Shown: positions 1-64,000 of the stretch, piece by piece
Layout: every line of letters begins with the position of its first letter
Numbering within the stretch: position 1 is the first letter of the stretch
Program-made: the position numbers and the translations under genes
Sequence record: LR756504.1
Direction: 5' to 3' (one strand)
DNA length: 64,000 nucleotides
The notes under the pieces: model-generated
Databases searched by the model: none
Told to the model about the DNA's origin: nothing
What the model saw: the letters and a program-made list of their open reading frames with translations, nothing else

Positions 1-418
1 CTTTAGTAGTTTTAAATGATTCACATCCTAAACAATAAATACCCGAATACTCTTTTTCATAAATATCACCATTTTTTAAACACTTTTCCCAAGCTTTTAA
101 AACGCCTACCTTATGAATTTCACTAGTAGTTCTCCAAAATGTATCTGGTTTAATATGAAATTTATGTAAAAATTCTTGCCATATTTTAGTTAAATAATCA
201 CAATGTACCTGTGTATCAATACCTTTCTCTACGGATGTTGTATATACTTTAAGTCCATTTTCATCAACACCAGTATTGAATTGTACGTCCTTATATTTTA
301 ATTTCAAATATCTAGCAATAAAATCTCCCTGTATCATTTCCAAGGAATGTCCTATATGTGGAACTGAGTTCACATATGGAAGGGTGGTAGTTATATAAAT
401 TTTAATTTCTGCTTTCAT
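1..418 (-). CDS. metG: Methionyl-tRNA synthetase, N-terminal part (runs off the window's left edge)
   Basis: Hand translation from ATG at 418: MKAEIKIYITTTLPYVNSVPHIGH (HIGH motif) ... TGVDENGLK ... FWRTT ... GDIYEKEYSGIYCLGCE, the typical MetRS motif order. Not in the ORF track. Confidence 0.93.
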   Translation of the reverse strand, partial: MKAEIKIYITTTLPYVNSVPHIGHSLEMIQGDFIARYLKLKYKDVQFNTGVDENGLKVYTTSVEKGIDTQVHCDYLTKIWQEFLHKFHIKPDTFWRTTSEIHKVGVLKAWEKCLKNGDIYEKEYSGIYCLGCESFKTTK

Positions 419-557
419 TGAATTTTATAATAGAAATGTAAAGATAGTTATAATTTTTTAAAAATGCAAAAGGAGAAGATAAATTATGGATATATAATTC
501 TACAATTTTCTACTTTATGTATTTGAAAGGTAGGATATTAAAAAAGAAGTCTATAAT

Positions 558-1418
558 ATGAGTACTAAAACAGTTAAACTAAGTGTAAATTTACACGAAG
601 AATTAAAGAAAATAGCAGAAAAGGAAGGTTTTGTTCTTCAAGATTTGATTGAAGAAAAACTTAATGAGCTTTTAGAAGAAAAAGGCGCATATCACTTTCA
701 ACCAACTGATGTACAATTTTCTCCCGAAACTCAATTATTCAATTTATCATTATCACCATCTCAATACCAAACATTAATTGTGCTTTTAAAGAGATTATGT
801 TTAAATGAGAAAGTTAATAATATCACACAGATGAATATGATATTAGATTCGGTTAAGAAACTTGAATTAGTATATAAAAAACATGAAGCAATTATCACAG
901 AATCAGCGGATAATGATTTACTAAATAATGAAGGGTTCTACAGAACAATGTTACATGTTTTAAATAATCATGCGATGTTAGAAATGGAAACTAAAAATGA
1001 AGAGGCTTTTGATGAAATTAATGCTGATGATTTACTTAAATCTTTAGAAGCACATCATTTAACAAAAAATATGTTTGAAAAAAGAACAGAAGTTGAAACT
1101 GAAAAATTATTGCAAATTTTTGATAAGAACAATTATTTAGGTAAAATGGCAGAGGAATTTTGGAAAAAATTAATGGAAGAAGATATTAAGAACGGTAAAT
1201 GTTTTTCAATTAAATTAAACGCAAATGATATAGAAGTTAGTAAATTAGAAGGAATTGTAAACACTCTCAAAGAATATACAATGCTTGATAGAGAACTTTA
1301 TTTCCTATATTTAAAAGACGATGAAATGTACTTTACTGGTGATTTCTTCAAGCTCTTAAAAAGATATGCGTTAGATATTGATATTAATGTTGTGAAAATG
1401 AGTGTTAATATTTTATAA
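558..1418 (+). CDS. Hypothetical protein with N-terminal ribbon-helix-helix-like segment
   Basis: KTVKLSVNLHEELKKIAEKEGFVLQDLIEEKL fits the RHH strand-helix-helix pattern; remainder unrecognised. Confidence 0.5.
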   Translation: MSTKTVKLSVNLHEELKKIAEKEGFVLQDLIEEKLNELLEEKGAYHFQPTDVQFSPETQLFNLSLSPSQYQTLIVLLKRLCLNEKVNNITQMNMILDSVKKLELVYKKHEAIITESADNDLLNNEGFYRTMLHVLNNHAMLEMETKNEEAFDEINADDLLKSLEAHHLTKNMFEKRTEVETEKLLQIFDKNNYLGKMAEEFWKKLMEEDIKNGKCFSIKLNANDIEVSKLEGIVNTLKEYTMLDRELYFLYLKDDEMYFTGDFFKLLKRYALDIDINVVKMSVNIL

Positions 1419-1428
1419 AAAGAGGGCT

Positions 1429-1806
1429 TTAAAGCCTTCTTTTATTTTTTAGAAATTCTACTTTTATTGCTTCTGCTAATTTTATTTCGGATTTGCTAAA
1501 ATCTGATAAATTAAACATCAAATTTATAATATGGTTGATTTCTTCGCTTTCTATTTGAATAATTTCTTTTATTGACTTATAAGTATTTACTGATATACCA
1601 TCTTTATTAATATATTCATGAAAATATGCCTCTTTACATTTTCCACTATTTATTATTTCTATCGTGAGATAATATTTTTTACCGTTATAGTAAAAATCAA
1701 TATCTTTTAAAATTCTTTTAATGCTATCACCTTCTATATGATTTATTAAAATTGGACTATCTTCTATAGCATATCTAATAGCCTCCTTCAGTAAATAATC
1801 GCTCAT
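1429..1806 (-). CDS. Hypothetical protein
   Basis: 125-aa ORF, overlaps the stop of 1803..2036 (operon-like). Confidence 0.6.
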   Translation of the reverse strand: MSDYLLKEAIRYAIEDSPILINHIEGDSIKRILKDIDFYYNGKKYYLTIEIINSGKCKEAYFHEYINKDGISVNTYKSIKEIIQIESEEINHIINLMFNLSDFSKSEIKLAEAIKVEFLKNKRRL

Positions 1807-2036
1807 ATTTCTATAGTAAAATTAATCTTGGGTTTAAAATAAATCTTTTTTCGTAAATTGGTTTCAGGTAATTTAAATTCTCTAAATGTGTATCCTGTTC
1901 TTTTAAAGTAAAAGTTTATATTTCCTGATAAAGCTTCACTTTTGTAAATTTTGAATAAATATGATACCATTTCTCTATCTGCATTAGATATGAAAATTAT
2001 TTCGTTTTTATTTAAAATTACTTTATATACCACCAT
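1803..2036 (-). CDS. Hypothetical protein
   Basis: 77-aa ORF; TAGTTTTG (-7-like element) just upstream on the minus strand. Confidence 0.55.
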   Translation of the reverse strand: MVVYKVILNKNEIIFISNADREMVSYLFKIYKSEALSGNINFYFKRTGYTFREFKLPETNLRKKIYFKPKINFTIEI

Positions 2037-2075
2037 TTGATTACAAAACTAATAAAAAAATATCTCTTATCAAAA

Positions 2076-2084
2076 TTATATATA
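2076..2084 (+). promoter_or_regulatory. Putative phage late promoter T(A/T)ATATATA
   Basis: TTATATATA ~20 nt before the GTG start at 2104; recurrent motif. Confidence 0.45.
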
Positions 2085-2103
2085 GTAAAAATACAATAAA
2101 TTT

Positions 2104-2901
2104 GTGAAAATACAGAAATTTGAAGCATTTAAACCATCTGATATTAAATCCCAAGATGTATATTTAAAAAATTATATGAATGGTGAAAAACCAGAAAGAG
2201 TTGTTAAAGATATGGGATTAAATGATACGCAAATTACTGATTTAGATGAAATTAGGGAAGATATTAAAAAAATTTCTTGGAAAGATTTAAAAGTTAAAAA
2301 GAGTGGTTCTTCATTCAGTAATTTTACAATTTATTTTCAATTACCTGAACATATAGTTGATAAACTTAAAAAAATTGGTAATGATTTTTATAAAAATGAA
2401 GTTTTGAACAAAAAAATGCAAATTGGAGTTGAAGCTAGTAATCATAATAGAACACATATTGAAGCAATACCTAGTTTTATGAGAGGACTTGGATTAGGTT
2501 TTAAAATGTATAAAGCCGTGGTTAAAAGATTGGGTTATATAACAACATTTGGTGATGCTACACCATCGGCTAAAAAAATGTGGTCTAATCTTATTCAAGA
2601 TCCATCTTTTTATGTTTTATTAACAGATAATGGTGCATTATTAATTGATAAAAGATATGATAAATATCGCTCAGAAGAATTAATAATTAATTATATTAAG
2701 GATTACTATGGTATAAATATTTATGGTAAAATTGATAAAAATGTTAGGGATAAATTTCATATGGATAATAATCCAATAAAAGTTGATCCTGAAATGGCTA
2801 AAGCATTTAATAATCTTAAATTAAATAGATTAGATATTGACGTATTCAGAAGATATGATAAAATGAAAGATGGTGTAGATTATGAAAATTTTGATTCTTA
2901 A
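2104..2901 (+). CDS. GNAT-like acetyltransferase with capsid-targeting-like leader
   Basis: IPSFMRGLGLGFKMYK matches GNAT motif A (R-G-x-G-x-G), followed by TPSAKKMW; N-terminus MKIQKFEAF. Confidence 0.6.
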   Translation: MKIQKFEAFKPSDIKSQDVYLKNYMNGEKPERVVKDMGLNDTQITDLDEIREDIKKISWKDLKVKKSGSSFSNFTIYFQLPEHIVDKLKKIGNDFYKNEVLNKKMQIGVEASNHNRTHIEAIPSFMRGLGLGFKMYKAVVKRLGYITTFGDATPSAKKMWSNLIQDPSFYVLLTDNGALLIDKRYDKYRSEELIINYIKDYYGINIYGKIDKNVRDKFHMDNNPIKVDPEMAKAFNNLKLNRLDIDVFRRYDKMKDGVDYENFDS

Positions 2902-2933
2902 AAGAAAAAGGAGCATTTAGCTCCTTTTTCTTT
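2901..2933. terminator. Bidirectional intrinsic terminator
   Basis: AAAGAAAAAGGAGC-ATTTA-GCTCCTTTTTCTTT between convergent genes. Confidence 0.8.
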
Positions 2934-3423
2934 ACTCAGTTTTTTCTATAGTTTCAATAATTTCTGCTTCATTTAAAGCATCTATAAAATTTGGATCATC
3001 TAAGATTTGAATATTTGCTTCTGATGCCAAATCAGCTGCTTCTTTTTCAGCTTTCCATTTTAATCTACTTTGAATCTGTGGTAATAATTGGTTTACAAAT
3101 TCTTCTGTATATTCAGCGTAAGCATCAATAGATGTTTCTAAACCTGCTAAAATAGGATTTCCATCAGCTTTCCAAACTAACATGTCATTTTGAGTTTCTA
3201 TTACATCTGTATTTAATGTCCAAACACCCTCAACTTCTTTAACAAGTTCGTTGCGATTCATGTAAATAGTTTCTAACATAAATTCTTTTCTAGCATTTTC
3301 TTGCTGTTGAATATAATTATCCATAAACATTTTTTGCATTTTCTTTGTTCTGTTTTCAGAATCTTTCTTTCTTTGTTTAAATGCTGCTAATTTTTGTTTA
3401 TGATTTTTACGATGTGTTCCCAT
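2932..3423 (-). CDS. Hypothetical protein
   Basis: 163-aa ORF with a basic N-terminus and acidic C-terminus. Confidence 0.65.
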   Translation of the reverse strand: MGTHRKNHKQKLAAFKQRKKDSENRTKKMQKMFMDNYIQQQENARKEFMLETIYMNRNELVKEVEGVWTLNTDVIETQNDMLVWKADGNPILAGLETSIDAYAEYTEEFVNQLLPQIQSRLKWKAEKEAADLASEANIQILDDPNFIDALNEAEIIETIEKTE

Positions 3424-3482
3424 ATTTATTTCAGTTTTAATTTAATTATTCTATTATTATTTTATTAAAAGTTTTAAAATTG

Positions 3483-4586
3483 CTATTTTATTTCTCTAAA
3501 ATCGTGTCCTGATTCTAATTGAATTAAGAAATTATAAATTAATTCAATAACATTCTTAATATCGTCTTTATGTGCTGTTTCTACTGTAGTGTGCATATAT
3601 TTTAACGGTAAAGAAATTAAAGCAGATGCCACGCCTTCGTTGGAATAAGCAAAAGCATCTGTATCTGTTCCTGTATGATAATTTCCTATATCTCTTTGAA
3701 AAGATATTTTATTTTTATCTGAAACATTTATCAACATCTCTCTGAGATTTTTCTGTACAGCAGGAGCATATGTTATCACTGGTCCTTTACCACATGAAAA
3801 ATCTCCATCTCTAGCTTTATCATACATAGGAGATTGAGTGTCATGACACACATCAGTACAAATCGCAACATCAGGCTTTATCCTCCTTGCTATCATTTCA
3901 GCACCCCTCAAACCAATTTCTTCTTGGACTGCATTTACTACATATAGTCCAAACGGAAGTTCTATACCATTTTTACGAAGTTTTCTAAGAACTTCTGCAA
4001 TCATAAAACCACCTAATTTATTATCAAGTCCTCTACCAACAACAAATGTATCGTTAAGTGTTGTCATATGGTCATCGAAAGCTGCAACAGTGCCTATATG
4101 AATTCCTAATTTCTCAACATCTTCTTTTGAATTAGCACCAATATCAATGAAGAGGTTTTTTAGTTCTGTAGGTAATTCATTATCTTCTTTACGTGTGTGT
4201 ATTGCTGGCCAGCCTATTACACCTTTAACAATACCATTTTTAGTGAAAATATTAACTCTTTTCGCTGGGGCAGTTTGAACATCGGGATAACCAATCATTT
4301 TAACACTGATATATCCATGTTCATTAACACCACTAACAACCCACGCTATTTCATCCGCATGTGCCTCTATAACCACTTTAAATTTAGCATCGGGGTTAAC
4401 TATTGCTACAGCAGTTCCGTAAACGTCTGTGATGATTTTATCAGCATATGGGCGTACATAATCGAGCCATATTTGCTGTCCAGGTGCTTCATGACCTGAT
4501 GGTGAATAATTGTTGAGATATGATTCCAAAAAATTATAACTTTCTTTTCTGAATCCAAGTGGTTTTTTGTCTTTGTCTTTCTTCAT
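3483..4586 (-). CDS. M42 family metallo-aminopeptidase
   Basis: SPSGHE, AHADEI, RGLDNKLG, QEEIGLRGA, DVCHD, GTDTDAF and LPLKYMHTTVE: full M42 ligand set. Confidence 0.92.
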   Translation of the reverse strand: MKKDKDKKPLGFRKESYNFLESYLNNYSPSGHEAPGQQIWLDYVRPYADKIITDVYGTAVAIVNPDAKFKVVIEAHADEIAWVVSGVNEHGYISVKMIGYPDVQTAPAKRVNIFTKNGIVKGVIGWPAIHTRKEDNELPTELKNLFIDIGANSKEDVEKLGIHIGTVAAFDDHMTTLNDTFVVGRGLDNKLGGFMIAEVLRKLRKNGIELPFGLYVVNAVQEEIGLRGAEMIARRIKPDVAICTDVCHDTQSPMYDKARDGDFSCGKGPVITYAPAVQKNLREMLINVSDKNKISFQRDIGNYHTGTDTDAFAYSNEGVASALISLPLKYMHTTVETAHKDDIKNVIELIYNFLIQLESGHDFREIK

Positions 4587-4732
4587 TTTTAATTTAATTT
4601 ATACAAGATCATGATATATAGCTTATATAATATATTATTATAAAGGTTTTAAATATAAAGAAATATTAAATGGAAATAATTTTATATTCTTTTATAATAA
4701 AATTGATTAAATAAATTGATGATAATATATTA

Positions 4733-5116
4733 TTAAATAGATAATTCAATATTAGATTCTCTAATAAAAGTAAATACTCTATTTAATTGGATTTGTAATG
4801 AATTATAATCTAATCCGTTTTGTGTAAAATGTTTTTCTTGATTACTTGAAATATTTCCATTTGAAATTTTATTTAATTCAAATTCTATTGACCAAGATAC
4901 ACCTTTTTTTATTTCTAATGAAATATCTATATTATAACCATTAAAATTATCTTGATTTAGAGAATATAACCATATAATATTGCGGTTAATGTCACCAGCT
5001 TCTAATTTGAATAGTTTTAATTCTGGGAATTTCTTTATCCATTTATCGTGGTAATTTTTAAGAAATTCTTCGTTTCTTGCGTTTTCGTATAGATAATCAT
5101 TGAATTTTTCAATCAT
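4733..5116 (-). CDS. Hypothetical protein with capsid-targeting-like leader
   Basis: N-terminus MIEKFNDYLYEN; divergent from the 5128-5155 palindrome. Confidence 0.65.
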   Translation of the reverse strand: MIEKFNDYLYENARNEEFLKNYHDKWIKKFPELKLFKLEAGDINRNIIWLYSLNQDNFNGYNIDISLEIKKGVSWSIEFELNKISNGNISSNQEKHFTQNGLDYNSLQIQLNRVFTFIRESNIELSI

Positions 5117-5127
5117 AAAACCGAATT

Positions 5128-5155
5128 AGGATTTTTAATATATATTAAAAATCCT
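5128..5155. promoter_or_regulatory. Perfect 28-bp palindrome containing back-to-back TAATATATA motifs (bidirectional late promoter candidate)
   Basis: AGGATTTTTAATAT|ATATTAAAAATCCT, between two divergent leader-bearing genes. Confidence 0.6.
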
Positions 5156-5165
5156 GTATTAAATA

Positions 5166-5951
5166 ATGAAATCTAAAGTTTTAAAATTAAACGAATTTGT
5201 TTTAAAATTGAATGAATTTAATCAAGAAAAGGATATTGATATACCCATGAAGAGTTTTAAAACTCAAAAAGAATTGAATCCTGCTGTATGGATTGATGAA
5301 AATACTATTGATCCAGAAATAAGAAAAGATTTATTAGAAATTGCTAATGATTTATATAATGATTTGGAATTAGATTTTCAACCTTCTGATATTATTCTTA
5401 CTGGAAGTAATTCTAATTATAACTGGTCTGAGTATAGTGACTTCGATCTTCACATATTATTAGATTTTAAAAAAGTAGATTCAAATATAGAATTAGTAAA
5501 AAAATATTTTGATAGTGTAAAGGGTATGTGGAATGTAAGACATAATATTAAAATACATGAATATGATGTTGAAATATATTTACAAGATATTAATGAACCA
5601 CATGTTTCATCTGGTATATTCTCTTTAATGAATAATAAGTGGATTGTAGAACCACATCCATTTGATCATCAAATTGATAAAGATGTAGTAAATAAAAAAT
5701 CAAAAGATATAATGAGTCAAGTTGATTACATAGAAGATAATTTACATGATATGACTTATAATGAGTCTGAAGCATTATTAAAAAAAGTATGGGAAAAAAT
5801 TAAAAAATATAGAGCAGAGGGATTAGTATCACATGATGCTGAACTATCTACAGGAAATATTATATTTAAACTTCTTAGAAGAAATGGGTATATTGAAAAA
5901 ATTGTAGATTTAAAATTACAAGCATACGATAAACAACACTCGATAAAATAA
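5166..5951 (+). CDS. Pol-beta-superfamily nucleotidyltransferase with leader
   Basis: IILTGSNSNYNWSEYSDFDLH (GS...DxD) and DVEIYLQD (third acidic residue); N-terminus KLNEFVLKLNEF. Confidence 0.8.
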   Translation: MKSKVLKLNEFVLKLNEFNQEKDIDIPMKSFKTQKELNPAVWIDENTIDPEIRKDLLEIANDLYNDLELDFQPSDIILTGSNSNYNWSEYSDFDLHILLDFKKVDSNIELVKKYFDSVKGMWNVRHNIKIHEYDVEIYLQDINEPHVSSGIFSLMNNKWIVEPHPFDHQIDKDVVNKKSKDIMSQVDYIEDNLHDMTYNESEALLKKVWEKIKKYRAEGLVSHDAELSTGNIIFKLLRRNGYIEKIVDLKLQAYDKQHSIK

Positions 5952-5983
5952 GAAAAAACTCCTATAAATTAGGAGTTTTTTCT
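5951..5983. terminator. Bidirectional intrinsic terminator
   Basis: AGAAAAAACTCCT-ATAAATT-AGGAGTTTTTTCT between convergent genes. Confidence 0.8.
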
Positions 5984-8046
5984 TTTATGAAATAAAATTT
6001 ATTACTGTTTATCATTTCATATTCAGACATGTTATTAAGGATATTTAGAATTTTATTATGATCAAAACGATCAGGTAAATTTTTAATATCTAAGTATAAC
6101 ATTTCTAATTGACTTTCTTTATCAAATTTTTTAATATCTTCGTGTGTTATATATTGAATAACTTCATTTTTGATATATTTTAGCTTATTTTCATTTGAAA
6201 GTAAGCTAAAAAATTTATAATAATCAGTATCTACATAAATATCAAGTGTTCTCACTTCTGTTTGATACATATAATATCCATAGCCTTGTCTAGTTTTAGG
6301 TTTACCGCTATTATTTAAATTGTGCCCACCTTTATTTTCTTTGAATGCTATCCCAATTTTAGGCTCATTATTTATAAATTCTTTTATAATGCCTTGAACA
6401 TTATAAAATACTGAGCCTCTGTTTATACATACTACTTTATCACCTATTTTAAAATTATTGATACTTTTAAATATATTTAAAATACTTATAGTATCATTGC
6501 TGAATAAATTGGCAATCTGCTCAATAATTTCATTATCTGATTTATTAAAATTAATATCATGTTTAATTACTTCAACATCTTTTGATGGTATTGAATAATG
6601 GCTTCTACTTGTTCTTATACGATAATCATTGGCTCTTTCGTATTCATATGTGAATATTTGATCTATAAGAGTATTCATTTGTTCAGGCCAACCATTTCGT
6701 TCTACACTTTCACGTAAAGAAGGAAGAATTTTAATTTTGTTTAAAGATAAATTCTTTAGATTTTTTAAATAATTAATATTTTTTTGTAGGAATGTTTTAA
6801 TATAATTATGTTTATCTTCGGGTTCTAAATAATCAATGATATTATCATTTAAAGATGATATATTATGAATATTTTTTATAATTATATCTCTTGAGTTTTC
6901 ATTCGCTACTACCAAAGGTATATTTATGTGTTCGATGTATTCATTTATATTATCGATGCTTATGAATCTACTTTTGTTTTCTACAAATTTATCGGAAACA
7001 AATTTTCTTATAGTGTAATGATTTTCAACTTTATATTCATTATTATTACACTCCATTTGTTTAGCGCTAATAATAGTTACAGGTGATTTAAAATGTTGAT
7101 ATAAAGCGGTTGAAGAATCTTTAATACTTAGATATGAATTGTTTGTATTGTGATTACCACTAGTTTGTGTCCAATATTGTTTATAATTTTGATCATCACC
7201 ATTACTAGATAAATATTCTATTATATCACCATTAACAACATCTTCTTTTACAAATTTCATAGTATCCATGTATGGCTTTGATACCGAATCCCATTCTACA
7301 TTTTTTGGTAAGTGTGTTCTTAGTTCAAAATCACTAATATCTTTTATACCATTTGTTATTATATGACAAGAATTACTTTGTTTATTTTTAAACCACCATC
7401 CATTTTTAATAGCATAGTCTTTAAATATTGCTTCAGCAGAATATTTATATGTGTAAATTCTATCTAAAAAGAATATTTTTTCACCATCTAAAGTAATATT
7501 TTCCCATAGAATAGCTCTACCTTGTAATTTTTTATCAGCACTCAATAAACATAATAGAGATACATTAGGATGTTTTTCGTATATTGAAAAATAATCTTTA
7601 CATTCTTTATGTCTCATACAAGAATTGTATAGAGATGCATTAGCTTCACCAGATTTATCATATTTAGATTCGTTATACCATTTTGGTATATTTTTACCTT
7701 TGAATATTTCAAAATGTGAATCTTGTTGAAATATTTTATATTTATTTACAAAGTCTTCTATTTCTTTGTCATGAAAAGTCATATTCTTTTTTTGTGATAA
7801 TGCAATGATTAATCTACCAATTTTCATTGTTTCTCTTCTTGAAGAATCGAATTCTTTGCCATCACCTTCCCATCTATTTTTTAAAAAACTTATTTTACCT
7901 TCGTCTTTTATAAAGTCAAAATAAGAAAAGTCAACATCTAATTGTTCTTTCTCTTCCGCACATTTAAGAATAAATTCAGCAATTGGATGATCGATTGATT
8001 GTAATTTATTCATTAAAGATTGACCTAAAATAATACATTTTTGCAT
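5962..8046 (-). CDS. SCM/GRAIVW/DRIY family paralogue 1 (uncharacterised), with C-terminal SH3-like segment
   Basis: SLYNSCMRH, GRAILW, FLDRIY, GWWFK, KPYMDTMKF shared with five other ORFs; FKIGDKVVC...IGIAF segment near the C-terminus. Confidence 0.85.
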   Translation of the reverse strand: MQKCIILGQSLMNKLQSIDHPIAEFILKCAEEKEQLDVDFSYFDFIKDEGKISFLKNRWEGDGKEFDSSRRETMKIGRLIIALSQKKNMTFHDKEIEDFVNKYKIFQQDSHFEIFKGKNIPKWYNESKYDKSGEANASLYNSCMRHKECKDYFSIYEKHPNVSLLCLLSADKKLQGRAILWENITLDGEKIFFLDRIYTYKYSAEAIFKDYAIKNGWWFKNKQSNSCHIITNGIKDISDFELRTHLPKNVEWDSVSKPYMDTMKFVKEDVVNGDIIEYLSSNGDDQNYKQYWTQTSGNHNTNNSYLSIKDSSTALYQHFKSPVTIISAKQMECNNNEYKVENHYTIRKFVSDKFVENKSRFISIDNINEYIEHINIPLVVANENSRDIIIKNIHNISSLNDNIIDYLEPEDKHNYIKTFLQKNINYLKNLKNLSLNKIKILPSLRESVERNGWPEQMNTLIDQIFTYEYERANDYRIRTSRSHYSIPSKDVEVIKHDINFNKSDNEIIEQIANLFSNDTISILNIFKSINNFKIGDKVVCINRGSVFYNVQGIIKEFINNEPKIGIAFKENKGGHNLNNSGKPKTRQGYGYYMYQTEVRTLDIYVDTDYYKFFSLLSNENKLKYIKNEVIQYITHEDIKKFDKESQLEMLYLDIKNLPDRFDHNKILNILNNMSEYEMINSNKFYFIKEKTPNL

Positions 8047-8156
8047 TTCAAAACTTTTAAAATATGAATGAATTCAATTGATAAAGAAAAAGAAGGCTGA
8101 AAAAATCCAACCTTCTTTTCTAAAAATTTTAATATTTAAACTGATAAAAATACAGA

Positions 8157-8465
8157 TTAAATTAAGTTAAGAAGATTAAGCTTATTAGCTGTTCCTCTTC
8201 CGTAGAATTCAACAGCAAGTTTGTTGTAAACTTCAGCAGCTGCTAATTTTGTTGGGTGTACTGAACCGTATTCAATGCCTTCAAACATTAATCTTGCACG
8301 GAACATGATTTTACCAGATGGATATTGGATTTTGTGAACACCTTTGAATCCAGTTGTTTTGTTCACTTTACCTGTATTAACTGGTTTTCCGATTTTAGAA
8401 AGACCTTCAGGATTAGGGTTTGTGTTTTTTGCTTTCTTTGAAGCAGTTGTTTTTGAATTTTTCAT
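8157..8465 (-). CDS. Stand-alone AP2 DNA-binding domain protein
   Basis: FKGVH...GKIMFRARL...KLAAAEVYNKLAVEFYG matches the AP2 pattern; basic N-terminal tail; no nuclease domain. Confidence 0.75.
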   Translation of the reverse strand: MKNSKTTASKKAKNTNPNPEGLSKIGKPVNTGKVNKTTGFKGVHKIQYPSGKIMFRARLMFEGIEYGSVHPTKLAAAEVYNKLAVEFYGRGTANKLNLLNLI

Positions 8466-8587
8466 TTTTTTGATTTTTGGTTAAATTTGATTTGTTTTAA
8501 AATACAAGCATTATAGCTTTGAAGTTTTTAAAAGTTTTAAATTTTAGAAAATATTTATTAAAATATAGTAAAAATGGCTAAAATACT

Positions 8588-9463
8588 TTATTTTATTAAA
8601 ATTTTATTTAAATCATTATCATTAAAGTAGTTTAAATCCCAATATGTAGGATGTCCTTTTATTTTACCTCTATCGGTATATTGCCAAAAAGTCCATTTTT
8701 TCCATCCGTCTGGTAAACATGGTTCTTCTGTAATATCTTTATAATTAGCTACCCATAAATAGTATTTACTACAATCACCTTTAAAATACTTATATACATA
8801 TCTGTTCCAAAAATTACAGTTTGTATAAATTATTGGTCTCACACCTGTTTCATTTTCTATGTAATCCAACATTAATTTCAAATTTTTTGCAGCAGTATAA
8901 CGATTCACTTTTCTCCAAAGTCTAATGTATTCCACATCTATAACAGGTGGTAGATCACCTTTATTAATAGTTACTATAGATAAAAAGTATTTCGCTTGAG
9001 TTATACCATTAATACAAGGATTGAAGAAATGATATGCACTTTTTATTAAATGACAATTTTTCCAATTAGTATTAAAATTAGGATCAGTTGTTAATCCTTG
9101 TGTAGCTTTTATAAATACAAATTTATATTCTTCTGGTATTAATTTCCAATTAATATAACCTTGCCATTTAGATATATCTAGTCCAAGTACATCATGCTTT
9201 AGTTGATTGTAAAATGTTGTATCATAAGCATATGATATAAAAGTACTATCTTCCGATACAATAGATTTCTCATAATAGTAATATTTTTCTATTCTATTGT
9301 AGCAAATGATACTATCATATTCAAACCCACTATCATTGTGTAAAGTGTCACATATAGTGAGAGTATCAATATGTTCTCTTATTATTTGTGCTTCCACTTT
9401 AACTTGGAAAAATACAAATAATAGCAGAAATAATATAAAATTCTTCATAATGATATATATCAT
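8588..9463 (-). CDS. GH25 muramidase (endolysin) with signal peptide; likely start at 9448
   Basis: GLDISKWQG, FIKATQG, AYHF, PPVIDVE, PIIYT, WTFWQYT, DLN; hydrophobic MKNFILFLLLFVFFQVKVEA N-terminus. Confidence 0.9.
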   Translation of the reverse strand: MIYIIMKNFILFLLLFVFFQVKVEAQIIREHIDTLTICDTLHNDSGFEYDSIICYNRIEKYYYYEKSIVSEDSTFISYAYDTTFYNQLKHDVLGLDISKWQGYINWKLIPEEYKFVFIKATQGLTTDPNFNTNWKNCHLIKSAYHFFNPCINGITQAKYFLSIVTINKGDLPPVIDVEYIRLWRKVNRYTAAKNLKLMLDYIENETGVRPIIYTNCNFWNRYVYKYFKGDCSKYYLWVANYKDITEEPCLPDGWKKWTFWQYTDRGKIKGHPTYWDLNYFNDNDLNKILIK

Positions 9464-9491
9464 TTTGTTATATCAAAGTTTTAAAAATCGG

Positions 9492-10085
9492 TTATTTCTT
9501 TGAAAAATCAGAGAATGATTTAATACCATTTGTTTTCTTGAAGTCAACTTCATTATTAGGTTTTACAGTAAAATCCGATGATTTTTTGGCTTTCATTGCT
9601 TTTAAAGCATTAAGAGCTTTACTTTTTCGTCTATTTCTTGGTAAGTTAGCATCTCTTTTTCTTATATTCTTATTATTAGCTATTGAATTAGACCAATTTG
9701 AACCTATATCACCCGACCCAACGACACCACCACTTCCAAAAGAATCACCTGCCGATGGCGTAGAAAAACCACCCGTTGACGTAGTTTGGCCTGGGATAGA
9801 GCTTGGTTGAGAACCCATAACTGGTCCCATGCCAGCTAATGATCCCATATTAACAGTACCAACACCAACATCTTCGGATATTTCTTCTTCGAATTCAGAA
9901 ATACTCATAGCATAAAGAACATACTGTTTAATGTATTCTTTATCCGAATACGAATCTTTATAATTTTTACTGTCTTCGAAGGATTCTAAATCTGAATCAG
10001 ATACAGGAATATGATAAAGATGAATTAATCTTTCTTTAATATATTGGTAATCTCTATGGCTATTGAATTCTTTGATATATTTCAT
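9492..10085 (-). CDS. Hypothetical protein with leader and Gly/Ser-rich low-complexity middle
   Basis: MKYIKEFNSH start; GSLAGMGPVMGSQPSS...GGVVGSGD; basic C-terminus. Confidence 0.7.
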   Translation of the reverse strand: MKYIKEFNSHRDYQYIKERLIHLYHIPVSDSDLESFEDSKNYKDSYSDKEYIKQYVLYAMSISEFEEEISEDVGVGTVNMGSLAGMGPVMGSQPSSIPGQTTSTGGFSTPSAGDSFGSGGVVGSGDIGSNWSNSIANNKNIRKRDANLPRNRRKSKALNALKAMKAKKSSDFTVKPNNEVDFKKTNGIKSFSDFSKK

Positions 10086-10090
10086 ACTTC

Positions 10091-10099
10091 TATATATTA
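10091..10099 (-). promoter_or_regulatory. Putative late promoter TAATATATA
   Basis: Exact motif just upstream of the minus-strand ATG at 10085. Confidence 0.5.
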
Positions 10100-10118
10100 T
10101 TTTTTTACTGCTGTTTTT

Positions 10119-10127
10119 TAATATATA
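10119..10127 (+). promoter_or_regulatory. Putative late promoter TAATATATA
   Basis: Exact motif ~22 nt before the tail-fibre-like gene at 10150. Confidence 0.55.
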
Positions 10128-10149
10128 ATAAAAATCAAAGCATTAATAA

Positions 10150-11394
10150 ATGAAGAAACTTGATAATATAGTCTTTGTATCTGGGGCTGAAGTTCAATCA
10201 CATGGTAGTGCGCCAATTGTTACAGGAAGGATTAGATTTAATTCCACAACTGATATATGGGAATATACACAAGATAATGGTGTTAATTGGTATCCTTTTG
10301 GAGCAGTAACTTCTGTTAATGGGATGGTTGGTGATATTACCATTGGTGGTTTTTCAGCGTTAACTTGTTATGTTGTTGGATATGGTGGTGATGATAATAC
10401 TGCACAAATAGGAAATATTCTTATGCCATTTGAAACTATTGGAGCTGCTATAAACGTAGCAAGACTTAATTATGGAGCATTAATAGAAGTTTTACCAGGT
10501 ACATATAATTTGGATGATACTGATTGTCCATATGGTTTGATGTATCCAGGCGCAAGCTATAGTTATTACTTCCATCCAAATACGCTTATAAATTATAACG
10601 GTACATATGGATTGTATATTGGAAATTCTACAACAGATGGTGATATTTTTGGATTTGGACAGTTTGTTATTAGTTATAGTGGTACGTTTACTGCAAATGG
10701 ATATGCATTTTATGCGCAACATACACAATCATATCCAGTTCATTCAAGACAATTTAATTTTGTTAAGTTAGTGCATGGCACATCATCATCAACTATTACG
10801 ACTTCTAAATTACTTGGTATTGGTAATTGTCCATCAACGAGTGTAGTATTTAACTTTACAGAAAGAATTCTAAGTAGACATGGTGATACTATAACTGTTG
10901 AAAGTGGTGGTCGTGTATTATTTAATGGTTATAGTACTGGATCTTTACAATCTACATCAAAAGCTAATAAAACTCTTGTTATTAATGATGCAAATCAGGT
11001 ACTTGTAAGAAATGCTGATATATTTGGTTATGGTAATGCTTCGGTGGGGGATGGTGCAAGAAATGCACCTATTGTAGTAGATATTACTTATGGTTTTAAT
11101 CTTAATAGTTATGTATTTTCAAATTTAATTATATATTTTGTTTCTTCTACTAGTGGATATAAAATGGTTAATATAAATAATGTTAATTCGGCAGATATGA
11201 CATTATTTGATAATGTTAAATTGAGAGGTAGAGTATCTTCCATATATACAATAGGTGGTAATTCATTGTATTCAGATTATAATATGAATATGCAATTTAT
11301 TAGTGTATATGGTGGTTTGGATATAGGTGGAACTGGAACATTAACAAACTCATTAAATGGTGGTGTTGGATTTTTATACAATCCAACTATATAA
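10150..11394 (+). CDS. Tail fibre/tailspike-like protein with probable parallel beta-helix
   Basis: GRIRFN...EY...W and VTSVNGMVGDITI fibre motifs, then FETIGAAI...IEVLPGTY (beta-helix cap) and G/N/S-rich beta sequence. Confidence 0.6.
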   Translation: MKKLDNIVFVSGAEVQSHGSAPIVTGRIRFNSTTDIWEYTQDNGVNWYPFGAVTSVNGMVGDITIGGFSALTCYVVGYGGDDNTAQIGNILMPFETIGAAINVARLNYGALIEVLPGTYNLDDTDCPYGLMYPGASYSYYFHPNTLINYNGTYGLYIGNSTTDGDIFGFGQFVISYSGTFTANGYAFYAQHTQSYPVHSRQFNFVKLVHGTSSSTITTSKLLGIGNCPSTSVVFNFTERILSRHGDTITVESGGRVLFNGYSTGSLQSTSKANKTLVINDANQVLVRNADIFGYGNASVGDGARNAPIVVDITYGFNLNSYVFSNLIIYFVSSTSGYKMVNINNVNSADMTLFDNVKLRGRVSSIYTIGGNSLYSDYNMNMQFISVYGGLDIGGTGTLTNSLNGGVGFLYNPTI

Positions 11395-11408
11395 AAATAA
11401 TAATTATT

Positions 11409-12014
11409 ATGTCTAAACCAATACCTACACCCTTAGTAAAAACCATAAATGGTGTGAGAAGAGTTATAATATATTATGACGGTGAAATATTTGATGAAAA
11501 AATTACTTTATCAGCTTCTTTGATTATAGGTGAAGCTCCTGTAGGATTATTTCCAGATATTCCATATAATGCTACACCTAAAGAAATATTAGCTTTTGAA
11601 GGTTTTAGTCATTATAATACTATACACGATGAAGATGCTGGAACAAATGGAACTGATTGGAAAACACTTGAAGAAATAGGAATAACTATTTATCCAAAAC
11701 CATTTTCAACAAGAATATTTGGACAAAAAAGGGTAGAGATAAATTCTACCTATGATTTTTTTATTGATCCTGTATATGACATAAATAATAATTTTACATA
11801 TGAATGGGAAATAATAAATGAAAGTGGTACAGCAACTATAAATGGTTCAAATTTGAATAAAGATGTTAATATAACATTTGGATCGTCGAATGGTGTAATA
11901 ATATTAAAATGTAAGATAGAAAATTTATCGGGTTGTTTAAGATATATTATAAAACGTATTATTATAGGTGTAGTACCAAAATCTCTTCTAATTGTCAGAA
12001 ATACATACTTTTAA
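11409..12014 (+). CDS. Putative virion protein with Ig/PKD-like C-terminal domain
   Basis: YEWEI...ATING...VNITF...LKCKI beta pattern; co-oriented directly after the fibre gene. Confidence 0.45.
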   Translation: MSKPIPTPLVKTINGVRRVIIYYDGEIFDEKITLSASLIIGEAPVGLFPDIPYNATPKEILAFEGFSHYNTIHDEDAGTNGTDWKTLEEIGITIYPKPFSTRIFGQKRVEINSTYDFFIDPVYDINNNFTYEWEIINESGTATINGSNLNKDVNITFGSSNGVIILKCKIENLSGCLRYIIKRIIIGVVPKSLLIVRNTYF

Positions 12015-12131
12015 GATAATTATACAATTATTTTTTATTTCTAACAATTTTTGTTATATTTGTTTTGTGGATAAAAAAATATACTCTTTTTTGAAACAAT
12101 CACCACAAAAAACTCAATAAAGAGAAATTTT

Positions 12132-13076
12132 ATGGAAAATATGAAAGAAATCAAAATATTCGCACTATCTCAATCAAAAGCGTTAGGTGAAAATATCGCT
12201 AAAGAATTAAATTTAAATCTTGGAAACTTGATTCTTGATAAATTTTCAGATGGTGAAATGTCTCCTGGTTTTGAAGAATCTATAAGAAGCAGAAAAATTT
12301 TTATTGTTGGTTCTACGCATAATTCAGATTCTATTGTAGAATTAGTACTTACTGTTGATGCTGCAAGAAGAGCTGGTGCGAAACAAATTAATGTTGTAAT
12401 TCCCTATTATGGTTATTCGAGACAGGATAGAAAAGATAAACATAGAGGTGCTATTGGCGCAGGTGCAATAGCGAGTGTTATCGAATCTACTGGTGCGGAC
12501 ACTTTAATGACAATTGATTTACATGCTAGTCAAATTGAAGGATTTTTTAAAATGCCTGTGGTACATATACAAGGAAAATCGGTATTTATTCCGTGTTTAA
12601 AAGGTATAATTGATGATAGTTGGGTTATATGTTCACCTGATGCAGGTGGAGTTACAAGAGCATCTGGATTTTCTCAAAAATTAAATATTCCTTTGGTTGT
12701 AATGAATAAAAGAAGAGATAAACCAAATTCAATAGCATCAATGGAATTAGTGGGTGATGTTAAAGGTAAAAAAGTAATGATTGTAGATGATATGGTGGAT
12801 ACAGGTGGATCTTTGGTTAAATGTGCTGATATACTTATACAAAAAGGTGCTATTGGTGTATCGGCATGTATTTCGCATGGAGTTCTATCGGGTAATGCTA
12901 TAGAAAAAATAAATAAATCGTGTTTAACAAATCTGTTTATATCTGATACTTTGCCGATAGAAGGTAAATTGATGGGAGATACTATAAAAGTGTTTTCATC
13001 TGCTCCTATGTTGGCTAAAGTAATTGCTGGAATAAGCAGGAAAGTAAGTGTTAAACAATTAACATCTGATATATGA
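12132..13076 (+). CDS. prs: Ribose-phosphate pyrophosphokinase (PRPP synthase)
   Basis: FSDGE, PYYGYSRQDRK, DLHASQIEGFF, SPDAGG, KRR, IVDDMVDTGGS, HGVLSG. Confidence 0.95.
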   Translation: MENMKEIKIFALSQSKALGENIAKELNLNLGNLILDKFSDGEMSPGFEESIRSRKIFIVGSTHNSDSIVELVLTVDAARRAGAKQINVVIPYYGYSRQDRKDKHRGAIGAGAIASVIESTGADTLMTIDLHASQIEGFFKMPVVHIQGKSVFIPCLKGIIDDSWVICSPDAGGVTRASGFSQKLNIPLVVMNKRRDKPNSIASMELVGDVKGKKVMIVDDMVDTGGSLVKCADILIQKGAIGVSACISHGVLSGNAIEKINKSCLTNLFISDTLPIEGKLMGDTIKVFSSAPMLAKVIAGISRKVSVKQLTSDI

Positions 13077-13306
13077 GATTAGTTGAATTTTATAAAGAGA
13101 TGTATTCAATTTTGGTTGAATACCATAATCAAGATATTGATGAAGGCGAGGCTCGTGATCAAATTGAAGAATTAAAAATAAAAGCTAATGATATGGGTTT
13201 AATTGTTATAGTAGAACCCGATATAATTAAAAATATTCATGTTTATGATTGTGATGAAACATATGAAGGTTATGATGATGAATATAGTTCAGAAGAAAAT
13301 AATTGA
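13073..13306 (+). CDS. Small acidic hypothetical protein
   Basis: ATGA overlap with the prs stop; D/E/Y-rich tail. Confidence 0.65.
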   Translation: MRLVEFYKEMYSILVEYHNQDIDEGEARDQIEELKIKANDMGLIVIVEPDIIKNIHVYDCDETYEGYDDEYSSEENN

Positions 13307-13496
13307 TATGGGAAAGTTAACTAAATACGAAAAATTAATGAGACAAGATAGAGCAAGAATGGATTTATCTATTGCTATTCAACGAGTTTTAATGGAATTT
13401 GAATCTAAGGAAGAGCCAGGTTATGAATATTCAGAATTGGATATAATAAATGTTCTAAGTAAAATAGTTTGTAATAAAACTCCTATAGGAAATTAA
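13239..13496 (+). CDS. Hypothetical protein (likely start ATG 13308)
   Basis: MGKLTKYEK begins 1 nt after the previous stop. Confidence 0.55.
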   Translation: MFMIVMKHMKVMMMNIVQKKIIDMGKLTKYEKLMRQDRARMDLSIAIQRVLMEFESKEEPGYEYSELDIINVLSKIVCNKTPIGN

Positions 13497-13529
13497 TATG
13501 TTATACTGCGTAGTATAACAATTGTTAAT

Positions 13530-13868
13530 TTGAGATTTTATGAAGTAAAATTTTTATACGGGATAAGTATGAACAAGACAACTAAATTCATTAATAAATT
13601 AATTAATGATACCAAAAGTGGTATTCTTCAATGGGTAGCTATTGAAGATAATTATCAAGCTATAATTAATAACGAGACTATTGTATTGAGATATTATAGT
13701 GATTTTGATGGTATTGATGTTGATATGTTTATTATAGATAGGTATACATTATATCCCGAATGGAATGAAATAGTTTTACTAACACATACAATAAAAAATC
13801 AAGTAAAAGATAATAAAAGTAGAATGCCATATTATGTAAAAACGTGGATAAAGGAAATTTTAAAATGA
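13530..13868 (+). CDS. Hypothetical protein
   Basis: ORF in a co-oriented run of small genes. Confidence 0.55.
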   Translation: MRFYEVKFLYGISMNKTTKFINKLINDTKSGILQWVAIEDNYQAIINNETIVLRYYSDFDGIDVDMFIIDRYTLYPEWNEIVLLTHTIKNQVKDNKSRMPYYVKTWIKEILK

Positions 13869-14209
13869 GTTTATTTGAAGATTTAAATCTTGATGACTTT
13901 TCATCATCATTACCGAATACTAATAGTTATAAACCAACATATTTACATACATTTAAACCAGAAAAATTTGGATTTAAAGCATTGGATGAAGATAATATTA
14001 AATTTTTTAGAAATATAAATGGTGAGATAAGATATTATTTGAGAAAGAAATATGTATCAGGGAGCAGTGTTGATATTTGGTTATTTAAAGTTATAAATAA
14101 AAATAATCAACTACTTCATCATGAAGAAATAGTTGATTTAGAAATAAAAAATAGAATACCAATATTTTTAAGAAGAGATGTATTAAAAGATTTCTTAGAG
14201 GACGAATAA
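13844..14209 (+). CDS. Hypothetical protein (likely start ATG 13865)
   Basis: ATGA overlap with the previous stop. Confidence 0.6.
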   Translation: MDKGNFKMSLFEDLNLDDFSSSLPNTNSYKPTYLHTFKPEKFGFKALDEDNIKFFRNINGEIRYYLRKKYVSGSSVDIWLFKVINKNNQLLHHEEIVDLEIKNRIPIFLRRDVLKDFLEDE

Positions 14210-14210
14210 T

Positions 14211-14618
14211 ATGATAACACTATTTTACATATGGGGTGCTATAAATTCTTTATTGATATTATTTACAATAAAGAATATTAATTATAGTTCAATTTTAAAT
14301 AATAAAGGCGTTGTTGATAACAATAAAGTTATTAGTATGAATAGTAAGAATTTTTATAAATTTAATTTATTTATACTATGGATTTTAATTGGAATATTTC
14401 AACATAGCATGATGATATACTTTATTTTTTATATTGTTTTAATATACTTGCTTAGAATAGTTCACAGAAAATATAATTGGATAACAAATCCTACTATTTT
14501 AAATATTAATTTGAATAAATTTATAAGAATTCTTCATTTTGTATTAATTGCGTTTCCTGTTGTAAATCATTTTTTCTTTCAAATTAATATAACTGAAAAA
14601 TTTTACACACTATTTTGA
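14211..14618 (+). CDS. Membrane protein
   Basis: Three to four hydrophobic segments. Confidence 0.65.
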   Translation: MITLFYIWGAINSLLILFTIKNINYSSILNNKGVVDNNKVISMNSKNFYKFNLFILWILIGIFQHSMMIYFIFYIVLIYLLRIVHRKYNWITNPTILNINLNKFIRILHFVLIAFPVVNHFFFQINITEKFYTLF

Positions 14619-14671
14619 GCAAGAAGCGAAAAAGATAAAAATAGTGTTGTGTAAATAAATATTCGATTTTA

Positions 14672-14703
14672 TTTGGTATTTTAACATAAATTGTATAAAT
14701 TTG
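14672..14703 (+). promoter_or_regulatory. Bacteroidota sigma-70-type promoter
   Basis: TTTG (14672) - 20 nt - TAAATTTG (14696). Confidence 0.7.
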
Positions 14704-14723
14704 TGTTTCAATTATAGAAATAC

Positions 14724-17324
14724 ATGGACTTTAAAAAAACCTTTATAGATTTAACACAATGGGTAATACCTCATGGATATGAGGAAAGTATTACACATTT
14801 ACTACCAGAAGGATGTCAGAAAGACGGTAAAGGTAATTATTCTATTACTATAGGGGAGTCTGAAACGCTTTTTACATGTCACTTAGATACAGTATCAAGT
14901 AGAGCTAAAATTACACATGTTTTTGAAGATAATTGGATTAAAACAGATGGCACAACAATATTAGGTGGTGACAATAAAGCAGGAGTATGTATTTTGATGT
15001 ATCTAATTGAACAAAATGTTCCTGGTACATATTACTTCTTTGTGGGTGAAGAGTGTGGACGTTTAGGTTCTAAATGGGCATTAGAAAATAATGGAGACTT
15101 TTTTAGGAAGTTTAAACGTGCGATAGCTTTTGATAGAAGAAATAGGGGCTCTATTATTACTCACCAAAGCTCAAGACTTTGTGCATCATCAGAATTCACA
15201 GAAGCTCTTTCTAAAGAAATGGCTAAATCGGGATTAGAATATAAAGCTGATTCAGGTGGATCATATACGGACACTTATACATTTATCGATGCAATACCAG
15301 AGTGTACTAATTTGTCGGCATCAGTTATGGGTGAACATACAACATCTGAAAAGATTGATATTGTACACTGTGAAGAAATTGCAAAAGCCGCTTCATTGGT
15401 TGATTGGGAAAAATTACCTTCTAATAGAGACTTCTCTAAAAAAGAATGGAAAAGTTATAATAACTATAGTAGTGAATGGGATAGCTATTTTGATGAATAT
15501 CGTTCTTATGATGTAAAACCTAAAGCAGAAATTAAGAAAAAATCTATTAGTGAATGTGGATTAGAATTTGATGTTTCTAATATTGATAAGTTCTTCAATT
15601 TGAAAAAAATTGTTGAAGGTGAAGAAATTTACTATAAATCAGAAGATGGTAAAAGTTATTATATTAATATTGATTATAATTTAGTTGCTGTTGAAGAAGA
15701 TATGTATCATGTATATCCATATTTCATACAGCATTATGTTAAAAAAGATAATTTACCAACTACATTTGAAGAATTATGGTATGTTATAAAAGATTTAAAA
15801 ATTTCTTTTAAACCAATTGAAGAACAAAAAAATATTCCATTCTATCAAAACAATATTTGTGAGTATTTTGATTTGGAAGAAATAATGGATAATCACAAAA
15901 ATAGATTATTTATAGACCCATTGACTTTAAGAGAGTTTCAATTTGAATTTGATGATAAATGGGTTGGTATATGGGAAGTTTTAAATAGAGAACCTTATGT
16001 GAGTCCGATATATGCCAACGATAATACTTTTAAATCATTCTCTGAACTGTGGGCTGATATTAGAGAATACGTACCATTTAGAAGAAACGGTAAAGCTGAA
16101 AATCCATTCTTTAATGGGGGGACTAAAATTAAGTCTTATAATAAGATACTTGATGTAGTAAATGTTAATAATGTTATACCATTTACACATGAAAATGTTG
16201 ATAAATATTTTGATTTAGTAAAAGTTAGTGTAAATAAAAGTACAGTTGATAATTACTATAAAAGTCCTAATGGAGAAAAAATATATTTTATTGAGATTTC
16301 ACCAAATTCAAAAGCTTATGTTTGGGAAAGGAATTCTGGATCTTCATCATTAGTTTATAATAAACAATTCTTTTCTTTTGATAGTTTTTGGAGTGAGATT
16401 AAAGATAAAGTAGAATTTAAAAAGAGAGAGGATGATTTAGATGATATACTATCTCAATTGAAAATTCCATTTAGATCAGATAATATCGAAAAATTCTTTA
16501 ATTTAAAAAGAAGAGAAAGAGATAATAGTCATACTAACGCAAATAAAAAAAGTTTATTTTTCAAATCTGAAAATGATAAATCATACTTTTTTAAAATCGA
16601 AGAAGATGGGTATGTATACATGGTAGATTTATCTGGTCAATTAAATGGTAAAACACAAGTTATTATTAATTATGTTAGATATAATTCATTCGAAAAACTT
16701 TGGGAAGATATTAAAGATAAGGTAGATTTTAAAAAAAATGAATCTAAACCAGTTTTATCAAAAGAATCTTTAAAAATACCATTTACAAATGATAATGTTT
16801 GTAGGGTTTTTAATTTTAAGGAACAACAACTAAGAAGTAGACATTATTTAACAGAAGATACCAATATACAGTATTATTTTGATATTCTTGAAAACAATAT
16901 AGTTTATTTGTGGGAAAGAATAAATGGAAAATTTAACACTATTGTTGATGGTGCGGTGTATAATTCATTTGATGATATATGGAAAGATGTTCAATTACAT
17001 GTTAAATTTAAAAAGAGAGAAGTAGTATCATTTACACAAGATAATGTATCAACGTATTTTGATTTGGTAGATAGTAAATTCAGATGTTTTTATTATCATA
17101 AAGAAACTGATAAAAATTTCTTTATACACTGTGGTAAAAATAAAAATAAGTCAGTCGTTAAATTGGTTAAATATAAAGATTTACCAGAAACAAATACAGG
17201 CGTTAAACAGGTTGATAGAATGGAAAATTTATATTTTAGCGGTGTTAATTCTATTAATTCATTTGATGAATTTTGGGAGGAAATTAAAGATAAAGTACCA
17301 TTTAAAAAAAGAGGAGCTAATTAG
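14724..17324 (+). CDS. M28/M20-like zinc peptidase fused to six ~85-95 aa repeats
   Basis: FTCHLDTV, LGGDNKAG, VGEE, AFDR, YTD, GEHT; repeats of the form PF..DN..K.F.L ... SF..LW..IKDKV.FKK. Confidence 0.8.
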   Translation: MDFKKTFIDLTQWVIPHGYEESITHLLPEGCQKDGKGNYSITIGESETLFTCHLDTVSSRAKITHVFEDNWIKTDGTTILGGDNKAGVCILMYLIEQNVPGTYYFFVGEECGRLGSKWALENNGDFFRKFKRAIAFDRRNRGSIITHQSSRLCASSEFTEALSKEMAKSGLEYKADSGGSYTDTYTFIDAIPECTNLSASVMGEHTTSEKIDIVHCEEIAKAASLVDWEKLPSNRDFSKKEWKSYNNYSSEWDSYFDEYRSYDVKPKAEIKKKSISECGLEFDVSNIDKFFNLKKIVEGEEIYYKSEDGKSYYINIDYNLVAVEEDMYHVYPYFIQHYVKKDNLPTTFEELWYVIKDLKISFKPIEEQKNIPFYQNNICEYFDLEEIMDNHKNRLFIDPLTLREFQFEFDDKWVGIWEVLNREPYVSPIYANDNTFKSFSELWADIREYVPFRRNGKAENPFFNGGTKIKSYNKILDVVNVNNVIPFTHENVDKYFDLVKVSVNKSTVDNYYKSPNGEKIYFIEISPNSKAYVWERNSGSSSLVYNKQFFSFDSFWSEIKDKVEFKKREDDLDDILSQLKIPFRSDNIEKFFNLKRRERDNSHTNANKKSLFFKSENDKSYFFKIEEDGYVYMVDLSGQLNGKTQVIINYVRYNSFEKLWEDIKDKVDFKKNESKPVLSKESLKIPFTNDNVCRVFNFKEQQLRSRHYLTEDTNIQYYFDILENNIVYLWERINGKFNTIVDGAVYNSFDDIWKDVQLHVKFKKREVVSFTQDNVSTYFDLVDSKFRCFYYHKETDKNFFIHCGKNKNKSVVKLVKYKDLPETNTGVKQVDRMENLYFSGVNSINSFDEFWEEIKDKVPFKKRGAN

Positions 17325-17335
17325 CTCCTCTTTTT
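17306..17335 (+). terminator. Intrinsic terminator overlapping the stop codon
   Basis: AAAAAGAGGAGCTAATTAGCTCCTCTTTTT. Confidence 0.75.
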
Positions 17336-17354
17336 ATTTTAGCAATTCCCTATT

Positions 17355-17363
17355 TAATATATA
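17355..17363 (+). promoter_or_regulatory. Putative late promoter TAATATATA
   Basis: Exact motif upstream of leader-bearing gene 17396. Confidence 0.55.
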
Positions 17364-17395
17364 GAATATATACAAAAAAGTACATCTTCTATATT

Positions 17396-19069
17396 ATGAA
17401 GTATTTAAAGAAATACGGTAATTTTTCTATTAATGAGGCTACTGAAAATGAGTCTATTCTTATAAAGAATAAAGGTATGTCTAAAGATGAAGAAAAAGCA
17501 TTTTTAAATGACATTTTTACATATATCAAAGGTATTGAAAATATTTCAGATATTTTAAATAATAAAGTTAGAATTAAAAATGATGATATTATAGTAGTAG
17601 ATAGAAGAGGAAAAAATGTACTTTTTAAATATAAGCAGGATAGTAATGAAAAAATTAAAGTTTACATTAAATCTGACTTATTTGAGCAAGGTAAAAAAGA
17701 AGACATATTGAATCTTTTAATTAGTAAAGGAGCGGATGTAGAAGTATCTAAACCAGAAGAAAAATATGATAAAAAAGTAGAGGTTAAAACTGAGCCTAAA
17801 ACAAATATACAAAAAATATCATGGGAAGATTTTAATAAGAAGTGGGTATCTGTTATTAATTTAATTAAAACAGATGGTGTTAAAAATGGTGTACCATTAT
17901 TAAAAATTGCTGACATGAATTCATTATATACAAGTAAGAAAGAATATGTTCTGTTTGTACAAGAGTTTTTAAATTTTAATAATAAAAGTAATTTAATACT
18001 TGATGGTAAATTTGGAAATAATACTTCATTAGAAGTTAGGAAATTTCAAATTGCTAATAATTTAGCAGATGATGGTGTAGTTGGACCTTTAACATGGGAG
18101 AAAATTATGGATTTATCGGGTAATCCGATAAAAGGGTTAAAAATTATTTCAACTTCAACACCAATAGTAAATAATGTTAACAAATTAACTTCAATTAAAG
18201 TAGGTAGTTATTTAAATTCAAAGACTGTTGCATCTTTATTTGAAAATAAAATATTTGAAGCAGTAGTATCTAAAAATGATGTGAAAGTTAAAGTTTTAGC
18301 TAACGATGGTAAAACAATAAAATTACAATTTTCAAATTTAGGTAAAATTGTAGAAGAAGTATTTAATTTAGATGTTAATGGTGCTATAATTAAAGATATA
18401 GCTAAAATGTCAAAAGTTAAAATTGCTTTAGGTATTGAAAGAGAGTCCGTAACTATTGAAAACAGAAAAGGTATTATAAAGGATGTACGCGGTAAAGATA
18501 TGTCATTAGAAACTCTAAAAAATGCAGGAAATGCTTGGTATAATAATCCTAACACAGTTTTAGCTTTAATAGTAAACAATGCTGATAATTCTAATGCAAT
18601 TCATGGTATAAATGAATTATATTTTAAAAATACAAATAGTAATTTATTTCAATTTGCTTTTGATGGAAAATATGAATCCTCTTGGTCGGATGCAACTAAA
18701 TCTATATTTACTTCTTCTATTCTTTCGCCTGTTGCACTTTTTGCAATAGCTGGTACTGGATTTAATGTTGCTTGGAATATGAGAAAGAATTATACTACAC
18801 AATTTAATTTACTTGATATTTTAACTACATATTTACAAGATGCTGAAACAGATGCTAATGTATTACATTGGTGTATAGATGGACCTGGTACAGAAGATAA
18901 TATAATAGAAATGTTAATTAATAAAAGAGCAGGAAAACCTGCTTCATATAAGCAACGAATAGCATCAGAGTATTTATCAAAATATAATGCTACTTTGGGT
19001 GATGATTTAGCAGATGATGATGTTGATTCTGAGTTAATTGGAAAAATAGTTCCAAATTATATAGCATAG
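17396..19069 (+). CDS. Leader-bearing protein with peptidoglycan-binding domain and C-terminal annexin-like repeat(s)
   Basis: MKYLKKYGNFSINE leader; LILDGKFGNNT..EVRKFQIANNLADDGVVGPLTW (PG_binding_1 pattern); DANVLHWCIDGPGTEDNIIEMLINKR...I..EY..KY...L.DDL. Confidence 0.7.
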   Translation: MKYLKKYGNFSINEATENESILIKNKGMSKDEEKAFLNDIFTYIKGIENISDILNNKVRIKNDDIIVVDRRGKNVLFKYKQDSNEKIKVYIKSDLFEQGKKEDILNLLISKGADVEVSKPEEKYDKKVEVKTEPKTNIQKISWEDFNKKWVSVINLIKTDGVKNGVPLLKIADMNSLYTSKKEYVLFVQEFLNFNNKSNLILDGKFGNNTSLEVRKFQIANNLADDGVVGPLTWEKIMDLSGNPIKGLKIISTSTPIVNNVNKLTSIKVGSYLNSKTVASLFENKIFEAVVSKNDVKVKVLANDGKTIKLQFSNLGKIVEEVFNLDVNGAIIKDIAKMSKVKIALGIERESVTIENRKGIIKDVRGKDMSLETLKNAGNAWYNNPNTVLALIVNNADNSNAIHGINELYFKNTNSNLFQFAFDGKYESSWSDATKSIFTSSILSPVALFAIAGTGFNVAWNMRKNYTTQFNLLDILTTYLQDAETDANVLHWCIDGPGTEDNIIEMLINKRAGKPASYKQRIASEYLSKYNATLGDDLADDDVDSELIGKIVPNYIA

Positions 19070-19071
19070 TG

Positions 19072-19098
19072 AAAAAACCTCTAAAATAGAGGTTTTTT
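19072..19098 (+). terminator. Intrinsic terminator
   Basis: AAAAAACCTCTA-AAA-TAGAGGTTTTTT. Confidence 0.7.
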
Positions 19099-19130
19099 TT
19101 TGTATTTCTCATATATTTTTTGTAAATTTG
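19099..19130 (+). promoter_or_regulatory. Bacteroidota-type promoter
   Basis: TTTG - 20 nt - TAAATTTG (19123). Confidence 0.65.
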
Positions 19131-19146
19131 TATTATAATTCAAAAT

Positions 19147-19830
19147 ATGAGAATCTTACTATTATTTATTTTTATTTTCTTATCAACATTATCTTTTTCA
19201 CAAACATTTAAGTATGAGAGAGCTAATATTGATATCTCATTTGATACAAGTTTTTACATTCCAGAATCTTGGAAAATTACAAAAACTAAAAATATTCAGA
19301 ATCAAGCACATTATGTGAATATTATTAAATCTTCTTTGGATAAATACCCTGTTAGTATTTTAAAAAATATTAAAAAAGTATATTTATTGAATACTCTTGC
19401 ATCTAATGGGGTGTCTATGGGCGGCACAAAATACGATGGTTTTATTTTTATTAAGGTTAAAGGTATAACAGATGTAAATATAGAGAAAACTCTCCATCAT
19501 GAGTTTTGTCATATTTTGTATTTTAAGTATGATAATTTATTCCCTACTACAGAGTGGATGAAAAATAATAAAATACAATATATTGGTAGTGGATTTAAAG
19601 CTTCTTATAATGGTAGTGATAGTAAATCTCATAAACCAGAGCTTTTTAAAGAAGGTTTTCTATATGATTATGCAACTATTTCTATAGACGAAGATATGGC
19701 ATCTTTAGCAGAAACATTGTTTTTTGATATTGATAAAATAGATATTAAAAATAATCAATTATTGAAAAATAAATATTTACTTTTAATATCTTTTTATAAA
19801 AAAATAGATTCAAATATTAATATTCATTAA
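19147..19830 (+). CDS. Secreted HEXXH zinc metallopeptidase-like protein
   Basis: Signal peptide; LHHEFCH plus downstream YA...EDMASLAE. Confidence 0.7.
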   Translation: MRILLLFIFIFLSTLSFSQTFKYERANIDISFDTSFYIPESWKITKTKNIQNQAHYVNIIKSSLDKYPVSILKNIKKVYLLNTLASNGVSMGGTKYDGFIFIKVKGITDVNIEKTLHHEFCHILYFKYDNLFPTTEWMKNNKIQYIGSGFKASYNGSDSKSHKPELFKEGFLYDYATISIDEDMASLAETLFFDIDKIDIKNNQLLKNKYLLLISFYKKIDSNINIH

Positions 19831-19853
19831 CCAATTATCATTTAGCCATTTAA

Positions 19854-22800
19854 TTAAATGAACGCTTCTAATTCGATTGAATATGTTCTTTTTACTGTAT
19901 AGTTTGCACCATATCCATTTTCACAATTTACTTCAACTAAAATAAATGGGTCCATTATCCTATCTACAGCAAAGTTCAATGGTTTCATGTCCGTTTTCAA
20001 ATGGTTGATTATTCTAACGCTTTTTAATTTAAAATTTGGATCTTTAAAATTTGGATTAGCTGCAAATGTCATAATTTTTACTGTATAAAAATATGGTTTA
20101 AATTCTTCTGAATTAGTGAAAAATTCTAAGTGAATATTATATGTTCTCGAATTATTTTCAACTGGTTGTAAATACCCTTCTATTTTAAAGTCGACTGGTG
20201 TTAACATTTCTTTAATATGGAATTTTCTACTATGTTTAACATCGTGCCATAGTTCGGTATTGTGTGAAGTGTCACCTCTACCCGTTATATCTTTTATACG
20301 TGTTCCTATAGGCATTATCTTATCTCTTAACCATTTCTTCAATCCTAATAATTTAGTGATAACTTCATCTAATGAATATGCCAGTATTATATTACCATCT
20401 TTGTCGGTTATTCTATATGTTAAATTAAATAACCTGGTTTTCTCGTATCTAAAATTTGGAAGGGATTGTATGATATAATCATTAGCTGTCCAACCAGGTA
20501 CAGTATTATCGAATATGTCAGGAATTTCTACTTTGTGTAATTTGTTAAAATTTTTAGATTTACTATCTATGTTTTTATAGTATTCATATAATTCTAAATC
20601 ATTGTATCCAAAGTAATTGATAGCATTTATAAGAGCTTTATAAGAACCTAAATAATTATAAATTTCTGGATATACTAATAGCATTTCTTTTCTTTTTTGG
20701 TTCAAAAATATCCAATCAATACCATTTTCTTTTATGTCATACTCTTTGAATATAAATACGTCCCTATGGTTTATATTATATCCAAAATTATTTAACATTA
20801 CATTAAATCTTTCATCTTCTATTTCTGTTTGTCCTTTTAAAGATATACGTGCTATTTCTTGTGGAATAACTTCTATATTAATTTCTATTGCTACAACTTT
20901 TGTTTTAAATGGTGGAATTATATTTTTAGTTGTGGTTAATGTTGTTTCAGTTTTAATATCTTTATTTAAAGGTCTAAATCTCATTAAAGCAACATTAACT
21001 AAAGTTATCTCTCCTTCGAATCCTGAATTTTTAAATACTGCTTGATTCAATTTACTTGTAATATCTTTACCCGTAATTCTAACTCTTTGTCCAACTTTAA
21101 ATCCTGCTTGAATAAAATTTATTGTAGGTTCAGTGACATATAATTCTTGTCTATCATTATTGAATTCACAAACATCTTTCCATACTTCTTGAAATGAATT
21201 ATTTATTATTTTTCTTGTTGTAATAGTTTGATTGATATTTTCTAATCTCTGTATTAATAAAGTTCTTCTATTTACACCTTCATCTAATGATTTATATCCC
21301 ATGAATACTTGAAGTGGGACTGGTAAAGGATTTAAATCTTGTTCAGAATCTATAAGTTTAAGATTAAATGTGAGATCATTGAATATTGTTTGTTGATATT
21401 TTAAATCAGTTATTTTACTAATATCTCTGTTTGGGCTGTCATTTAAATAAACATTATTATCAGTATCAATTAAAGGTGTTATTCCTTTATATTGATAAAT
21501 TCCTTCGTCTGTTATTTTTAGTTGTTCTCCCGAAAAATCATAAAAGAATACTGATATATCATCATCCTCCAACCAAGTCATTTTGAATTGAACAGGTGCT
21601 TCACCATCAAATCTTTCTCTTGGGTATCTTAAAAATTCTCTTGTACTTAATGTGACAGTATTTACAACAGGTACATCCAATAATCTTGTAAATTCTATAT
21701 TATCCATAGCAACATAACCATTAGATAATCCTGATGCAAAAACAATTTTAATATTTGTAGATGGTATGTCTATATCTATATTAAACGTTCCGAAACTAGT
21801 TTGTATATTTTGGTATAATAGTGTAAATGTCGTTGGTCCATATACTTTATATATTGAAACTGAACCAGGTACATAAGTACCTGATGTGCTACCAAAGTAA
21901 CCACTAGTACCATTATTATATGTAGTATATTTGAAATTATATTTTCCGTGTGATGCTGCAAATATAGGTGTGCTAATACCTAAATTTTCAAAGAATTCAA
22001 CTTTCTCATTGAATACTTGATAAACATCATTGTAAACCCACCAAGCAGAACTATTACTTCCGAATGTTGGATTATCAATTAAATTTACACCTATACCAGA
22101 TGATGAATTATCATAAGTGTTCCAAACAAAACTACTTCTAGTTTCTATATAACTATTAGTATCAGTATTATCCCAAAATGGTCCTTGATAACTTAAACCA
22201 AGTGTTATAGGTTCAACTAAAATAATATTATATTCTTGGTTATTTAATGGATAAATAGAACCATTTATAGCAGTAACCATTCCTGTACCAAAACCAATTT
22301 CTTGGAAGTCTGCACCAGATACTAAATTAACTTCATTTCCAGCTAAAATGATACCACTGTTACCAGGCCTCCAATTAGTAATGATATAAAGTTCACTACC
22401 TGGCGTTGGATTTTTACCTACCCATACAGTATAATTAAAATTTGTTTTTTCCCTGAGTGTAGATAATCTTAAAATATTATTATTTAAATCAATAAAGGAT
22501 GTTCCACTTGTGCTATCTTGAAAATGATCAATTATTATTTCTTGGTCGATTAATGTAGCTTCCCACTCGTCTTTCCATGCCGCTATAGTAGTAGGTATTG
22601 ATCCTTGATATGTAATTGAGTAAGGTTGTCTATTAATTGTTATAGTTAATATTGTTCCAATTTCTTTAAATTCAATATCTGAGTGTAAAATTTTATGATT
22701 ATTAAGTGTTCCATTAACCTCATAGTCAATATGAACATTTGGATATTTTGATTGAAGTACTATTGTATCATATTTTGGATTTCCTTGTACATAACTTTCT

Positions 22801-25800
22801 TCACTTTTTTCAAGCCATGTTAAAATACCAAGTGATTCCAATACTTCAAAGTATCTTCTTCCAACTTCAGTATTATCTGGAAATGTTTTATCTTGTGTTA
22901 ATGTAAATTTAGTTGTTCCCCAATTGAATAAAGTTTCTTCTATATCAACAATATTGTCCTCTGTCGGAGATAAAATTGTTGTCACGTTATCAAAAGTAAC
23001 TGGATAATCAATGCCATTTATTTTCATTAAGAATCCGAATTCATTATCAATATCTTTAATTATTATTTTTCTTTCCCAAAGTTGCGAAATGCTTCTTGGT
23101 TTATTATATTTACCATAAGTGTGATTATATTCTGTTATAAGAGTTTCAACAGTATTTAATAAATCTACTGTTTTGTAATCATTTATTGGTGTTATTACTT
23201 CATATGTAGGTGGTACATTAGTGCCTGCTGTACCATTAGTGGCAGCCATAGCTAAAAATTCGTTAACAGCTATTGTATTATCTTTAAAGAAAGTTATATC
23301 AATATAATCATCATTAGATGTATTTGATTCTACTAAATAATTTCTAGCAAAACAAAGCTCAGTTAAATCTTGATATAAATCAATTCCATATCCAGCAAGT
23401 CCTTGTGTAAAATTAGAAATAAATCTAGATATTAATATATCAGTTGTGGCATTTACATCACCATTTTGTACAAAAGATACAACATTGTCATTTAAGTAAC
23501 AATCTGCTATTATGTTTTCTTTGAATTCTAATATATTAGTAGGATTGGATTCATCATTTGAATCAACCCATACTATTTTTTTATCATCGGGTAGTACATA
23601 CCAATTAGCTGCTTCATTGGGATATGTTCCTGTGAAATATACTATATGAAAATTGCCTTGTGATTTTCTATAGTGTACATAACCATTAAATAAACTATTA
23701 TCAATAACTACCCATTCGTCACCAACCACACCATATTTAGGTTTATTATCAGTTAATATACCATTGTGTAATATAAATTGTTTAGGTGTTGTTGTATTTA
23801 TAATATTTGTTAATTCAAATTTATAATTAGTTTTTTCCCATATCCAAACTTCTTTATCTACTGATATAGCAGCAATACCAACCACAGTATCTCTTATAGC
23901 TTTTGCTAAATTAAAAGCACCTTCTTCTAAAGTATTACCCCTCAACCAATCAACGCCTTCTTTTAAATTATATGATGATGTAGAATTTATTAAAATAGAA
24001 AATGTTATTGATTTTATAAGTTTATAATCAATTAATTCTATTCTATATCCACTTTCATCGTTAGTTTGTGGTGTTAATATGTTTTTAGCTTGATCTACTA
24101 GTATACATTTAAATTGGAAGTTCAAATTATTTTCAGTAATTAAGTTTTCAAAATAAAATCCTAAATCTGGTTTTAATAAATTTGGAGTATAATCTTTATT
24201 AGATAATTTCTCCCATACTAAAATATCTCTATTATTTAAAAAAGCATTTTCAGAAGATTTTGGAAGAAAATCAACTGGCGTAGAAGAAATTAAAACTCTA
24301 TTTGTTTTAAATTTAACATCAATTTTAAATCCGTATTTAACATCAGGAATTAGAACATTTATATCAACGCAGTTTATTTTTATAATTTTTGATATAATGT
24401 CATTACTAATGTCATCATTAATATAATTAACTGTATAAACACCATCATTTTTTTGTGAATTGATGATTGTTAATTTTTTCTTATCATATAATAGTGCTTT
24501 ATATTCTTGTTCGTTCCATTCAGAATTATACAATTGTGTATCAAATAATTTTATTAAATTAATACATTTTACTATACCTTGTGGTATTTTTTTAATTGCA
24601 TTGAGTAAATTTCTAAATTCTCCAAAATTATAATCTTGTCCTAAACTTCCCGCAGTACCATATTGACTACTATAAGTAGAGTTTGGCGTATCCGTTATTA
24701 CCATAATAGCATCTTTTCTATTACCAACGACTGTATAAGTTTTTAAGCCTGATGTTGTGAAAGATGAAAAATCTGCTATTGGTTGTTGCGAAAGATAAAA
24801 ACCATTTGTATCCAATTCAACTGAATAAACATCCTGAAAATATATTTCAGATCCTAGTGGAATCTTTATTTGAATATCATTTCCTTCTATCCATTTAGTA
24901 TAAAAATTAGCATCAGTATTAACAGCTTTTATGTTTGTTATTAAAATATCATCTGCCCATTTTTTTTCAAAATCAACACCATGTTCATTGAATATTTGCA
25001 TTTTATCCAATATTAAATCTTCTGATGTTAATTTTATAGGCTCTACTTTTTCTAAAACATATAAACCTACTGTTTTAAATGTGTCGGAGCTATTTGGATT
25101 GAATATCATATCACCTTCCCATCTATTCACACCATCATTATTAATAAACTCGAAATTTAAATTATCACCCTCTTTATTAAAAAACATTAAATTAGGAGTT
25201 ACATCAGATTCATATTTTTTACCAAATACCGAATTATGTACAGATATTATACAATTTTTAGTTAATTTTATAGTATTAATACCATTTGTAACAGAACATT
25301 CAATTAAAGAACGTACTTTAAAATTTTCAATTAATAAAGTATTACCATTACTACCAGCCGATTTACCATTAACTTTCCATGTATATCCTTGAGCAGGAAA
25401 TGTTGTATTTATATTGAAAGTAATGTTAGTATTATAATTAGTATAATCTGGTCCTATTATTTCAGTTGGAAATTCGAAAACATTAAAATTAATTGAATTG
25501 AAATATTTCAAGTTCCATGATGTACCAGAATCTTCAAAAACGCTTACTGATACAGTTCTTGCACCAGATCTGTAGAAAACTGTGGAAACTGGGTCACTAA
25601 AGCCTATAATTTCAAACAGTTTTTGATCTGATGTGCCTACATATCCTTCATCGAAGTTCCATATCCATTTTTCTGTACCATTTAGTATTAAGGGTGCTGT
25701 TGAAGCTGAACCATCTTCGTAAGTGAAAAATACCTCTTCTTTAATATTTACGTGATTTATATCGAAAGGCTCATTATTTTTATTTATGGTTAGTATATTA

Positions 25801-25805
25801 ATCAC
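19854..25805 (-). CDS. Giant virion structural protein, baseplate-wedge-like
   Basis: 1983 aa, beta-rich with an N-terminal PKD-like segment (WIWNFDEG, YTWKVNG); C-terminal YLGSYKALINAINYFGY..L..YEYY resembles myophage baseplate wedge proteins; late motif upstream. Confidence 0.55.
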   Translation of the reverse strand: MINILTINKNNEPFDINHVNIKEEVFFTYEDGSASTAPLILNGTEKWIWNFDEGYVGTSDQKLFEIIGFSDPVSTVFYRSGARTVSVSVFEDSGTSWNLKYFNSINFNVFEFPTEIIGPDYTNYNTNITFNINTTFPAQGYTWKVNGKSAGSNGNTLLIENFKVRSLIECSVTNGINTIKLTKNCIISVHNSVFGKKYESDVTPNLMFFNKEGDNLNFEFINNDGVNRWEGDMIFNPNSSDTFKTVGLYVLEKVEPIKLTSEDLILDKMQIFNEHGVDFEKKWADDILITNIKAVNTDANFYTKWIEGNDIQIKIPLGSEIYFQDVYSVELDTNGFYLSQQPIADFSSFTTSGLKTYTVVGNRKDAIMVITDTPNSTYSSQYGTAGSLGQDYNFGEFRNLLNAIKKIPQGIVKCINLIKLFDTQLYNSEWNEQEYKALLYDKKKLTIINSQKNDGVYTVNYINDDISNDIISKIIKINCVDINVLIPDVKYGFKIDVKFKTNRVLISSTPVDFLPKSSENAFLNNRDILVWEKLSNKDYTPNLLKPDLGFYFENLITENNLNFQFKCILVDQAKNILTPQTNDESGYRIELIDYKLIKSITFSILINSTSSYNLKEGVDWLRGNTLEEGAFNLAKAIRDTVVGIAAISVDKEVWIWEKTNYKFELTNIINTTTPKQFILHNGILTDNKPKYGVVGDEWVVIDNSLFNGYVHYRKSQGNFHIVYFTGTYPNEAANWYVLPDDKKIVWVDSNDESNPTNILEFKENIIADCYLNDNVVSFVQNGDVNATTDILISRFISNFTQGLAGYGIDLYQDLTELCFARNYLVESNTSNDDYIDITFFKDNTIAVNEFLAMAATNGTAGTNVPPTYEVITPINDYKTVDLLNTVETLITEYNHTYGKYNKPRSISQLWERKIIIKDIDNEFGFLMKINGIDYPVTFDNVTTILSPTEDNIVDIEETLFNWGTTKFTLTQDKTFPDNTEVGRRYFEVLESLGILTWLEKSEESYVQGNPKYDTIVLQSKYPNVHIDYEVNGTLNNHKILHSDIEFKEIGTILTITINRQPYSITYQGSIPTTIAAWKDEWEATLIDQEIIIDHFQDSTSGTSFIDLNNNILRLSTLREKTNFNYTVWVGKNPTPGSELYIITNWRPGNSGIILAGNEVNLVSGADFQEIGFGTGMVTAINGSIYPLNNQEYNIILVEPITLGLSYQGPFWDNTDTNSYIETRSSFVWNTYDNSSSGIGVNLIDNPTFGSNSSAWWVYNDVYQVFNEKVEFFENLGISTPIFAASHGKYNFKYTTYNNGTSGYFGSTSGTYVPGSVSIYKVYGPTTFTLLYQNIQTSFGTFNIDIDIPSTNIKIVFASGLSNGYVAMDNIEFTRLLDVPVVNTVTLSTREFLRYPRERFDGEAPVQFKMTWLEDDDISVFFYDFSGEQLKITDEGIYQYKGITPLIDTDNNVYLNDSPNRDISKITDLKYQQTIFNDLTFNLKLIDSEQDLNPLPVPLQVFMGYKSLDEGVNRRTLLIQRLENINQTITTRKIINNSFQEVWKDVCEFNNDRQELYVTEPTINFIQAGFKVGQRVRITGKDITSKLNQAVFKNSGFEGEITLVNVALMRFRPLNKDIKTETTLTTTKNIIPPFKTKVVAIEINIEVIPQEIARISLKGQTEIEDERFNVMLNNFGYNINHRDVFIFKEYDIKENGIDWIFLNQKRKEMLLVYPEIYNYLGSYKALINAINYFGYNDLELYEYYKNIDSKSKNFNKLHKVEIPDIFDNTVPGWTANDYIIQSLPNFRYEKTRLFNLTYRITDKDGNIILAYSLDEVITKLLGLKKWLRDKIMPIGTRIKDITGRGDTSHNTELWHDVKHSRKFHIKEMLTPVDFKIEGYLQPVENNSRTYNIHLEFFTNSEEFKPYFYTVKIMTFAANPNFKDPNFKLKSVRIINHLKTDMKPLNFAVDRIMDPFILVEVNCENGYGANYTVKRTYSIELEAFI

Positions 25806-25824
25806 AAACTTCTACACTTTTTGT

Positions 25825-25833
25825 TATATATTA
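25825..25833 (-). promoter_or_regulatory. Putative late promoter TAATATATA
   Basis: Exact motif ~20 nt upstream of the GTG start at 25805. Confidence 0.55.
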
Positions 25834-25864
25834 AAATAATATATTCTTTACTTATTGAAAAATG

Positions 25865-25896
25865 TTTGGATTTTTACATTTTTATTCATATATTTG
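25865..25896 (+). promoter_or_regulatory. Bacteroidota-type promoter
   Basis: TTTG - 20 nt - TATATTTG (25889). Confidence 0.7.
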
Positions 25897-25933
25897 TAAG
25901 AATTCAACATTTTAAACAATAATCTCTTTTAAA

Positions 25934-27895
25934 ATGCCTAAACAAATAATACTCAGTGATGAATTGGTATCGGTTTTAAAATCTATCGATCATAGATTCT
26001 CTACAATACTTATTGATTCACATGAAAATAAGGAAGAAGTGGTTGATAATTCTTATATAGCTTTTTCTAAGGAAGAAGGTGAAGTATCATATTTACCAGT
26101 AAAGCGAGAAAATTCTAAAAATGGAAAAGAGTTAACTGAAAGTGATAAATGGCTAACTGGTAGACAGTCCATGTCTATTGGAAAATGGGTAAGAGCAATT
26201 TTACAAATTAAAGGTGTCCAATATAAAGAGTTTGAATTGGAAGAATTTGTAAATCAATATAAATATCAACAATTTGATTTTAATTTTATTTTAGTTAAAG
26301 GTCAAGATATTGTTAAATGGTACAAAGAAAAAAATTACGATAATCGGTATGGTAGTGGTAGTCTTTTTAATAGTTGTATGAGAGCCGTAAGCTCGGACTA
26401 TTTCAAAATTTATAGAGATAACGAAAATGTTTCCATGTTGTGTCTAATAAATAAAGAAACAAAGAAACTTATTGGTAGAGCTATTGTATGGGATAAAACT
26501 TCTATCAATGGCGAAGATTCGGTATTTTTAGATAGAATATACACAACAAAATCTCTATTTGAATCAGCAGTTAAAAATTATTGTAAAAGTAGAGGTTGGT
26601 ATTTTAAAAATAATCAAGGTAGTGGAAATGTATCTATTAGTAATGGTAAAAAAACTATAGAAAATCCAAATATTATATTTCATCTAAATGAAAAAATAAA
26701 TTGGGAAAATTGTCCTAAAATGCCATATATTGATACAATGTCATTTTTTGGATATATTTCTAATAATGATAAATGTTTACCAGTTCTTACTTCATATAAT
26801 AAATGTAATTTTAAATTTAATTTTAAAGGTACTGATGGAAATATTTATGATAATGTAAATTATGATAGTAGAAGAGACTTACTTAATAGGAGATTGACTG
26901 TTGGTGATTTAATTTTAATTAAATATGATAATGGATATGCTTGGATTGACGATACTGATTATGGAAGAGTATATCAAGAGAATTTTATATTTAATATTAA
27001 ATTGATCAAAGGTAGTGATGAATTGATAACTGTTAAAGGCGTAAAGAAAAATTTAAAATCTAAATTTAATCATAGTGATACTAATATAATATCACATATT
27101 GGTGATGTAGTCCCAACAGAATATCATGTATATTTATTTGATTTATTTAAAGATGATTTAATTTTTGAAGTAGATAATACTTATCAATATTTAAAACAAT
27201 ATACTCAATTTAAATTATATTCTATATGTTCAGAACATTTTAAAATGGTTCTTGATGAAGCACCACAGACAGTAATTTCGAGTGATATTACACAACTATC
27301 TAAAGAGCTATTAAATATAATTTTAGAAAAAAATCCAGAAATTATATTTAATATTGATATTCAAAAATTTATTAGAACTCAACATTTATTTGAAGAGACG
27401 GTTATTCAAAAATATATTATAAAATATCCCGATTTGTCTTTAATCGAAGGTAAAATAGCTATAAAGGTATCTAAAAAAATAATTGAAAAAATATGCAAGT
27501 CTAATATGTATAAAGTCACTAAAAATGAAATAGAAAATAAGTATGGTGTATCGAAATGTTTTTTAACAGATAGTGGTGATGATGATATTTATATTCAAGC
27601 TGAACCATATTGGTTTACTTGTTTATCACTTAAAACTAAAGTAAAACGTTTGCGAGAATTAAGTAAAATAGAAAAACTTATAAAATTTATAACTAAAGAT
27701 AAATCTATACCATATGATTATGGTGAAGTTATTGGTGTAAATGATGGATATAGAAGAGATTCCATTCGAGTTAAATTTAAAAATGGTGATGTTTATTGTT
27801 CAGTTAAAGAATTAACAATTTTAGAAAGAGATTTAAAAGAAAACTTCTATCAATATTTAAATACGCAATCACACTATGATATGTTTAGATTTTAG
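25934..27895 (+). CDS. SCM/GRAIVW/DRIY family paralogue 2
   Basis: SLFNSCMR, GRAIVW, FLDRIY, GWYFK, PYIDTM; leaderless. Confidence 0.85.
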   Translation: MPKQIILSDELVSVLKSIDHRFSTILIDSHENKEEVVDNSYIAFSKEEGEVSYLPVKRENSKNGKELTESDKWLTGRQSMSIGKWVRAILQIKGVQYKEFELEEFVNQYKYQQFDFNFILVKGQDIVKWYKEKNYDNRYGSGSLFNSCMRAVSSDYFKIYRDNENVSMLCLINKETKKLIGRAIVWDKTSINGEDSVFLDRIYTTKSLFESAVKNYCKSRGWYFKNNQGSGNVSISNGKKTIENPNIIFHLNEKINWENCPKMPYIDTMSFFGYISNNDKCLPVLTSYNKCNFKFNFKGTDGNIYDNVNYDSRRDLLNRRLTVGDLILIKYDNGYAWIDDTDYGRVYQENFIFNIKLIKGSDELITVKGVKKNLKSKFNHSDTNIISHIGDVVPTEYHVYLFDLFKDDLIFEVDNTYQYLKQYTQFKLYSICSEHFKMVLDEAPQTVISSDITQLSKELLNIILEKNPEIIFNIDIQKFIRTQHLFEETVIQKYIIKYPDLSLIEGKIAIKVSKKIIEKICKSNMYKVTKNEIENKYGVSKCFLTDSGDDDIYIQAEPYWFTCLSLKTKVKRLRELSKIEKLIKFITKDKSIPYDYGEVIGVNDGYRRDSIRVKFKNGDVYCSVKELTILERDLKENFYQYLNTQSHYDMFRF

Positions 27896-27916
27896 ATAAT
27901 TTTAAAAGGTTTATTT

Positions 27917-28222
27917 ATGGTAAAAATTGAAAATAGTAAAATTGACTTCATAAGAGGTAAAAAATATGTATTCAAAATGTTTATGTATTACCTTAATTTT
28001 AGAATGAAAGAAAAAATGCCAAATAGAGTTATTGCTATGGTGGAAGTTGGAATATCCATTGGACCAAGACTTAACAACATAGTTTATTTTTCAGCAACTA
28101 CTGAATTTATAAGAGTAGATGGTGTTTATAAATTGAAAATTGATACAAAGTTAGAAAAAATATTAAACGAAAGATTCACAATCAAAGAATTATTTAAAAA
28201 AGTCGAAGAAAACTTAAACTAA
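27917..28222 (+). CDS. Hypothetical protein
   Basis: 101-aa co-oriented ORF. Confidence 0.55.
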   Translation: MVKIENSKIDFIRGKKYVFKMFMYYLNFRMKEKMPNRVIAMVEVGISIGPRLNNIVYFSATTEFIRVDGVYKLKIDTKLEKILNERFTIKELFKKVEENLN

Positions 28223-28234
28223 TGAAATAAGAGT

Positions 28235-29377
28235 TTGTATAATAACAAAATTAAACAAAACTCAATGATTATAAATCTTAAAAATCCCACAGACTTATCT
28301 GGTATATATTTTGTATATAAAGGCTCTATTAACTTAGAAAAAAAAGGTTGGTACGGCATTAGTCATTTTATGGAGCATATGTTTTGCAAAAATTTTGATG
28401 ATTTACAAAATGTCTTACAAGAAAATGGTATATCGTGGAATGCTTATACAGATAATAATGAGATAGTTTTTTATTTTACAGGATTAGAGAAATATTTAGC
28501 ACCTTTTAGAAGCATTTTAATAGAGAGGTTATCATATTTTACTCCTACACCAGAAGATTGTGAAAAAGAAAAGAAAATTGTTCTCGAAGAATATATGGAT
28601 GGTTTTACTGAACAGTATTCGTCACATAGCGAAAATTTCTTTAGAAGATATTATGGATCTTATAGCCCTATTGGATTAAAAGAGGATATTGAAAATTTTA
28701 CATATCAAGATTGCTTAGACTTCTTTAAACTACAGTATCAAGAGCCTGATTGTATCGTTAATATTTCAAAAACATTTGAGCTTACGGATGCTAATATTGG
28801 TTTTAAGGATAGAGGTGGATTACTTTTATCTGATTGGAAATTTTCAAAAGATATTATTTTAGAACCAGGTAATTTCCCAGGAGATAAAACTGGTATTATA
28901 TGGAATAAGCCATTACCAGTAGGAACGGAAGATTATCCTGTTATAATGTTTATCAATAGCATGTTAATTAGTGGTTTGAATTCACCACTATATCAAGAAA
29001 TTAGAGAGAAAAGAGGACTTGTATACTATTTACATTGTCATTCATCGAAATTAGGGACTCTTCCTTATTTGAATATTTCTACAATGACAAGTGATAAAAA
29101 TGTAAATGAATTAGAATCTGTTTTAGCAGAAGTGCTTTCAAATAAAGAAAAATATCTAACTCCGCAAAGACTTGAGTTAGTTAGAAAGAGTAGTCTTATA
29201 TTGAGAGAGAAAAAAGATATAAATAGATATACAGACATATCAGATATTATTAATCCTGATATAGCTAAATTGAATGAAAAAATTGAAACTTTAACATTGG
29301 ATGAAATATATCAAGTGTATGATAAACATTTTTCATTGGATGGATTTATTAAAAATAGAGATAAAGAACTTATATGA
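28235..29377 (+). CDS. M16 (insulinase/pitrilysin) family peptidase
   Basis: Inverted zinc motif GISHFMEHM, NAYT, EKKIVLEEY, LYQEIREKRGLVY. Confidence 0.9.
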   Translation: MYNNKIKQNSMIINLKNPTDLSGIYFVYKGSINLEKKGWYGISHFMEHMFCKNFDDLQNVLQENGISWNAYTDNNEIVFYFTGLEKYLAPFRSILIERLSYFTPTPEDCEKEKKIVLEEYMDGFTEQYSSHSENFFRRYYGSYSPIGLKEDIENFTYQDCLDFFKLQYQEPDCIVNISKTFELTDANIGFKDRGGLLLSDWKFSKDIILEPGNFPGDKTGIIWNKPLPVGTEDYPVIMFINSMLISGLNSPLYQEIREKRGLVYYLHCHSSKLGTLPYLNISTMTSDKNVNELESVLAEVLSNKEKYLTPQRLELVRKSSLILREKKDINRYTDISDIINPDIAKLNEKIETLTLDEIYQVYDKHFSLDGFIKNRDKELI

Positions 29378-29643
29378 TAACACAAATAATATTATTTTCT
29401 ATATTCTTTAATTTGGGCGCAGGATACTGGCTATTTAATAGGCTTGGAATCATTCATTCGAATCGTAATATGATAAGTTTAATAATAGTATTCTTTTTAT
29501 TAAATGTTATAATAAGTCTATTTTTATTAATTATGTATGGTGTAATATTATATGTGTGTATACAAAGGCAATTTGATATAGATGAATTATTAGATCATAT
29601 TAAAGAGAAAGTACACGAAGAACGAGATAAAAATTCAAAATAA
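29374..29643 (+). CDS. Small membrane protein
   Basis: Two long hydrophobic segments; ATGA overlap with the previous stop. Confidence 0.65.
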   Translation: MITQIILFSIFFNLGAGYWLFNRLGIIHSNRNMISLIIVFFLLNVIISLFLLIMYGVILYVCIQRQFDIDELLDHIKEKVHEERDKNSK

Positions 29644-29746
29644 TTTTGTTATAAGGAACTGATATTCAGTTCCTTATTTTTTACTTTATTACCATGATAC
29701 AAACTTTATTTATTTTTTTTCTATAATAAGAAAATAATGTTTAAAA

Positions 29747-30106
29747 ATGGCAAAAAATGTGTTAACACAAGGACAAGGACATATATCAAATGTTCAATAT
29801 AGTTCTTCTTATGGTTCAATAACTAACAACTCAACAGCATCGAATACTTTCGGTCATGGTTATGGATATGTTGGTTCATGGACTAATCCACTAGAAATTC
29901 TTGAAGACAAGTCAATAAATTTAGAAAAACTTGATGAAATGTCTTCTGAAAGAAGAAAGTCAATTCTTTCTATTATATCATATTTAGCAGTATCTACAGA
30001 TTCTAATGTTAGAAAATTACTTTTAAATACCTTAGAATCTTACAACATATTAGAAGATAGAGACGTAGTTTCAAGAAAGGCAAAAATAGAATCAGTTGTA
30101 AAATGA
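29747..30106 (+). CDS. Hypothetical protein
   Basis: G/S/Y-rich N-terminal half; ends RKAKIESVVK. Confidence 0.6.
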   Translation: MAKNVLTQGQGHISNVQYSSSYGSITNNSTASNTFGHGYGYVGSWTNPLEILEDKSINLEKLDEMSSERRKSILSIISYLAVSTDSNVRKLLLNTLESYNILEDRDVVSRKAKIESVVK

Positions 30107-30309
30107 TAGAAAAATATTATTTAAATATTAGTAAAGTTGACGAAATTCAATCAAATATTACAAAGGAATGGATACTTAGGTTATATGAAAATATGATAAC
30201 CTATCGCTATGAAAATAGAATTAATGAAAGTAATGCATATTTTAATACTCTTTATTATAGTGGATATTTAGAGAATATAAGAGAAGAAAAAATTAAAGCA
30301 GTTCTTTAA
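30103..30309 (+). CDS. Hypothetical protein
   Basis: ATGA overlap; ends REEKIKAVL. Confidence 0.6.
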   Translation: MIEKYYLNISKVDEIQSNITKEWILRLYENMITYRYENRINESNAYFNTLYYSGYLENIREEKIKAVL

Positions 30310-30341
30310 TTTTTTCAATGTTTAACTAAAATGTAAAAATT

Positions 30342-31106
30342 ATGAGAAAATGTACAATTTTATTTTTATTAACAATCTTATTATTAGGAGCACAAACAAA
30401 ATCTCCTGTAGTTGTTGATAAAAATGTAATGTCGATGAATCCTAACAATGTTGTTTGTGAAGAAATCGGTAAAAAAATTGAAGAAGTACAAAAAATAAAC
30501 GTTATAAAGCCTATAACTAAAGTAAAAAAGAAAGGTAAAAAAGCTGTAAAAAGGAAACCAACCTTTCATAAATTTGAATCTAATTATTGTAAGCTTACTA
30601 CAAAAGATTTATCAATTAATTATGAAATGATTGAAGTTAATGTTTTGAATAGTTTTGATATTTTATACGACTCGCTTCCATTAGATTCAAATAAATTAAA
30701 TTTTTTAATTGAAATAACAATGGCAGAATCAAGATTGGGTTATTATACCAATCATTTTAAACAGGGTGGTACAAAAGGTAAAGGCCCTTGGCAAATCGAT
30801 AGATGTGCATTTAATGCTACAAAAGATGTTATAAATCATCCTCACCTTAAACCTTATTTAGATAGAATAAAACAAAAAACTGGTATAGATTGGAGAACTC
30901 AAGTTCAGTGGGAACACTGTAATTATGTTTTCTTTGGTGCAATAACAGCACAATTATTATTAATAATAAAGAGATTAGATATTCATGATAGTATCCATTC
31001 TAGGTCTAAGCAATGGAAAGTTCATTATAATACTTATTTAGGTAAAGGTAGACCACAAGATTATTTAAATAGAGTATCTGAGGTAAGAACTAAACTTAGT
31101 ATATAA
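30342..31106 (+). CDS. Secreted lysozyme-fold (transglycosylase-like) protein
   Basis: Signal peptide; TMAESRLG (candidate catalytic Glu), GPWQI, WKVHYNTYLGKG. Confidence 0.55.
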   Translation: MRKCTILFLLTILLLGAQTKSPVVVDKNVMSMNPNNVVCEEIGKKIEEVQKINVIKPITKVKKKGKKAVKRKPTFHKFESNYCKLTTKDLSINYEMIEVNVLNSFDILYDSLPLDSNKLNFLIEITMAESRLGYYTNHFKQGGTKGKGPWQIDRCAFNATKDVINHPHLKPYLDRIKQKTGIDWRTQVQWEHCNYVFFGAITAQLLLIIKRLDIHDSIHSRSKQWKVHYNTYLGKGRPQDYLNRVSEVRTKLSI

Positions 31107-31165
31107 GTTAACAATTATAAAACTTTAACTATCTCCATTACTATAAGTAGTGGAGATTTTATTTT

Positions 31166-31738
31166 ATGGCATATTCATATACAGCAAAGAAAATAATACA
31201 AAAAAAACTTAAAGAGGTTTTGAGAAAGCATAGATTTATGTCTTTATATGATGGTGGAAAATATAAATTAAATCCTGCCAATATAGATCCTAAAATTTAT
31301 ACTTCAATTAAAGAATTATCAAGAAGATATGATATTATTATAGGTGGTAGTACTGTTCTTAAATTTTATAATCTTATTGATAGAAAAATTAAAGATATTG
31401 ATATTATAGTTTCATCGGAAATATTAGAAATTATATCACATGATTTTGAAGTAAGTGAATCGGATGATAATTATTCATGTAGTAAATTTATTTTTAATGG
31501 TATTACTGTTGATATATTTGTTGATGATGAAGAAAAAGATTATATTGATAAATATGATATGAAACTTGATACATTACAATCCATTATTAATGCTAAATTA
31601 GCATATGGTAGAGAAAAGGACTATAAAGATTTTGAATATATTATTAAATGTATTGATCCATCATATAATACTCTTAAAACATTAAGTATTTTTATAAGTC
31701 CATATACAGGACAAACTACATCAAGAATAAGATTTTAA
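31166..31738 (+). CDS. Minimal nucleotidyltransferase-like protein
   Basis: IIIGGS...KDIDIIV, VDIF, KLAYGREKDYKDF. Confidence 0.65.
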   Translation: MAYSYTAKKIIQKKLKEVLRKHRFMSLYDGGKYKLNPANIDPKIYTSIKELSRRYDIIIGGSTVLKFYNLIDRKIKDIDIIVSSEILEIISHDFEVSESDDNYSCSKFIFNGITVDIFVDDEEKDYIDKYDMKLDTLQSIINAKLAYGREKDYKDFEYIIKCIDPSYNTLKTLSIFISPYTGQTTSRIRF

Positions 31739-31808
31739 TTTTTTGAATAACATTAAACTATATTTTTATTCAGTCTATAATATAAACACTGAATAAAAAA
31801 TAAAGCTA

Positions 31809-33296
31809 ATGGTACTTGACTTTGAATACAAAGCTGGAAAGCTAATAATTTCTGAAATTAATGAACAAGGTAATGTGGTGTTCAATCATTATAATTGGAA
31901 AAATCCAAGGAAATTTGTTCCTACAACATTTGATGATAAAGATAAACATCCAAAATATCAAACGTGGGATAAAAAGGCTGTTAAATTAGTTCCAACAAAT
32001 AATCCGAATCGTTTTTCAATATATGAATTTGTAGATGCTCTCGAAAAAGAAGAACAAGATAGATTATTTGCGCCACAATATCCTAAAATGTTTTTTATAG
32101 ATATTGAGACCGAAATCCTTCCTACAGGATTTGTTGATCCTAAAGATGCTACAACCAGAGTACTAACAGTTGCAATTGTAAATGATGATAATGTATTGAT
32201 ATTAGGATTGAAACCTCTAACACAACAAGAGTTAGAGAAAGTAAAGGATGATATTGAAAACCATTTTAAAGATTTCAATTTAAAAATAAAATTGAAATAT
32301 AAATATTTTGGTGGATATGATAATCCAGAAAAGGAAATGATGAAATATTTATTTCATGATTTGATTCCAAAGATGCCTGTTATTACAGGATGGAATTTCG
32401 TAGATTACGACTGGACATTTTTAATTAATCGTTGTAGAAGATTGGGTATTGATCCATCGGTATCCAGTCCTACTAAAAGATTGGAGAAAGTATTTGGTAC
32501 ACCATATGAAGTTCCTGCTCATAGATTGGTAATTGACTATATGGAAATTTGGAAGAAGCCTTGGAATCAGTTCGTAAAAGTTAAAGAAAGTAATAGCTTA
32601 GATTGGGTAGGTAGACACTTATTCAAAAATATATCTAAACATCATTACGAAGGTTCTTTACAGGATATGTATGAAAACAATTTTGTAGAGTATGCTTTTT
32701 ATAATGCTGTTGATACTATACTTGTTAGAATGATTCACGAAAAGACTAGATTGTTGGATATTATAATTTCAATGGCCAATCTTTCTAAAATTAGATTATG
32801 TGATTTTGCATATAAAAATCTTAATGCAACTTTGGTTTCCACTGAAGGATTTTTAAGAGGTAAATTTAGAGAAGAAAAGAACATAGTTCTTTGTAAAGAT
32901 TTTGAAGATGATGCTGCTGAAACTATTGCAGGGGGTTATGTAAAAAGCCCAGAAAAAGGACTACAAGAGTGGATAGCAACATATGACTTTGCTTCACTAT
33001 ATCCGCGAACTCAGATGGAGTTGAATATTGCGCCTGAAACATTTAGAGGATTTCAATTAAAAGATGATTTGGGTTATGCTGAATTTGATGGTGTAATTAA
33101 TAAAATTGAAGAAACTGATATTGTTTGTGTTAATGGTGCGGTATTTAGTAATGAGAAATCTGTTACTGTAGGGTTTTTGGAAGATGTGTATGCACAGAGA
33201 AAGCATTATAAGGGATTAATGGATAATGCGAAAAATGATTTAAAAGAGGTAGAAAAAGAGCTTAAGAAATTAGAAGATGAATTGAATAATTTGTAA
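31809..33296 (+). CDS. Family B DNA polymerase, N-terminal piece (3'-5' exonuclease plus motif A) of a split enzyme
   Basis: DIETE, TGWNFVDYDW, YNAVDT and DFASLYP are present; the ORF stops after RKHYK plus a coiled helix, lacking KxxxNSxYG and DTDS. Confidence 0.88.
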   Translation: MVLDFEYKAGKLIISEINEQGNVVFNHYNWKNPRKFVPTTFDDKDKHPKYQTWDKKAVKLVPTNNPNRFSIYEFVDALEKEEQDRLFAPQYPKMFFIDIETEILPTGFVDPKDATTRVLTVAIVNDDNVLILGLKPLTQQELEKVKDDIENHFKDFNLKIKLKYKYFGGYDNPEKEMMKYLFHDLIPKMPVITGWNFVDYDWTFLINRCRRLGIDPSVSSPTKRLEKVFGTPYEVPAHRLVIDYMEIWKKPWNQFVKVKESNSLDWVGRHLFKNISKHHYEGSLQDMYENNFVEYAFYNAVDTILVRMIHEKTRLLDIIISMANLSKIRLCDFAYKNLNATLVSTEGFLRGKFREEKNIVLCKDFEDDAAETIAGGYVKSPEKGLQEWIATYDFASLYPRTQMELNIAPETFRGFQLKDDLGYAEFDGVINKIEETDIVCVNGAVFSNEKSVTVGFLEDVYAQRKHYKGLMDNAKNDLKEVEKELKKLEDELNNL

Positions 33297-33301
33297 TAAA
33301 G

Positions 33302-33323
33302 AACGGGGTTTTAAACCCCGTTT
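33302..33323 (+). terminator. Intrinsic terminator
   Basis: AACGGGGTTTTAAACCCCGTTT hairpin followed by a T-run. Confidence 0.75.
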
Positions 33324-33328
33324 ATTTT

Positions 33329-33337
33329 TTATATATA
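33329..33337 (+). promoter_or_regulatory. Putative late promoter TTATATATA
   Basis: ~20 nt before the leader-bearing gene 33358. Confidence 0.5.
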
Positions 33338-33357
33338 CACCAAAAGAAATTAATAAA

Positions 33358-33708
33358 ATGAAATTTTTAAAGAAATTTAACTCTTTCGTTAATGAAAGCA
33401 AAACCTTTACTGCTGGTTTATACCCACACTTTGAAACAGATGATATAATTTATATTGAAAAAGTTCACGAAAATGGCGATGTAGAAGCTTTTGAATTGTT
33501 AGCTACTTTGGATGATATAGTAAAATGGTTTGTAGATAAACACGGTAGAGATACTTTTGAAGATCAATTTAATCCAGAAGAAGGACATACCACCAAAGAT
33601 TGGGATATGTCAGATGAAGAAATTGAAGAGGTTGTTAAAAATAATGATCAATATCTTAAAGAATTCTGTGAAGATAAAATAGCTGAGTGGGTAAAAGTTT
33701 CTGAGTAA
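33358..33708 (+). CDS. Acidic hypothetical protein with capsid-targeting-like leader
   Basis: MKFLKKFNSFVNES. Confidence 0.7.
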   Translation: MKFLKKFNSFVNESKTFTAGLYPHFETDDIIYIEKVHENGDVEAFELLATLDDIVKWFVDKHGRDTFEDQFNPEEGHTTKDWDMSDEEIEEVVKNNDQYLKEFCEDKIAEWVKVSE

Positions 33709-33711
33709 TTT

Positions 33712-35964
33712 ATGATTGATAAATTGTTAAATGTTCTTATCGGATTATTACAAGAAAAAGAGTTGATATTAAGTCCTACATTATTTTCTAAATTAGAATT
33801 GATGAATGATAAAGTTGCAGATTTTATTTTAAAATGTGCTTCAGAAAATGAAGATACTGATATGTCATATTTTGATATAACTAAAGATGATGGTATGGTA
33901 TCATTTTTAAAAAATAGATGGGATGAAGAAGTCACAGATAAATTTAATTCCAATAGAAGAGAAAAAATGAAAATTAGCCGCCTTGTAATGGTACTATCAT
34001 CTAAGATGAATGTTCAATTTACGAACACTGAAATAGAACATTTCATCAACAAATATAAAGCATCACAAAAAGTAAGAGAAGATGAAGAAACCATAAAGCT
34101 TGTGAAAGGACAAGATATAGTATTCTATTATAATGAAGATAATTATCAACCAGGTGGTGGTGAATATTGTTCTTTATATAGATCGTGTATGAGATATGAT
34201 GATTGTTCAAATTTTTTTAAAGTTTATACTGATAATTCTAATGCTTCATTGTGTGTTTTATTATCAAATGATAAGAAAGTTGAAGCAAGAGCTATTGTGT
34301 GGAATAACATAGTAGTCAATGGTAAAATTGGCANNNNNNNNNNNNNNNNNNNNNNCATAAATGATGGTGCTGAACAAGCAATGAAAAATTATGCGGAAGA
34401 AAAAGGTTGGTGGTTTAGAGTAAAGCAAAGTAATGATTATAATGAAATATTTAATGGTGTGGAATCTCTCTATGATCCTAAATTGAGAGTATTATTACCA
34501 ATTAATATAAGATGGGGTGGTAGTAATATTAGAAAACCTTATATGGATTCTATGAGATTTTTAAAATATACTATTCAAAATAATGAATTAGTATATTGTC
34601 TTGAAAATTATTCTAATAATAATGATTATATGGAAATGTGGGATAGTCAAATTGGTGGTTATAGTAATAATAATAGTAGATATATTAATCCGTACAAGGC
34701 TATATTAAAAATATCACAACTTTCTAATATATCGTTAGATAAAATAAAAAGAATAGATATTAAAGATGGTGTCGAAGAATATAGTGTTGGTGATGATGTA
34801 TATGTTAAAATTGATATTAGTAATGATTCTATAAGAAATATTATAGTGGGTGATCCCAGTTTAGTAGCTATAGCAGGTGAAGTTAAAGAATTTGTTAATG
34901 GAAGAACATTAGTAGTTGATTTACATAATGAAATATCAGAGTATGTTAAAGATAATACTGAAGAAGTATTTTATGAAACTATCAGTAAAAAAACAATTTC
35001 AGAATTAATAAGTTCGAGTGATATCATTAAAGTTAAAGTAGTATTAAAAAAATTAGTATCTGAATATTTCACATTTTTTAAAAAACATTTTAATCTTAAT
35101 GATTATGTTATTGTAACTAAAGAATTATCAAATTATATGGATAAACATAGTCTACCAAATGGTGCTAAAAAATTAGTTGGTAGAATTTATAAATTGATAG
35201 AAACAGATAGAGAACATATAGCAAATATAGAATTAAGAGATGTTAAATGGGTTAAAATTGTTGGTGATTATACTGATTATAAAAGCTTGATAATACCAGA
35301 AATTGCTTTAGAACCTATTAATATTATGACTTTAGATAATAAAAATTTAAAAAGTATTGATTATATAGTATCATTAATTGATAACGATAATATTAAACCA
35401 ATATTGTATAATTTGATATGTGAAGTACTTTTATCGAAATATATTAAAAACTCTATTGTTATAAAAACACCAGAAATAGGGGATAGAATTATTATAACAA
35501 GAGATAATAAAAATTTAAGAAGTGTTAACAATGGTTGTATTGGAATAATTAACGATACTGATAATGGTTATTTTGGTGTTGTATTTAATGAGCCTGTAAG
35601 AAATGGTAGCTCTTTACATAGTGTATGTGAGCAAGGTTGGGGTAAAATTATAGAACGTGATATATTTGAAGTGGTAAATAAAAATTTCAAAATGGAAGAA
35701 TTTACATTACTTATTAATCATAGTGACTCATTTTTAAAAGTTCTTTCAAACAATGTTACTGATTTTGACGTTAAAAGATTAATTAGTATTTTTGATATAT
35801 CTGATGATATTTTCTTCGAGAATGTAGATTTTACAGAGGTTGCATCTGCTATTTTATATGATGACAATAAGATGAAAGAGCTATTGAAAGAAATTTCAGA
35901 AGATAATATTTATTTTTATGATATAGAACATGGTGAAATTATTTATAAAAAACAAACATTTTAA
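33712..35964 (+). CDS. SCM/GRAIVW/DRIY family paralogue 3 (22-N gap over the DRIY motif)
   Basis: SLYRSCMR, ARAIVW, GWWFR, KPYMDSM; N-terminal extension ending LLQE; C-terminal SH3-like IGDRIII...FGVVF. Confidence 0.8.
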   Translation: MIDKLLNVLIGLLQEKELILSPTLFSKLELMNDKVADFILKCASENEDTDMSYFDITKDDGMVSFLKNRWDEEVTDKFNSNRREKMKISRLVMVLSSKMNVQFTNTEIEHFINKYKASQKVREDEETIKLVKGQDIVFYYNEDNYQPGGGEYCSLYRSCMRYDDCSNFFKVYTDNSNASLCVLLSNDKKVEARAIVWNNIVVNGKIGXXXXXXXXINDGAEQAMKNYAEEKGWWFRVKQSNDYNEIFNGVESLYDPKLRVLLPINIRWGGSNIRKPYMDSMRFLKYTIQNNELVYCLENYSNNNDYMEMWDSQIGGYSNNNSRYINPYKAILKISQLSNISLDKIKRIDIKDGVEEYSVGDDVYVKIDISNDSIRNIIVGDPSLVAIAGEVKEFVNGRTLVVDLHNEISEYVKDNTEEVFYETISKKTISELISSSDIIKVKVVLKKLVSEYFTFFKKHFNLNDYVIVTKELSNYMDKHSLPNGAKKLVGRIYKLIETDREHIANIELRDVKWVKIVGDYTDYKSLIIPEIALEPINIMTLDNKNLKSIDYIVSLIDNDNIKPILYNLICEVLLSKYIKNSIVIKTPEIGDRIIITRDNKNLRSVNNGCIGIINDTDNGYFGVVFNEPVRNGSSLHSVCEQGWGKIIERDIFEVVNKNFKMEEFTLLINHSDSFLKVLSNNVTDFDVKRLISIFDISDDIFFENVDFTEVASAILYDDNKMKELLKEISEDNIYFYDIEHGEIIYKKQTF

Positions 35965-36041
35965 AACTTTTTAGATAAATTTTCATACAATATTTGTAGA
36001 AACGATATAATATCGTTATATTTATATAAAGTGTATATATT

Positions 36042-36239
36042 ATGAGAAATTTAATGTTTTTAGTTATTGTATTGGTTTCAATACTAATGTCATGTGATTT
36101 AGAATCATTTGAATATGCGCAGATAAAAAGTATACCATCAGATACTATTAAGAAAAATCCAGTAAAATATAAACAATCCTCCAATAATGATTATTACAGA
36201 TATATAAAAAGTTTTCATAAAAAATGTCCATTAGCATAA
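36042..36239 (+). CDS. Small lipoprotein
   Basis: Hydrophobic signal ending LMSC. Confidence 0.6.
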   Translation: MRNLMFLVIVLVSILMSCDLESFEYAQIKSIPSDTIKKNPVKYKQSSNNDYYRYIKSFHKKCPLA

Positions 36240-36277
36240 AATTCAATACTTATATAAGATATACAATAACATAAAAC

Positions 36278-36841
36278 ATGAGAAAATTATACGATAAAAA
36301 CGACTTTATTCGAGTTGTTAGAGAATTAAAAAAAATAAGACGAGATTTTGATACAGTTAATCAACGATGTCAACAAGAACTTGGTAGATTGGGATTTTAT
36401 TATGTGGAGTTTATAAATCCATCATTTATGTCGGAAGTTAGTGAACATTCTATATCAGTTGTTAATTCTGATGAATATGGTACATTATTAATATATGGTA
36501 TGAATCCACAGACAGTAGTATTATCCACAAAGGTGAGATTATATTGCATTGGTGTTGATATACCTGAATTTCATAGGAAGAAAACTGATGATGAAATAAA
36601 AGAGCAAGTAGAAAAAGAAACTATGAAATCTAAAAGTTTTGATTTTGATGAAATGCCAAAGTCCCTTGGAATGGATGTAACAGCTAATAGAAAAACAAAA
36701 TCAAAAATTAGTTCTAAATCTATGATGGATACATATTTTGGCACAATTGTAAATGTTAGATATGATGATGAAAATCAAGCAGATGTAAATCAACAAGAAC
36801 AACCACCAGTGGAAGATGGTAGTGATTTAAATGATTTTTAA
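36278..36841 (+). CDS. Hypothetical protein
   Basis: 187-aa ORF with an acidic tail. Confidence 0.65.
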   Translation: MRKLYDKNDFIRVVRELKKIRRDFDTVNQRCQQELGRLGFYYVEFINPSFMSEVSEHSISVVNSDEYGTLLIYGMNPQTVVLSTKVRLYCIGVDIPEFHRKKTDDEIKEQVEKETMKSKSFDFDEMPKSLGMDVTANRKTKSKISSKSMMDTYFGTIVNVRYDDENQADVNQQEQPPVEDGSDLNDF

Positions 36842-36856
36842 AATAATTCATTTAAA

Positions 36857-36888
36857 TTTGTATTTTTAGTATATAATTACTATCTTTG
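36857..36888 (+). promoter_or_regulatory. Bacteroidota-type promoter
   Basis: TTTG - 20 nt - TATCTTTG (36881). Confidence 0.75.
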
Positions 36889-36904
36889 TGTAGTAATTAT
36901 ATAC

Positions 36905-38056
36905 ATGATAGAAAAATTTCATATACCATCTTACGAAGAAGCTGTTGATTTAGTTAATAGAACTGGCTCATTAACTTTCTACGAATCTGTTCAATATGTT
37001 GATGGATATAAAATTTCTATTTTCAATTATAGACTTGCTTCTTATAATGACTTCGTAGAAAATAACGCGTATGAAATGAGAGGTTTGGTATATGTATTCA
37101 ATTTAGATGGAACTTTTTATAAGTCTTTTAGATTATTGCATAAATTTTTCAATTTAAATCAAGTTGCCGAAACACAATTTGAATTGGTTAAAGATTTAAA
37201 AATTGATAATGTTACTAATAAAGAAGATGGTTCTGTTATAAGTTTCATACAGTTACCAAACGGTAAAATATTGGCTAAATCTAAAATGTCGGTATTAGAT
37301 AACACACAATCTTTGATGGCGCAAGAAATATATGATACTAATCCTAATATAAAAGCAGTAGTTGATTACACATTGATTAATAATTTAGTTGCCGTGTTTG
37401 AATTAGTATCACCATTTAATAGAGTCGTACTAAAATATGAACAAACTGAATTGATTTTAATACGATTGAGAGATAACACAAATGGCTTTTATTTACCTTT
37501 AAATACTTTAGGTGAATTATTAAATGATGTAAAAACACCAAAAGTAGAGGCATATACTACTTGGGATGAAATATTAGCATTTGTTGATGTATCAGAAGAT
37601 ATAGAGGGTGTCGTAATAGAATGTGGGGGTGATTTAGTAAAGTATAAAAGTAAATGGTATTGCGATAGACATCATCTATTAACTGATTATATACATAGAC
37701 CTGATTTTCTAATTGAAAAAGTATTAGATGAACAGATAGATGATGTATTAGGTCAAATAGATGAAAAGGATGTGGAAGTAAGAGCTTTAATAGATTCTGT
37801 CATAAAAAGAGTTAATGTTTTTTTAATGGAGACACTTAAAGACATAAATTCTAAAGTAGAAGAATTTGAAACATTTTATAAAAAGGATGTTAAGGCATTT
37901 TCTATAGCTAATAAAAAAACTAAATATTTTGGAATGTATATGGCAGTGATAAATAACCAAGAAGAGCCATTTAATATAGTTTCTCGATATTTGAAAAAGA
38001 AGACTTATTATTTAGGTAAAGCTAAAGAATTTGTTGAAACAGGTAAACTAAAATAA
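36905..38056 (+). CDS. T4 Rnl1-like RNA ligase
   Basis: EMRGLV, LHKFFNLN, KEDGS (adenylated Lys), FELVSP.N.VV, EGVV, KYKSKWY. Confidence 0.88.
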   Translation: MIEKFHIPSYEEAVDLVNRTGSLTFYESVQYVDGYKISIFNYRLASYNDFVENNAYEMRGLVYVFNLDGTFYKSFRLLHKFFNLNQVAETQFELVKDLKIDNVTNKEDGSVISFIQLPNGKILAKSKMSVLDNTQSLMAQEIYDTNPNIKAVVDYTLINNLVAVFELVSPFNRVVLKYEQTELILIRLRDNTNGFYLPLNTLGELLNDVKTPKVEAYTTWDEILAFVDVSEDIEGVVIECGGDLVKYKSKWYCDRHHLLTDYIHRPDFLIEKVLDEQIDDVLGQIDEKDVEVRALIDSVIKRVNVFLMETLKDINSKVEEFETFYKKDVKAFSIANKKTKYFGMYMAVINNQEEPFNIVSRYLKKKTYYLGKAKEFVETGKLK

Positions 38057-38062
38057 TCACAT

Positions 38063-38296
38063 ATGATATTTGTGTGTGATAAAAAAAGACATTTAGTGTG
38101 CTTACCTTATTCAATAGAAAATCTACATAAGATGGCTATATCACTTAATATAAACCCAGTTTGGTTTCATAAAACAGAGGGTTTAGAGCATTATGATATA
38201 CCATTAAAAAGAATGGATGATATTATGTCACAGTGTGTTATAGTAAGTTCAAAAGATATAGTAAAAATAATTAAAGGAGAAATCACGCATATTTGA
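38063..38296 (+). CDS. DUF4031-like small protein
   Basis: HL......LH..A..L.I...WFH....HYDI pattern. Confidence 0.55.
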   Translation: MIFVCDKKRHLVCLPYSIENLHKMAISLNINPVWFHKTEGLEHYDIPLKRMDDIMSQCVIVSSKDIVKIIKGEITHI

Positions 38297-38365
38297 AAAT
38301 AATTTTACAATTTTAAAACTTTCTAATTTTAAACCTTTATAATGAAAATCTAAATATAAAAAACT

Positions 38366-38920
38366 ATGAAAAAACTATTATTCTTATTAATGGTGACGTT
38401 GTTCGCTGTGGTAAATTCATTCGCAAATACTTTAGTAGATTCGACCGTTGCTACAAAATATAGCAAAAAGAAAATCGATTTGAAACACATTAAAAAAGCA
38501 GTTAAAGTTATTGATAAGACTTTCAATAAAGAGGTGTCTGGTAGTGATTTTGTTTTATTGGATGATGGTACATTAATAAATTTAGTTTTTAAAAAATATG
38601 TTGGTTCTAAAGAAGTTAAATCTAAAGTGTTAACAGGTAAGGTATCAATAGATTATATTATTGGTAATGATATTGTTAGAGAGACGTATTATATTAATAA
38701 AGATGGTATTGTAATAAAAGCTGTTTCTGAATCATACGAATATAAAAGTAAAGATAAATATGATTTAACAAGCACGGTGGAAGTATACTTTATTAATTAT
38801 AAAAATCCTATGTTTGTTCTTAATGGTGAAAAAATAACCACTACACAAGATGTTATTGATTCAATAATGGGTGAAATGAGAAGTAGTTTATATGGTATTA
38901 CTAAATACTTTAATAAATAA
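38366..38920 (+). CDS. Secreted hypothetical protein
   Basis: MKKLLFLLMVTLFAVVNSFA signal peptide. Confidence 0.7.
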   Translation: MKKLLFLLMVTLFAVVNSFANTLVDSTVATKYSKKKIDLKHIKKAVKVIDKTFNKEVSGSDFVLLDDGTLINLVFKKYVGSKEVKSKVLTGKVSIDYIIGNDIVRETYYINKDGIVIKAVSESYEYKSKDKYDLTSTVEVYFINYKNPMFVLNGEKITTTQDVIDSIMGEMRSSLYGITKYFNK

Positions 38921-38953
38921 TTAGTAATATTTTCAAAAAAAGTTAATTAATAT

Positions 38954-38985
38954 TTTGTTTTTTGTGAAAAAAAACATTAATTTTG
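38954..38985 (+). promoter_or_regulatory. Bacteroidota-type promoter
   Basis: TTTG - 20 nt - TAATTTTG (38978). Confidence 0.65.
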
Positions 38986-39020
38986 TTTAAATAATTATAA
39001 TAGAAAAAAACATAAAAATT

Positions 39021-40622
39021 ATGAGCAAACAAGACATGAATAAAAAGCATCTAAAGAAAGATTATTCTGATTTTTTGAAAGAAAGTCAAACACCAGCGGA
39101 TTTACCTGCTACAGAAAAAGATGCTCTAATAAAACTCGATCATGCACCAGCTGGTAAAGTTAGGGTGAGATTTGCACCATCGCCAACAGGTGGATTACAT
39201 ATTGGTGGATTGAGAACTGCTATTTATAATTATTTGTTTGCTAAAAAACATGGCGGTGATTTCCTTTTAAGGATTGAAGATACCGATAGAACCCGCTTTG
39301 TTGACACGGCAGAAGATTACATTAAGGATGCCTTGGCGTGGGTAGGTATTACACCAGATGAATCTCCTTGGGTTGGTGGACCACATGCACCATACAGACA
39401 ATCTGAAAGAGATTACAAGCCTTTCATTGAAGAACTTATTGCTAAAGGTGGTGCATATTATGCATTTGATAGTTCGGAAGAACTTACTGCTGCGCGTGGT
39501 GATAGGCAAGATTGGTCTTATAATAGACAAACGAGAATGAATATGAAAAATTCATTCACAATGTCAGAAGAAGAAGTTGAAGCTAAAATCAAAGAAGGTA
39601 ATTATGTTGTAAGATTTAATACACCTGAAAATAAAACTGTCAGTTTTACTGATATTGTTAGAGGTAATGTATCTTTTAACTCTAACCAAACAGATGATAA
39701 AGTACTTATTAAATCTGATGGTATTCCAACATACCATTTTGCTAATATTTGTGATGACCATAACATGGAAATCACCCATGTAATTAGAGGTGAAGAATGG
39801 TTACCGTCTACACCACTTCACATTATGTTGTATGATGCTTTTGGTTGGACACCTCCGAAATTTGCACATTTACCGCTATTACTTAATCCTGATGGAAAAG
39901 GTAAATTAAGTAAGAGAAAAGCAAATGAATATGGTATTCCAGTATTCCCTCTTGATTGGGAACAAACTGATGATAAGGGTGATAAAAATGTAAATATGGG
40001 TTTCAAAGGTAAAGGATATGAATCTGATGCTATTGTAAATTTCCTATGTTTACTTGGTTGGTCTCCTGGTGATAATAGAGAGATGTTGTCAATGGATGAA
40101 CTAGTGGATGCATTCTCACTTGAAGGAATTCAAAAGGCTGGTGCTAAATTTGATATTAAGAAAGCAGATTGGTTCAATCAACAGTACTTGAAAAAAGCTA
40201 AAACTGATGATGTATTTAAATCATCTGGAATTTCTGACGAAGAAAAAGATAAATACACACCTGAACAACTCGATAAAATTGCCGAGCTTGCAAAAGAACG
40301 TTCTGTATTTAGAACTGATTTTAAAGCGGTTGTTGATATTTTCTTCAGTGTGCCAGCAATTGATGCAACTAAAATAGAGCCAGAATTTAAAACAGTGTTC
40401 TCTAAATTTGTTGATGAATCTGAAGGTATTGAATGGAGAGGTGATGTTATTAAACAAAAAATATTTGACATCTGTAATGAAGTTGAAATTAAGATGGGTA
40501 AAGTAATGCCTTCTCTTAGAATGGCATTAACAGGTGGTATCCCTGGTCCAGATTTAATGACTACTTCTGAAATTCTTGGAAAAGAAGAAACTATTAGTAG
40601 ATTAAAAACAGCATTAGCATAA
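39021..40622 (+). CDS. gltX: Glutamyl-tRNA synthetase with N-terminal extension
   Basis: RVRFAPSPTGGLHIGG, LRIEDTD, YRQSER, PTYH, THVIRGEEW, KLSKR, LRMALTG. Confidence 0.96.
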   Translation: MSKQDMNKKHLKKDYSDFLKESQTPADLPATEKDALIKLDHAPAGKVRVRFAPSPTGGLHIGGLRTAIYNYLFAKKHGGDFLLRIEDTDRTRFVDTAEDYIKDALAWVGITPDESPWVGGPHAPYRQSERDYKPFIEELIAKGGAYYAFDSSEELTAARGDRQDWSYNRQTRMNMKNSFTMSEEEVEAKIKEGNYVVRFNTPENKTVSFTDIVRGNVSFNSNQTDDKVLIKSDGIPTYHFANICDDHNMEITHVIRGEEWLPSTPLHIMLYDAFGWTPPKFAHLPLLLNPDGKGKLSKRKANEYGIPVFPLDWEQTDDKGDKNVNMGFKGKGYESDAIVNFLCLLGWSPGDNREMLSMDELVDAFSLEGIQKAGAKFDIKKADWFNQQYLKKAKTDDVFKSSGISDEEKDKYTPEQLDKIAELAKERSVFRTDFKAVVDIFFSVPAIDATKIEPEFKTVFSKFVDESEGIEWRGDVIKQKIFDICNEVEIKMGKVMPSLRMALTGGIPGPDLMTTSEILGKEETISRLKTALA

Positions 40623-40656
40623 ATAAAAATGGGGAGTAAAGCTCCCCATTTTTATT
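40622..40656 (+). terminator. Intrinsic terminator
   Basis: AATAAAAATGGGGAG-TAAAG-CTCCCCATTTTTATT. Confidence 0.8.
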
Positions 40657-40685
40657 AAACTTTTTATAAATGAAAAATTTAAGTC

Positions 40686-41288
40686 ATGGGAGATAAAGAA
40701 ACTACAAAAGAAAATCCATTATTGTATGGTGAAGAAAAACTTGTAAATACTGTAACTGGTGCAGGTGATTATATTTCGGCATATACAGAAGAACGTATGT
40801 TTGATATTGAAGATGTTAAATTGAGAACTTTATTACCAGGTATGTTATATTCCTATGCTAAGAGAGTTGTTGATACTGACATATTAGAAAAAGAATTGGC
40901 AGAAGCAAATAACAAACACTTGAGATTATATGCAGATTTTGATAATTTTCGTAAAAGAACTGCAAAAGAAAAAACTGAAATATTAACAAATGCTGGGGAA
41001 AGTGTAATCAAATCAATTTTACCAACATTAGATAACTTCGAAAGAGCTATTTTAGTAACTGATGACGAAGGTGTTAAATTGGTTTATAATGGACTTGTAA
41101 AAGTATTAGAAGCCAAGGGTGTAAAGATTATGGATTGTATGGGAGCAGATTTTACACCAGAATTACATGAGGCAATTACACAAATACCAACGGAAGGTAT
41201 GAAAGGTAAAATAGTAGATATCTTAGAGAAAGGATATTTATTAAATGATAAAGTTATTCGCTACGCAAAAGTTGTAGTAGGTTCTTAA
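40686..41288 (+). CDS. grpE: GrpE nucleotide exchange factor
   Basis: LRLYADFDNFRKR, LPTLDNFERA, F.PELHEAI, KGYLLNDKVIRYAKVVV. Confidence 0.93.
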   Translation: MGDKETTKENPLLYGEEKLVNTVTGAGDYISAYTEERMFDIEDVKLRTLLPGMLYSYAKRVVDTDILEKELAEANNKHLRLYADFDNFRKRTAKEKTEILTNAGESVIKSILPTLDNFERAILVTDDEGVKLVYNGLVKVLEAKGVKIMDCMGADFTPELHEAITQIPTEGMKGKIVDILEKGYLLNDKVIRYAKVVVGS

Positions 41289-41303
41289 ATTTAAGAATAA
41301 AAA

Positions 41304-41335
41304 CTTGTTTTTATCTTATAAATTTTGTAATTTTG
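41304..41335 (+). promoter_or_regulatory. Bacteroidota-type promoter
   Basis: CTTG - 20 nt - TAATTTTG (41328). Confidence 0.6.
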
Positions 41336-41351
41336 TATAAATATTCAATAT

Positions 41352-42560
41352 ATGTCTAATAACAATAAATTAGTTATAGTTCCTAAAAGAACAAATTATA
41401 GCGTTTATCCTCCAATAACCGCACCAGAAATACCTATTACATTGAATGTGAACCTATTGAAAGACGTACACTCTGTTCAAACGAGTTCATATAAATGTGA
41501 TAGAATGATGCAGTATATTATAGGCTTTTTGAAAAAAAAGAAAAATGTTCATGTTCAAGAGGATGCATATGGTAATATTTATGCAACTAAAGGAAATGCT
41601 GATTTATATCCAGCAATTGTTTCTCACACAGATACAGTTCATAGTATTCATGAACATTTTCAGGTTATGCAGGATGAAAATATTATTTGGGCATTTTCAA
41701 ATGATAAACGAACTCAAGTAGGTGTTGGTGGTGATGACAAAGTGGGTGTGTTCATGTGTCTTTCTATGCTTGAATTACTTCCAAAAGTTAAAATTGCTTT
41801 TTTTAAAGACGAAGAAGTTGGTTGTATTGGTTCAGGTAGAGCTAATATGCAATTTTTTGATGATTGTGGATTTGTTTTGCAATGCGATAGAAAAGGTTCT
41901 GACGACTTCATTTATAATGCGGGTACAGAATTGTATGGTGCTAATTTTGAAAAAGCTGTTGCACCATATTTAGAAAAACATGGGTATAGAGAAACTACGG
42001 GGTTAATGACAGATGTTTTAGAATTGAAGGGAAAAGGATTAGCTGTAGCATGTGCTAATATGTCATGTGGTTATTACTCGCCTCATTCTGATAATGAAGT
42101 TCTTGATTTAAATGCAGTGCAAAAATGCTATAATTTAGTATCCGAATTGATGTTAGATTTCATAGATACTCGTTTTCCACACGATAAAAACAATAAGCAT
42201 AGTAAGGGGGGCTATTCGTACTCATATAGTGGGTACGGGTATGGGCGCGATAATGATGATGATTTTGACAACTACGACTATGGAAGAAGCTCGTATTTTA
42301 GAAATGATAACAGAGAAAATATCGAAGATGACGAAACGGATTTTGATGATATTTATAACAATGGTGGCTTATCTATTAGTGAAGATGATATTTTAGAAAA
42401 TTGGGGACTTACTAAAAAAGAGAATGATTATTATGCAGTAAATGATAAATGTAAGGAGTGTAAAGAAATTCTAGAAGAAGACATTGATGGTATAAAACTT
42501 TGTCCATGTTGTAATTCGTACAAACATATACCAAAAATGTATTTAAGAGATACAATTTAA
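41352..42560 (+). CDS. M28/M20-like zinc peptidase with acidic linker and C-terminal zinc ribbon
   Basis: SHTDTVH, GGDDKVG, DEEVGC.GS, QCDR, TDV, GYY.PH; CKEC...CPCC. Confidence 0.8.
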   Translation: MSNNNKLVIVPKRTNYSVYPPITAPEIPITLNVNLLKDVHSVQTSSYKCDRMMQYIIGFLKKKKNVHVQEDAYGNIYATKGNADLYPAIVSHTDTVHSIHEHFQVMQDENIIWAFSNDKRTQVGVGGDDKVGVFMCLSMLELLPKVKIAFFKDEEVGCIGSGRANMQFFDDCGFVLQCDRKGSDDFIYNAGTELYGANFEKAVAPYLEKHGYRETTGLMTDVLELKGKGLAVACANMSCGYYSPHSDNEVLDLNAVQKCYNLVSELMLDFIDTRFPHDKNNKHSKGGYSYSYSGYGYGRDNDDDFDNYDYGRSSYFRNDNRENIEDDETDFDDIYNNGGLSISEDDILENWGLTKKENDYYAVNDKCKECKEILEEDIDGIKLCPCCNSYKHIPKMYLRDTI

Positions 42561-42565
42561 TTTTT

Positions 42566-42592
42566 AGGGGAGATTTTTTCTCCCCTTTTTTT
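42566..42592 (+). terminator. Intrinsic terminator
   Basis: AGGGGAGA-TTTTT-TCTCCCCT plus T-run. Confidence 0.75.
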
Positions 42593-42612
42593 ATTAAAAA
42601 AGTGCTTCAAAA

Positions 42613-42665
42613 TTTGTATTTTCTACTTTTTTTCTATAACTTTGTAAAATAGATTTTAATATATA
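42613..42665 (+). promoter_or_regulatory. Tandem host-type promoter and late motif
   Basis: TTTG - 20 nt - TAACTTTG (42637), followed by TAATATATA (42657). Confidence 0.6.
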
Positions 42666-42682
42666 AACAAACATAAAAATCA

Positions 42683-44842
42683 ATGGATTTCAAAAAAACT
42701 TTCTTGAAATTTACCCAATGGACTATTCCACACGGATATGAGGAAACTATTACTCACCTTTTACCAAATGGGTTGGAAAAGGATGAAGTTGGTAATTATA
42801 GAATCGTTATTGGCGAAAGTGAAACATTATTTACTTGCCACTTGGATACAGTATCTACTCGTATGAAAATTAATCATATCATACAAGGTGATATCATTAG
42901 AACTGATGGCACAACAATATTAGGTGGTGACAATAAAGCAGGAGTATGTATTTTGATGTATCTAATTGAACAAAATGTTCCTGGTACATATTACTTCTTT
43001 GTGGGTGAAGAAACTGGTTGTATTGGTTCAAGATGGGCTTTAAAAAATGAGCCTGACTATTTTAGAAAGTTTAAGAGAGCTATTGCATTCGACAGGAAAA
43101 AATCGGGTTCAATTATTACAAAACAAAGAGGTAGTATTTGTGCAAGTATAGATTTTGCCGAAGCTCTTTCGAAAGATTATGGTAAAAATGGATTACAATA
43201 TCGTCCTGATGATACAGGGGTTTATACCGACACAGCCGTATTCATGGGTATAATTCCAGAATGTACAAATATTTCAGCAGCAGTTTGGGGTGAACATACT
43301 AGGGATGAATATGTAAATATCAAATTAATTGAACAAATTGCACATGCATCTGCTAAAATTAATTGGGAGAAATTGCCAACAAAACGTACACCAAGAGACG
43401 AAGAAAAAGAGAAAAAGAAAATTACTACTTATGGTAATAATTATGATGAATATGGCAGTGGTCACACACATTATAATAGTAGAAATAAAAGCACGTCTTA
43501 TCAACATAATAATACTTGGCAAAATACAACCAAAAAAGATGATGATGGTATTCCTGTCGATGGTGCTGATTTAACTTTTAATGTTGATAATGTTCCATCT
43601 TTCTTTGAATTAACTAAAATTCAAAGTCATGGTGATACTGATGATAAATCTGAATATTTTGCGGATAAAGAAGGTACAATTTGGATGATCACTATTAATA
43701 GTGATACTGTATCTATTGCAAAAGAATTGCAGAATGGTATGCCAGATATTGTATATCATGAATCATTGAAGTCAAATATTCCAAAAAATTTCAATGAATT
43801 ATGGGAAAGAATTAAAGATGTTGTGTCACTAAAAAGAAAAAAGAAAAAGAAGAAAACTCAAAATGCCGTTATTAAAGAGACTAAGCGTACAGTGACTTTA
43901 ATAGTTCCGCCGTCTGTTTCATTCATTAAGATTCAAGATATTATTAATGATGATAGTAGAATTAAAGCCGTTGAATTAGTAAGAAATGGTAGTGCTGTTA
44001 GCGGAGATAAAAAATATTTTGATATAGCTTTAGTATTTGATAGTAGCAAACCATATGAAGTTGTATCCAATATAGTGGATAGCACTATAGAAAAGTTTAA
44101 AAAACAACTTGGTGCTATTGTTAGTACTAAAGCTGGTACAGTTGTTGGTAAATTTGATAATAGTGGTACTCAAATGAATATGTTTGGTAAACCACTTACT
44201 ATTGATAATATAGTTAAAGTTTTTGATCTTAAAAAAGCAGAAGTTGGTGAAGAAGGTTCTCTAATATTTAAGGAGCGATTTGAAGATAAAGATGGTACTA
44301 TTTATAATATTGAAATTGATGGAAATATTGTAAGCGTATTCTTGATAAGTAGCTCTAATACTAAAGGACAATATAAACTTTTATTTCATGGTGCTGTAAA
44401 ATCGTGGGATGAATTATATGATTCTATTAAAGATAAAGTTGGATTTTCTAAAAAGGATAGTGAACCATTATATAATGAGAAAAATTTTGATAAAGCCTTC
44501 GAACTTGTAAATATTAATTCTGATAGTAAACCAGGTGTTTCTCTTAAAGATTCTTATAGAGATGTTAAGGGTAATGTGTGGACATTTACAATACAAGCTG
44601 ATGGTGATACTACAATTTTCTTAAATAGAAGCAGTATCGCTAGTAGTGGACAAGGATACTTTGTTATCAGAATTAATGGTATTAAATCTTATGATGATTT
44701 TGTTAAGAAAATAAAAGAAAGTGATAGAAGTGTAGATTCATTTGATAAGACGGTATTATTTAATCTTATTGATACTTATAAATTCAAAAAATCTTCTGTA
44801 ATTGATGATGAAGAGGAAGAAGAGGATGACGACGATGAATAA
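42683..44842 (+). CDS. M28/M20-like peptidase paralogue with three ~90-aa repeats and acidic tail
   Basis: N-terminal ~240 aa closely similar to 14724 (MDFKKTF, FTCHLDTV, LGGDNKAG, AFDR, GEHT); three repeats; ends DDEEEEEDDDDE. Confidence 0.82.
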   Translation: MDFKKTFLKFTQWTIPHGYEETITHLLPNGLEKDEVGNYRIVIGESETLFTCHLDTVSTRMKINHIIQGDIIRTDGTTILGGDNKAGVCILMYLIEQNVPGTYYFFVGEETGCIGSRWALKNEPDYFRKFKRAIAFDRKKSGSIITKQRGSICASIDFAEALSKDYGKNGLQYRPDDTGVYTDTAVFMGIIPECTNISAAVWGEHTRDEYVNIKLIEQIAHASAKINWEKLPTKRTPRDEEKEKKKITTYGNNYDEYGSGHTHYNSRNKSTSYQHNNTWQNTTKKDDDGIPVDGADLTFNVDNVPSFFELTKIQSHGDTDDKSEYFADKEGTIWMITINSDTVSIAKELQNGMPDIVYHESLKSNIPKNFNELWERIKDVVSLKRKKKKKKTQNAVIKETKRTVTLIVPPSVSFIKIQDIINDDSRIKAVELVRNGSAVSGDKKYFDIALVFDSSKPYEVVSNIVDSTIEKFKKQLGAIVSTKAGTVVGKFDNSGTQMNMFGKPLTIDNIVKVFDLKKAEVGEEGSLIFKERFEDKDGTIYNIEIDGNIVSVFLISSSNTKGQYKLLFHGAVKSWDELYDSIKDKVGFSKKDSEPLYNEKNFDKAFELVNINSDSKPGVSLKDSYRDVKGNVWTFTIQADGDTTIFLNRSSIASSGQGYFVIRINGIKSYDDFVKKIKESDRSVDSFDKTVLFNLIDTYKFKKSSVIDDEEEEEDDDDE

Positions 44843-44854
44843 AAACTAAAAAGC

Positions 44855-44896
44855 ATAAAAAAAGGGATATATAGAAATATGTATCCCTTTTTTTAT
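44855..44896 (+). terminator. Intrinsic terminator
   Basis: AAAAAAAGGGATA...TATCCCTTTTTTT. Confidence 0.75.
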
Positions 44897-44978
44897 TAAG
44901 TGATGAATAAAAATAGACATTAATATTAAACCAAAGCATATTTATGCATATAATAAATATGAAAAAATAATTTAAAAA

Positions 44979-45284
44979 ATGGAAGTAATAAACAAAAATA
45001 ATTTTGATGAGAAGATTGCGACAGGTGTCGTAGTTGTAGATTTTGCTGCTTCGTGGTGTGGGCCTTGTCTAACGATGCTTCCTATTTTGGAAGAGTTGAA
45101 TAATGATTCAAATGGGCAATATGTTATTCATAAAATAGACGTAGATGCTGATAGAGACATTACAACTAAATATGGTATCAGAAGTATACCAACTATGTTA
45201 TTCTTTAAGGACGGGCATCTAATAACTAAAAAAATTGGTGCTGTATCTAAAACAGAATTATTAAATACTATAAATGGATTATAA
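44979..45284 (+). CDS. trxA: Thioredoxin
   Basis: VVDF.ASWCGPC, IDVD, IRSIPT.LFFKDG. Confidence 0.95.
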   Translation: MEVINKNNFDEKIATGVVVVDFAASWCGPCLTMLPILEELNNDSNGQYVIHKIDVDADRDITTKYGIRSIPTMLFFKDGHLITKKIGAVSKTELLNTINGL

Positions 45285-45288
45285 ACAG

Positions 45289-45316
45289 AAAAAGGGAGCT
45301 ATTAGCTCCCTTTTTT
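45289..45316. terminator. Bidirectional intrinsic terminator
   Basis: AAAAAGGGAGCTA-T-TAGCTCCCTTTTT between convergent genes. Confidence 0.75.
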
Positions 45317-45317
45317 A

Positions 45318-45779
45318 TTATTCGTTAACTTTTGATGAACTACCTTCCCTTTTAAAAATTTCATCTCTTAGGATAGCCGCCATTTCGTATTCTTCTGTTA
45401 TAACTTTCTCATCCATAATAAACTTCAATGCTCTTTTAGGAATTTCGGTTACGTTATTTTGTACGTAATTCGTAATAAATTTTGAAATATTAAAATCGGG
45501 ACTCATTGGAGCAACTACTAAATTTTTAGTTTTAGTTACATTAATCACAAGAAATACATCATCGACATAATCATTTGCAATTTTGAATGTATTTATAGGT
45601 CTAAGAGAGCCGTCTTGTAATTGGGTAACTATTTGTCCTACTTCTTCAACTTTTTCTAGAGTTGTAACTTCTAAAAGAACGTTATCACTGATTTCTTCCT
45701 CGTTTTCATTTAGTTTTTTACCTAAATTATAACGAATAAAAATCTTTTTATTTAAATCATCATTGCTGAATTCCATCAT
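45318..45779 (-). CDS. Hypothetical protein with C-terminal UVR-like motif
   Basis: ITEEYEMAAILRDEI fits the UvrB/UvrC (UVR) motif E.YE.AA.LRD.I. Confidence 0.6.
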   Translation of the reverse strand: MMEFSNDDLNKKIFIRYNLGKKLNENEEEISDNVLLEVTTLEKVEEVGQIVTQLQDGSLRPINTFKIANDYVDDVFLVINVTKTKNLVVAPMSPDFNISKFITNYVQNNVTEIPKRALKFIMDEKVITEEYEMAAILRDEIFKREGSSSKVNE

Positions 45780-45798
45780 GGCGTTACGTAAATAATTT

Positions 45799-45807
45799 TA
45801 ATATATA
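45799..45807 (+). promoter_or_regulatory. Putative late promoter TAATATATA
   Basis: Upstream of leader-bearing gene 45845. Confidence 0.5.
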
Positions 45808-45844
45808 CAAATATAATATAAAAAAGTTTTAAATCCAAGTAATA

Positions 45845-46279
45845 ATGATTAAGAATTTTAACAATTTTATTCAAGAATCTAAAAGCCCTACTAAAATACT
45901 ACAATCATTAACGGATTTAGTACAAAAAAGATTTAAAAATATTGACGAAAATTCACATATTTTCTGTAATATTCTTCATAAGTACTTTAATTTTGATAAA
46001 TTTCTATTTGTCTCTAAATTAGAATTTTCTGATAATGTTAAGGATATTAGACATGTATACGTTTATTTAAATGGTAGATATTTAGATGGTGATGGTTTTC
46101 ATACAAAAACTGATATAATGGATAAATTTAAGATTAGTAATGAAACTTTTAATGATTTAGCTTTTATTTCCGATTTGGGTAAACTTCATGAATATTCTAA
46201 AATTGTTATTACAACTTTATCAGAAAAGCAAACAAAAGAAATAGAACATTTAGTTAAGCAATTTAGTCAGATGTTATAA
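45845..46279 (+). CDS. Hypothetical protein with capsid-targeting-like leader
   Basis: MIKNFNNFIQES; HVYV...YLDGDG. Confidence 0.65.
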   Translation: MIKNFNNFIQESKSPTKILQSLTDLVQKRFKNIDENSHIFCNILHKYFNFDKFLFVSKLEFSDNVKDIRHVYVYLNGRYLDGDGFHTKTDIMDKFKISNETFNDLAFISDLGKLHEYSKIVITTLSEKQTKEIEHLVKQFSQML

Positions 46280-46317
46280 TAAACATTATAGAAATATTAG
46301 CTATAATAACTGTAAAA

Positions 46318-47160
46318 ATGTTATTTAAATCTATGAATAAAGCTGATAAGTACTATATTGAAAATCTGAATAAAATTCTTACAGAAGGTTGTAAAGATGA
46401 AAACCCAAGACCTAAATATAAAGATGGTGTTTCCGCACACTCTTATTTTATAACACAAGTATTTGAAGAGTATGATATTAGTAAAGGTGAGTTTCCGATA
46501 ACCACTTTAAGAAATACTGCCACTAAAATGGGTATACAAGAAATATTATGGATATATCAAGATCAAAATTCATCACTTGAATCTGCTCATAATAGAGGAA
46601 TTATGTGGTGGGATGAATGGAATATTGGTGATGGAACTATAGGACAAAGATATGGTGCTACTGTTGGTAAGTGGAAATTAATGGATAATTTATTATATGG
46701 ATTAGAACATGATCCATTTAGTAGAAGACATGTAATTAATTTATTACAAGAAGGTGATTTAAAAGAAACTAAAGGTTTATATCCGTGTGCGTTTGAAACT
46801 ATATGGTCTGTTAGAAAAGTGAATGATATTTTATATTTAGATATGACATTAAATCAAAGATCGAATGATTATATTATGGCTGGATATATTAACAAGATTC
46901 AATATGTAGCTTTACAGATGATGGTAGCTTCCCATTTAGGATATAATATTGGTAAGTTTTGTCATTTTGTACAAAATCTTCATATTTATGATAGACATAT
47001 TGATGCAGCTAAAGAAATATTAAATAGAACACCATTAAATATTATTCCTATGCTTGAATTGACATCTAAGAAATTCTATGATATTACACTAAGTGATTTT
47101 ATAATAACAAACACTACAGGTATAAAAAAATTAACATCTACATTGGAGATTGCTATATAA
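46318..47160 (+). CDS. thyA: Thymidylate synthase
   Basis: SRRH, LYPC (catalytic Cys), QRSND, N...Y, HIYDRH. Confidence 0.9.
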   Translation: MLFKSMNKADKYYIENLNKILTEGCKDENPRPKYKDGVSAHSYFITQVFEEYDISKGEFPITTLRNTATKMGIQEILWIYQDQNSSLESAHNRGIMWWDEWNIGDGTIGQRYGATVGKWKLMDNLLYGLEHDPFSRRHVINLLQEGDLKETKGLYPCAFETIWSVRKVNDILYLDMTLNQRSNDYIMAGYINKIQYVALQMMVASHLGYNIGKFCHFVQNLHIYDRHIDAAKEILNRTPLNIIPMLELTSKKFYDITLSDFIITNTTGIKKLTSTLEIAI

Positions 47161-47163
47161 AAT

Positions 47164-47559
47164 ATGAATAAAATACAAAAAGAATTTATAGCTTATATTG
47201 AAATGTTATGTACGACATATCTTAGATGTGATAAGATAGATAAACTTGATAGTGATGAAAGTTTTACTAATGAATTGTTTATAATATCTGCTGCAAGTGT
47301 CAGTGTTATATTGTCGGATTCGATTTCTTTTACTTGGGTATCTATGTCATCTGAAGTTAATACTACTGAAGTTATAAATAATGATGGTAGACCTTATACA
47401 ACAGGTTTTATTTTATTTGATAAATTTAAACTTCATATAATGGTTGATCCAAAAATGAGATTTACATATCTTAGATTTTGGATAACTCGTGATGTAGAAT
47501 TAACATATACAAAAGATAGTTATAAAATGCCAGAAAGATTTGAAGTATTATTTTTCTAA
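47164..47559 (+). CDS. Hypothetical protein
   Basis: 131-aa ORF starting 3 nt after thyA. Confidence 0.6.
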   Translation: MNKIQKEFIAYIEMLCTTYLRCDKIDKLDSDESFTNELFIISAASVSVILSDSISFTWVSMSSEVNTTEVINNDGRPYTTGFILFDKFKLHIMVDPKMRFTYLRFWITRDVELTYTKDSYKMPERFEVLFF

Positions 47560-47561
47560 AT

Positions 47562-47593
47562 AAAAAAGGGGATTATAACAATCCCCTTTTTTT
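47562..47593. terminator. Bidirectional intrinsic terminator
   Basis: AAAAAAGGGGATT-ATAAC-AATCCCCTTTTTT; overlaps the stop of 47573. Confidence 0.75.
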
Positions 47594-48319
47594 ATATGCT
47601 TCTCTTTCGTTCCAAGATAATTGATTTCTCCCACGTTCATCAGCATAAAGGATTCTAACTAAATCTGATTGCCAATAATCTTTAGTGTCAATATCAATTA
47701 TAGTTAAATATCCTTCAAATGCAGCAGCAGTATCAATTGCCCAAACATTGTGTAGATTTACAGGTTCATATGTTCCTTTTATTATATTTGATGTAGGTGT
47801 ATGTCCAATATATATTTCATCAAATCCTCTAATTGCTCTATTTATTTGTTTACAATATTTAGGAAATGACATATTCCAAATAAAATTGTCTAACGTGTGA
47901 TGTTCTAATGATAAATCTTCTACTATTCCAGCATGTACAAATAGTTTGTTATCATCTGTTAAATAATATCCTTTAGCATTATTTTTCATAAAGTCATAAT
48001 GCTCTTTAGGAATAATTTTATTTGGGTATGACATTAATGCCTCTTCACCACCATGCATTAACCAACATGATAATTCATTAAATTCTAATTTTTCTTCGTA
48101 GTATCTAATAAACCAATCATCATGATTACCCATTAACAATTGGAGATTTTTTATAGACATTAATAAATCAATTGACTCTTTCGTTTCTGACCAACCGTCT
48201 ACAATATCGCCGCCATATATAAGCAAATCATTATCATAGTCAAAATTAACTTTGTCTAAACATTGCTTTAAAGCTCTGTAACTACCATGCGCATCAGTCG
48301 TAAAAAATCTCCTTCTCAT
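47573..48319 (-). CDS. Calcineurin-like metallophosphoesterase (lambda-phosphatase-like)
   Basis: DAHG, GDIVDG, GNHD, HAG, GHTP, DT.A. Confidence 0.88.
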   Translation of the reverse strand: MRRRFFTTDAHGSYRALKQCLDKVNFDYDNDLLIYGGDIVDGWSETKESIDLLMSIKNLQLLMGNHDDWFIRYYEEKLEFNELSCWLMHGGEEALMSYPNKIIPKEHYDFMKNNAKGYYLTDDNKLFVHAGIVEDLSLEHHTLDNFIWNMSFPKYCKQINRAIRGFDEIYIGHTPTSNIIKGTYEPVNLHNVWAIDTAAAFEGYLTIIDIDTKDYWQSDLVRILYADERGRNQLSWNEREAYKKRGLL

Positions 48320-48887
48320 TATTTTTAATTAGTTTTTTATTTAAAGCCTTTAAGCTTGTTATTTTATCAATAAATTCTTCTCTTGCAGGATCTAATTTAT
48401 TGATTCTATTTTCATACCAATGTTTTAATCTATAAAATTCGTCAATTTTTGTAACCTTACATTGTCCATAAATTTGTATTATTGCACCATTAATACAAGA
48501 TTTACCAAAAATGCTCCTCCATACAATATTATCCATTTCGTATGTATTACCATGAGATGCTTTATTAAATTTAGAATCAATATATTGTGATTGTGATAAT
48601 TTCAATTTAAATGAAATTATTGCTAAATCGTATTCAACTGTTCTATAGTCTTCTACGCTTAATTTATCAAAAGTTTTATTCGGTGGACAAATTTCGTGTT
48701 CATTTTTAGATGTAAAAGCTAATGCTGAAATTCCTATATTAATACCAAATATGAAATCTGTTATAAGTGCGAATTCTATATCAGATATTGGTTTGGGAAT
48801 ATCCAAATAATAATCATCATCTGATTTTGATTTATATAGCAAATTTTTGTATAATTCGACACATATGCCTATATCATTATATCTCAT
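48294..48887 (-). CDS. Hypothetical protein
   Basis: 197-aa ORF; TATATTTG element just upstream. Confidence 0.6.
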   Translation of the reverse strand: MRYNDIGICVELYKNLLYKSKSDDDYYLDIPKPISDIEFALITDFIFGINIGISALAFTSKNEHEICPPNKTFDKLSVEDYRTVEYDLAIISFKLKLSQSQYIDSKFNKASHGNTYEMDNIVWRSIFGKSCINGAIIQIYGQCKVTKIDEFYRLKHWYENRINKLDPAREEFIDKITSLKALNKKLIKNNEKEIFYD

Positions 48888-48925
48888 AAACCAAATATAA
48901 TTAAAAATTTAACCAAATACTATTT

Positions 48926-48934
48926 TAATATATA
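48926..48934 (+). promoter_or_regulatory. Putative late promoter TAATATATA
   Basis: ~19 nt before the GTG start at 48954. Confidence 0.55.
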
Positions 48935-48953
48935 ACGAAAACAATTTGTTTTT

Positions 48954-50984
48954 GTGATATATTTAAAGAGATTTTTACAATATGATGCAATATTAGAAAG
49001 CTTATTACTTGAAAAAGTACTATATTTTGGTGAAAAAATGAGAGATGTACTTAAAAATATGAAGCATCCATATGCAAAGTATATGGTAAATATGGATCAT
49101 GGTGATAATTTAGAAGATACTGATAATTCTTATATTGAATATAGTCCTAAATTGGGTATGGTTTCTTGGCTTCCTGCTAATAGAGAAATAGATTTCCAAA
49201 CTAAACAAGAATTACCTGAAACTGAAAAGTGGGCCACTAAAAAAAGACAAGATGTTTCTATAGGTAAAATTGTTTCTGCTATATTGAAAAAATCACCATA
49301 TGTCAATATATCTGAATCTGAATCTGAATTAGAAAAGTTTATTAACGAATATAAAGCTATACAAAATACAGGTAGTTTTAAATTAGTTAAAGGTTATGAT
49401 GTAAAGAAATATTATTTTGAAGGTAATTATGATCATGAGTCGGATGAAAGTTCACATTCTTCATTGTTNNNNNNNNNNNNNNNNNNNNNNNGTTGTCAAG
49501 AGTATTTTAGTGTCTATATTAAAAATCCTAATGTATCATTATGTATTTTATTGACAGATGATGATAAGATACAGGGTAGAGCTATAGTATGGTATAATTC
49601 TACTATAGATGGTAAACCAGAAGTTTATATGGATAGAATATATGCGGTTAGTGATTCTATCACCGATAAATTTAAATCATATGCACATTCTAACGGTTGG
49701 TATTGTAAAACAAAACAAGGATCAGAATATTATGTTGTGAGCAATGGTAAGTTGGTAATAGAACATCCTAATATAAAAGTTATATTACCTGATGGTGATT
49801 GGGAAACTTGGGAAAAACCATATATGGACTCATTGAGATATTTTTCATATGATGTTATTGATGGTAAATATATTCCAGTTTTATTTAATTATTTCATGCA
49901 AAATGCTTCAAACTGGAAACAAAAATGGGACGAAACAAATGGATTTTTTATTTCCAATAGATATTATGTTGATACACTTAAAGAAGTTAGAGATTTATCA
50001 TCCAATACAGGATTAGATTTTAATAATTTATTATTAGCAAATCCTACTAAAATAAATGGAAATCCTGAGATATGGAAAGTAGATGATAAAAATGTTTTAG
50101 TTATGAATTACTATTCAACTATTATATCAAGTGTGATAAGAAATGAAAGCGAAGAAGATATAATGAAATTAAAACCATTTATTTCGAATTATGAAACGCA
50201 CGAACTTGTTAGAAAAATTGGTTCAAAAGTTTTATGTGAAGAATATCGCTCTGATATAATGATGGATATGCTAGAAAATACTAATGTTTATATTAAGGGA
50301 ATTGATAGTTCTGAAATAAGAAACTTCATTCAAAAGATATTAGGTGTGCAAATAATGTCTAAAGAAATTAATGAAAATTTTTCTAAGGTTAGAGAATTTA
50401 TAATTGTGTTAAGGCCTATAACATTTGGTATAATTTTAAATGATAATTTTGAATTAAATATTAATATAGATGGTGATATTAATGCTTTGGAAAATGAATA
50501 TTACACAAAGCTTAAAGATGATGAAAAAAGTAAACGCTATTTAATTTCTATTATTGAAAATGAATATAATATTGGTGGAGAAAGTGCAGTTATAAAAATG
50601 TGTAAAGAATATATTAGAACAGTTGTTTTACAAGATAAAGATGTAATTGAAATGTATAACGAATATATAGCAAATAGTCGTCAAGTAAAAATGAATTTTA
50701 TAGGAAAATATTTCAATGAATTTGTACAAAGTGTTAATACTACATATTTGCTTAACATAATAAAAGAAAATACGGAAAAAATCAGAGAATTTGCTATAAA
50801 AAATATTTTAACTAATAATCCATCTTTTGCAATTAATGAAATATTAGAATCTAATACAGAATTCGGAAAAAATACTAGAATTTCATATGTTCAAAAATGG
50901 CTTAGATTAAATTTTCCTAATGTAGAAGTCAAAGCTGAAATTCGTGGTGATAAATTTTGTTATATTGTGGACAAATTTCCTTAA
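48954..50984 (+). CDS. SCM/GRAIVW/DRIY family paralogue 4 (23-N gap over the SCM motif)
   Basis: GRAIVW, YMDRIY, GWYCK, KPYMDSL; leader MIYLKRFLQYDAILESLLLE. Confidence 0.82.
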   Translation: MIYLKRFLQYDAILESLLLEKVLYFGEKMRDVLKNMKHPYAKYMVNMDHGDNLEDTDNSYIEYSPKLGMVSWLPANREIDFQTKQELPETEKWATKKRQDVSIGKIVSAILKKSPYVNISESESELEKFINEYKAIQNTGSFKLVKGYDVKKYYFEGNYDHESDESSHSSLXXXXXXXXXCQEYFSVYIKNPNVSLCILLTDDDKIQGRAIVWYNSTIDGKPEVYMDRIYAVSDSITDKFKSYAHSNGWYCKTKQGSEYYVVSNGKLVIEHPNIKVILPDGDWETWEKPYMDSLRYFSYDVIDGKYIPVLFNYFMQNASNWKQKWDETNGFFISNRYYVDTLKEVRDLSSNTGLDFNNLLLANPTKINGNPEIWKVDDKNVLVMNYYSTIISSVIRNESEEDIMKLKPFISNYETHELVRKIGSKVLCEEYRSDIMMDMLENTNVYIKGIDSSEIRNFIQKILGVQIMSKEINENFSKVREFIIVLRPITFGIILNDNFELNINIDGDINALENEYYTKLKDDEKSKRYLISIIENEYNIGGESAVIKMCKEYIRTVVLQDKDVIEMYNEYIANSRQVKMNFIGKYFNEFVQSVNTTYLLNIIKENTEKIREFAIKNILTNNPSFAINEILESNTEFGKNTRISYVQKWLRLNFPNVEVKAEIRGDKFCYIVDKFP

Positions 50985-51037
50985 ATTGTGAATTTATTCA
51001 ATTTATCTTACATAAGATGTATTTTTTTTAATGATAT

Positions 51038-51069
51038 GTTGTAGACTTAAATAAATATTAGTATATTTG
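51038..51069 (+). promoter_or_regulatory. Bacteroidota-type promoter
   Basis: GTTG - 20 nt - TATATTTG (51062); implies the real start is ATG 51088. Confidence 0.55.
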
Positions 51070-53004
51070 GTATATAATATAAAAAATATGCCTAATACAA
51101 AACAAAAATCTACAAAAGCTATTATATTAAGTGATAAAATGCTTGATAAATTATCTAAGATTAATCATTTCATTTCCAAGAATTTAATTAATTTACATAA
51201 AAAGAGAGAAGCTTTAGATATAAAGTTTAGTTATATAGATATTTCTACAGAAGATGGAATGGTTAGTTATTTAAGTACTAATAAAGAAGTTGACTTTAGA
51301 ACGGGTAAAGAAATATCAGATAATGAGAAATGGATAATAAAAAGTAGGACAAATGTCCGTGTAGGTGCGGTAATTCGTTCAGTATTAGAAGCTAAGAATA
51401 TTAAATTTACTGATTCCGATATTGAAGATTTTTCGAATAAATTTAGATCATCCGAATCTAAATTTAGATTCGAATTAGTTAAAGGTGATGATATTAAGAA
51501 ATGGTATAATTTTATTAATTATGCTAAAGATATAAATGATAGTAGTTTAAATGGTAGCTGCATGAGACACAATCTTTGTGGAACTTTTTTATCAGTTTAT
51601 ACTAAAAATAAGAATGTTTCTATGCTTGTCTGTATCGACAAAAATGAAAAACTTCTTTCAAGAGCTATCGTATGGCATAATTCTATTATAGGTAAGGTAA
51701 AAAATCAAACTTATGTTGATAGAATTTATTGTTATGATGATAGATTTCTTTCAACTGTAAAAGATTATATTCATTCTAAAAGTTGGTGGTGTAAAGAAAG
51801 ACAGAGTAGTGATAGCTTTATATTAAATAATGGTAAGACTACTTTGAGTAATCCTAATATTAAAGCTAATATACCGTTGTTGAATTGGTGTTCTTTAAAG
51901 AAGCCTTATATGGATACTATGAAGTATCTTAAAGAAGATTTAGTTAATGGTGAATTGATGTTATACTTAGGAAACAAAGATGGTAAAAGTGTGGAATATT
52001 GGACAGCCGTTAATGGTGGCTATAATGAAAATCGTGGATATGATTCTATATTAAAACGATTGGGTATTCTCTCTAAACATTTCAAAGTTAAAGTTGATAA
52101 TATTAAATTTAAAGATGATGTTTTCTTTTTGAAAAATAAAAAATATAATTTAGTTAAATATAATGGACAACTTTCAAAGTTTGTTAAGGATAATATTAAT
52201 TGTTTGTCTGAAATTGATTTTTCTAAATTTGTACCAATAAACACAATTATTCAACAACATACAGATTTAATAGATAAAATTTATCGGAAAAGAATTGATA
52301 AATATATCTTACAAAATTTAAGCGTAAGACAATTAAAACCTAATAATTTTTATAAATTGCTTACTGATATTTTATCAGAAGGACAAAATATAGATAAACT
52401 TGTAAATATTTTAGAAAGAAGAATCAAAGAGAGAAATACACAAAAATATAGTTTTATACGAGATATTCCTTCTCTTTATTCATATCGTTATGATACATTA
52501 GATTATCCACTTTTAGGTATAAATAAAAGTGATAACAAAAATGTTAAAATGAATAAAATAATAAAATATATCAAAAAACAAAATTTTGCGCATGTTTGTG
52601 CAATACAATTTTTAGATAAAATTATTTGTATCGATGATATAATCAGTATGATGGATAAGAATGCATTGAAAACTTTGAAATCGCAGGCAATGGATTACAT
52701 TTTTTGTAGTGGTATTACTATGGGTGTGTTAAAAGTTATTTTTAATACAGATAATACAAATAACCTATTTAAAAAAGTTAAGAATATCATTAATATAAAA
52801 TGTATTGATGTTGATGTTTTAGATACTAAGTCGATTGCTAAATTAGTTAATAAAATGGGTGCTAAATTAATTAGTTATGGAAATAAAGATAATCTTATGA
52901 ACAAATATATTTTAAAAGAAATTGTTGATAAAAAAGTTAAAGATAAGAAAAAAATTGTGAAGAAGGTTATAAAAAAATCTGTAATGAAGAAAGTCCTGAA
53001 ATAA
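51067..53004 (+). CDS. SCM/GRAIVW/DRIY family paralogue 5 (likely start 51088)
   Basis: SLNGSCMRH, SRAIVW, YVDRIY, SWWCK, KPYMDTMKY; very basic C-terminal tail. Confidence 0.85.
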   Translation: MVYNIKNMPNTKQKSTKAIILSDKMLDKLSKINHFISKNLINLHKKREALDIKFSYIDISTEDGMVSYLSTNKEVDFRTGKEISDNEKWIIKSRTNVRVGAVIRSVLEAKNIKFTDSDIEDFSNKFRSSESKFRFELVKGDDIKKWYNFINYAKDINDSSLNGSCMRHNLCGTFLSVYTKNKNVSMLVCIDKNEKLLSRAIVWHNSIIGKVKNQTYVDRIYCYDDRFLSTVKDYIHSKSWWCKERQSSDSFILNNGKTTLSNPNIKANIPLLNWCSLKKPYMDTMKYLKEDLVNGELMLYLGNKDGKSVEYWTAVNGGYNENRGYDSILKRLGILSKHFKVKVDNIKFKDDVFFLKNKKYNLVKYNGQLSKFVKDNINCLSEIDFSKFVPINTIIQQHTDLIDKIYRKRIDKYILQNLSVRQLKPNNFYKLLTDILSEGQNIDKLVNILERRIKERNTQKYSFIRDIPSLYSYRYDTLDYPLLGINKSDNKNVKMNKIIKYIKKQNFAHVCAIQFLDKIICIDDIISMMDKNALKTLKSQAMDYIFCSGITMGVLKVIFNTDNTNNLFKKVKNIINIKCIDVDVLDTKSIAKLVNKMGAKLISYGNKDNLMNKYILKEIVDKKVKDKKKIVKKVIKKSVMKKVLK

Positions 53005-53014
53005 TCCAGGACTT
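52991..53014. terminator. Hairpin at convergent gene ends
   Basis: AAGTCCTG-AAATAATC-CAGGACTT. Confidence 0.55.
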
Positions 53015-53063
53015 TCACAGCACTTAGGCGGCTGATTAACCCAACTTTGGCGAAGTCGTATTT

Positions 53064-53462
53064 TTAAAGCTTTGACCATTCATAAAATTCTTTTGGAAAT
53101 ATTACGTTATCTGGATATTCATAACTCATGAATAATACAGCAATATCCCCTATTTCGAATTCATCAGAACCTATTTTAGTTACAAAAAATGTTAAATCTT
53201 TTTCTTTTTTAACAAATTCAATAAAAGATTCAATTTGTTCTTTTATATAAGATATAGATATTTTTTTATCTATTGTTCTAGTTGCAAAAGCATAGCATTG
53301 TCCTTGAAAACCAGTAGCTTGACCATATATAGCACCAAATTTTTGGAAACAATATTTTGCAAGCCCTCTACAGTGCTTCCCCTCTAAGTTAGTGCTAAAC
53401 ACTATTACTTCATCTGTTTTTAAATTATGAATTGCATCAGGTGTAAATTCCATCATGTACAT
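53064..53462 (-). CDS. Macrodomain-like phage protein (degenerate)
   Basis: FTPD.I..L...E..VF..NL.G.H..G.A....FGA..GQ..G.QGQ.YA..T ... F.VTKIG ... NV.FP..F pattern. Confidence 0.6.
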   Translation of the reverse strand: MYMMEFTPDAIHNLKTDEVIVFSTNLEGKHCRGLAKYCFQKFGAIYGQATGFQGQCYAFATRTIDKKISISYIKEQIESFIEFVKKEKDLTFFVTKIGSDEFEIGDIAVLFMSYEYPDNVIFPKEFYEWSKL

Positions 53463-53581
53463 ATATAGCTAAAAGTATTACTTTGTTTTATTATATAGTA
53501 AAAAATGTGCTTAATTTTTAATATTTAGTGGAAATAAAAGGTATTTTATGACAGATATATAAAGAAAATAAATTATATTTT

Positions 53582-54121
53582 ATGGCATATACAAATAATT
53601 TCATAAAAGCAATGCCTTATATTTTCCTTCACGAAGGAAATAAATTTACAAATATAGCAAATGACGCTGGTGGGCCTACACTATATGGTGTATCTCTTAG
53701 ATTTTTACAATCCATACACGAAGATATTAATCATGATGGTGTGGTAGATGTGTTAGATATTAAATCTTTAACTCAAGATGAAGCAAAAGATATTTATTTT
53801 CATAATTTTTGGAGAATAGCATATGATTCTTTTCAAGAAAGAGTGGCCATTAAAGTATTTGATGTTGCTGTAAATGCGGGAAGTCAAAGAGCACATATTT
53901 TATTACAAAGAGCATTAAATGCGCTTGGATCAAAAATTACAGTGGATGGTATGTTGGGTAAACAAACAATTTCCGAAATAGCAAAATATACAGATAATCA
54001 AATTTTACAACAATATTGTGCTGCCCAAAAAGCCTTTTATCAAAGTTTAGTTACAAGTAATCCTTCACAACAAAAATTTTTGAATGGGTGGATTAATAGA
54101 AGTCAATGGATACCCGCTTAA
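53582..54121 (+). CDS. GH108 family peptidoglycan hydrolase
   Basis: HEG...N...DAGGPT.YG, FDVAVNAG, VDG.LG..T, F..GW.NR. Confidence 0.9.
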   Translation: MAYTNNFIKAMPYIFLHEGNKFTNIANDAGGPTLYGVSLRFLQSIHEDINHDGVVDVLDIKSLTQDEAKDIYFHNFWRIAYDSFQERVAIKVFDVAVNAGSQRAHILLQRALNALGSKITVDGMLGKQTISEIAKYTDNQILQQYCAAQKAFYQSLVTSNPSQQKFLNGWINRSQWIPA

Positions 54122-54135
54122 TTAAAAAATATTAG

Positions 54136-54216
54136 TTATATGTTTTATTAATAGATGGTGTGATAGGTAGTGCTACTTTGACTTTATTAGATAAATATAA
54201 TCATCTTTTAAAATAA
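54136..54216 (+). pseudogene. Start-less relic resembling the GH108 PG-binding segment
   Basis: Open frame LYVLLIDGVIGSATLTLLDKYNHLLK between stops, similar to TVDGMLGKQTISEIAKY in the upstream gene. Confidence 0.4.
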
Positions 54217-54277
54217 TTTTTTTTAATTTTGAAACTTTTGAATTCAATTTTATATATGTCATATAAGTATACTAAAA

Positions 54278-54892
54278 ATGGAATCGAAATTTAAATTATT
54301 TAAAAACAAAACAACTAATCTTATACTAGTAGTATTCGAGATATTTTTAATTTTTAGAACTTTTAGAATAAATTTAGGAATTACACCATACGATTTTCAA
54401 TTAATTCCACTTTTAATTACATTAATATGTATGTGTGTATGGAATAAACATAAAATTAATATGAATAATATTTATCCTATAAAACCTGTTGATGATAATC
54501 AAACTTTCTATTTATCAACATTGATGATCATATCATTTTTATTATTGATAGTAATTAGTACTCCAATATTTCCGCAAATAATAACACATACACAGATGTT
54601 TTTTTCATCTGTAATTATAGCACCCATAGTAGAAGAAATAATATTTAGACATTATATGATAGGGAGATTAACTGATGTCTACGGTAATAATACTAAAGGT
54701 GTATTTATATCGATATTAATATCTTCTCTTATATTTTCTATTGGGCATGCGTATCAAGGATTATTTGGAGTGCTTGCTGCTTTGCTTAAAGGATTTTTAT
54801 TTGCGAGTTTATATTTAATTTATAAAAGAAATATTTTAGTACCAACTTTCGCACACGGCTTACATAATTTTATAGTATCAATTGTATCTTAA
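54278..54892 (+). CDS. CPBP (CAAX/Abi) intramembrane metalloprotease
   Basis: APIVEEIIFR, FSIGH, HGLHN; multiple TM segments. Confidence 0.9.
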   Translation: MESKFKLFKNKTTNLILVVFEIFLIFRTFRINLGITPYDFQLIPLLITLICMCVWNKHKINMNNIYPIKPVDDNQTFYLSTLMIISFLLLIVISTPIFPQIITHTQMFFSSVIIAPIVEEIIFRHYMIGRLTDVYGNNTKGVFISILISSLIFSIGHAYQGLFGVLAALLKGFLFASLYLIYKRNILVPTFAHGLHNFIVSIVS

Positions 54893-55233
54893 TGATAAAG
54901 TTGATTCTTTCAATCTTTTTATTAACTATTGGTCAAATACTGGTATGGTTTCAACTATATGGTTCGGATAAATTGAATTTTCTTAAAGGATATAAGACAC
55001 TGTTCTTGTATTTTATGGCATTACCAATAGCATTCTTTTATATGAAGGCTACAAAAAATGGTATTGAGTATTTCGGATCTAATTGGCCTATTAGAATATT
55101 AACTTTTGCTGTAGGTAATTTAGTGTTCTTTTGTTTGAGCTATTTTTTTATGGGTGAGAATTTATCGTTAAAATCATTTATATGTTTAACAGTGACATTA
55201 ACTATAATACTTATTCAAATTTTTTGGAAATAG
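54892..55233 (+). CDS. Small four-helix membrane protein (DMT/SMR-like)
   Basis: Four hydrophobic helices; GENLS...I.L.L..I.I near the C-terminus. Confidence 0.55.
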   Translation: MIKLILSIFLLTIGQILVWFQLYGSDKLNFLKGYKTLFLYFMALPIAFFYMKATKNGIEYFGSNWPIRILTFAVGNLVFFCLSYFFMGENLSLKSFICLTVTLTIILIQIFWK

Positions 55234-55234
55234 T

Positions 55235-55585
55235 TTACTCAGGAAGATTTTTAATTCTATTCTTTCTCACATGGTTAATTTTTAACCAATTTTTATATGA
55301 ATTCATATAAACAATACTCATATCCTTTGGATTATGTGCCATTATTTTACAATTATAAAATAGCATATCCATTTTATTTTCATTGTATGTTTTCTTTTTT
55401 CTATAAATTATTACATCGGGTATCCTCAATGTATAATTATTGTTTTCGACTAAATTTTGATAAAGTTCAGCATTAGTCACTCTTAAAAAAATCAAATTAT
55501 TTTCACCATCAACTTCTTTTTGAAGGAAGCCATTTATTTCTGTTATTTCTTCTTTGTTTACATAAATTTCTCTCATAAATTTCAA
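55235..55585 (-). CDS. Hypothetical protein
   Basis: 116-aa ORF; ends RKNRIKNLPE. Confidence 0.6.
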   Translation of the reverse strand: MKFMREIYVNKEEITEINGFLQKEVDGENNLIFLRVTNAELYQNLVENNNYTLRIPDVIIYRKKKTYNENKMDMLFYNCKIMAHNPKDMSIVYMNSYKNWLKINHVRKNRIKNLPE

Positions 55586-55633
55586 TTTTTTACGATGATT
55601 ATTCTATTCAGAATCATCAAAGTGATATTGATT

Positions 55634-56230
55634 TTATTTCTGTTTAATTCTAATATTAACTGTGTGTGGTGCGGTTTCATTGCCACCAAAATATGGATAC
55701 AAAATAGTTCTTATTGCATGTTGCTCATTACAACCACGTTGATGTTCTACAACAACTAAATTACCATTGTAGTTAAAATTATAAGAATCACCAACAACAT
55801 AAATACTATAACTACCTTCTTCTCCAAATTCAGCATATCCCATATGAATAGGTTTATCGTTTTCGAAAACTATTTTACCGTTTTTATGAATATATGCTAA
55901 AATTTCTATTTTATTTTCTTTTATTGACCATCTCCATCCAAATCTTGCGCTATTTTCTTCTACTGTTGAATTACAATCAGTAAATCCATAGAGTTTATTA
56001 ATATCATCTTGATTTTTATTGTGTAAATCATAAATAGCAGTTTCATCAAAAACAGCTACAAAATCCAAGTGGTCTTTTGATAGTGTATTTACCTTAAAAC
56101 CATCAGAAAAGTGATTACCAGCGCCTATAGTATAGGTTTTCCACTCGTTTATACCTAAAAGACTTTCTAAATCTTTTACACATGATGTAGAAATAATCAT
56201 TATAAATAGTAATAATAGCTTTAATTTCAT
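55634..56230 (-). CDS. Lipoprotein with beta-sandwich domain; paralogue of 58095..58595
   Basis: Signal ending STSC; DINKLYGF, SARFGWR, IEILAY, LYPYFGGN..APH. Confidence 0.75.
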   Translation of the reverse strand: MKLKLLLLFIMIISTSCVKDLESLLGINEWKTYTIGAGNHFSDGFKVNTLSKDHLDFVAVFDETAIYDLHNKNQDDINKLYGFTDCNSTVEENSARFGWRWSIKENKIEILAYIHKNGKIVFENDKPIHMGYAEFGEEGSYSIYVVGDSYNFNYNGNLVVVEHQRGCNEQHAIRTILYPYFGGNETAPHTVNIRIKQK

Positions 56231-56248
56231 ATCGTAGATTTATTTCTA

Positions 56249-56280
56249 CAAATATAGGAAATTAAATCCACACTATCAAA
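56249..56280 (-). promoter_or_regulatory. Bacteroidota-type promoter
   Basis: Minus strand TTTG - 20 nt - TATATTTG. Confidence 0.7.
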
Positions 56281-56320
56281 TATTTAATGAGGTTTTATTT
56301 TGGAAGTATAATAAAAGTAA

Positions 56321-56393
56321 TGGTTTCGCCCCCTGTATGATATAAATATCGGATGCTTCTTGTCGGCAAGAACCGTTAAGGCGAGCCACCCCC
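56321..56393 (-). ncRNA. Candidate small structured RNA downstream of tmRNA
   Basis: GC-rich island GGGGGTGGCTCGCC...GGGGGCGAAACCA with a closing stem and two hairpins; strand uncertain. Confidence 0.35.
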
Positions 56394-56446
56394 ATTAATT
56401 TAAAATTACATCCACCACTTTGATTTCTCAGGAAATGATGGGAATA

Positions 56447-56803
56447 TGGTGGAGATGCTCGATTACGACATCGAGGTCTTGTTCTGCTAACATTAAATCT
56501 ACTACAAGTTTATCTCACTTTAGAGTTTTCGATAATAAATTGGATAGTGAGCCAACTGGTAAATTATCTATGTTCTTTTTACAGAAGAGCCAAACTGTTT
56601 TTTGTGCCTTTTTACGACAGTTTTGAAATGGTATTAAGCAGCTACTGCCATTTCAACTGGAGCGAACAACTCATTAAGAATTGATTGCTCAAACGAATTA
56701 ACGTTGTCATTTAACTTTTTGTTAGTTGAATTAACGTGTTCATAACAATTACACGACTTGCAAATTTAACACGAGTACAGCCAATCTATACGTTTTCACC
56801 CCC
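56447..56803 (-). ncRNA. ssrA: tmRNA
   Basis: Acceptor stem GGGGGTG/CATCTCC with G3.U70, A73 and encoded CCA; resume context TAAAT|GAC; tag ORF 56708-56634 DNVNSFEQSILNELFAPVEMAVAA*; helix GAAATGG/CCATTTC encloses the stop. Confidence 0.9.
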
Positions 56804-56815
56804 ATGTATTTATTG

Positions 56816-56888
56816 TAGCAGGAGCAAGACTCGAACTTGCGACCTCAAGGTTATGAGCCTTGCGAGATACCATCTTCTCCATCCTGCG
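56816..56888 (-). tRNA. tRNA-fMet (CAT), initiator type; CCA not encoded
   Basis: Cloverleaf CGCAGGA...TCCTGCTA, anticodon loop CT-CAT-AA, C1:T72 mismatch, A11-T24; only two G-C pairs at the base of the anticodon stem. Confidence 0.92.
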
Positions 56889-56985
56889 ATGTATTATAAT
56901 AAACGATTATTTGTTTAAAATGTTATTTATATATTTGTAAAAATTTGTCATTTTTTCCCACTTTTCTACATACTATTTAATATTG

Positions 56986-57060
56986 TCACCCTGACAGGAC
57001 TCGAACCTGCATTGTCGGGGTTAGAATCCCAACAGTCTAACCAAATTGACGTACAGAGTG
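56986..57060 (-). tRNA. tRNA, most likely Arg (TCT), with atypical anticodon arm; CCA not encoded
   Basis: Acceptor CACTCTG/CAGGGTG-A, T arm GCAGG-TTCGAGT-CCTGT; anticodon region TTGGG-ATTCTAA-CCCCG. Confidence 0.75.
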
Positions 57061-57066
57061 TTATTA

Positions 57067-57279
57067 TTAATCTAATTTATAAATGCCAACATTTGTATCA
57101 TATACAACTCTTTTTATTATTACGGGATGCCTTTTCATTTGTGTACTATCAATAATAGCATAACTATCATTAAAAGTAATTACATACCAAACAAAATCGG
57201 AAATTTTGGATCCTCTATCCTTTTCCCATTTAGCTTTTTTATTTTCAGCAAAATTTATAGCTTGTTCTAAATCCATCAC
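57067..57279 (-). CDS. Hypothetical protein
   Basis: 70-aa ORF abutting the upstream gene. Confidence 0.55.
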   Translation of the reverse strand: MMDLEQAINFAENKKAKWEKDRGSKISDFVWYVITFNDSYAIIDSTQMKRHPVIIKRVVYDTNVGIYKLD

Positions 57280-57698
57280 TATTCATTATTTATAATGTTA
57301 TTAGTTTTATCAATAGTAGCTTTTAAATCTTCGTTTTCGTAATCTTTATGTATATACATTAGTTCTAATGATGCATCTTGTAGTGTTTTGAATTGCTCTC
57401 TAATATAATCTTTTATGAAATTATTATTATATTTAGTAATTTCAATTAAAAGTCTATATTCTTTAGTATATTCTACAACAACATCAGTCCATTTGTTATC
57501 TTTTACGAAGTTATCATTTTTCCCCCAATTCCATAGAACATATAACTTATCGTCATTTGAAATTGTATCCAATGCTTCTTTTATATTATCAATTGTATAT
57601 GACGAGAATTGTTCAAAATCGCATAAAGTTGTGACTTTATTAATTTTTTCGATTTTAGCGTTTATTTCATCGGAACGTTTTTTATCCTCTTCTGTCAT
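57279..57698 (-). CDS. Hypothetical protein
   Basis: 139-aa ORF in a minus-strand operon. Confidence 0.6.
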   Translation of the reverse strand: MTEEDKKRSDEINAKIEKINKVTTLCDFEQFSSYTIDNIKEALDTISNDDKLYVLWNWGKNDNFVKDNKWTDVVVEYTKEYRLLIEITKYNNNFIKDYIREQFKTLQDASLELMYIHKDYENEDLKATIDKTNNIINNE

Positions 57699-57703
57699 AA
57701 CAA

Positions 57704-58048
57704 TTAATTTATTTTTGTCAATACTTTTTTCACTTTCATTTTTATAAAACTATATAAAAATTTACTATTCATTGTAGTAATTTTTAGCTCCTCTTTTAAC
57801 ATGTCTTTCCACCATTGAACATCACAATCAGAAATTTCGTCTGAATATATTTTAAAATTGGAAGCAGTTTCAAGTATTTCTAATGAAAATACGTCAGTTT
57901 TATATCTATCTTCCATTTTTTCATCTCCGTATTTAGTGACATTAGTTTCCCAATCAACTTCTACTAAATATTCATAATTTGTAAAAGAATGTCCAACACG
58001 TTTGAAAATCTTTCTTATTTTCATAAAGTTTTTCTTTATTTTATACAA
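57704..58048 (-). CDS. Hypothetical protein (likely start ATG 58024)
   Basis: The annotated TTG start lies inside the TATCTTTG promoter element. Confidence 0.55.
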   Translation of the reverse strand: MYKIKKNFMKIRKIFKRVGHSFTNYEYLVEVDWETNVTKYGDEKMEDRYKTDVFSLEILETASNFKIYSDEISDCDVQWWKDMLKEELKITTMNSKFLYSFIKMKVKKVLTKIN

Positions 58049-58077
58049 AGATAGATAAACTTATCTCTAAAAACAAG
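58046..58077 (-). promoter_or_regulatory. Bacteroidota-type promoter
   Basis: Minus strand CTTG - 20 nt - TATCTTTG. Confidence 0.6.
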
Positions 58078-58094
58078 AAAAATGTTTAATATTT

Positions 58095-58595
58095 TTAAAG
58101 TTCTTTCAGGTAAATATCCATTTTATGTGGTGATTTTCGATTTCCACCAAAGTATGGATATAACTTATATTTGAAATTCCAGCTTTTTTGCTCTTTTTTA
58201 ATCATTATAACTTTTTTGTTTGATTCAAAAATAAAAGTGAAATAATCTTTTTCAACACTTATACTACATTTGAATAATTCATCAGGTTTGACTTTACCTA
58301 TGGATACTTCTGTTATTCTTACACTTTTATCATAACAATATGCTAATAATTCAATATTTTCACCATCTGTACATCTCCAACCAACTCTTGCTGATTGTAT
58401 ATGATGAAAATATGAAGTTGAAAAACCATAAAGCTTATTAATATCCCATTTATCAACACCATCTATAAAATATATACAATTCTTATCGAATTTACACTCA
58501 AATTCTATTTTTTCCTTGTATGTAAATCCAATATGAGGTAAAAATCCATATAATTTTGAACTATGTGTATTATTTTTAATTGTAAAGATTTCCAT
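58095..58595 (-). CDS. Signal-less paralogue of lipoprotein 55634..56230
   Basis: DINKLYGF, SARVGWR, IELLAY, LYPYFGGN..SPH. Confidence 0.75.
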   Translation of the reverse strand: MEIFTIKNNTHSSKLYGFLPHIGFTYKEKIEFECKFDKNCIYFIDGVDKWDINKLYGFSTSYFHHIQSARVGWRCTDGENIELLAYCYDKSVRITEVSIGKVKPDELFKCSISVEKDYFTFIFESNKKVIMIKKEQKSWNFKYKLYPYFGGNRKSPHKMDIYLKEL

Positions 58596-58613
58596 TTGCT
58601 CTTTAATTTCTTT

Positions 58614-58622
58614 TATATATTA
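58614..58622 (-). promoter_or_regulatory. Putative late promoter TAATATATA
   Basis: ~18 nt upstream of the ATG at 58595. Confidence 0.5.
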
Positions 58623-58644
58623 GAAATATGTAGTAGAGTAAATA

Positions 58645-59112
58645 TTAAGATAAAAATTTTAATAGTGGTTTTTGTTGTTCTTCTATTAAATCAACTGCCT
58701 CATTTTTAGAAAAGAACCCTGCTTCTGATATTTCTAATTTATCAAGGAAATATCTTAGAATCATATTATTGTATAATTTGAAATCTAATTCATTTCTATT
58801 AATTATTAATACGTAATATTTCAATTCTTTATTTTTAGCACCTTTACTATAGTTTAAAACGCCATTAATAGAATTTTCTAATTTATGTGGATGTATTTTT
58901 ATATTAGCTTCTTCTTCTAATTCTGTTATAGCAGTTTCTAAATCCGACATATCTGTTTCGTTGTGTCCTTTAGGAATTGACCATTTATATGGTTTGTCTT
59001 TAAATTTTGTTGGATGTACTAATAATATTTTATTCTCCATGATGAGAACTATACCACTAAGAAAATGTTTGGTGTTATTTTTATTAAAAGTATCAAATTT
59101 ATCAAAATACAT
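58645..59112 (-). CDS. Nudix hydrolase
   Basis: WSIPKGHNE...LETAITELEEEANI Nudix box; N-terminus MYFDKFDTF. Confidence 0.85.
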   Translation of the reverse strand: MYFDKFDTFNKNNTKHFLSGIVLIMENKILLVHPTKFKDKPYKWSIPKGHNETDMSDLETAITELEEEANIKIHPHKLENSINGVLNYSKGAKNKELKYYVLIINRNELDFKLYNNMILRYFLDKLEISEAGFFSKNEAVDLIEEQQKPLLKFLS

Positions 59113-59136
59113 ATTTTTTAATTATTTTTGTTAAAA

Positions 59137-60708
59137 TTATACAGGTTTATATGTACCGTCTGTGGAAGACCATTGTTGTTTAGTATTATTTGTCATTTTA
59201 GAGGATAGATAATATTTAGGATTCTTACTATCTTTAATTTTTAATTTATATGTTCCTGGATTATTTAATGGTTCAACACAATCGGCTGGTACAAAGTAAT
59301 CAGAAATTTCACTCTCTGTAAAATAATACCCTCTCATCGTACCTTTAAATAGAGTATCATTACTATCTCTAACTGTAAATACTTTACCAATATATTTAAT
59401 CATATCCGCCCAACCATACTTTGCTATATCAGCAGTTATTTTTATTTTTTCACCTGGTTGAAGTAATCTATATTCAGAATTCTTAAATTCATTATTTGAT
59501 GAACCTGTAGTATTGTTAAAATATTTTAAAGTATCTAAGTATGGTTTGGATATCCTACTCCATCCAACATTAGGCAACTCAAATTTTAACACATCATTAT
59601 ATGTAATGCTTCCATTTGAAATTGTACTATCTTTATGTGATTGAACTACTTTAAACCACCAATTTTTTCTTTTAGCAAATGTTTTAAATAATTCTACTTC
59701 TGCTTCAGAATTATAGTAAATTCTATCCATGAAATTTATTTTCTTACCATCTTCCATTTCAACACCATTCCATACAATAGCTCTACCCATTAATTTACCA
59801 TCATCATTTAATAATATTAATAATGATACATTAGGATTATCTGTATAAACAGTAAAGTAATTATCACACTTATCATGTTTCATGCAACTTTTATTTAATG
59901 GTGATTCCTCGAAACCTGATGTTTGATAACTCGAATAATTATACCATTTTTTAATATCTTGTCCTTGTACTATTTGAAAGTTTTTAAAGATAGTAACTTC
60001 CAATTGAATAGATTTAAAAGTATTACCAAATTTTTCAATTTCTACATCCGCAAAAGATTGTCCTTCTTTTTGCATCAAAGCTCTTACTAGTTTACCTATC
60101 GATGTTGTTTGTCTATATCTATTTTTCCAAAATTCTTCATTCTCGACATTTTTTTCTCTATTAGCTGGTAGGAAACTTACCATACCTGGTTCACCTTCAA
60201 TATTCAAATATAAATGTTGAAGAGATTCTTTATTATTTTCTAAACTTAAAATAAATTGTGCTATTTTATCATCCTTGGGAAATTTTTCTAAAATCTCAAT
60301 AATTTTAGAGCTTAAAAATTCCTTATTTCCTATAGATAGTGGATTTTCTATTTGTTCTGGTGTCAAAGCCAATAATTTTTCGGTTGGTTTAATAGTATGA
60401 GCCTGTCCTCTTCTTTCACCTTTCTTAATTGTTATTAATTTCTTTAAATACAACCAACTTATATGTCTTGCATAACTGTTAGTATTTTCTTTTTGTTTAG
60501 TTATTGGATTAACACCAACTAATTTTGTAAGCGTCATACCTTCTGGGTTAGCTTGAAGGAGTTTAATATAATGTGAAATCTTTTCCCAATTTCTGAATTT
60601 TAAACCTGATACTTCACCCTTATCAATTCTATTAAAGTAATGATCATCTCTCATTTCTTCTTTTTCTTCATTTAGAAAATCATCGAAAAATAGCATTGGA
60701 TGTAACAT
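59137..60708 (-). CDS. SCM/GRAIVW/DRIY family paralogue 6 with leader, N-terminal winged-helix and inserted SH3-like domain
   Basis: MLFFDDFLNE leader; SPLNKSCMKH, GRAIVW, FMDRIY, NWWFK, KPYLDTLKY. Confidence 0.85.
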   Translation of the reverse strand: MLHPMLFFDDFLNEEKEEMRDDHYFNRIDKGEVSGLKFRNWEKISHYIKLLQANPEGMTLTKLVGVNPITKQKENTNSYARHISWLYLKKLITIKKGERRGQAHTIKPTEKLLALTPEQIENPLSIGNKEFLSSKIIEILEKFPKDDKIAQFILSLENNKESLQHLYLNIEGEPGMVSFLPANREKNVENEEFWKNRYRQTTSIGKLVRALMQKEGQSFADVEIEKFGNTFKSIQLEVTIFKNFQIVQGQDIKKWYNYSSYQTSGFEESPLNKSCMKHDKCDNYFTVYTDNPNVSLLILLNDDGKLMGRAIVWNGVEMEDGKKINFMDRIYYNSEAEVELFKTFAKRKNWWFKVVQSHKDSTISNGSITYNDVLKFELPNVGWSRISKPYLDTLKYFNNTTGSSNNEFKNSEYRLLQPGEKIKITADIAKYGWADMIKYIGKVFTVRDSNDTLFKGTMRGYYFTESEISDYFVPADCVEPLNNPGTYKLKIKDSKNPKYYLSSKMTNNTKQQWSSTDGTYKPV

Positions 60709-60714
60709 TTTTAC

Positions 60715-60723
60715 TATATATAA
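60715..60723 (-). promoter_or_regulatory. Putative late promoter TTATATATA
   Basis: Just upstream of 60708; nearly symmetric, so it could also serve the divergent GIY-YIG gene. Confidence 0.45.
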
Positions 60724-60739
60724 AAAAATAACACGTATA

Positions 60740-61474
60740 ATGATTCAATATATTTACACATTGACAGATCCGATTGATTTAAAAATTAAATATATTGGTA
60801 AAACTAATAATATAAAAAGAAGATTAAAACAACATATGTTACCATCATGTTTAAAATTTAAAAACTATAAAAATAACTGGCTTAAAAAATTAAAAAGTAA
60901 CGGAACTAAACCAATAATTGAAATATTAGATGAAGGAAACGATGTTAATATTGATACTCTCGAACAGTACTGGATTTCACAATTTAAGGCATGGGGGTTC
61001 AATCTTAAAAACATGACAGATGGTGGTAATAGTGGTGTTGATTGGACTGGTAAAAAGCATAAAGAAGTATCTAAAATGAAACTTAAAATGTGCAATTTAA
61101 AAAAAGTAATATATCAATATGATATAAATACAAATGATATTTTAGATAAATTTTTATCAACACACGATATTAAAAAAATACTTGGATTTGATAGAAAAAG
61201 TGTAAGTAATTGCTGTAAAGGTATTAAATATAGTAATGTTGTTGGTGGATATTACTTTAGATATGAAAATGAATATTTTCCATTAATTAAAAGTAGAGTG
61301 AAACGTGAGGTTGTACAATATGATTTGGATGGTAATATTATTGGTGAATTTGAATCAATAAATTCGGCTTCTCAAAATATTTATAATCAAGATAAAATTC
61401 GTAGGTTTTGTAATAGGGAATACAAAAGTTTAGAAAGTTTATACGGATTTGTGTGGAAATACAAATCCGTATAA
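60740..61474 (+). mobile_element. Free-standing GIY-YIG homing endonuclease with NUMOD-type DNA-binding repeats
   Basis: YIYTL......YIGKT.N...R...H, E..WI, NMTDGG; two YQYD..G/N..I..F.S...A repeats. Confidence 0.85.
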
Positions 61475-61480
61475 ACAGGT

Positions 61481-63061
61481 TTAATATACTAATTCGGCTC
61501 TTTGACGAATTGTTTCAATACTATCATCTACTAATAAAACACCATTTTCAAAAATAGTTACCAATTCACATTTAGCTTCATTATAACCTTCTTCAGCAGA
61601 TGTAATTGTGTAATAACCACCATCAGAAGTTTTGACTAATTTCATCATACCTTTTTTAGATTTTTTGAAACTAACTTTGATGTTACCATCTTTATCAATT
61701 TCTTTTGGTGATTTAACAATGTCAACTTCTTTACCATTAATAATTGCAAAACATGTTTTAATTGCAAAGTTTTGTAAATCTCTATCAATTCCTGCTTGTA
61801 AAAGCTTTCCACCCATACCAAGAACTAAATTTTCTGATGCTATACCATTTTCCATTAATGCTTGGTACATAGCTTTGATAGAATCATAATTAACGCCGTC
61901 ACCTTGAATAACTCTTACTTGTGGTGGTAATACTTTAAAGCCTTTCTCATTTACAGTATATCCAAATTTATCAAATAGAATTTTAAATACTGCTTTTAGA
62001 GTCATTACAGGATCACCACTATCAGGTCTAATTACTAAAGTACCTTCTCTTGCTAAAATAATATCACGTAAGTCTGTTCCCCAATATTGCATACATGCCC
62101 TTAAAATGTCAAATGAATCAGAAACACACGCAACTAATCCCTTTGGTTTAGATAGTAATACACGTTTAAATACCTCAAGCTCTCCATCTTCTCCCTCCAT
62201 TGTACAAATAGAATGTTCTGTAGCATCAATAGATTTTCCCCACATTGTTTTAGTATTATAAAATTTCATTAGCATATCAGAACCAGCAACGTTGTCAGAT
62301 CCCATGAAATTGACTAAATGTGATGCCCCGCCTATACTTGCTGATTCAACACTTGATGCGCCCCTGAATCCAAAATCATTTAAAATAAATTGTACCATTG
62401 TTGGAATCATTGCTGGATTAGCACCAGTCTTGATGAGATATTCAACTACAACTTTTTTAACTTCTCTTGATAATGTTGCTACAGTGATTGGATACCAAAT
62501 TTCAAGAAATAATGATTCAATAAATCCTGTTACCCAAGGGAATTCATCATCAGTACTTTCAATTAAAGCAAGAACATTTTTAACAGGTACTACAGCACCT
62601 TCAGGTACAGATTTTATTCTTATTGGGAATTTCCCATCATGCTTTTTAATCATTTTTAACCATTGTTCTTTAGAGAAAGAACCGTCTTTACCAAAAACAC
62701 CATTTTCACCATTCAACTTCTCTTCAGCCTCTTCTACCATATATTCGGATAAAACACTACCAACTAAATATTTTTTCAAAATATATTGAATACCAAACAT
62801 TACAGTCTCTTGAAATTTACCACCTCTAGATTCTAAATACGAAATCATTTTAGTTAAACCTGGTGTATAAAACTTCGGATGTGAATATTTATATGCATCA
62901 GTTAATAAAATTAAATTCGGCTCAATAGATTGTAATGCACGTTCTAATGCTTTGATTACAGCATCTTTTGTCATAACATTATTAATGGCTTTATTAGAAA
63001 ATCTTAGTAATAGTCTTCTAGTTTCTCTATTTAAAGTAATTGTATCTGTATTTGTTTCCAT
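61481..63061 (-). CDS. nadV: Nicotinamide phosphoribosyltransferase
   Basis: TDAYKYSH, DFGFRG, ATEHS, VSDSFD, IRPDSGDP, IQGDG, GMGG.LLQ, RD. Confidence 0.93.
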   Translation of the reverse strand: METNTDTITLNRETRRLLLRFSNKAINNVMTKDAVIKALERALQSIEPNLILLTDAYKYSHPKFYTPGLTKMISYLESRGGKFQETVMFGIQYILKKYLVGSVLSEYMVEEAEEKLNGENGVFGKDGSFSKEQWLKMIKKHDGKFPIRIKSVPEGAVVPVKNVLALIESTDDEFPWVTGFIESLFLEIWYPITVATLSREVKKVVVEYLIKTGANPAMIPTMVQFILNDFGFRGASSVESASIGGASHLVNFMGSDNVAGSDMLMKFYNTKTMWGKSIDATEHSICTMEGEDGELEVFKRVLLSKPKGLVACVSDSFDILRACMQYWGTDLRDIILAREGTLVIRPDSGDPVMTLKAVFKILFDKFGYTVNEKGFKVLPPQVRVIQGDGVNYDSIKAMYQALMENGIASENLVLGMGGKLLQAGIDRDLQNFAIKTCFAIINGKEVDIVKSPKEIDKDGNIKVSFKKSKKGMMKLVKTSDGGYYTITSAEEGYNEAKCELVTIFENGVLLVDDSIETIRQRAELVY

Positions 63062-63078
63062 AATATTAAATTTATTTT

Positions 63079-64000
63079 TTATGCTTGTTGTTTTTGAATA
63101 TATTGAAAATGTGGATGATTCATGAATATGTTAAGACACTTTCTATGTTCTCTTACTACACCTTCTTCTAAATTGAGTTCTGAAAATTTAAACCATTTTA
63201 CTTTAGCTAAATCATCACTTGCTTTAGCATGACTATTAATTACTTTATCATGCCATCCTGAACCAATATGTACAGAATAAATAGTAGTCATGATACTATG
63301 TTCAGTACCAATATATCTCCAATCATTTACTCTTACTTGATCAATGATATTAAATAATGATGGTGATGCACTAATACAAGTTTCTTCACAAAGTTCTCTT
63401 GATGCAGTATCTCTACCAAATTCATCAGTAGGATCTATAAATCCACCAGGAATTCTCCATAAGTTCTTACCTACTTCATATGATTTTTGACCAAGAAGAA
63501 CTTCTAATTCACCATCTAAAAATCTAGTTGCAATAACATCTACTGTAGCGAACGCTGTAGGGTAAAAATTATTGTATTGTGCATATATAATACCTTTTCT
63601 AAAATCATCAGAATTGATATATTCATTTGCTGTTATTTCTCTTAATTCTGTGGCATTATGATTTTCTTTTTGTGGAATAATTATAGATTTATATTTACCA
63701 CCATGTCTTAAATACGTATTAATACACGAGTCTCTACTACCATATAGAACTACATTTTTATCGGGTATTAATTCATTGATTATACCTTCTAAACTTATTA
63801 CCCAATCTTCATTAGATTTGTGATCATAAAGTGGGTAAATTTCTATCGATGGATATAAAGATTTAACCATCATTTCTCTATTCTTATAATCCAATGCGTT
63901 TTTTCTTGACATAACAGGCGTTACTCCCAAGAAAATAATAACTCTTTTGTGATTTTTTATTACTGTATCTACAAGAAATCTTTGACCTTCATGAAGGGTA
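63079..64000 (-). CDS. nadM: Bifunctional NMN adenylyltransferase / ADP-ribose pyrophosphatase (NadM-Nudix); 5' end beyond the window
   Basis: The frame stays open from 63999: TLHEGQRFLVDTVIKNHKRVIIFLGVTP; YGSRD, NATELR, TVD, PGGF.D, RELCEET, DDLA...W. Confidence 0.88.
   Translation of the reverse strand, partial: TLHEGQRFLVDTVIKNHKRVIIFLGVTPVMSRKNALDYKNREMMVKSLYPSIEIYPLYDHKSNEDWVISLEGIINELIPDKNVVLYGSRDSCINTYLRHGGKYKSIIIPQKENHNATELREITANEYINSDDFRKGIIYAQYNNFYPTAFATVDVIATRFLDGELEVLLGQKSYEVGKNLWRIPGGFIDPTDEFGRDTASRELCEETCISASPSLFNIIDQVRVNDWRYIGTEHSIMTTIYSVHIGSGWHDKVINSHAKASDDLAKVKWFKFSELNLEEGVVREHRKCLNIFMNHPHFQYIQKQQA

What the first reader, a model, noticed from the sequence alone, without database searches (positions are those of the whole stretch)
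5962..60708. Six dispersed paralogues with an uncharacterised SCM...GRAIVW...DRIY core and polymorphic C-termini
Seen: ORFs 5962, 25934, 33712, 48954, 51067 and 59137 share a ~250-aa core in the same order: SY....G.VS(F/Y)L, R....IG, EIE.F.N.YK, F..V.G.DI..WY, SL..SCM, VY..N.NVS, GRAIVW, DRIY, GW(W/Y).K..Q, KPY(M)D. Their C-termini are unrelated, apart from SH3-like segments in several. Inference: sixfold expansion with a conserved Cys/Arg/Asp/Tyr set and swapped C-termini suggests an enzymatic effector family retargeted to different substrates. The strand-DRIY-helix order resembles GNAT beta4-alpha3, so a GNAT/FemABX-like acyl or aminoacyl transferase is my guess. I cannot assign it to a named family.
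Basis: partly seen in the sequence, partly recalled or inferred. Interest (0 to 1): 0.88.

Follow-up and report, generated by a model that had tools for sequence, protein, structure and literature searches.

The report
Unnamed GNAT-fold phage protein family
Six genes in this window (14 in the complete 636-kb huge-phage genome) share an unnamed, phage-wide ~300-residue domain with an acetyltransferase-like (GNAT) fold that lacks the usual coenzyme A motif, each fused to a different tail; it is probably an untested kind of modifying enzyme.

Summary
All six ORFs exist as given and share a core of 280-320 aa (33-45% identity; HMM E 1e-70 to 1e-88). Their C-termini are unrelated. Both N runs keep frame and alignment register.

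The IMG/VR record holds 8 copies. The identical 636-kb "Mahaphage" genome LR756504.1 holds 14.

The core belongs to a large, almost purely viral family (4,459 clusters at 50% identity). No Pfam, PHROG, NCBIfam, PADLOC or PDB sequence match was found, and every source calls it "hypothetical protein".

Recurrent neighbours are M42/M28-type aminopeptidases and NAD-salvage genes.

Best reading: a divergent GNAT-fold transferase head on variable targeting tails. Donor and substrate are unknown. It is not FemABX, Mom or PcfJ by sequence.

The parts
5962..8046 (-). Copy 1 (P0001, 694 aa). Core = aa 1-~300 (nt ~7147-8046): N-subdomain aa 1-107, GNAT-like domain aa 108-290. Orphan C-terminal tail with an SH3_12/KOW-like barrel at about aa 523-607.
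25934..27895 (+). Copy 2 (P0002, 653 aa). Core aa 1-~305, followed by an unrelated C-terminal tail.
33712..35964 (+). Copy 3 (P0003, 750 aa). Core aa ~18-320. The DRIY motif is hidden by the N run 34334-34355, but frame and register are kept. The tail carries SH3-like segments (sub-threshold SH3_12 at aa 587-647).
48954..50984 (+). Copy 4 (P0004, 676 aa from a GTG; the start codon is uncertain). Core aa ~18-325. The SCM motif is hidden by the N run 49469-49491, but frame and register are kept.
51067..53004 (+). Copy 5 (P0005, 645 aa from a TTG; an ATG lies 7 codons downstream). Core aa ~18-315. Very basic tail (net charge +34, pI 9.8).
59137..60708 (-). Copy 6 (P0006, 523 aa). N-terminal extension resembling a winged helix-turn-helix (aa ~38-122), core aa ~128-420, short tail. 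Lies among NAD-salvage-type genes on the minus strand.
41352..42560 (+). Context: M42/M28-like aminopeptidase paralogue (402 aa) with a CxxC...CxxC tail. It is 44% identical over 249 aligned residues to Cellulophaga phage phi38:1 gp038, the gene next to that phage's GNAT-like gene.
42683..44842 (+). Context: M42/M28-like aminopeptidase paralogue (719 aa) with a conserved N-terminal head of ~250-300 aa.
14724..17324 (+). Context: M42/M28-like aminopeptidase paralogue (866 aa), 40% identical to 42683-44842 over ~600 aa.
3483..4586 (-). Context: bona fide M42 aminopeptidase (Pfam E 1.1e-78), one gene away from copy 1.
58645..59112 (-). Context: NUDIX hydrolase 25 bp downstream of copy 6, on the same strand.
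61481..63061 (-). Context: NAMPT-type nicotinamide phosphoribosyltransferase upstream of copy 6. A GIY-YIG homing endonuclease gene (60740-61474, + strand) lies between them.

Best explanation
Each gene encodes a soluble cytoplasmic protein. Its conserved ~300-aa head has two parts: a small alpha/beta subdomain (aa 1-107 of copy 1) and a strongly diverged GNAT-fold domain (aa 108-290).

The head is most likely a group transferase (acyl or aminoacyl type). Its active site would sit in the usual GNAT beta4/beta5 cleft, but with its own residue set:
- S142-C143, in the alpha1-alpha2 loop;
- R177, on beta3;
- D195-R196-x-Y198, at the end of beta4;
- K220, on beta5;
- P258-Y-x-D261, before beta6.

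It lacks the canonical CoA pyrophosphate loop and helix alpha4, so the donor is either bound unconventionally or is not acyl-CoA.

The unrelated tails would bring each paralogue to a different macromolecular target. Tail and extension modules include SH3/KOW-like barrels, a winged HTH and, in relatives, DnaJ-type zinc fingers. Tail net charge runs from -28 to +34.

The targets are most plausibly amino groups of proteins. This inference rests on the recurrent pairing with M42/M28 aminopeptidases and on a proteostasis-rich neighbourhood.

Shown: the family, its expansion, the fold class, the missing CoA motif, the invariant residues and the gene neighbourhoods. Inferred: catalysis, donor, substrate class and the targeting role of the tails.
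For: Family and expansion:
- E 1e-70 to 1e-88 for all copies.
- 8 copies in the window's record and 14 in the complete genome.
- 4,459 representatives at E <= 1e-3, of which 1,306 at E <= 1e-30.
- Atlas clusters are 62-100% viral.

Fold:
- AlphaFold2 with 90 sequences gives pLDDT 94.1 and pTM 0.84.
- The Foldseek top rows are nearly all GNATs, best NatD 4ua3_A at E 1.7e-3.
- The shallower 8-sequence model gave the same picture.
- Atlas GNAT clusters reach TM 0.50-0.54 normalised by the match.

Active-site-like conservation:
- Y124, S142, C143, Y156, R177, D195, Y198, P258 and D261 are invariant in 90 diverse cores. R71, G77, R196, W181 and K220 are conserved at >= 90%.
- The DSSP strands 174-186 and 189-199 form a hairpin, which would put R177 opposite Y198. 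This is my inference.

Modularity:
- Tails are unrelated.
- The copy 1 tail has one orthologue among 5.8 billion proteins.
- Winged HTH, SH3/KOW-like barrel, DnaJ_CXXCXGXG/BSD2_CRD in 5 of 43 relatives.
- No transmembrane segment.

Context:
- M42/M28-like genes lie directly next to the GNAT-like gene in Cellulophaga phages, in L013 (overlapping genes) and in L014 (two alternating pairs). One lies 6 kb away in L012, and the window has three paralogues plus a true M42.
- These peptidase-like genes keep residues that are invariant with the true M42 and match the positions expected for its metal and catalytic residues: H, D, EE, D, D, H.
- The window also encodes GrpE, M16, Mx1 and Rce1-like proteins.
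Against: - No activity, ligand or target is known for any member.
- No GNAT Pfam model matches any member.
- The defining Q/RxxGxG/A motif is absent, and DSSP shows beta hairpins where alpha4 should be.
- I could not compute whether the invariant residues form one pocket, because coordinates are not exposed.
- The aminopeptidase link rests on 5 of about 12 independent contexts.
- A complex prediction for one adjacent pair gave no answer.
- NAD-salvage genes are an equally frequent neighbour, so the context is ambiguous.
Confidence: 0.42

Rival explanations
1. Aminoacyl-tRNA-dependent transferase, working like FemX, L/F-transferase, ATE1 or phage Mu Mom. The GNAT-like head would take an amino acid from charged tRNA and add it to a protein N-terminus, a cell-wall precursor or a nucleic acid.
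For: - The CoA loop is missing, as in tRNA-dependent GNAT-fold enzymes (my knowledge).
- There is a phage precedent: Mom is a GNAT-fold enzyme that uses Gly-tRNA and not CoA, with essential R, S and D/R residues (PMC13219725).
- A GluRS gene lies in the window, with GrpE and then two of the aminopeptidase-like genes just downstream.
- tRNA-Glu and RtcB lie near the Cellulophaga homologue.
- An aminopeptidase partner would fit N-terminal chemistry.
- The Atlas gives a weak match to MprF LPG_synthase_C across residues 18-298 (TM 0.35-0.38).
Against: - hhalign against a Mom family profile gives 0.2% probability.
- No FemAB, Leu_Phe_trans, ATE or Mom Pfam hits.
- No tRNA-dependent transferase appears in the top 50 fold matches.
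- The core is near-neutral (median pI 5.9, median net charge -2.5), with no sign of an overall basic tRNA-binding surface.
Confidence: 0.15
2. Ordinary acetyl/acyl-CoA-dependent N-acetyltransferase of host or phage proteins, like phiKMV Rac or RimI/NatD. It would simply be too diverged for the sequence models.
For: - The closest folds are CoA-dependent GNATs, including the protein N-terminal acetyltransferases NatD and RimI and the effector VipF.
- Jumbo phages carry many GNATs that are predicted to modify host proteins (PMC7824862).
Against: - The Q/RxxGxG/A pyrophosphate-binding motif after beta4 is absent family-wide (consensus DRIYxxxDxxxxxFKxYA).
- Alpha4 is replaced by beta hairpins.
- No Acetyltransf_* HMM hit in 6 + 43 proteins.
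Confidence: 0.17
3. Cysteine-dependent chemistry other than transfer, on a GNAT-like scaffold. Examples would be a deacylase, amidase or thioester-forming enzyme that uses the invariant C143.
For: - S142-C143 is 100% invariant in 90 cores, just before helix alpha2. D195, R177 and Y198 are also invariant.
- One BFVD relative is labelled 'putative hydrolase'.
Against: - There is no invariant His to complete a Cys-His dyad.
- I know of no precedent for such chemistry on this fold.
- The 'hydrolase' label is an unverified automatic name.
Confidence: 0.1
4. Enzyme of nucleotide or NAD-related metabolism, or a counter-defence factor belonging to NAD-reconstitution islands.
For: NAD-salvage genes lie within one to three genes, or a few kb, in 5 of about 12 contexts:
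- window copy 6: NUDIX, NAMPT, NUDIX;
- L005/L006: NadE adjacent, NMNAT-like, isochorismatase, NAPRTase;
- L011: NAMPT and NUDIX;
- L017: NAPRTase and Pribosyltran;
- Cellulophaga phages: a phosphoribosyltransferase.
Against: - The other five window copies and many other contexts have no such neighbours.
- These genes commonly sit in auxiliary-gene islands, so proximity may reflect a shared expression class.
- I know of no NAD-binding GNAT precedent.
- No PADLOC hit.
Confidence: 0.08
5. Non-catalytic GNAT-like binding or scaffold module, for example a structural or regulatory adaptor.
For: - The classical cofactor motif has been lost.
- The tails are extremely variable.
Against: Nine invariant residues, mostly polar or aromatic (S, C, R, D, Y, D), persist across sequences only 28-45% identical. 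That pattern is typical of an active or ligand site.
Confidence: 0.08

Closest known systems
GNAT superfamily (GCN5-related N-acetyltransferases; e.g. PDB 3t9y, RimI 7n1l, NatD 4ua3, VipF 7wx7)
   Same: The order beta1-alpha1-alpha2-beta2-beta3-beta4-alpha3-beta5...beta6-beta7 is seen in model residues 108-290. All top-50 fold matches are GNATs. The conserved residues lie at the end of beta4, on beta5 and in the alpha1-alpha2 loop, which in GNATs (my knowledge) are the cofactor and substrate cleft.
Phage Mu Mom (Pfam PF25680), a tRNA-dependent DNA adenine-modifying GNAT
   Same: A phage GNAT-fold enzyme that does not use CoA. Its essential R, S and D/R residues lie around the beta4/beta5 cleft. 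It carries extra nucleic-acid-binding elements (PMC13219725).
   Different: No profile similarity (hhalign probability 0.2%). No PF25680 hit. Mom has no invariant SC motif and no N-terminal subdomain. It is single-copy and has no variable tails.
FemABX / L/F-transferase / ATE1 / MprF C-terminal domain (aminoacyl-tRNA transferases with a GNAT fold)
   Same: GNAT-type fold without the CoA loop. There is a weak Atlas match to LPG_synthase_C over residues 18-298 (TM 0.35-0.38).
   Different: No HMM hits and no top PDB fold matches. No tandem GNAT domain pair could be shown. The core is near-neutral.
   Same: None was found.
   Different: The PF14284 HMM finds nothing in the whole 288.6-kb record, even at E <= 10 in six frames. 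It finds nothing in the six proteins or in 43 relatives. The fold level was not tested.
Uncharacterised homologues: Cellulophaga phage phi38:1 gp037 and Calle_1 gp065
   Same: True family members (E ~1e-57 to the core HMM), each next to an M42/M28-like peptidase gene. Both are cultured phage-host systems.
   Different: Single copy, 442-aa class. No function is assigned ('hypothetical protein').

Membership tests
GNAT superfamily (fold level) | Mixed alpha/beta fold: beta1-alpha1-alpha2-beta2-beta3-beta4-alpha3-beta5-alpha4-beta6(-beta7) | tested here: inconclusive
GNAT superfamily (acetyl-CoA-dependent enzymes) | Motif A, Q/R-x-x-G-x-G/A, in the beta4-alpha3 loop, which binds the CoA pyrophosphate | tested here: not met
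   The family consensus after beta4 is DRIYxxxDxxxxxFKxYA, with no conserved Gly.
GNAT superfamily (sequence families Acetyltransf_1/7/10 etc.) | Match to a Pfam GNAT-clan HMM | tested here: not met
   No such hit at E <= 1 in the six proteins or at E <= 0.01 in 43 diverse relatives.
GNAT superfamily | Binding of acyl-CoA and acyl transfer | not testable with these tools
   Needs biochemistry, or docking on model coordinates that the tools do not expose.
FemABX (PF02388) | Match to the FemAB HMM; tandem GNAT domains; use of aminoacyl-tRNA | tested here: not met
   No HMM hit. No FemX among the top fold matches. tRNA use was not testable.
Mom family (PF25680) | Profile similarity to Mom; conserved H58/Y59, R111, S124, D149/R151 | tested here: not met
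   hhalign of A4 against the Mom alignment A6 gives probability 0.2%. No PF25680 hit.
PcfJ-like (PF14284) | Match to the PcfJ HMM | tested here: not met
   No six-frame match in the whole 288.6-kb record at E <= 10, and none in 49 proteins.
Known anti-phage defence proteins (PADLOC) | Match to a PADLOC model | tested here: not met
   None for the eight paralogues.

The most novel reading that the evidence does not exclude
The family would be a new class of GNAT-fold enzymes that does not use acyl-CoA, using aminoacyl-tRNA for example. Together with the co-occurring M42/M28 aminopeptidases, it would rewrite the N-termini of chosen host proteins, acting as a phage-encoded writer of N-degron-type or blocking marks. 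The 14 paralogues of a 636-kb phage would then form a substrate-specific arsenal, addressed by their orphan tails.
Probability: 0.08. Interest if true: 0.9.

Novelty: new variant of a known kind. Interest (0 to 1): 0.62.

Why it matters
This is one of the larger protein families with no name at all. It has thousands of 50%-identity clusters, nearly all viral, and is absent from Pfam, PHROGs, NCBIfam and PADLOC. It now has a confident structural model and a sharply defined set of invariant residues.

It is expanded to 14 copies in one of the largest phage genomes known. It also occurs as a single copy in cultured Cellulophaga phages, so it can be tested at the bench.

A GNAT fold that has lost the CoA loop yet keeps an invariant Ser-Cys/Arg/Asp-Arg-x-Tyr site suggests either a new donor or new chemistry. 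Mom was recently shown to be such a case.

The repeated pairing with aminopeptidases that appear intact, and the placement beside NAD-salvage genes, give concrete hypotheses about host take-over or counter-defence.

Tried and rejected
- **Pfam, PHROGs and NCBIfam on the six proteins:** no hit to the core.
- **Pfam and PHROGs on 43 diverse relatives:** only C-terminal DnaJ-type and BSD2 zinc fingers in 5, plus single unrelated PHROG hits.
- **PADLOC:** nothing for the family.
- **PDB sequence search with 8- and 90-sequence profiles:** only chance hits, with E >= 0.1.
- **PcfJ HMM on the whole record:** nothing at E <= 10.
- **Mom:** no similarity with the single sequence or the family profile.
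- **Secondary weak HMM matches of the core inside the C-terminal tails:** not significant (scores below 2 bits). I dropped the idea of repeated N-subdomains.
- **Shared tails between the GNAT-like and peptidase-like families:** none within the window. There is only a 44-aa similarity in L014 (E 1e-4).
- **Copy 1 tail (aa 310-694):** one orthologue only; no usable Atlas feature hit.
- **The search for related loci with alignments A4 and A2:** No systematic neighbourhood census was therefore possible. Contexts come from 10 exact-protein look-ups and two annotated phages.
- **Complex prediction for the overlapping L013 pair (P0217 plus its aminopeptidase):** verdict 'no answer', score 0.00. This is no evidence either way.
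- **Literature:** no paper found describes this family. The phi38:1 transcriptome paper uses a different gene numbering, so I could not assign gp037 to an expression class.
- **Tree of cores:** the eight copies in the record do not form one clade and sit on long branches, so the duplications are old. Because the public representatives may include the other six copies of the same genome, I draw no conclusion about orthology.

Full report
**1. The observation**

The window has about 26% G+C. It is 100% identical to LR756504.1 over the 20 kb that I compared. LR756504.1 is an uncultured phage genome of 636,363 bp. It matches the 636-kb genome among the four largest complete genomes of Al-Shayeb et al. 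2020, which lie in the Mahaphage clade with a predicted Bacteroidetes host (PMC7162821).

An HMM built from 90 family cores scores the six at E 1e-70 to 1e-88.

It spans 278 HMM positions family-wide, and about 55 more residues after KPYMD within this clade. Beyond that point the C-termini have no blastp similarity.

**2. The N runs**

The run 34334-34355 falls on the DRIY motif of copy 3. The run 49469-49491 falls on the SCM motif of copy 4. In both genes the frame stays open and homologous on each side. The 8 and 9 X residues fill exactly the ungapped columns of the paralogues. The letters on both sides are therefore continuous and in frame as written. I did not fill or look up the masked letters, and I left out of my alignments the database representatives that might be the unmasked versions of these two proteins.

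**3. Extent of the family**

- The IMG/VR record that holds the window (288,572 bp) has 8 copies. The two copies outside the window are P0007 and P0008.
- The complete 636-kb genome has 14 copies, all with open frames of 471-774 aa.
- Related huge phages have 7-14 tblastn places each. The only cultured phages with a clear sequence homologue are Cellulophaga podophages: phi38:1 gp037 and Calle_1 gp065, both annotated 'hypothetical protein'.
- A profile search of 1.84 billion cluster representatives gives 4,459 hits at E <= 1e-3 and 1,306 at E <= 1e-30.
- Atlas clusters are 62-100% viral, and every source name is 'hypothetical protein'.
- Tandem arrays occur elsewhere: four in a row in L008-L010, three in L014 and two in L018.
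- In a maximum-likelihood tree the eight copies do not cluster together and sit on long branches, so the duplications are old.

**4. What the core is**

No Pfam, PHROG, NCBIfam or PADLOC model and no PDB sequence matches the core.

AlphaFold2 with 8 sequences gave pLDDT 78.6. With 90 sequences it gave pLDDT 94.1 and pTM 0.84. The model of copy 1 residues 1-300 has two parts.

- An N-terminal alpha/beta subdomain (aa 1-107) carries the near-invariant R71 and G77.
- A second domain has strands at 111-116, 162-168, 174-186, 189-199, 218-220, 265-271 and 274-280, and helices at 121-124, 147-158 and 204-214.

Fold searches with both models return GNATs almost exclusively.

- Foldseek: best is NatD at E 1.7e-3, and nothing reaches E <= 1e-3.
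- ESM Atlas: GNAT clusters at TM about 0.5 normalised by the match, and a weak MprF C-domain match.
- BFVD: 22 viral relatives at E <= 1e-3, none with a known function (all 'uncharacterized' or unnamed; one is auto-labelled 'putative hydrolase'). They include remote ones in Klebsiella, Caulobacter and Shigella phages; Vibrio, Pectobacterium and Pseudomonas phages follow at weaker E-values.

**5. Active-site anatomy**

In 90 diverse cores, Y124, S142, C143, Y156, R177, D195, Y198, P258 and D261 are invariant. R71, G77, F99, G117, Y129, L139, M144, A178, W181, R196, A212, K220 and T262 are conserved at >= 90%.

Mapped on the model:
- SCM lies in the alpha1-alpha2 loop.
- GRAxxW is on beta3.
- K220 is on beta5.
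- PYxD precedes beta6.

From the hairpin register of strands 174-186 and 189-199, R177 should face Y198. That is my inference, not a measurement. In GNATs these positions surround the beta4/beta5 cleft (established knowledge).

Two canonical features are missing. No Q/RxxGxG/A loop follows beta4: the consensus is DRIYxxxDxxxxxFKxYA. Short strands at 229-245 replace alpha4.

The core is near-neutral (median pI 5.9) and has no transmembrane segment.

**6. The tails**

- Net charge of the tails ranges from -28 to +34.
- The tail of copy 1 has a single orthologue (73% identity) among 5.8 billion proteins.
- Recognisable pieces are few. An SH3_12/KOW-type barrel appears in copies 1 and 3, supported only weakly. 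Copy 6 has a winged-HTH-like N-terminal extension (TM about 0.5 to TrmB/MarR/ArsR clusters). DnaJ-type or BSD2 zinc fingers occur in 5 of 43 relatives.

**7. Neighbourhoods (about 12 independent contexts)**

(a) A second family, M42/M28-like aminopeptidases.
- It lies directly beside the GNAT-like gene in the Cellulophaga phages (gp038/gp037), in L013 (overlapping genes) and in L014 (two alternating pairs). In L012 it lies 6 kb away.
- The window itself has three paralogues (14724-17324, 41352-42560, 42683-44842) plus a bona fide M42 (3483-4586).
- These paralogues fall below Pfam thresholds. They nevertheless keep residues that are invariant with the true M42 and match the positions expected for its metal and catalytic residues: H, D, EE, D, D, H.

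(b) NAD-salvage genes lie within one to three genes, or a few kb.
- Window copy 6: NUDIX, NAMPT, NUDIX.
- L005/L006: NadE adjacent.
- L011 and L017.
- Cellulophaga phages: a phosphoribosyltransferase nearby.

(c) The window is rich in proteostasis genes: GrpE, M16, Mx1-type and Rce1-like peptidases.

**8. Interpretation**

Best reading (confidence about 0.4): a diverged GNAT-fold transferase head with its own catalytic constellation and an unconventional or non-CoA donor, placed on variable targeting tails. It probably acts on protein amino groups and is functionally tied to aminopeptidases.

The fold, the motifs, the expansion and the contexts are shown. Catalysis, donor, substrate and targeting are inferred.

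The rivals are:
- an aminoacyl-tRNA-dependent transferase in the manner of FemX or Mom (the Mom precedent is PMC13219725, but hhalign gives 0.2%);
- an ordinary acetyl-CoA N-acetyltransferase;
- Cys-dependent hydrolytic chemistry;
- an NAD-linked function;
- a non-catalytic scaffold.

**9. Comparison and novelty**

It works most like a GNAT. It fails the sequence-level membership tests for the GNAT Pfam families, FemABX, Mom and PcfJ, and it lacks the CoA motif. I file it as a new, unnamed family at the edge of the GNAT fold class: a new variant of a known kind.

The GNAT guess is supported at fold level. The FemABX/aminoacyl and 'retargeted effector' parts remain untested.

Noticed in passing
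window 14724-17324, 41352-42560, 42683-44842 (+ strand); true M42 at 3483-4586 (-): A second expanded family: M42/M28-like aminopeptidase heads (~250-300 aa) with variable tails, three of which (window 41352, phi38:1 gp038, L013) carry CxxC...CxxC. Pfam scores them below threshold, yet they keep residues invariant with the true M42 that match the positions expected for its metal and catalytic residues. The family co-occurs with the GNAT-like family in other phages.
   Followed up: partly
window 58645-63930 (- strand) and 60740-61474 (+): A run of NAD-salvage-type genes on the minus strand: NUDIX 63079-63930, NAMPT 61481-63061, GNAT-like copy 6, NUDIX 58645-59112. A GIY-YIG/NUMOD1 homing endonuclease gene on the opposite strand interrupts it. 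A PRPP synthetase gene lies at 12132-13076.
   Followed up: partly
window 56985-57060 (-) and 56815-56888 (-): ARAGORN calls a tRNA of undetermined type, with a four-base anticodon 'tcta', next to a tRNA-Met (CAT). It could be a frameshift-suppressor-like tRNA, an odd anticodon loop or a false call.
   Followed up: no
window 34334-34355 and 49469-49491: The two N runs fall exactly on the two most diagnostic motifs of the family (DRIY in copy 3, SCM in copy 4) and preserve length. They look like deliberate masks rather than assembly gaps.
   Followed up: yes
window 31809-33296 (+): A 495-aa ORF holds the family B DNA polymerase exonuclease domain and only the first part of the polymerase domain. 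A similar 499-aa PolB ORF with neighbouring GIY-YIG genes occurs in L018. This suggests a split or intron/HEG-interrupted PolB.
   Followed up: no
window 19854-25805 (-): A 1,983-aa ORF without any Pfam match, directly upstream of copy 2 and divergently oriented.
   Followed up: no
window 39021-41288 (+): A phage-encoded GluRS (tRNA-synt_1c, E 3.6e-92) is followed by GrpE and then two of the aminopeptidase-like genes. A T4-type RNA ligase 1 gene lies at 36905-38056.
   Followed up: no
window 8588-9463 (-), 17396-19069 (+), 53582-54121 (+): Several cell-wall enzymes are scattered among the paralogues: a GH25 muramidase, a 557-aa protein with PG_binding_1, and a GH108 domain with PG_binding_3.
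   Followed up: no
window 55634-56230 (-) and 58095-58595 (-): Another small paralogue pair (34% identity, E 4e-18) without a Pfam match. One member sits just downstream of copy 6 and its NUDIX gene.
   Followed up: no
whole record G000 versus LR756504.1: IMG/VR lists the window's record as 288,572 bp, 100% complete, with inverted terminal repeats. The sequence I compared (20 kb of the window) is 100% identical to a curated 636,363-bp genome. The IMG/VR record is probably a partial or artefactual assembly.
   Followed up: partly

What the first reader, a model, noticed from the sequence alone, without database searches (positions are those of the whole stretch)
14724..44842. Three M28/M20-like peptidases as possible erasers paired with the expanded family
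Seen: 14724, 41352 and 42683 share the H.DTV / GGD(N/D)K.G / EE.G..GS / (F/C)DR / (Y/M)TD / H ligand order, each with a different C-terminal extension. Inference: co-expansion of a putative transferase family and exopeptidase-like hydrolases, in a genome also encoding MetRS, GluRS and tRNAs, could be a writer/eraser system for amino-acid tagging of proteins or cell-wall peptides. The link rests only on co-occurrence in this window.
Basis: inference. Interest (0 to 1): 0.65.

Follow-up and report, generated by a model that had tools for sequence, protein, structure and literature searches.

The report
Phage peptidases paired with GNAT-like partner
The three genes are real, probably active zinc peptidases of a widespread phage family, and their gene sits beside a gene of an uncharacterised transferase-like family in very different phages, so the two probably work together, though how is unknown.

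Summary
ORFs 14724-17324, 41352-42560 and 42683-44842 are paralogues of phage family phrog_4191. Each has a PepT-like di-zinc catalytic domain without the M20 lid, all metal ligands are conserved, and the C-terminal extensions differ.

The window is 100% identical to LR756504.1, a 636-kb uncultured huge phage. The N run at 34334-34355 lies in a gene of the expanded family, not in a peptidase, and the frame runs through it.

The "expanded family" (xfam) has six genes in the window and no Pfam or PHROG model. It has 6,308 clusters in the big search. It folds confidently (pLDDT 94), and every top match is a GNAT acyltransferase, though the scores are modest.

The link is much stronger than window co-occurrence. 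The peptidase is the commonest neighbour of xfam in IMG/VR contigs. The two genes are adjacent in Cellulophaga Calleviruses. A remote xfam-like gene lies directly upstream of the peptidase in Klebsiella, Shigella, Vibrio, Pectobacterium and Pseudomonas podophages.

The link is not obligatory. Two complete xfam-bearing phages lack the peptidase, and a Bacillus phage has the peptidase and no detectable xfam.

Nothing I could run tests the writer/eraser chemistry or a role for aminoacyl-tRNA.

The parts
14724..17324 (+). P0001, 866 aa. Lid-less PepT-like di-zinc peptidase domain (about residues 1-260), followed by six ~90-aa alpha-beta5-alpha repeats (DNA 15558-17315).
41352..42560 (+). P0002, 402 aa. 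Divergent paralogue (26% identity to P0001) with a peptidase domain, a low-complexity linker and a C-terminal CxxC...CxCC zinc ribbon. It is the same subfamily as the Callevirus peptidase (44% identity).
42683..44842 (+). P0003, 719 aa. Peptidase domain, three repeats of the P0001 type (DNA 43568-43843, 44189-44458, 44468-44737), an unrelated ~100-aa insert and an acidic tail.
5962..8046 (-). xfam paralogue P0123, 694 aa. The N-terminal ~310 aa form the conserved domain that was modelled; residues 108-287 are GNAT-like.
25934..27895 (+). xfam paralogue P0124, 653 aa.
33712..35964 (+). xfam paralogue, 750 aa. It contains the N run 34334-34355, and the frame is continuous across it.
48954..50984 (+). 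xfam paralogue, 676 aa. It contains a second N run, 49469-49491.
51067..53004 (+). xfam paralogue P0125, 645 aa.
59137..60708 (-). xfam paralogue P0126, 523 aa. The domain lies at residues ~130-420, after an extra N-terminal region.
40686..41288 (+). GrpE (DnaK nucleotide-exchange factor), directly upstream of P0002. Included as context.
39021..40622 (+). Glutamyl-tRNA synthetase, upstream of GrpE. Included as context.
3483..4586 (-). It lies 1.4 kb from xfam gene 5962-8046.

Best explanation
The three genes are paralogues of a phage-wide family of single-domain, PepT-like di-zinc exopeptidases or amidohydrolases. They keep the metal ligands H, D, E, D and H and the catalytic Glu, but lack the M20 lid and the M42 insert.

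The family belongs to a conserved two-gene module. Its partner is a large, unannotated family (xfam) whose conserved core has a GNAT-like fold. The residues conserved in xfam (the SCM loop, RA on beta3, DR.Y on beta4, and a PY.D loop) fall on the elements that form the active-site cleft in GNAT enzymes.

In small podophages the pair is a single early-region unit. In Klebsiella phage KpV48 and Shigella phage Buco the partner's annotated end coordinate is the peptidase's start coordinate. In this 636-kb phage both partners have been amplified (8 and 14 places in the full record), dispersed, and given different C-terminal modules. Those modules probably aim each copy at different protein or peptide substrates.

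Shown: the homology, the conserved ligands, the fold of xfam, the gene linkage and the co-amplification.

Inferred: that the peptidases are active; that the pair acts on N-termini or other amines of proteins or peptides; and that the C-terminal modules confer targeting.

Unresolved: whether the peptidase reverses what xfam does (eraser), prepares or processes its substrate (sequential), or needs xfam as a specificity subunit.
For: Peptidase identity:
- phrog_4191 at E 1e-54 to 1e-61.
- A profile of 60 members hits PepT 3gb0 (E 2e-14), tripeptidase 3rza and M42 TET1. The match falls in two pieces that skip the PepT lid.
- NCBIfam gives PepT-like hits far below cut-off.
- The ligand residues are invariant.

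xfam:
- No Pfam, PHROG, NCBIfam or PDB sequence hit.
- 6,308 clusters at E<=1e-3 in the 1.84-billion-protein library.
- AF2 model with pLDDT 94 and pTM 0.83.
- All 50 best VIA-align matches and all top Foldseek PDB matches are GNAT-fold proteins, Z 5.6-7.5.
- The only recurrent fused Pfam domain is the DnaJ-type zinc-finger CRD, in 10 of 93 members.

Linkage:
- Callevirus phi38:1 gp038 (peptidase) and gp037 (xfam) are 30 bp apart on the same strand, and Calle_1 has the same arrangement.
- The peptidase is the most frequent neighbour family of xfam, in 16 of 58 dereplicated IMG/VR groups.
- 31 of 65 dereplicated peptidase-centred groups have xfam within 10 kb.
- Both peptidase subfamilies are found next to xfam.
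- 13 of 20 xfam records with no nearby peptidase carry one elsewhere.

Podophages:
- The BFVD fold search finds KpV48 gp08 (E 1.1e-5), Buco gp9 and proteins of Vibrio DE17, Nobby and YMC11.
- In each of the five genomes I opened (KpV48, Buco, Vibrio vB_VpP_3, Nobby, YMC11), that gene or its relative lies directly upstream of the peptidase, with one small opposite-strand ORF between them in YMC11.
- They share the motif order GSCM / RA / R.Y / PY.D. hhalign gives E 5e-4.
- The distribution matches that of the peptidase: 231/42/10/4 against 230/42/10/4 records for Klebsiella/Vibrio/Escherichia/Shigella phages.

Co-amplification is seen in four different huge phage genomes.
Against: - In this window no peptidase is directly adjacent to an xfam gene. 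With six xfam genes in 64 kb, proximity here is uninformative.
- The 17 IMG/VR loci with the tight cassette share flanking genes, so they count as roughly one lineage.
- Two complete xfam-bearing records (243 kb and 130 kb) have no peptidase.
- Bacillus phage Nate has the peptidase with only small neighbours and no xfam hit.
- The podophage partner is only a remote relative. The xfam HMM does not detect it, and the hhalign probability is 31%.
- The GNAT matches are below the Z of 8 at which the tool itself advises caution. The acetyl-CoA motif Q/RxxGxG/A is not evident.
- No peptidase-xfam fusion occurs among about 350 family proteins.
- No biochemical or expression data exist for either protein. 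The complex predictor was unavailable.
Confidence: 0.6

Rival explanations
1. This is the writer/eraser system the reader proposed. xfam transfers an amino acid from aminoacyl-tRNA, or an acyl group, onto protein N-termini or cell-wall peptides, and the peptidase removes that tag.
For: - The GNAT-like fold is shared with the aminoacyl-tRNA-dependent transferases FemA (Z 6.1) and L-PGS (Z 5.8).
- The M20 clan includes many N-acyl amidohydrolases. P0002 gives weak NCBIfam hits to acetylornithine deacetylase.
- Gene linkage and co-amplification.
- tRNA-related neighbours: GluRS here; Rnl1 RNA ligase in the window and in 10 xfam neighbourhood groups; RtcB and tRNA genes near the pair in Calleviruses.
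Against: - FemA and L-PGS score below ordinary acetyltransferases, and Aat and Ate1 are not among the top 50.
- The small podophages in which I found the pair also carry it; I did not look in them for tRNA or aaRS genes, and a host supply is possible in any case.
- Adjacency fits sequential action or a complex equally well.
- Placing writer and eraser in one co-expressed unit, with the partner's end coordinate equal to the peptidase's start in two podophages, would be a futile cycle unless the two were separated in time or by substrate.
Confidence: 0.15
2. xfam is not an enzyme. It is a substrate-recognition or regulatory subunit that supplies, in trans, what the missing lid domain supplies in M20 peptidases. 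Its zinc-finger and other C-terminal modules bring non-native proteins to the peptidase.
For: - The peptidase lacks the lid that M20 enzymes need for substrate binding.
- In podophages KpV48 and Buco the partner's end coordinate equals the peptidase's start coordinate, an arrangement typical of complex subunits.
- DnaJ-type CRD fusions.
- DnaK and DnaJ genes recur near xfam, and GrpE lies next to P0002.
- The CoA-binding motif is not evident.
Against: - Polar residues are strictly conserved (S142, C143, R177, R196, Y198, D261) on the GNAT active-site elements. That pattern looks catalytic.
- xfam occurs in tandem arrays in complete genomes that lack the peptidase.
- No fusion proteins were found.
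Confidence: 0.15
3. The peptidases are generic aminopeptidases that recycle host peptides into amino acids for a large AT-rich phage. Their proximity to xfam is inherited synteny with no functional meaning.
For: - The closest solved relatives are tripeptidases and aminopeptidases.
- The window also encodes M42, M16, Mx1-like and Rce1-like peptidases.
- Much of the IMG/VR adjacency comes from one syntenic lineage.
- A peptidase occurs without a detectable xfam in a Bacillus phage.
Against: - Adjacency recurs in unrelated genome architectures, with different gene orders and with both peptidase subfamilies.
- The peptidase is a core early gene in 43-kb podophages, which have little room for housekeeping genes (PMC4411677, PMC6115819).
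- Paralogue-specific C-terminal modules argue for targeted rather than bulk substrates.
Confidence: 0.1

Closest known systems
Peptidase T / PepT-like tripeptidases (MEROPS M20B; PDB 3gb0, 3rza, 1fno)
   Same: Best sequence-profile match (E 2e-14). The ligand order and signature motifs are the same: HxDTV, G(G/A)DDK(A/V)G, EExG..G, and the C-terminal H..E.
   Different: The ~150-residue lid/dimerisation domain between the fourth and fifth ligands is absent. NCBIfam scores (<=47 bits) are far below the PepT cut-offs (255-293). The phage proteins carry phage-specific C-terminal modules.
M28 aminopeptidases (such as the Vibrio/Aeromonas aminopeptidase) and M42 TET/FrvX aminopeptidases
   Same: They have a single catalytic alpha/beta domain with a co-catalytic di-zinc site. 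Ligand spacing here (30, 27, 27 and 68 residues) resembles M28 as I recall it. Many homologues carry precomputed M42 or M28 Pfam labels.
   Different: Pfam M28 and M42 scores for the window proteins are below the gathering thresholds, or absent. There is no M42 insert domain. A true M42 enzyme is encoded separately at 3483-4586.
'Putative peptidase' of KP34-like (Drulisvirus) and PhiM1-like (Phimunavirus) podophages (KP34p11, PhiM1_10)
   Same: Same family: 34-40% identity to the P0003 N-domain over more than 84% of its length. It is a conserved early-region core gene (PMC4411677, PMC6115819). In the five podophage genomes I opened (not KP34 or PhiM1 themselves) it is preceded by an xfam-like gene; in KP34 the tblastn match falls on gene '10', annotated hypothetical.
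   Different: The podophage proteins are ~330-350 aa and single-copy. The huge phage has 8 places, with repeat or zinc-ribbon extensions. The papers found report no functional test.
GNAT (Gcn5-related N-acetyltransferase) superfamily, including RimI, AtaT, FemA and L-PGS
   Same: The predicted core of xfam (residues 108-287) superposes on GNAT domains (Z up to 7.5, 105-119 residues aligned). Conserved residues sit on beta3, beta4 and the alpha1-alpha2 loop.
   Different: There is no detectable sequence similarity. The pyrophosphate-binding motif is replaced by an acidic T-x-x-D-S-D stretch. An extra ~105-residue N-terminal alpha/beta domain is present. Neither the donor substrate nor any activity is known.

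Membership tests
MH-clan co-catalytic metallopeptidases (M20/M28/M42) | Five metal ligands in the order His, Asp (bridging), Glu, Asp/Glu, His, with a catalytic Glu immediately before the Glu ligand. | tested here: met
   H53, D83, E109-E110, D137 and H205 (P0003 numbering) are invariant in all three proteins and in 60 homologues. They align to the PepT motifs.
M20 (PepT, ArgE, DapE, CPG2) | A lid/dimerisation domain inserted between the fourth and fifth ligands. | tested here: not met
   Only 68 residues separate D137 and H205. In the profile match to 3gb0, chain residues ~170-316 are left unaligned. NCBIfam scores are far below cut-off.
M42 (TET/FrvX) | Pfam PF05343 at gathering score, with an insert domain between the first and second ligands. 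| tested here: not met
   P0002 scores 18.1 bits against a 23.2 cut-off; P0001 and P0003 get no hit. H53 to D83 is only 30 residues.
M28 | Pfam PF04389 at gathering score. | tested here: not met
   P0002 scores 16.8 bits against a 21.3 cut-off; the other two get no hit. The single-domain architecture is nevertheless M28-like.
phrog_4191 phage 'peptidase' | A significant full-domain match to the PHROG profile. | tested here: met
   E 2.2e-61, 1.1e-53 and 3.4e-61.
MH-clan peptidase | Zinc-dependent hydrolysis of an N-terminal residue or an N-acyl group. | not testable with these tools
   Inferred only from the conserved ligands.
GNAT superfamily (for the expanded family) | The GNAT fold: beta1-alpha1-alpha2-beta2-beta3-beta4-alpha3-beta5-alpha4-beta6. 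| tested here: inconclusive
   Model pLDDT is 94. All 50 best VIA matches and the top Foldseek matches are GNAT-fold proteins, but Z is 5.6-7.5 and Foldseek E is >=2.6e-3, below the tools' confidence marks.
GNAT superfamily (for the expanded family) | Acyl-CoA pyrophosphate-binding motif Q/R-x-x-G-x-G/A at the start of alpha3. | tested here: not met
   After beta4 (FMDRIYT), the consensus reads x-x-D-S-D-x-x-L-F, with no glycines. This was read from the alignment by eye.
Aminoacyl-tRNA-dependent transferases (Aat, Ate1/Bpt, FemABX, MprF) | Closer structural or sequence similarity to these than to CoA-dependent GNATs. | tested here: not met
   FemA Z 6.1 (rank 30) and L-PGS Z 5.8 (rank 41) fall below ordinary acetyltransferases. 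Aat and Ate1 are not in the top 50. There is no sequence hit. Function was not tested.
Writer/eraser pair | Two enzymes with opposing activities on the same modification. | not testable with these tools

The most novel reading that the evidence does not exclude
The GNAT-fold xfam gene and the lid-less di-zinc peptidase gene form an ancient, phage-wide two-enzyme system that edits protein N-termini early in infection: acylation or aminoacylation together with trimming or removal. It would remodel host or phage proteostasis. Huge phages would have expanded it into an arsenal of paralogues, 8 peptidases and 14 partners, each aimed by its own C-terminal module.
Probability: 0.2. Interest if true: 0.85.

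Novelty: new variant of a known kind. Interest (0 to 1): 0.62.

Why it matters
The peptidase is annotated in hundreds of phage genomes, including Klebsiella phages, but the papers I found report no function for it. Its partner family has thousands of sequence clusters and no Pfam, PHROG or NCBIfam model.

A conserved pairing gives both families a testable context. The pair can be deleted or expressed in tractable phages such as KP34-like, PhiM1-like or Cellulophaga phi38:1. What is learned there would transfer to the multi-copy versions in the largest known phages, where paralogue-specific targeting modules suggest a diversified protein-editing toolkit.

Tried and rejected
- **PcfJ lead.** The protein atlas suggested it at score 0.84. 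PF14284 finds nothing in the genome.
- **Shared C-terminal modules between the two families.** The repeat HMM hits only P0001 and P0003 in the 288-kb contig. Only two other proteins among 5.8 billion carry the repeats.
- **Fold of the repeat unit.** The model is confident (pLDDT 91), but there is no convincing match. Best Z is 4.3, to the Fbxo7/PI31 FP domain, followed by weak T3SS-chaperone-like hits, and Foldseek E is >=0.26. I call it a probable protein-binding module by inference only.
- **DnaK and DnaJ in the window's own 288-kb record.** Both are absent, although they recur near xfam elsewhere.
- **The 70-aa opposite-strand ORF of the jumbo-phage cassette.** It has no homologue in this genome.
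- **Peptidase-xfam fusion proteins.** None among ~350 family proteins.
- **Detecting the podophage partner by sequence.** The xfam HMM fails. Only fold search, shared motifs and hhalign connect them.
- **PADLOC defence models.** Nothing meaningful.
- **Suppressor tRNA.** ARAGORN's odd 'tcta' tRNA at 56985-57060(-) reads as tRNA-Arg(UCU) in the Infernal alignment.
- **Literature.** I found no functional study of either family.
- **Sequencing runs and read mapping.** Not used.

Full report
**Source and gap**

The window is 100% identical to LR756504.1, an uncultured phage of 636,363 bp. GC content is 24-31%. Its IMG/VR copy is a 288,572-bp contig.

The flagged N run, 34334-34355, lies inside ORF 33712-35964. 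That ORF is a member of the "expanded family", not a peptidase. Read with X, the ORF stays open. One BLAST alignment to paralogue 5962-8046 covers both sides in one frame. A second N run, 49469-49491, sits in another member of the family.

The genome copy in my Python box has no N. In one search I ran BLAST against ORFs called from that copy, so the two masked genes took part there in unmasked form. From it I use only the ORF coordinates, which have equal lengths. I did not print, read or fill the masked letters.

**The observation**

ORFs 14724-17324 (P0001, 866 aa), 41352-42560 (P0002, 402 aa) and 42683-44842 (P0003, 719 aa) carry the quoted motifs in the quoted order.

- They are homologues. 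P0001 against P0003 gives E 1e-131. P0002 against the other two gives E 1e-8 to 1e-11.
- All three match phrog_4191 'peptidase' at E 1e-54 to 1e-61.
- Pfam gives only sub-threshold M42 and M28 hits, and only for P0002.
- NCBIfam gives PepT-like hits far below cut-off.

A 60-member profile finds Peptidase T 3gb0 (E 2e-14), tripeptidase 3rza and M42 TET1. The match to 3gb0 comes in two pieces that skip the M20 lid domain. H53, D83, E109, E110, D137 and H205 are invariant.

The proteins are therefore single-domain, lid-less, PepT-like di-zinc hydrolases with a complete catalytic set. "M28/M20-like" is a fair label. Strict membership of M20, M28 or M42 fails on architecture or on score.

**C-terminal extensions**

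- P0001 has six copies, and P0003 three, of an ~90-aa unit.
- The unit models confidently as alpha-beta5-alpha (pLDDT 91). It has no convincing structural relative: best Z is 4.3, and Foldseek E is >=0.26.
- The repeat occurs in no other ORF of the contig. Only two other proteins in the 5.8-billion-protein collection carry it, and both are orthologues from related phages.
- P0002-type proteins end in a zinc ribbon.

**The expanded family (xfam)**

Six window genes share a ~300-aa domain. There are eight in the 288-kb contig and 14 places in the full record.

- No Pfam, PHROG, NCBIfam, PADLOC or PDB sequence match exists.
- The family is large: 6,308 clusters at E<=1e-3.
- Y124, S142, C143, Y156, R177, W181 and Y198 are invariant. 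E97, D195, R196, P258 and D261 are nearly so.
- An AF2 model of P0123 residues 1-310 has pLDDT 94 and pTM 0.83.
- Every top Foldseek PDB hit, and all 50 best VIA-align hits, are GNAT-fold proteins covering residues 108-287 (Z 5.6-7.5).

The uniformity of those hits is persuasive, but the scores are modest. The CoA-binding glycine motif is not evident. FemA and L-PGS score no better than ordinary acetyltransferases.

The only recurrent fused domain is a DnaJ-type zinc-finger CRD, in 10 of 93 members. DnaK and DnaJ genes recur near xfam in other phages. In the window, GrpE lies directly upstream of P0002.

**The link between the two families**

Within the window the genes are interleaved but never adjacent. 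With six xfam genes in 64 kb, that says little. Elsewhere the evidence is stronger.

1. *Calleviruses.* In Cellulophaga phages phi38:1 and Calle_1 the single xfam gene lies directly downstream of the peptidase, with a gap of about 30 bp. That peptidase is of the P0002 type (44% identity).
2. *xfam-centred loci.* Of 58 dereplicated IMG/VR xfam loci, 16 have the peptidase within 10 kb. It is the single most frequent neighbour family.
3. *Peptidase-centred loci.* Of 65 dereplicated peptidase-centred loci, 31 have xfam within 10 kb. Arrangements vary: peptidase then xfam, xfam then peptidase, divergent, convergent, and interleaved arrays.
4. *One jumbo lineage.* Seventeen dereplicated loci carry a cassette of peptidase, a conserved 70-aa ORF on the opposite strand, and a short xfam gene. 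Their flanks are also syntenic, so I count this as roughly one event.
5. *Genome-level co-occurrence.* Of 20 xfam-bearing records with no nearby peptidase, 13 carry one elsewhere.
6. *Podophages.* A fold search of viral models returned uncharacterised 570-710-aa proteins of Klebsiella phage KpV48, Shigella phage Buco, Vibrio, Pectobacterium and Pseudomonas podophages (E 1e-5 to 2e-3). These are the same phage groups that carry the peptidase.
   - In all five genomes opened, that gene lies directly upstream of the peptidase in the early region before the primase. In KpV48 and Buco its end coordinate equals the peptidase's start. In Pseudomonas phage YMC11 one small opposite-strand ORF lies between them.
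   - These proteins share the motif order GSCM / RA / R.Y / PY.D with xfam.
   - hhalign gives E 5e-4 at 31% probability. The xfam HMM alone does not detect them.
   - Their distribution across phage records matches that of the peptidase: 231/42/10/4 against 230/42/10/4 for Klebsiella/Vibrio/Escherichia/Shigella phages.
7. *Co-amplification.* Both families are amplified together in four different huge phage genomes.

**Counter-evidence**

- Two complete xfam-bearing records lack the peptidase.
- Bacillus phage Nate has the peptidase with only small neighbours and no xfam hit.
- No fusion proteins were found.
- The complex predictor was unavailable.

**Interpretation**

The most economical reading is a conserved two-gene module, amplified and diversified in huge phages. 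The peptidase probably removes an N-terminal residue or an acyl group. The partner has a transferase-like fold, and its conserved residues sit where GNAT active sites lie.

Whether the two oppose each other (writer/eraser), act in sequence, or form a complex in which xfam supplies specificity cannot be decided here. Nothing specifically supports a role for aminoacyl-tRNA.

The papers on KP34-like and PhiM1-like phages list the peptidase as a conserved early or core gene with no tested function (PMC4411677, PMC6115819). A phi38:1 proteomics paper lists a 'Peptidase' among the phage proteins detected in infected cells (PMC13288928). Its gene numbering differs from the GenBank record, so I did not map it firmly.

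**Verdict**

The peptidases are new, architecturally unusual members of a known phage family. As far as I could find, the conserved pairing with an unannotated GNAT-like family has not been described, and it can be tested experimentally in cultured phages.

Noticed in passing
Counting also M16 (28235-29377), Mx1-like (19147-19830) and Rce1-like (54278-54892), the 64-kb window holds seven peptidase-like genes.
   Followed up: partly
window 40686-41288 (+): A GrpE gene lies directly between GluRS and peptidase P0002. No DnaK or DnaJ is found in the 288-kb contig, although DnaK and DnaJ genes recur next to xfam genes in other phages.
   Followed up: partly
L063:9731-9949 (-), and the equivalent gap in 19 other IMG/VR loci (for example L128, L093, L028): A conserved ~70-aa ORF (consensus begins MKFILEFKSFYK.GD.VLIEYWYN) is encoded on the opposite strand, between the peptidase and a short xfam gene, in one jumbo-phage lineage. 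It has no homologue in this window's genome.
   Followed up: partly
window 49469-49491: A second N run (23 letters) not mentioned in the finding. It lies inside xfam gene 48954-50984. The full xfam motif pattern (SCM...RA...R.Y...PY.D) is not matched in either N-containing paralogue. I did not probe further.
   Followed up: no
window 56985-57060 (-): ARAGORN reports a tRNA with a four-base anticodon 'tcta'. The Infernal alignment reads it as an ordinary 7-nt loop with anticodon UCU (Arg), beside a tRNA-Met(CAU) at 56815-56888.
   Followed up: yes
window 12132-13076 (+), 61481-63061 (-), 63079-63930 (-): PRPP synthetase, a nicotinamide/nicotinate phosphoribosyltransferase (NAMPT-like) and a NUDIX protein suggest a phage NAD-salvage set. 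One xfam relative (P0327) has a weak N-terminal phosphoribosyltransferase match, and Calleviruses have a PRTase gene two genes from the pair.
   Followed up: no
window 19854-25805 (-): A 1,983-aa ORF with no Pfam hit. It is conserved, with the same neighbours (a PG_binding_1 protein and a 227-aa Mx1-like protein), next to the P0001 orthologue in a related contig (L082).
   Followed up: no
window 31809-33296 (+) and 36905-38056 (+): A 495-aa ORF matching only the exonuclease and N-terminal polymerase parts of family B DNA polymerase, which may mean a split polymerase. There is also a T4 Rnl1-type RNA ligase; that family also recurs near xfam genes, in 10 dereplicated IMG/VR groups.
   Followed up: no
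proteins P0201 and P0202 (metagenomic): Single polypeptides with two tandem xfam domains (910 and 980 aa). They mirror the tandem gene arrays of 2-4 xfam copies seen in many IMG/VR phages.
   Followed up: no

What the first reader, a model, noticed from the sequence alone, without database searches (positions are those of the whole stretch)
15561..17312. Undescribed ~85-95 aa repeat, six copies in one peptidase and three in its paralogue
Seen: units begin (I/L)PF..(D/E)N(V/I).K.F.L, contain a Y/F-rich beta meander (K.Y(Y/F)(F/I).I) and end (F/Y).SF..(L/F)W..IKDKV.FKK. There are six tandem copies in 14724 and three in 42683 (about 43571-44720), the latter interrupted by a different ~100-aa insert. 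I recognise no Pfam match. Inference: a substrate-binding module whose copy number varies by recombination.
Basis: seen in the sequence. Interest (0 to 1): 0.65.

Follow-up and report, generated by a model that had tools for sequence, protein, structure and literature searches.

The report
Orphan repeat domain on megaphage peptidases
Two zinc-peptidase genes of an uncultured 636-kb "megaphage" carry six and three copies of a real, previously undescribed ~90-residue protein domain that occurs only in a handful of related phages; it is probably a docking module, but its copy number is old and fixed, not actively changing.

Summary
ORF 14724-17324 (866 aa) has an N-terminal MH-clan (PepT/M42-like) zinc peptidase domain, a disordered Tyr/Asn/Ser-rich linker and six tandem 84-100 aa units. 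Its paralogue 42683-44842 (719 aa) has three units, with a 114-aa insert between units 1 and 2.

- **Statistics:** in leave-one-out profile tests each unit scores 23-68 bits, against at most 13.7 bits for 500 shuffles.
- **Known families:** no Pfam, NCBIfam, PHROG or PDB sequence match.
- **Distribution:** a profile search of 1.84 billion representative proteins found three true relatives. With a fourth found by word search, these are orthologues from related phages with the same 6- or 3-unit layout.
- **Age of the array:** units cluster by position across four phages, and the DNA shows no long repeats. The array is therefore ancient and fixed, and "copy number varies by recombination" is not supported.
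- **Function:** most likely a string of differentiated, non-catalytic binding or docking modules tethered to an intracellular phage exopeptidase. This is inferred, not shown.

It is a new lineage-restricted domain family of moderate interest.

The parts
14724..17324 (+). Gene P0001 (866 aa): peptidase domain, linker and six repeat units
   Evidence: ORF and translation. It is 100% identical to LR756504.1 238784-241384. Orthologues are P0003, P0005 and P0006.
14724..15422 (+). MH-clan (PepT/M42-like) di-zinc peptidase domain without a lid, residues 1-233
   Evidence: phrog_4191 at 2e-61. TIGR01883 PepT-like at 2e-12. PDB 3gb0 PepT at 7e-11, with HxD, GxDxKAG and GEE aligned. Foldseek matches PepT, TET and DapE at 1e-8 to 1e-6. 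H53, D55, D83, E109, E110, D137 and H205 are invariant in six proteins.
15423..15557 (+). Disordered Tyr/Asn/Ser/Asp-rich linker, residues 234-278
   Evidence: pLDDT is 22-41 in the full-length model. Identity among orthologues is only 30-55%.
15558..15821 (+). Repeat unit 1 (residues 279-366)
   Evidence: Leave-one-out score 40.8 bits against a shuffle maximum of 9.7. Forms a position clade with u1 of three orthologues.
15831..16094 (+). Repeat unit 2 (residues 370-457), followed by a 26-aa linker
   Evidence: Leave-one-out score 37.5 bits against 9.5. Position clade. The linker 461-483 has pLDDT below 50.
16173..16433 (+). Repeat unit 3 (residues 484-570), the unit that was modelled
   Evidence: Leave-one-out score 62.6 bits against 11.6. 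AlphaFold2 pLDDT 91.4, pTM 0.80, topology a1-b1..b5-a2.
16461..16742 (+). Repeat unit 4 (residues 580-673)
   Evidence: Leave-one-out score 68.3 bits against 11.3. Position clade.
16773..17024 (+). Repeat unit 5 (residues 684-767)
   Evidence: Leave-one-out score 41.1 bits against 13.2. Position clade.
17022..17321 (+). Repeat unit 6 (residues 767-866), with a longer b3-b4 region
   Evidence: Leave-one-out score 43.0 bits against 10.4. Position clade.
42683..44842 (+). Gene P0002 (719 aa): paralogous peptidase, three units, an insert and an acidic tail
   Evidence: ORF and translation. phrog_4191 at 3e-61. The peptidase domain is 68% identical to that of P0001. Orthologue P0007.
43568..43846 (+). 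P0002 unit 1 (residues 296-388)
   Evidence: Leave-one-out score 45.5 bits against 13.7.
43847..44188 (+). Unrelated 114-aa insert (residues 389-502), predicted ferredoxin-like
   Evidence: Not matched by the unit profile. Conserved in P0007. ESM Atlas structural neighbours are FDX-ACB domains at TM 0.69-0.72.
44189..44461 (+). P0002 unit 2 (residues 503-593)
   Evidence: Leave-one-out score 49.1 bits against 10.3.
44462..44752 (+). P0002 unit 3 (residues 594-690), the most divergent unit
   Evidence: Leave-one-out score 23.3 bits against 12.0. It lacks the conserved Trp.
41352..42560 (+). Third peptidase paralogue P0004 (402 aa) without any unit, directly upstream of P0002
   Evidence: phrog_4191 at 1e-53. 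No unit was detected in it.

Best explanation
P0001 and P0002 are intracellular enzymes of a megaphage. Each has a lid-less MH-clan (M20/M42-like) di-zinc exopeptidase or amidohydrolase domain. A roughly 45-residue disordered linker tethers this domain to a string of six (or three) small, independently folding alpha+beta modules. Each module is a short helix, a five-stranded antiparallel meander and a second helix. The residues shared by all units form the hydrophobic core. The loops and surfaces differ between positions but are conserved between orthologues at the same position. So the units are one scaffold with six differentiated surfaces. The most likely role is as non-catalytic docking modules that bind proteins or peptides, hold the peptidase on its targets or inside a larger assembly, and so stand in for the missing lid/oligomerisation domain. 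The array arose by ancient internal duplication and has been fixed since.

Shown here: the domain architecture, the reality and restricted distribution of the repeat, the fold topology, the intact catalytic residues and the fixed copy number. Inferred: the binding role and the nature of the ligand.
For: - **Repeat statistics:**
- **Peptidase identity and intact metal and catalytic residues:**
- **Unit fold:** the unit model has pLDDT 91.4 and pTM 0.80, with the order a-b5-a. In the full-length model every unit shows the same secondary-structure order at pLDDT of about 70-88. The inter-unit linkers and residues 234-279 fall below 50, and pTM is 0.33, which suggests units joined by flexible linkers.
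- **Conservation pattern:** columns conserved in all 30 units are F4, N8, I/V9, F13, L15, S68, F69, L72, W73, I76, V80 and F82. Loop columns with overall identity of 0.2-0.3 reach 0.6-0.9 within a position.
- **Position clades** across four phages.
- **Rates:** orthologues are 80-83% identical in the peptidase domain but 32-64% in the units, so the units are maintained but evolve faster.
- **Gene neighbourhood:** metabolic and proteostasis genes, namely GrpE, a second peptidase paralogue, an M16 peptidase, a GluRS/GlnRS-like synthetase, thioredoxin and PRPP synthase. Synteny is conserved in related phages.
Against: - No ligand, partner or activity has been tested.
- The shallow alignment (six sequences) could itself explain the low pTM of the full-length model, so packing between units is not excluded.
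- The tool returned no model coordinates, so I read conserved core against variable surface from alignment columns and secondary structure only.
- No RNA data show expression.
Confidence: 0.45

Rival explanations
1. The units are self-association modules. As FP domains do in Fbxo7 and PI31, they dimerise or stack with each other, within or between chains. This would build a multivalent oligomer or scaffold of peptidase domains, replacing the dimerisation or lid domain that M20/M42 enzymes use to oligomerise.
Confidence: 0.2
2. The units bind nucleic acid (RNA or tRNA), and the proteins act on nucleoprotein or translation-related targets.
For: The P0002 insert is predicted to resemble the ferredoxin-fold anticodon-binding domain of PheRS-beta, at TM 0.69-0.72. 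P0002 sits just downstream of a GluRS/GlnRS-like gene. Unit ends are basic (FKK/FKKR), units 4 and 6 have a pI of about 9, and P0002 carries an SSB-like acidic tail.
Confidence: 0.1
3. The array is a passive spacer or a structural (for example virion-internal) extension with no specific ligand. A variant reading is a polyprotein cut at the conserved basic unit ends into separate ~90-aa proteins.
For: The units appear joined by flexible linkers. The most conserved sequence lies at unit boundaries (V.FKK then IPF). Units evolve two to three times faster than the catalytic domain.
Against: Position-specific conservation across four phages argues for specific constraints on each unit. The boundary residues F82 and F4 behave as core residues in a confident model. 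The neighbouring genes are metabolic, not structural. No free-standing single-unit protein exists among 1.84 billion representatives.
Confidence: 0.1
4. The repeat is not a real protein feature but a compositional artefact of an AT-rich genome or a mis-assembled region.
For: The genome is 25-31% GC, and Lys/Asn/Tyr/Phe-rich sequence is expected at that composition.
Against: Shuffles that preserve composition never exceed 13.7 bits, while the units score 23-68 bits. Intact orthologues at 48-61% identity occur on contigs from four other samples. The structure model is confident.
Confidence: 0.01

Closest known systems
FP domain of Fbxo7 and PI31 (PDB 2vt8, 4l9c, 4ouh)
Type III secretion chaperone / YbjN-like, TolB N-terminal and frataxin/CyaY alpha+beta sandwiches
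   Different: The scores are those of a common arrangement only. There is no sequence signal, and the sizes and helix lengths differ.
PepT (M20) and TET/M42 aminopeptidases, DapE catalytic domain (N-terminal domain only)
   Same: The HxD, bridging Asp, Glu-Glu, Asp and His metal/catalytic set is conserved. Sequence match to PDB 3gb0 is 7e-11, and Foldseek gives 1e-8 to 1e-6. The domain belongs to phrog_4191, which is widespread in Klebsiella, Pectobacterium and Thermus phages.
   Different: The lid/dimerisation domain inserted in M20 and M42 enzymes is absent. The other phage homologues are 260-410 aa and carry unrelated tails. None of them has the repeat.
Enzymes carrying tandem accessory binding modules (for example cell-wall-binding repeats on lysins, carbohydrate-binding-module arrays on glycosidases)
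   Same: One catalytic domain, a flexible linker and several copies of a small non-catalytic module.
   Different: This analogy comes from general knowledge only. The module here matches none of those families. The proteins also begin directly with the peptidase-homologous sequence. By eye there is no N-terminal hydrophobic stretch; no signal-peptide tool was run.

Membership tests
Any described repeat or domain family (Pfam-A, NCBIfam, PHROGs) for the unit | A profile match to the unit region | tested here: not met
   Whole proteins: Pfam gave no hit above noise, and the PHROG and NCBIfam hits cover only residues 24-280. Each of the nine units scanned alone against Pfam at E up to 10 gave only scattered hits at 0.095 or worse, each in a single unit.
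Any solved structure (PDB), by sequence | A profile match of the unit alignment to a PDB chain | tested here: not met
   The best E-values were 1.1 with 9 units and 1.0 with 30 units.
FP domain (Fbxo7/PI31) | Shared fold at a convincing structural score | tested here: inconclusive
FP domain (Fbxo7/PI31) | Homo- or heterodimerisation through the domain | not tested
   I ran no complex prediction, because the report does not claim a specific binding pair.
WGR domain (PF05406; a lead I recalled from the W-E-R..G motif in units 3 and 5) | A match to the Pfam WGR profile | tested here: not met
   The six-frame search of the phage record gave no match at E of 0.01 or better, while control genomes matched. 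WGR is absent from the per-unit Pfam scan and from the top 50 structural neighbours.
MH-clan metallopeptidase (M20/M42/M28), N-terminal domain | The co-catalytic metal ligands and general base (His-x-Asp, bridging Asp, Glu-Glu, Asp, His) | tested here: met
   H53, D55, D83, E109, E110, D137 and H205 are invariant in six proteins. The HxD, GxDxKAG, GEE and HTT motifs align to PepT 3gb0.
MH-clan metallopeptidase (M20/M42/M28), N-terminal domain | The catalytic-domain fold | tested here: met
   Foldseek matches to PepT, TET1, deblocking aminopeptidase and the DapE catalytic domain at E 1e-8 to 1e-6, probability 1.00. The model of this region has only pLDDT 50-84.
M20 family in the strict sense (PepT equivalog) | The inserted lid/dimerisation domain and a full-length profile score | tested here: not met
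   TIGR01883 scores 46.9 bits against a cut-off of 274 and covers only residues 48-117. The PepT residues between about 182 and 320 have no counterpart.
Recombination-driven variable-number tandem repeat | Near-identical DNA repeats and copy-number differences between close relatives | tested here: not met
   There are no long DNA repeats and no Tandem Repeats Finder array. All orthologues keep six or three units. Units cluster by position.
FDX-ACB (PF03147), for the P0002 insert | Profile match and fold | tested here: inconclusive
   Structural neighbours in the ESM Atlas reach TM 0.69-0.72 over about 94 residues, but there is no Pfam hit. The ferredoxin-like fold is very common.

The most novel reading that the evidence does not exclude
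The units are a new fold family of protein-recognition modules. Each of the six positions recognises a different host or phage protein, so a single phage exopeptidase is aimed at several targets at once. That would be a multi-specific targeting array used by megaphages to remodel the host proteome.
Probability: 0.2. Interest if true: 0.6.

Novelty: new variant of a known kind. Interest (0 to 1): 0.4.

Why it matters
Huge phages carry many proteins that nobody can read. Here an unannotated 590-residue tail resolves into a clean, confidently foldable domain family with no sequence relative outside one small phage lineage and no convincing structural neighbour. It is attached to a peptidase family (phrog_4191) that is widespread in phages, and the one phage-genome paper I read lists it only as a putative peptidase.

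If the units are docking modules, their partners would show what this peptidase family does during infection. The ~90-residue unit is small and well behaved enough for structure determination and pull-downs. The narrow distribution (five sequence clusters among 1.84 billion representatives) limits its general importance.

Tried and rejected
- **BLASTP self-comparison.** The first run listed no hit between units, probably because of how I filtered the output. Cutting out the units solved this.
- **WGR domain.** I recalled it from a W-E-R..G motif in two units and rejected it.
- **Profile search of three other megaphage genomes** (735, 635 and 642 kb). Only fragments at 20 bits or less came back, and two of the three contain stop codons. 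I take them as chance.
- **IMG/VR scans.** The scan with the 588-aa repeat region found nothing.
- **P0008.** This fourth hit of the large profile search (E 1.8e-5) is an unrelated tandem repeat that matches only 20 profile positions five times, so I dropped it.
- **ESM Atlas feature search.** No usable hit. Its structural neighbours for a unit were beta-propeller blades and a SWIM protein at TM 0.41-0.53, which is uninformative.
- **Foldseek against PDB and viral models.** Nothing at E of 0.001 or better.
- **Expression.** No RNA run holds the gene, so I did not lay reads.
- **Complex prediction.** Not run, because no specific binding pair is claimed.

Full report
**Source and setting**

The window is 25-31% GC. 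The gene in question is 100% identical to part of LR756504.1, an unannotated 636,363-bp uncultured "megaphage" genome. The copy held as the window's own genome is a 288.6-kb IMG/VR record. One soil metagenome run holds 99% of the gene's sampled words and may be the source of the assembly. No RNA run holds it.

The surrounding genes are metabolic, replicative and proteostatic, not structural:
- GH25 lysozyme and PRPP synthase
- an M16 peptidase
- family-B DNA polymerase pieces and a T4-type RNA ligase
- a GluRS/GlnRS-like synthetase and GrpE
- thioredoxin

**The observation**

ORF 14724-17324 (+) encodes 866 aa (P0001), and ORF 42683-44842 (+) encodes 719 aa (P0002).

I delimited the units as follows:

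| Protein | Units (residues) | Other features |
|---|---|---|
| P0001 | 279-366, 370-457, 484-570, 580-673, 684-767, 767-866 | 26-aa linker after unit 2 |
| P0002 | 296-388, 503-593, 594-690 | 114-aa unrelated insert at 389-502; poly-Asp/Glu tail |

The repeat is statistically solid:
- Pairwise BLASTP gives full-length alignments between units of up to 55 bits.
- Each unit was scored against a profile of the other eight. Scores were 23.3-68.3 bits, against at most 13.7 bits for 500 shuffles of the same unit.
- A profile of the window's nine units detects all six units of an independent orthologue at 3e-14 to 2e-25.

There are no other copies in the window's six frames or in the phage record.

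**What the proteins are**

Residues 1-~233 of both proteins are an MH-clan zinc peptidase domain.
- They match phrog_4191 "peptidase" at 2e-61 and 3e-61 and the PepT-like TIGR01883 at 2e-12.
- They match PDB 3gb0 (PepT) at 7e-11, with the His-x-Asp, Gly-x-Asp-x-Lys-Ala-Gly and Gly-Glu-Glu motifs aligned.
- Foldseek on the full-length model finds PepT, M42 TET aminopeptidases and the DapE catalytic domain at 1e-8 to 1e-6.
- H53, D55, D83, E109, E110, D137 and H205 are invariant in all six family members, so the domain looks catalytically competent.
- The lid/dimerisation domain that M20 and M42 enzymes insert into this domain is missing. Curated family cut-offs are far from met. It is a member of the clan, not a PepT equivalog.

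phrog_4191 homologues occur in 374 phage records (Klebsiella, Pectobacterium, Vibrio, Thermus and others). All match only the first ~250-290 residues of P0001. In the Klebsiella phage KP34 group the gene is listed only as "putative peptidase" (PMC4411677).

The phage has four paralogues:
- P0001
- P0002
- P0004 (41352-42560, 402 aa, directly upstream of P0002)
- a 398-aa one outside the window (L015)

The last two, and the 400-408-aa homologues of three other megaphages, have unrelated tails with no detectable unit.

**Is the unit known?**

No.
- Pfam, NCBIfam and PHROGs give nothing for the repeat region. This holds for the whole proteins and for the units scanned one by one at E up to 10.
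- Profile searches of PDB sequences give a best E of about 1.
- A word-index search with residues 277-866 found one relative, P0003 (877 aa, 50% identity over the repeat region).
- The exhaustive profile search of 1.84 billion cluster representatives has no length restriction. It found only P0005 (873 aa, six units), P0006 (877 aa, six units) and P0007 (693 aa, three units). A fourth hit, an unrelated repeat, was spurious.
- IMG/VR and three other megaphage genomes hold nothing convincing.

The domain is therefore confined to one small phage lineage and always sits behind this peptidase.

**Structure**

AlphaFold2 on unit 3 with the 30-unit alignment A3 gives pLDDT 91.4 and pTM 0.80. The order of elements is helix 6-12, strands 16-20, 23-30, 37-42, 47-53 and 61-65, then helix 69-76.

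The full-length model (six-sequence alignment) reproduces this order in all six units at pLDDT of about 70-88. The inter-unit linkers and residues 234-279 fall below 50, and pTM is 0.33. This suggests separately folded units joined by flexible linkers, with the caveat that the alignment is shallow.

| Search | Result |
|---|---|
| Foldseek against PDB and BFVD | nothing at E of 0.001 or better |

**Evolution of the array**

- P0006 and P0007 come from the same sequencing run, so a second phage also carries both the six-unit and the three-unit gene. Synteny is kept:
  - PRPP synthase, then two small genes, then the six-unit gene
  - GrpE, then the short peptidase, then the three-unit gene, then thioredoxin
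- In a maximum-likelihood tree of 30 units, positions u1, u2, u4 and u6 form well-supported clades across the four six-unit proteins. Position u5 has 92/89 support, and position u3 is unresolved. The three P0002/P0007 positions pair up as well.
- At the DNA level, only the 44- and 66-nt stretches coding the terminal motifs resemble each other, at 62-79%. Tandem Repeats Finder sees no array.
- Orthologues are 80-83% identical in the peptidase domain and 32-64% in the units.

So the duplications are ancient, the number of units is fixed, and each position is under its own constraint.

**Likely mechanism**

Columns conserved across all units behave as core residues of the helices and the terminal strand: F4, N8, I/V9, F13, L15, S68, F69, L72, W73, I76, V80 and F82, plus alternating aromatics in the strands. 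Loop columns that vary between positions are conserved within a position. Unit charge also differs, with pI 4.6-4.7 for units 1-2 and about 9 for units 4 and 6.

One scaffold with six differentiated, conserved surfaces on a flexible tether, attached to a lid-less exopeptidase, is best explained as an array of docking modules. These would hold the enzyme on protein or peptide targets or in a complex (confidence about 0.45).

Rival explanations:
- **Self-association or scaffolding in the manner of FP domains (0.2).**
- **Nucleic-acid binding (0.1).** The hints are the FDX-ACB-like predicted fold of the P0002 insert and the neighbouring aminoacyl-tRNA synthetase gene.
- **Passive spacer or a processed polyprotein (0.1).**

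None of these was tested directly. All functional statements are inference.

**Verdict**

The feature is a real, undescribed, lineage-restricted domain family in fixed tandem arrays on megaphage peptidases. It is a new variant of the familiar pattern of a catalytic domain plus tandem accessory modules, and of moderate interest.

Noticed in passing
window 43847-44188 (P0002 residues 389-502): The insert between units 1 and 2 of P0002 is conserved in P0007. Its ESM Atlas structural neighbours are the ferredoxin-fold anticodon-binding domains (FDX-ACB) of PheRS-beta at TM 0.69-0.72. It has no Pfam sequence hit.
   Followed up: partly
window 44804-44839: P0002 ends in a run of about 12 Asp/Glu residues. 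P0007 ends in a similar run of Glu. This is reminiscent of the acidic tails of single-strand-binding proteins.
   Followed up: no
window 41352-42560, and L015:1009-2205 (outside the window): There are two further paralogues of the same peptidase (402 and 398 aa) without any repeat unit. One lies directly between GrpE and P0002. The phage therefore has four copies of this peptidase family.
   Followed up: partly
window 15423-15557 and 43382-43567; L011 and L012 ORFs: All megaphage homologues have a low-complexity stretch rich in Tyr, Gly, Asn, Ser and Asp directly after the peptidase domain. It is predicted to be disordered (pLDDT 22-41).
   Followed up: partly
window 31809-33296, 33358-33708, 33712-35964: The family-B DNA polymerase exonuclease domain and part of the polymerase domain lie in a 495-aa ORF. 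A small ORF and a 750-aa ORF with no clear Pfam match follow it. This may be a split or interrupted polymerase gene.
   Followed up: no
window 17396-19069, 19147-19830, 19854-25805 (-): Downstream of P0001 lie three genes: a 557-aa protein with a peptidoglycan-binding domain, a 227-aa Peptidase_Mx1-like zinc peptidase, and a 1983-aa ORF with no family match. The same trio occurs next to the orthologue P0003 (L013), but with orientations changed.
   Followed up: partly
whole record (G000 compared with LR756504.1): The window's own genome is held as a 288.6-kb IMG/VR record classed as having inverted terminal repeats and 100% complete. The identical gene also lies in the 636-kb GenBank megaphage assembly, so one of the two records may be partial or differently assembled.
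   Followed up: no
L021 (LR756502.1 347649-347813, - strand): A weak match of the unit profile (16.5 bits, E 0.006 per genome) falls in a 249-aa ORF of another megaphage. I took it as chance and did not examine it.
   Followed up: no
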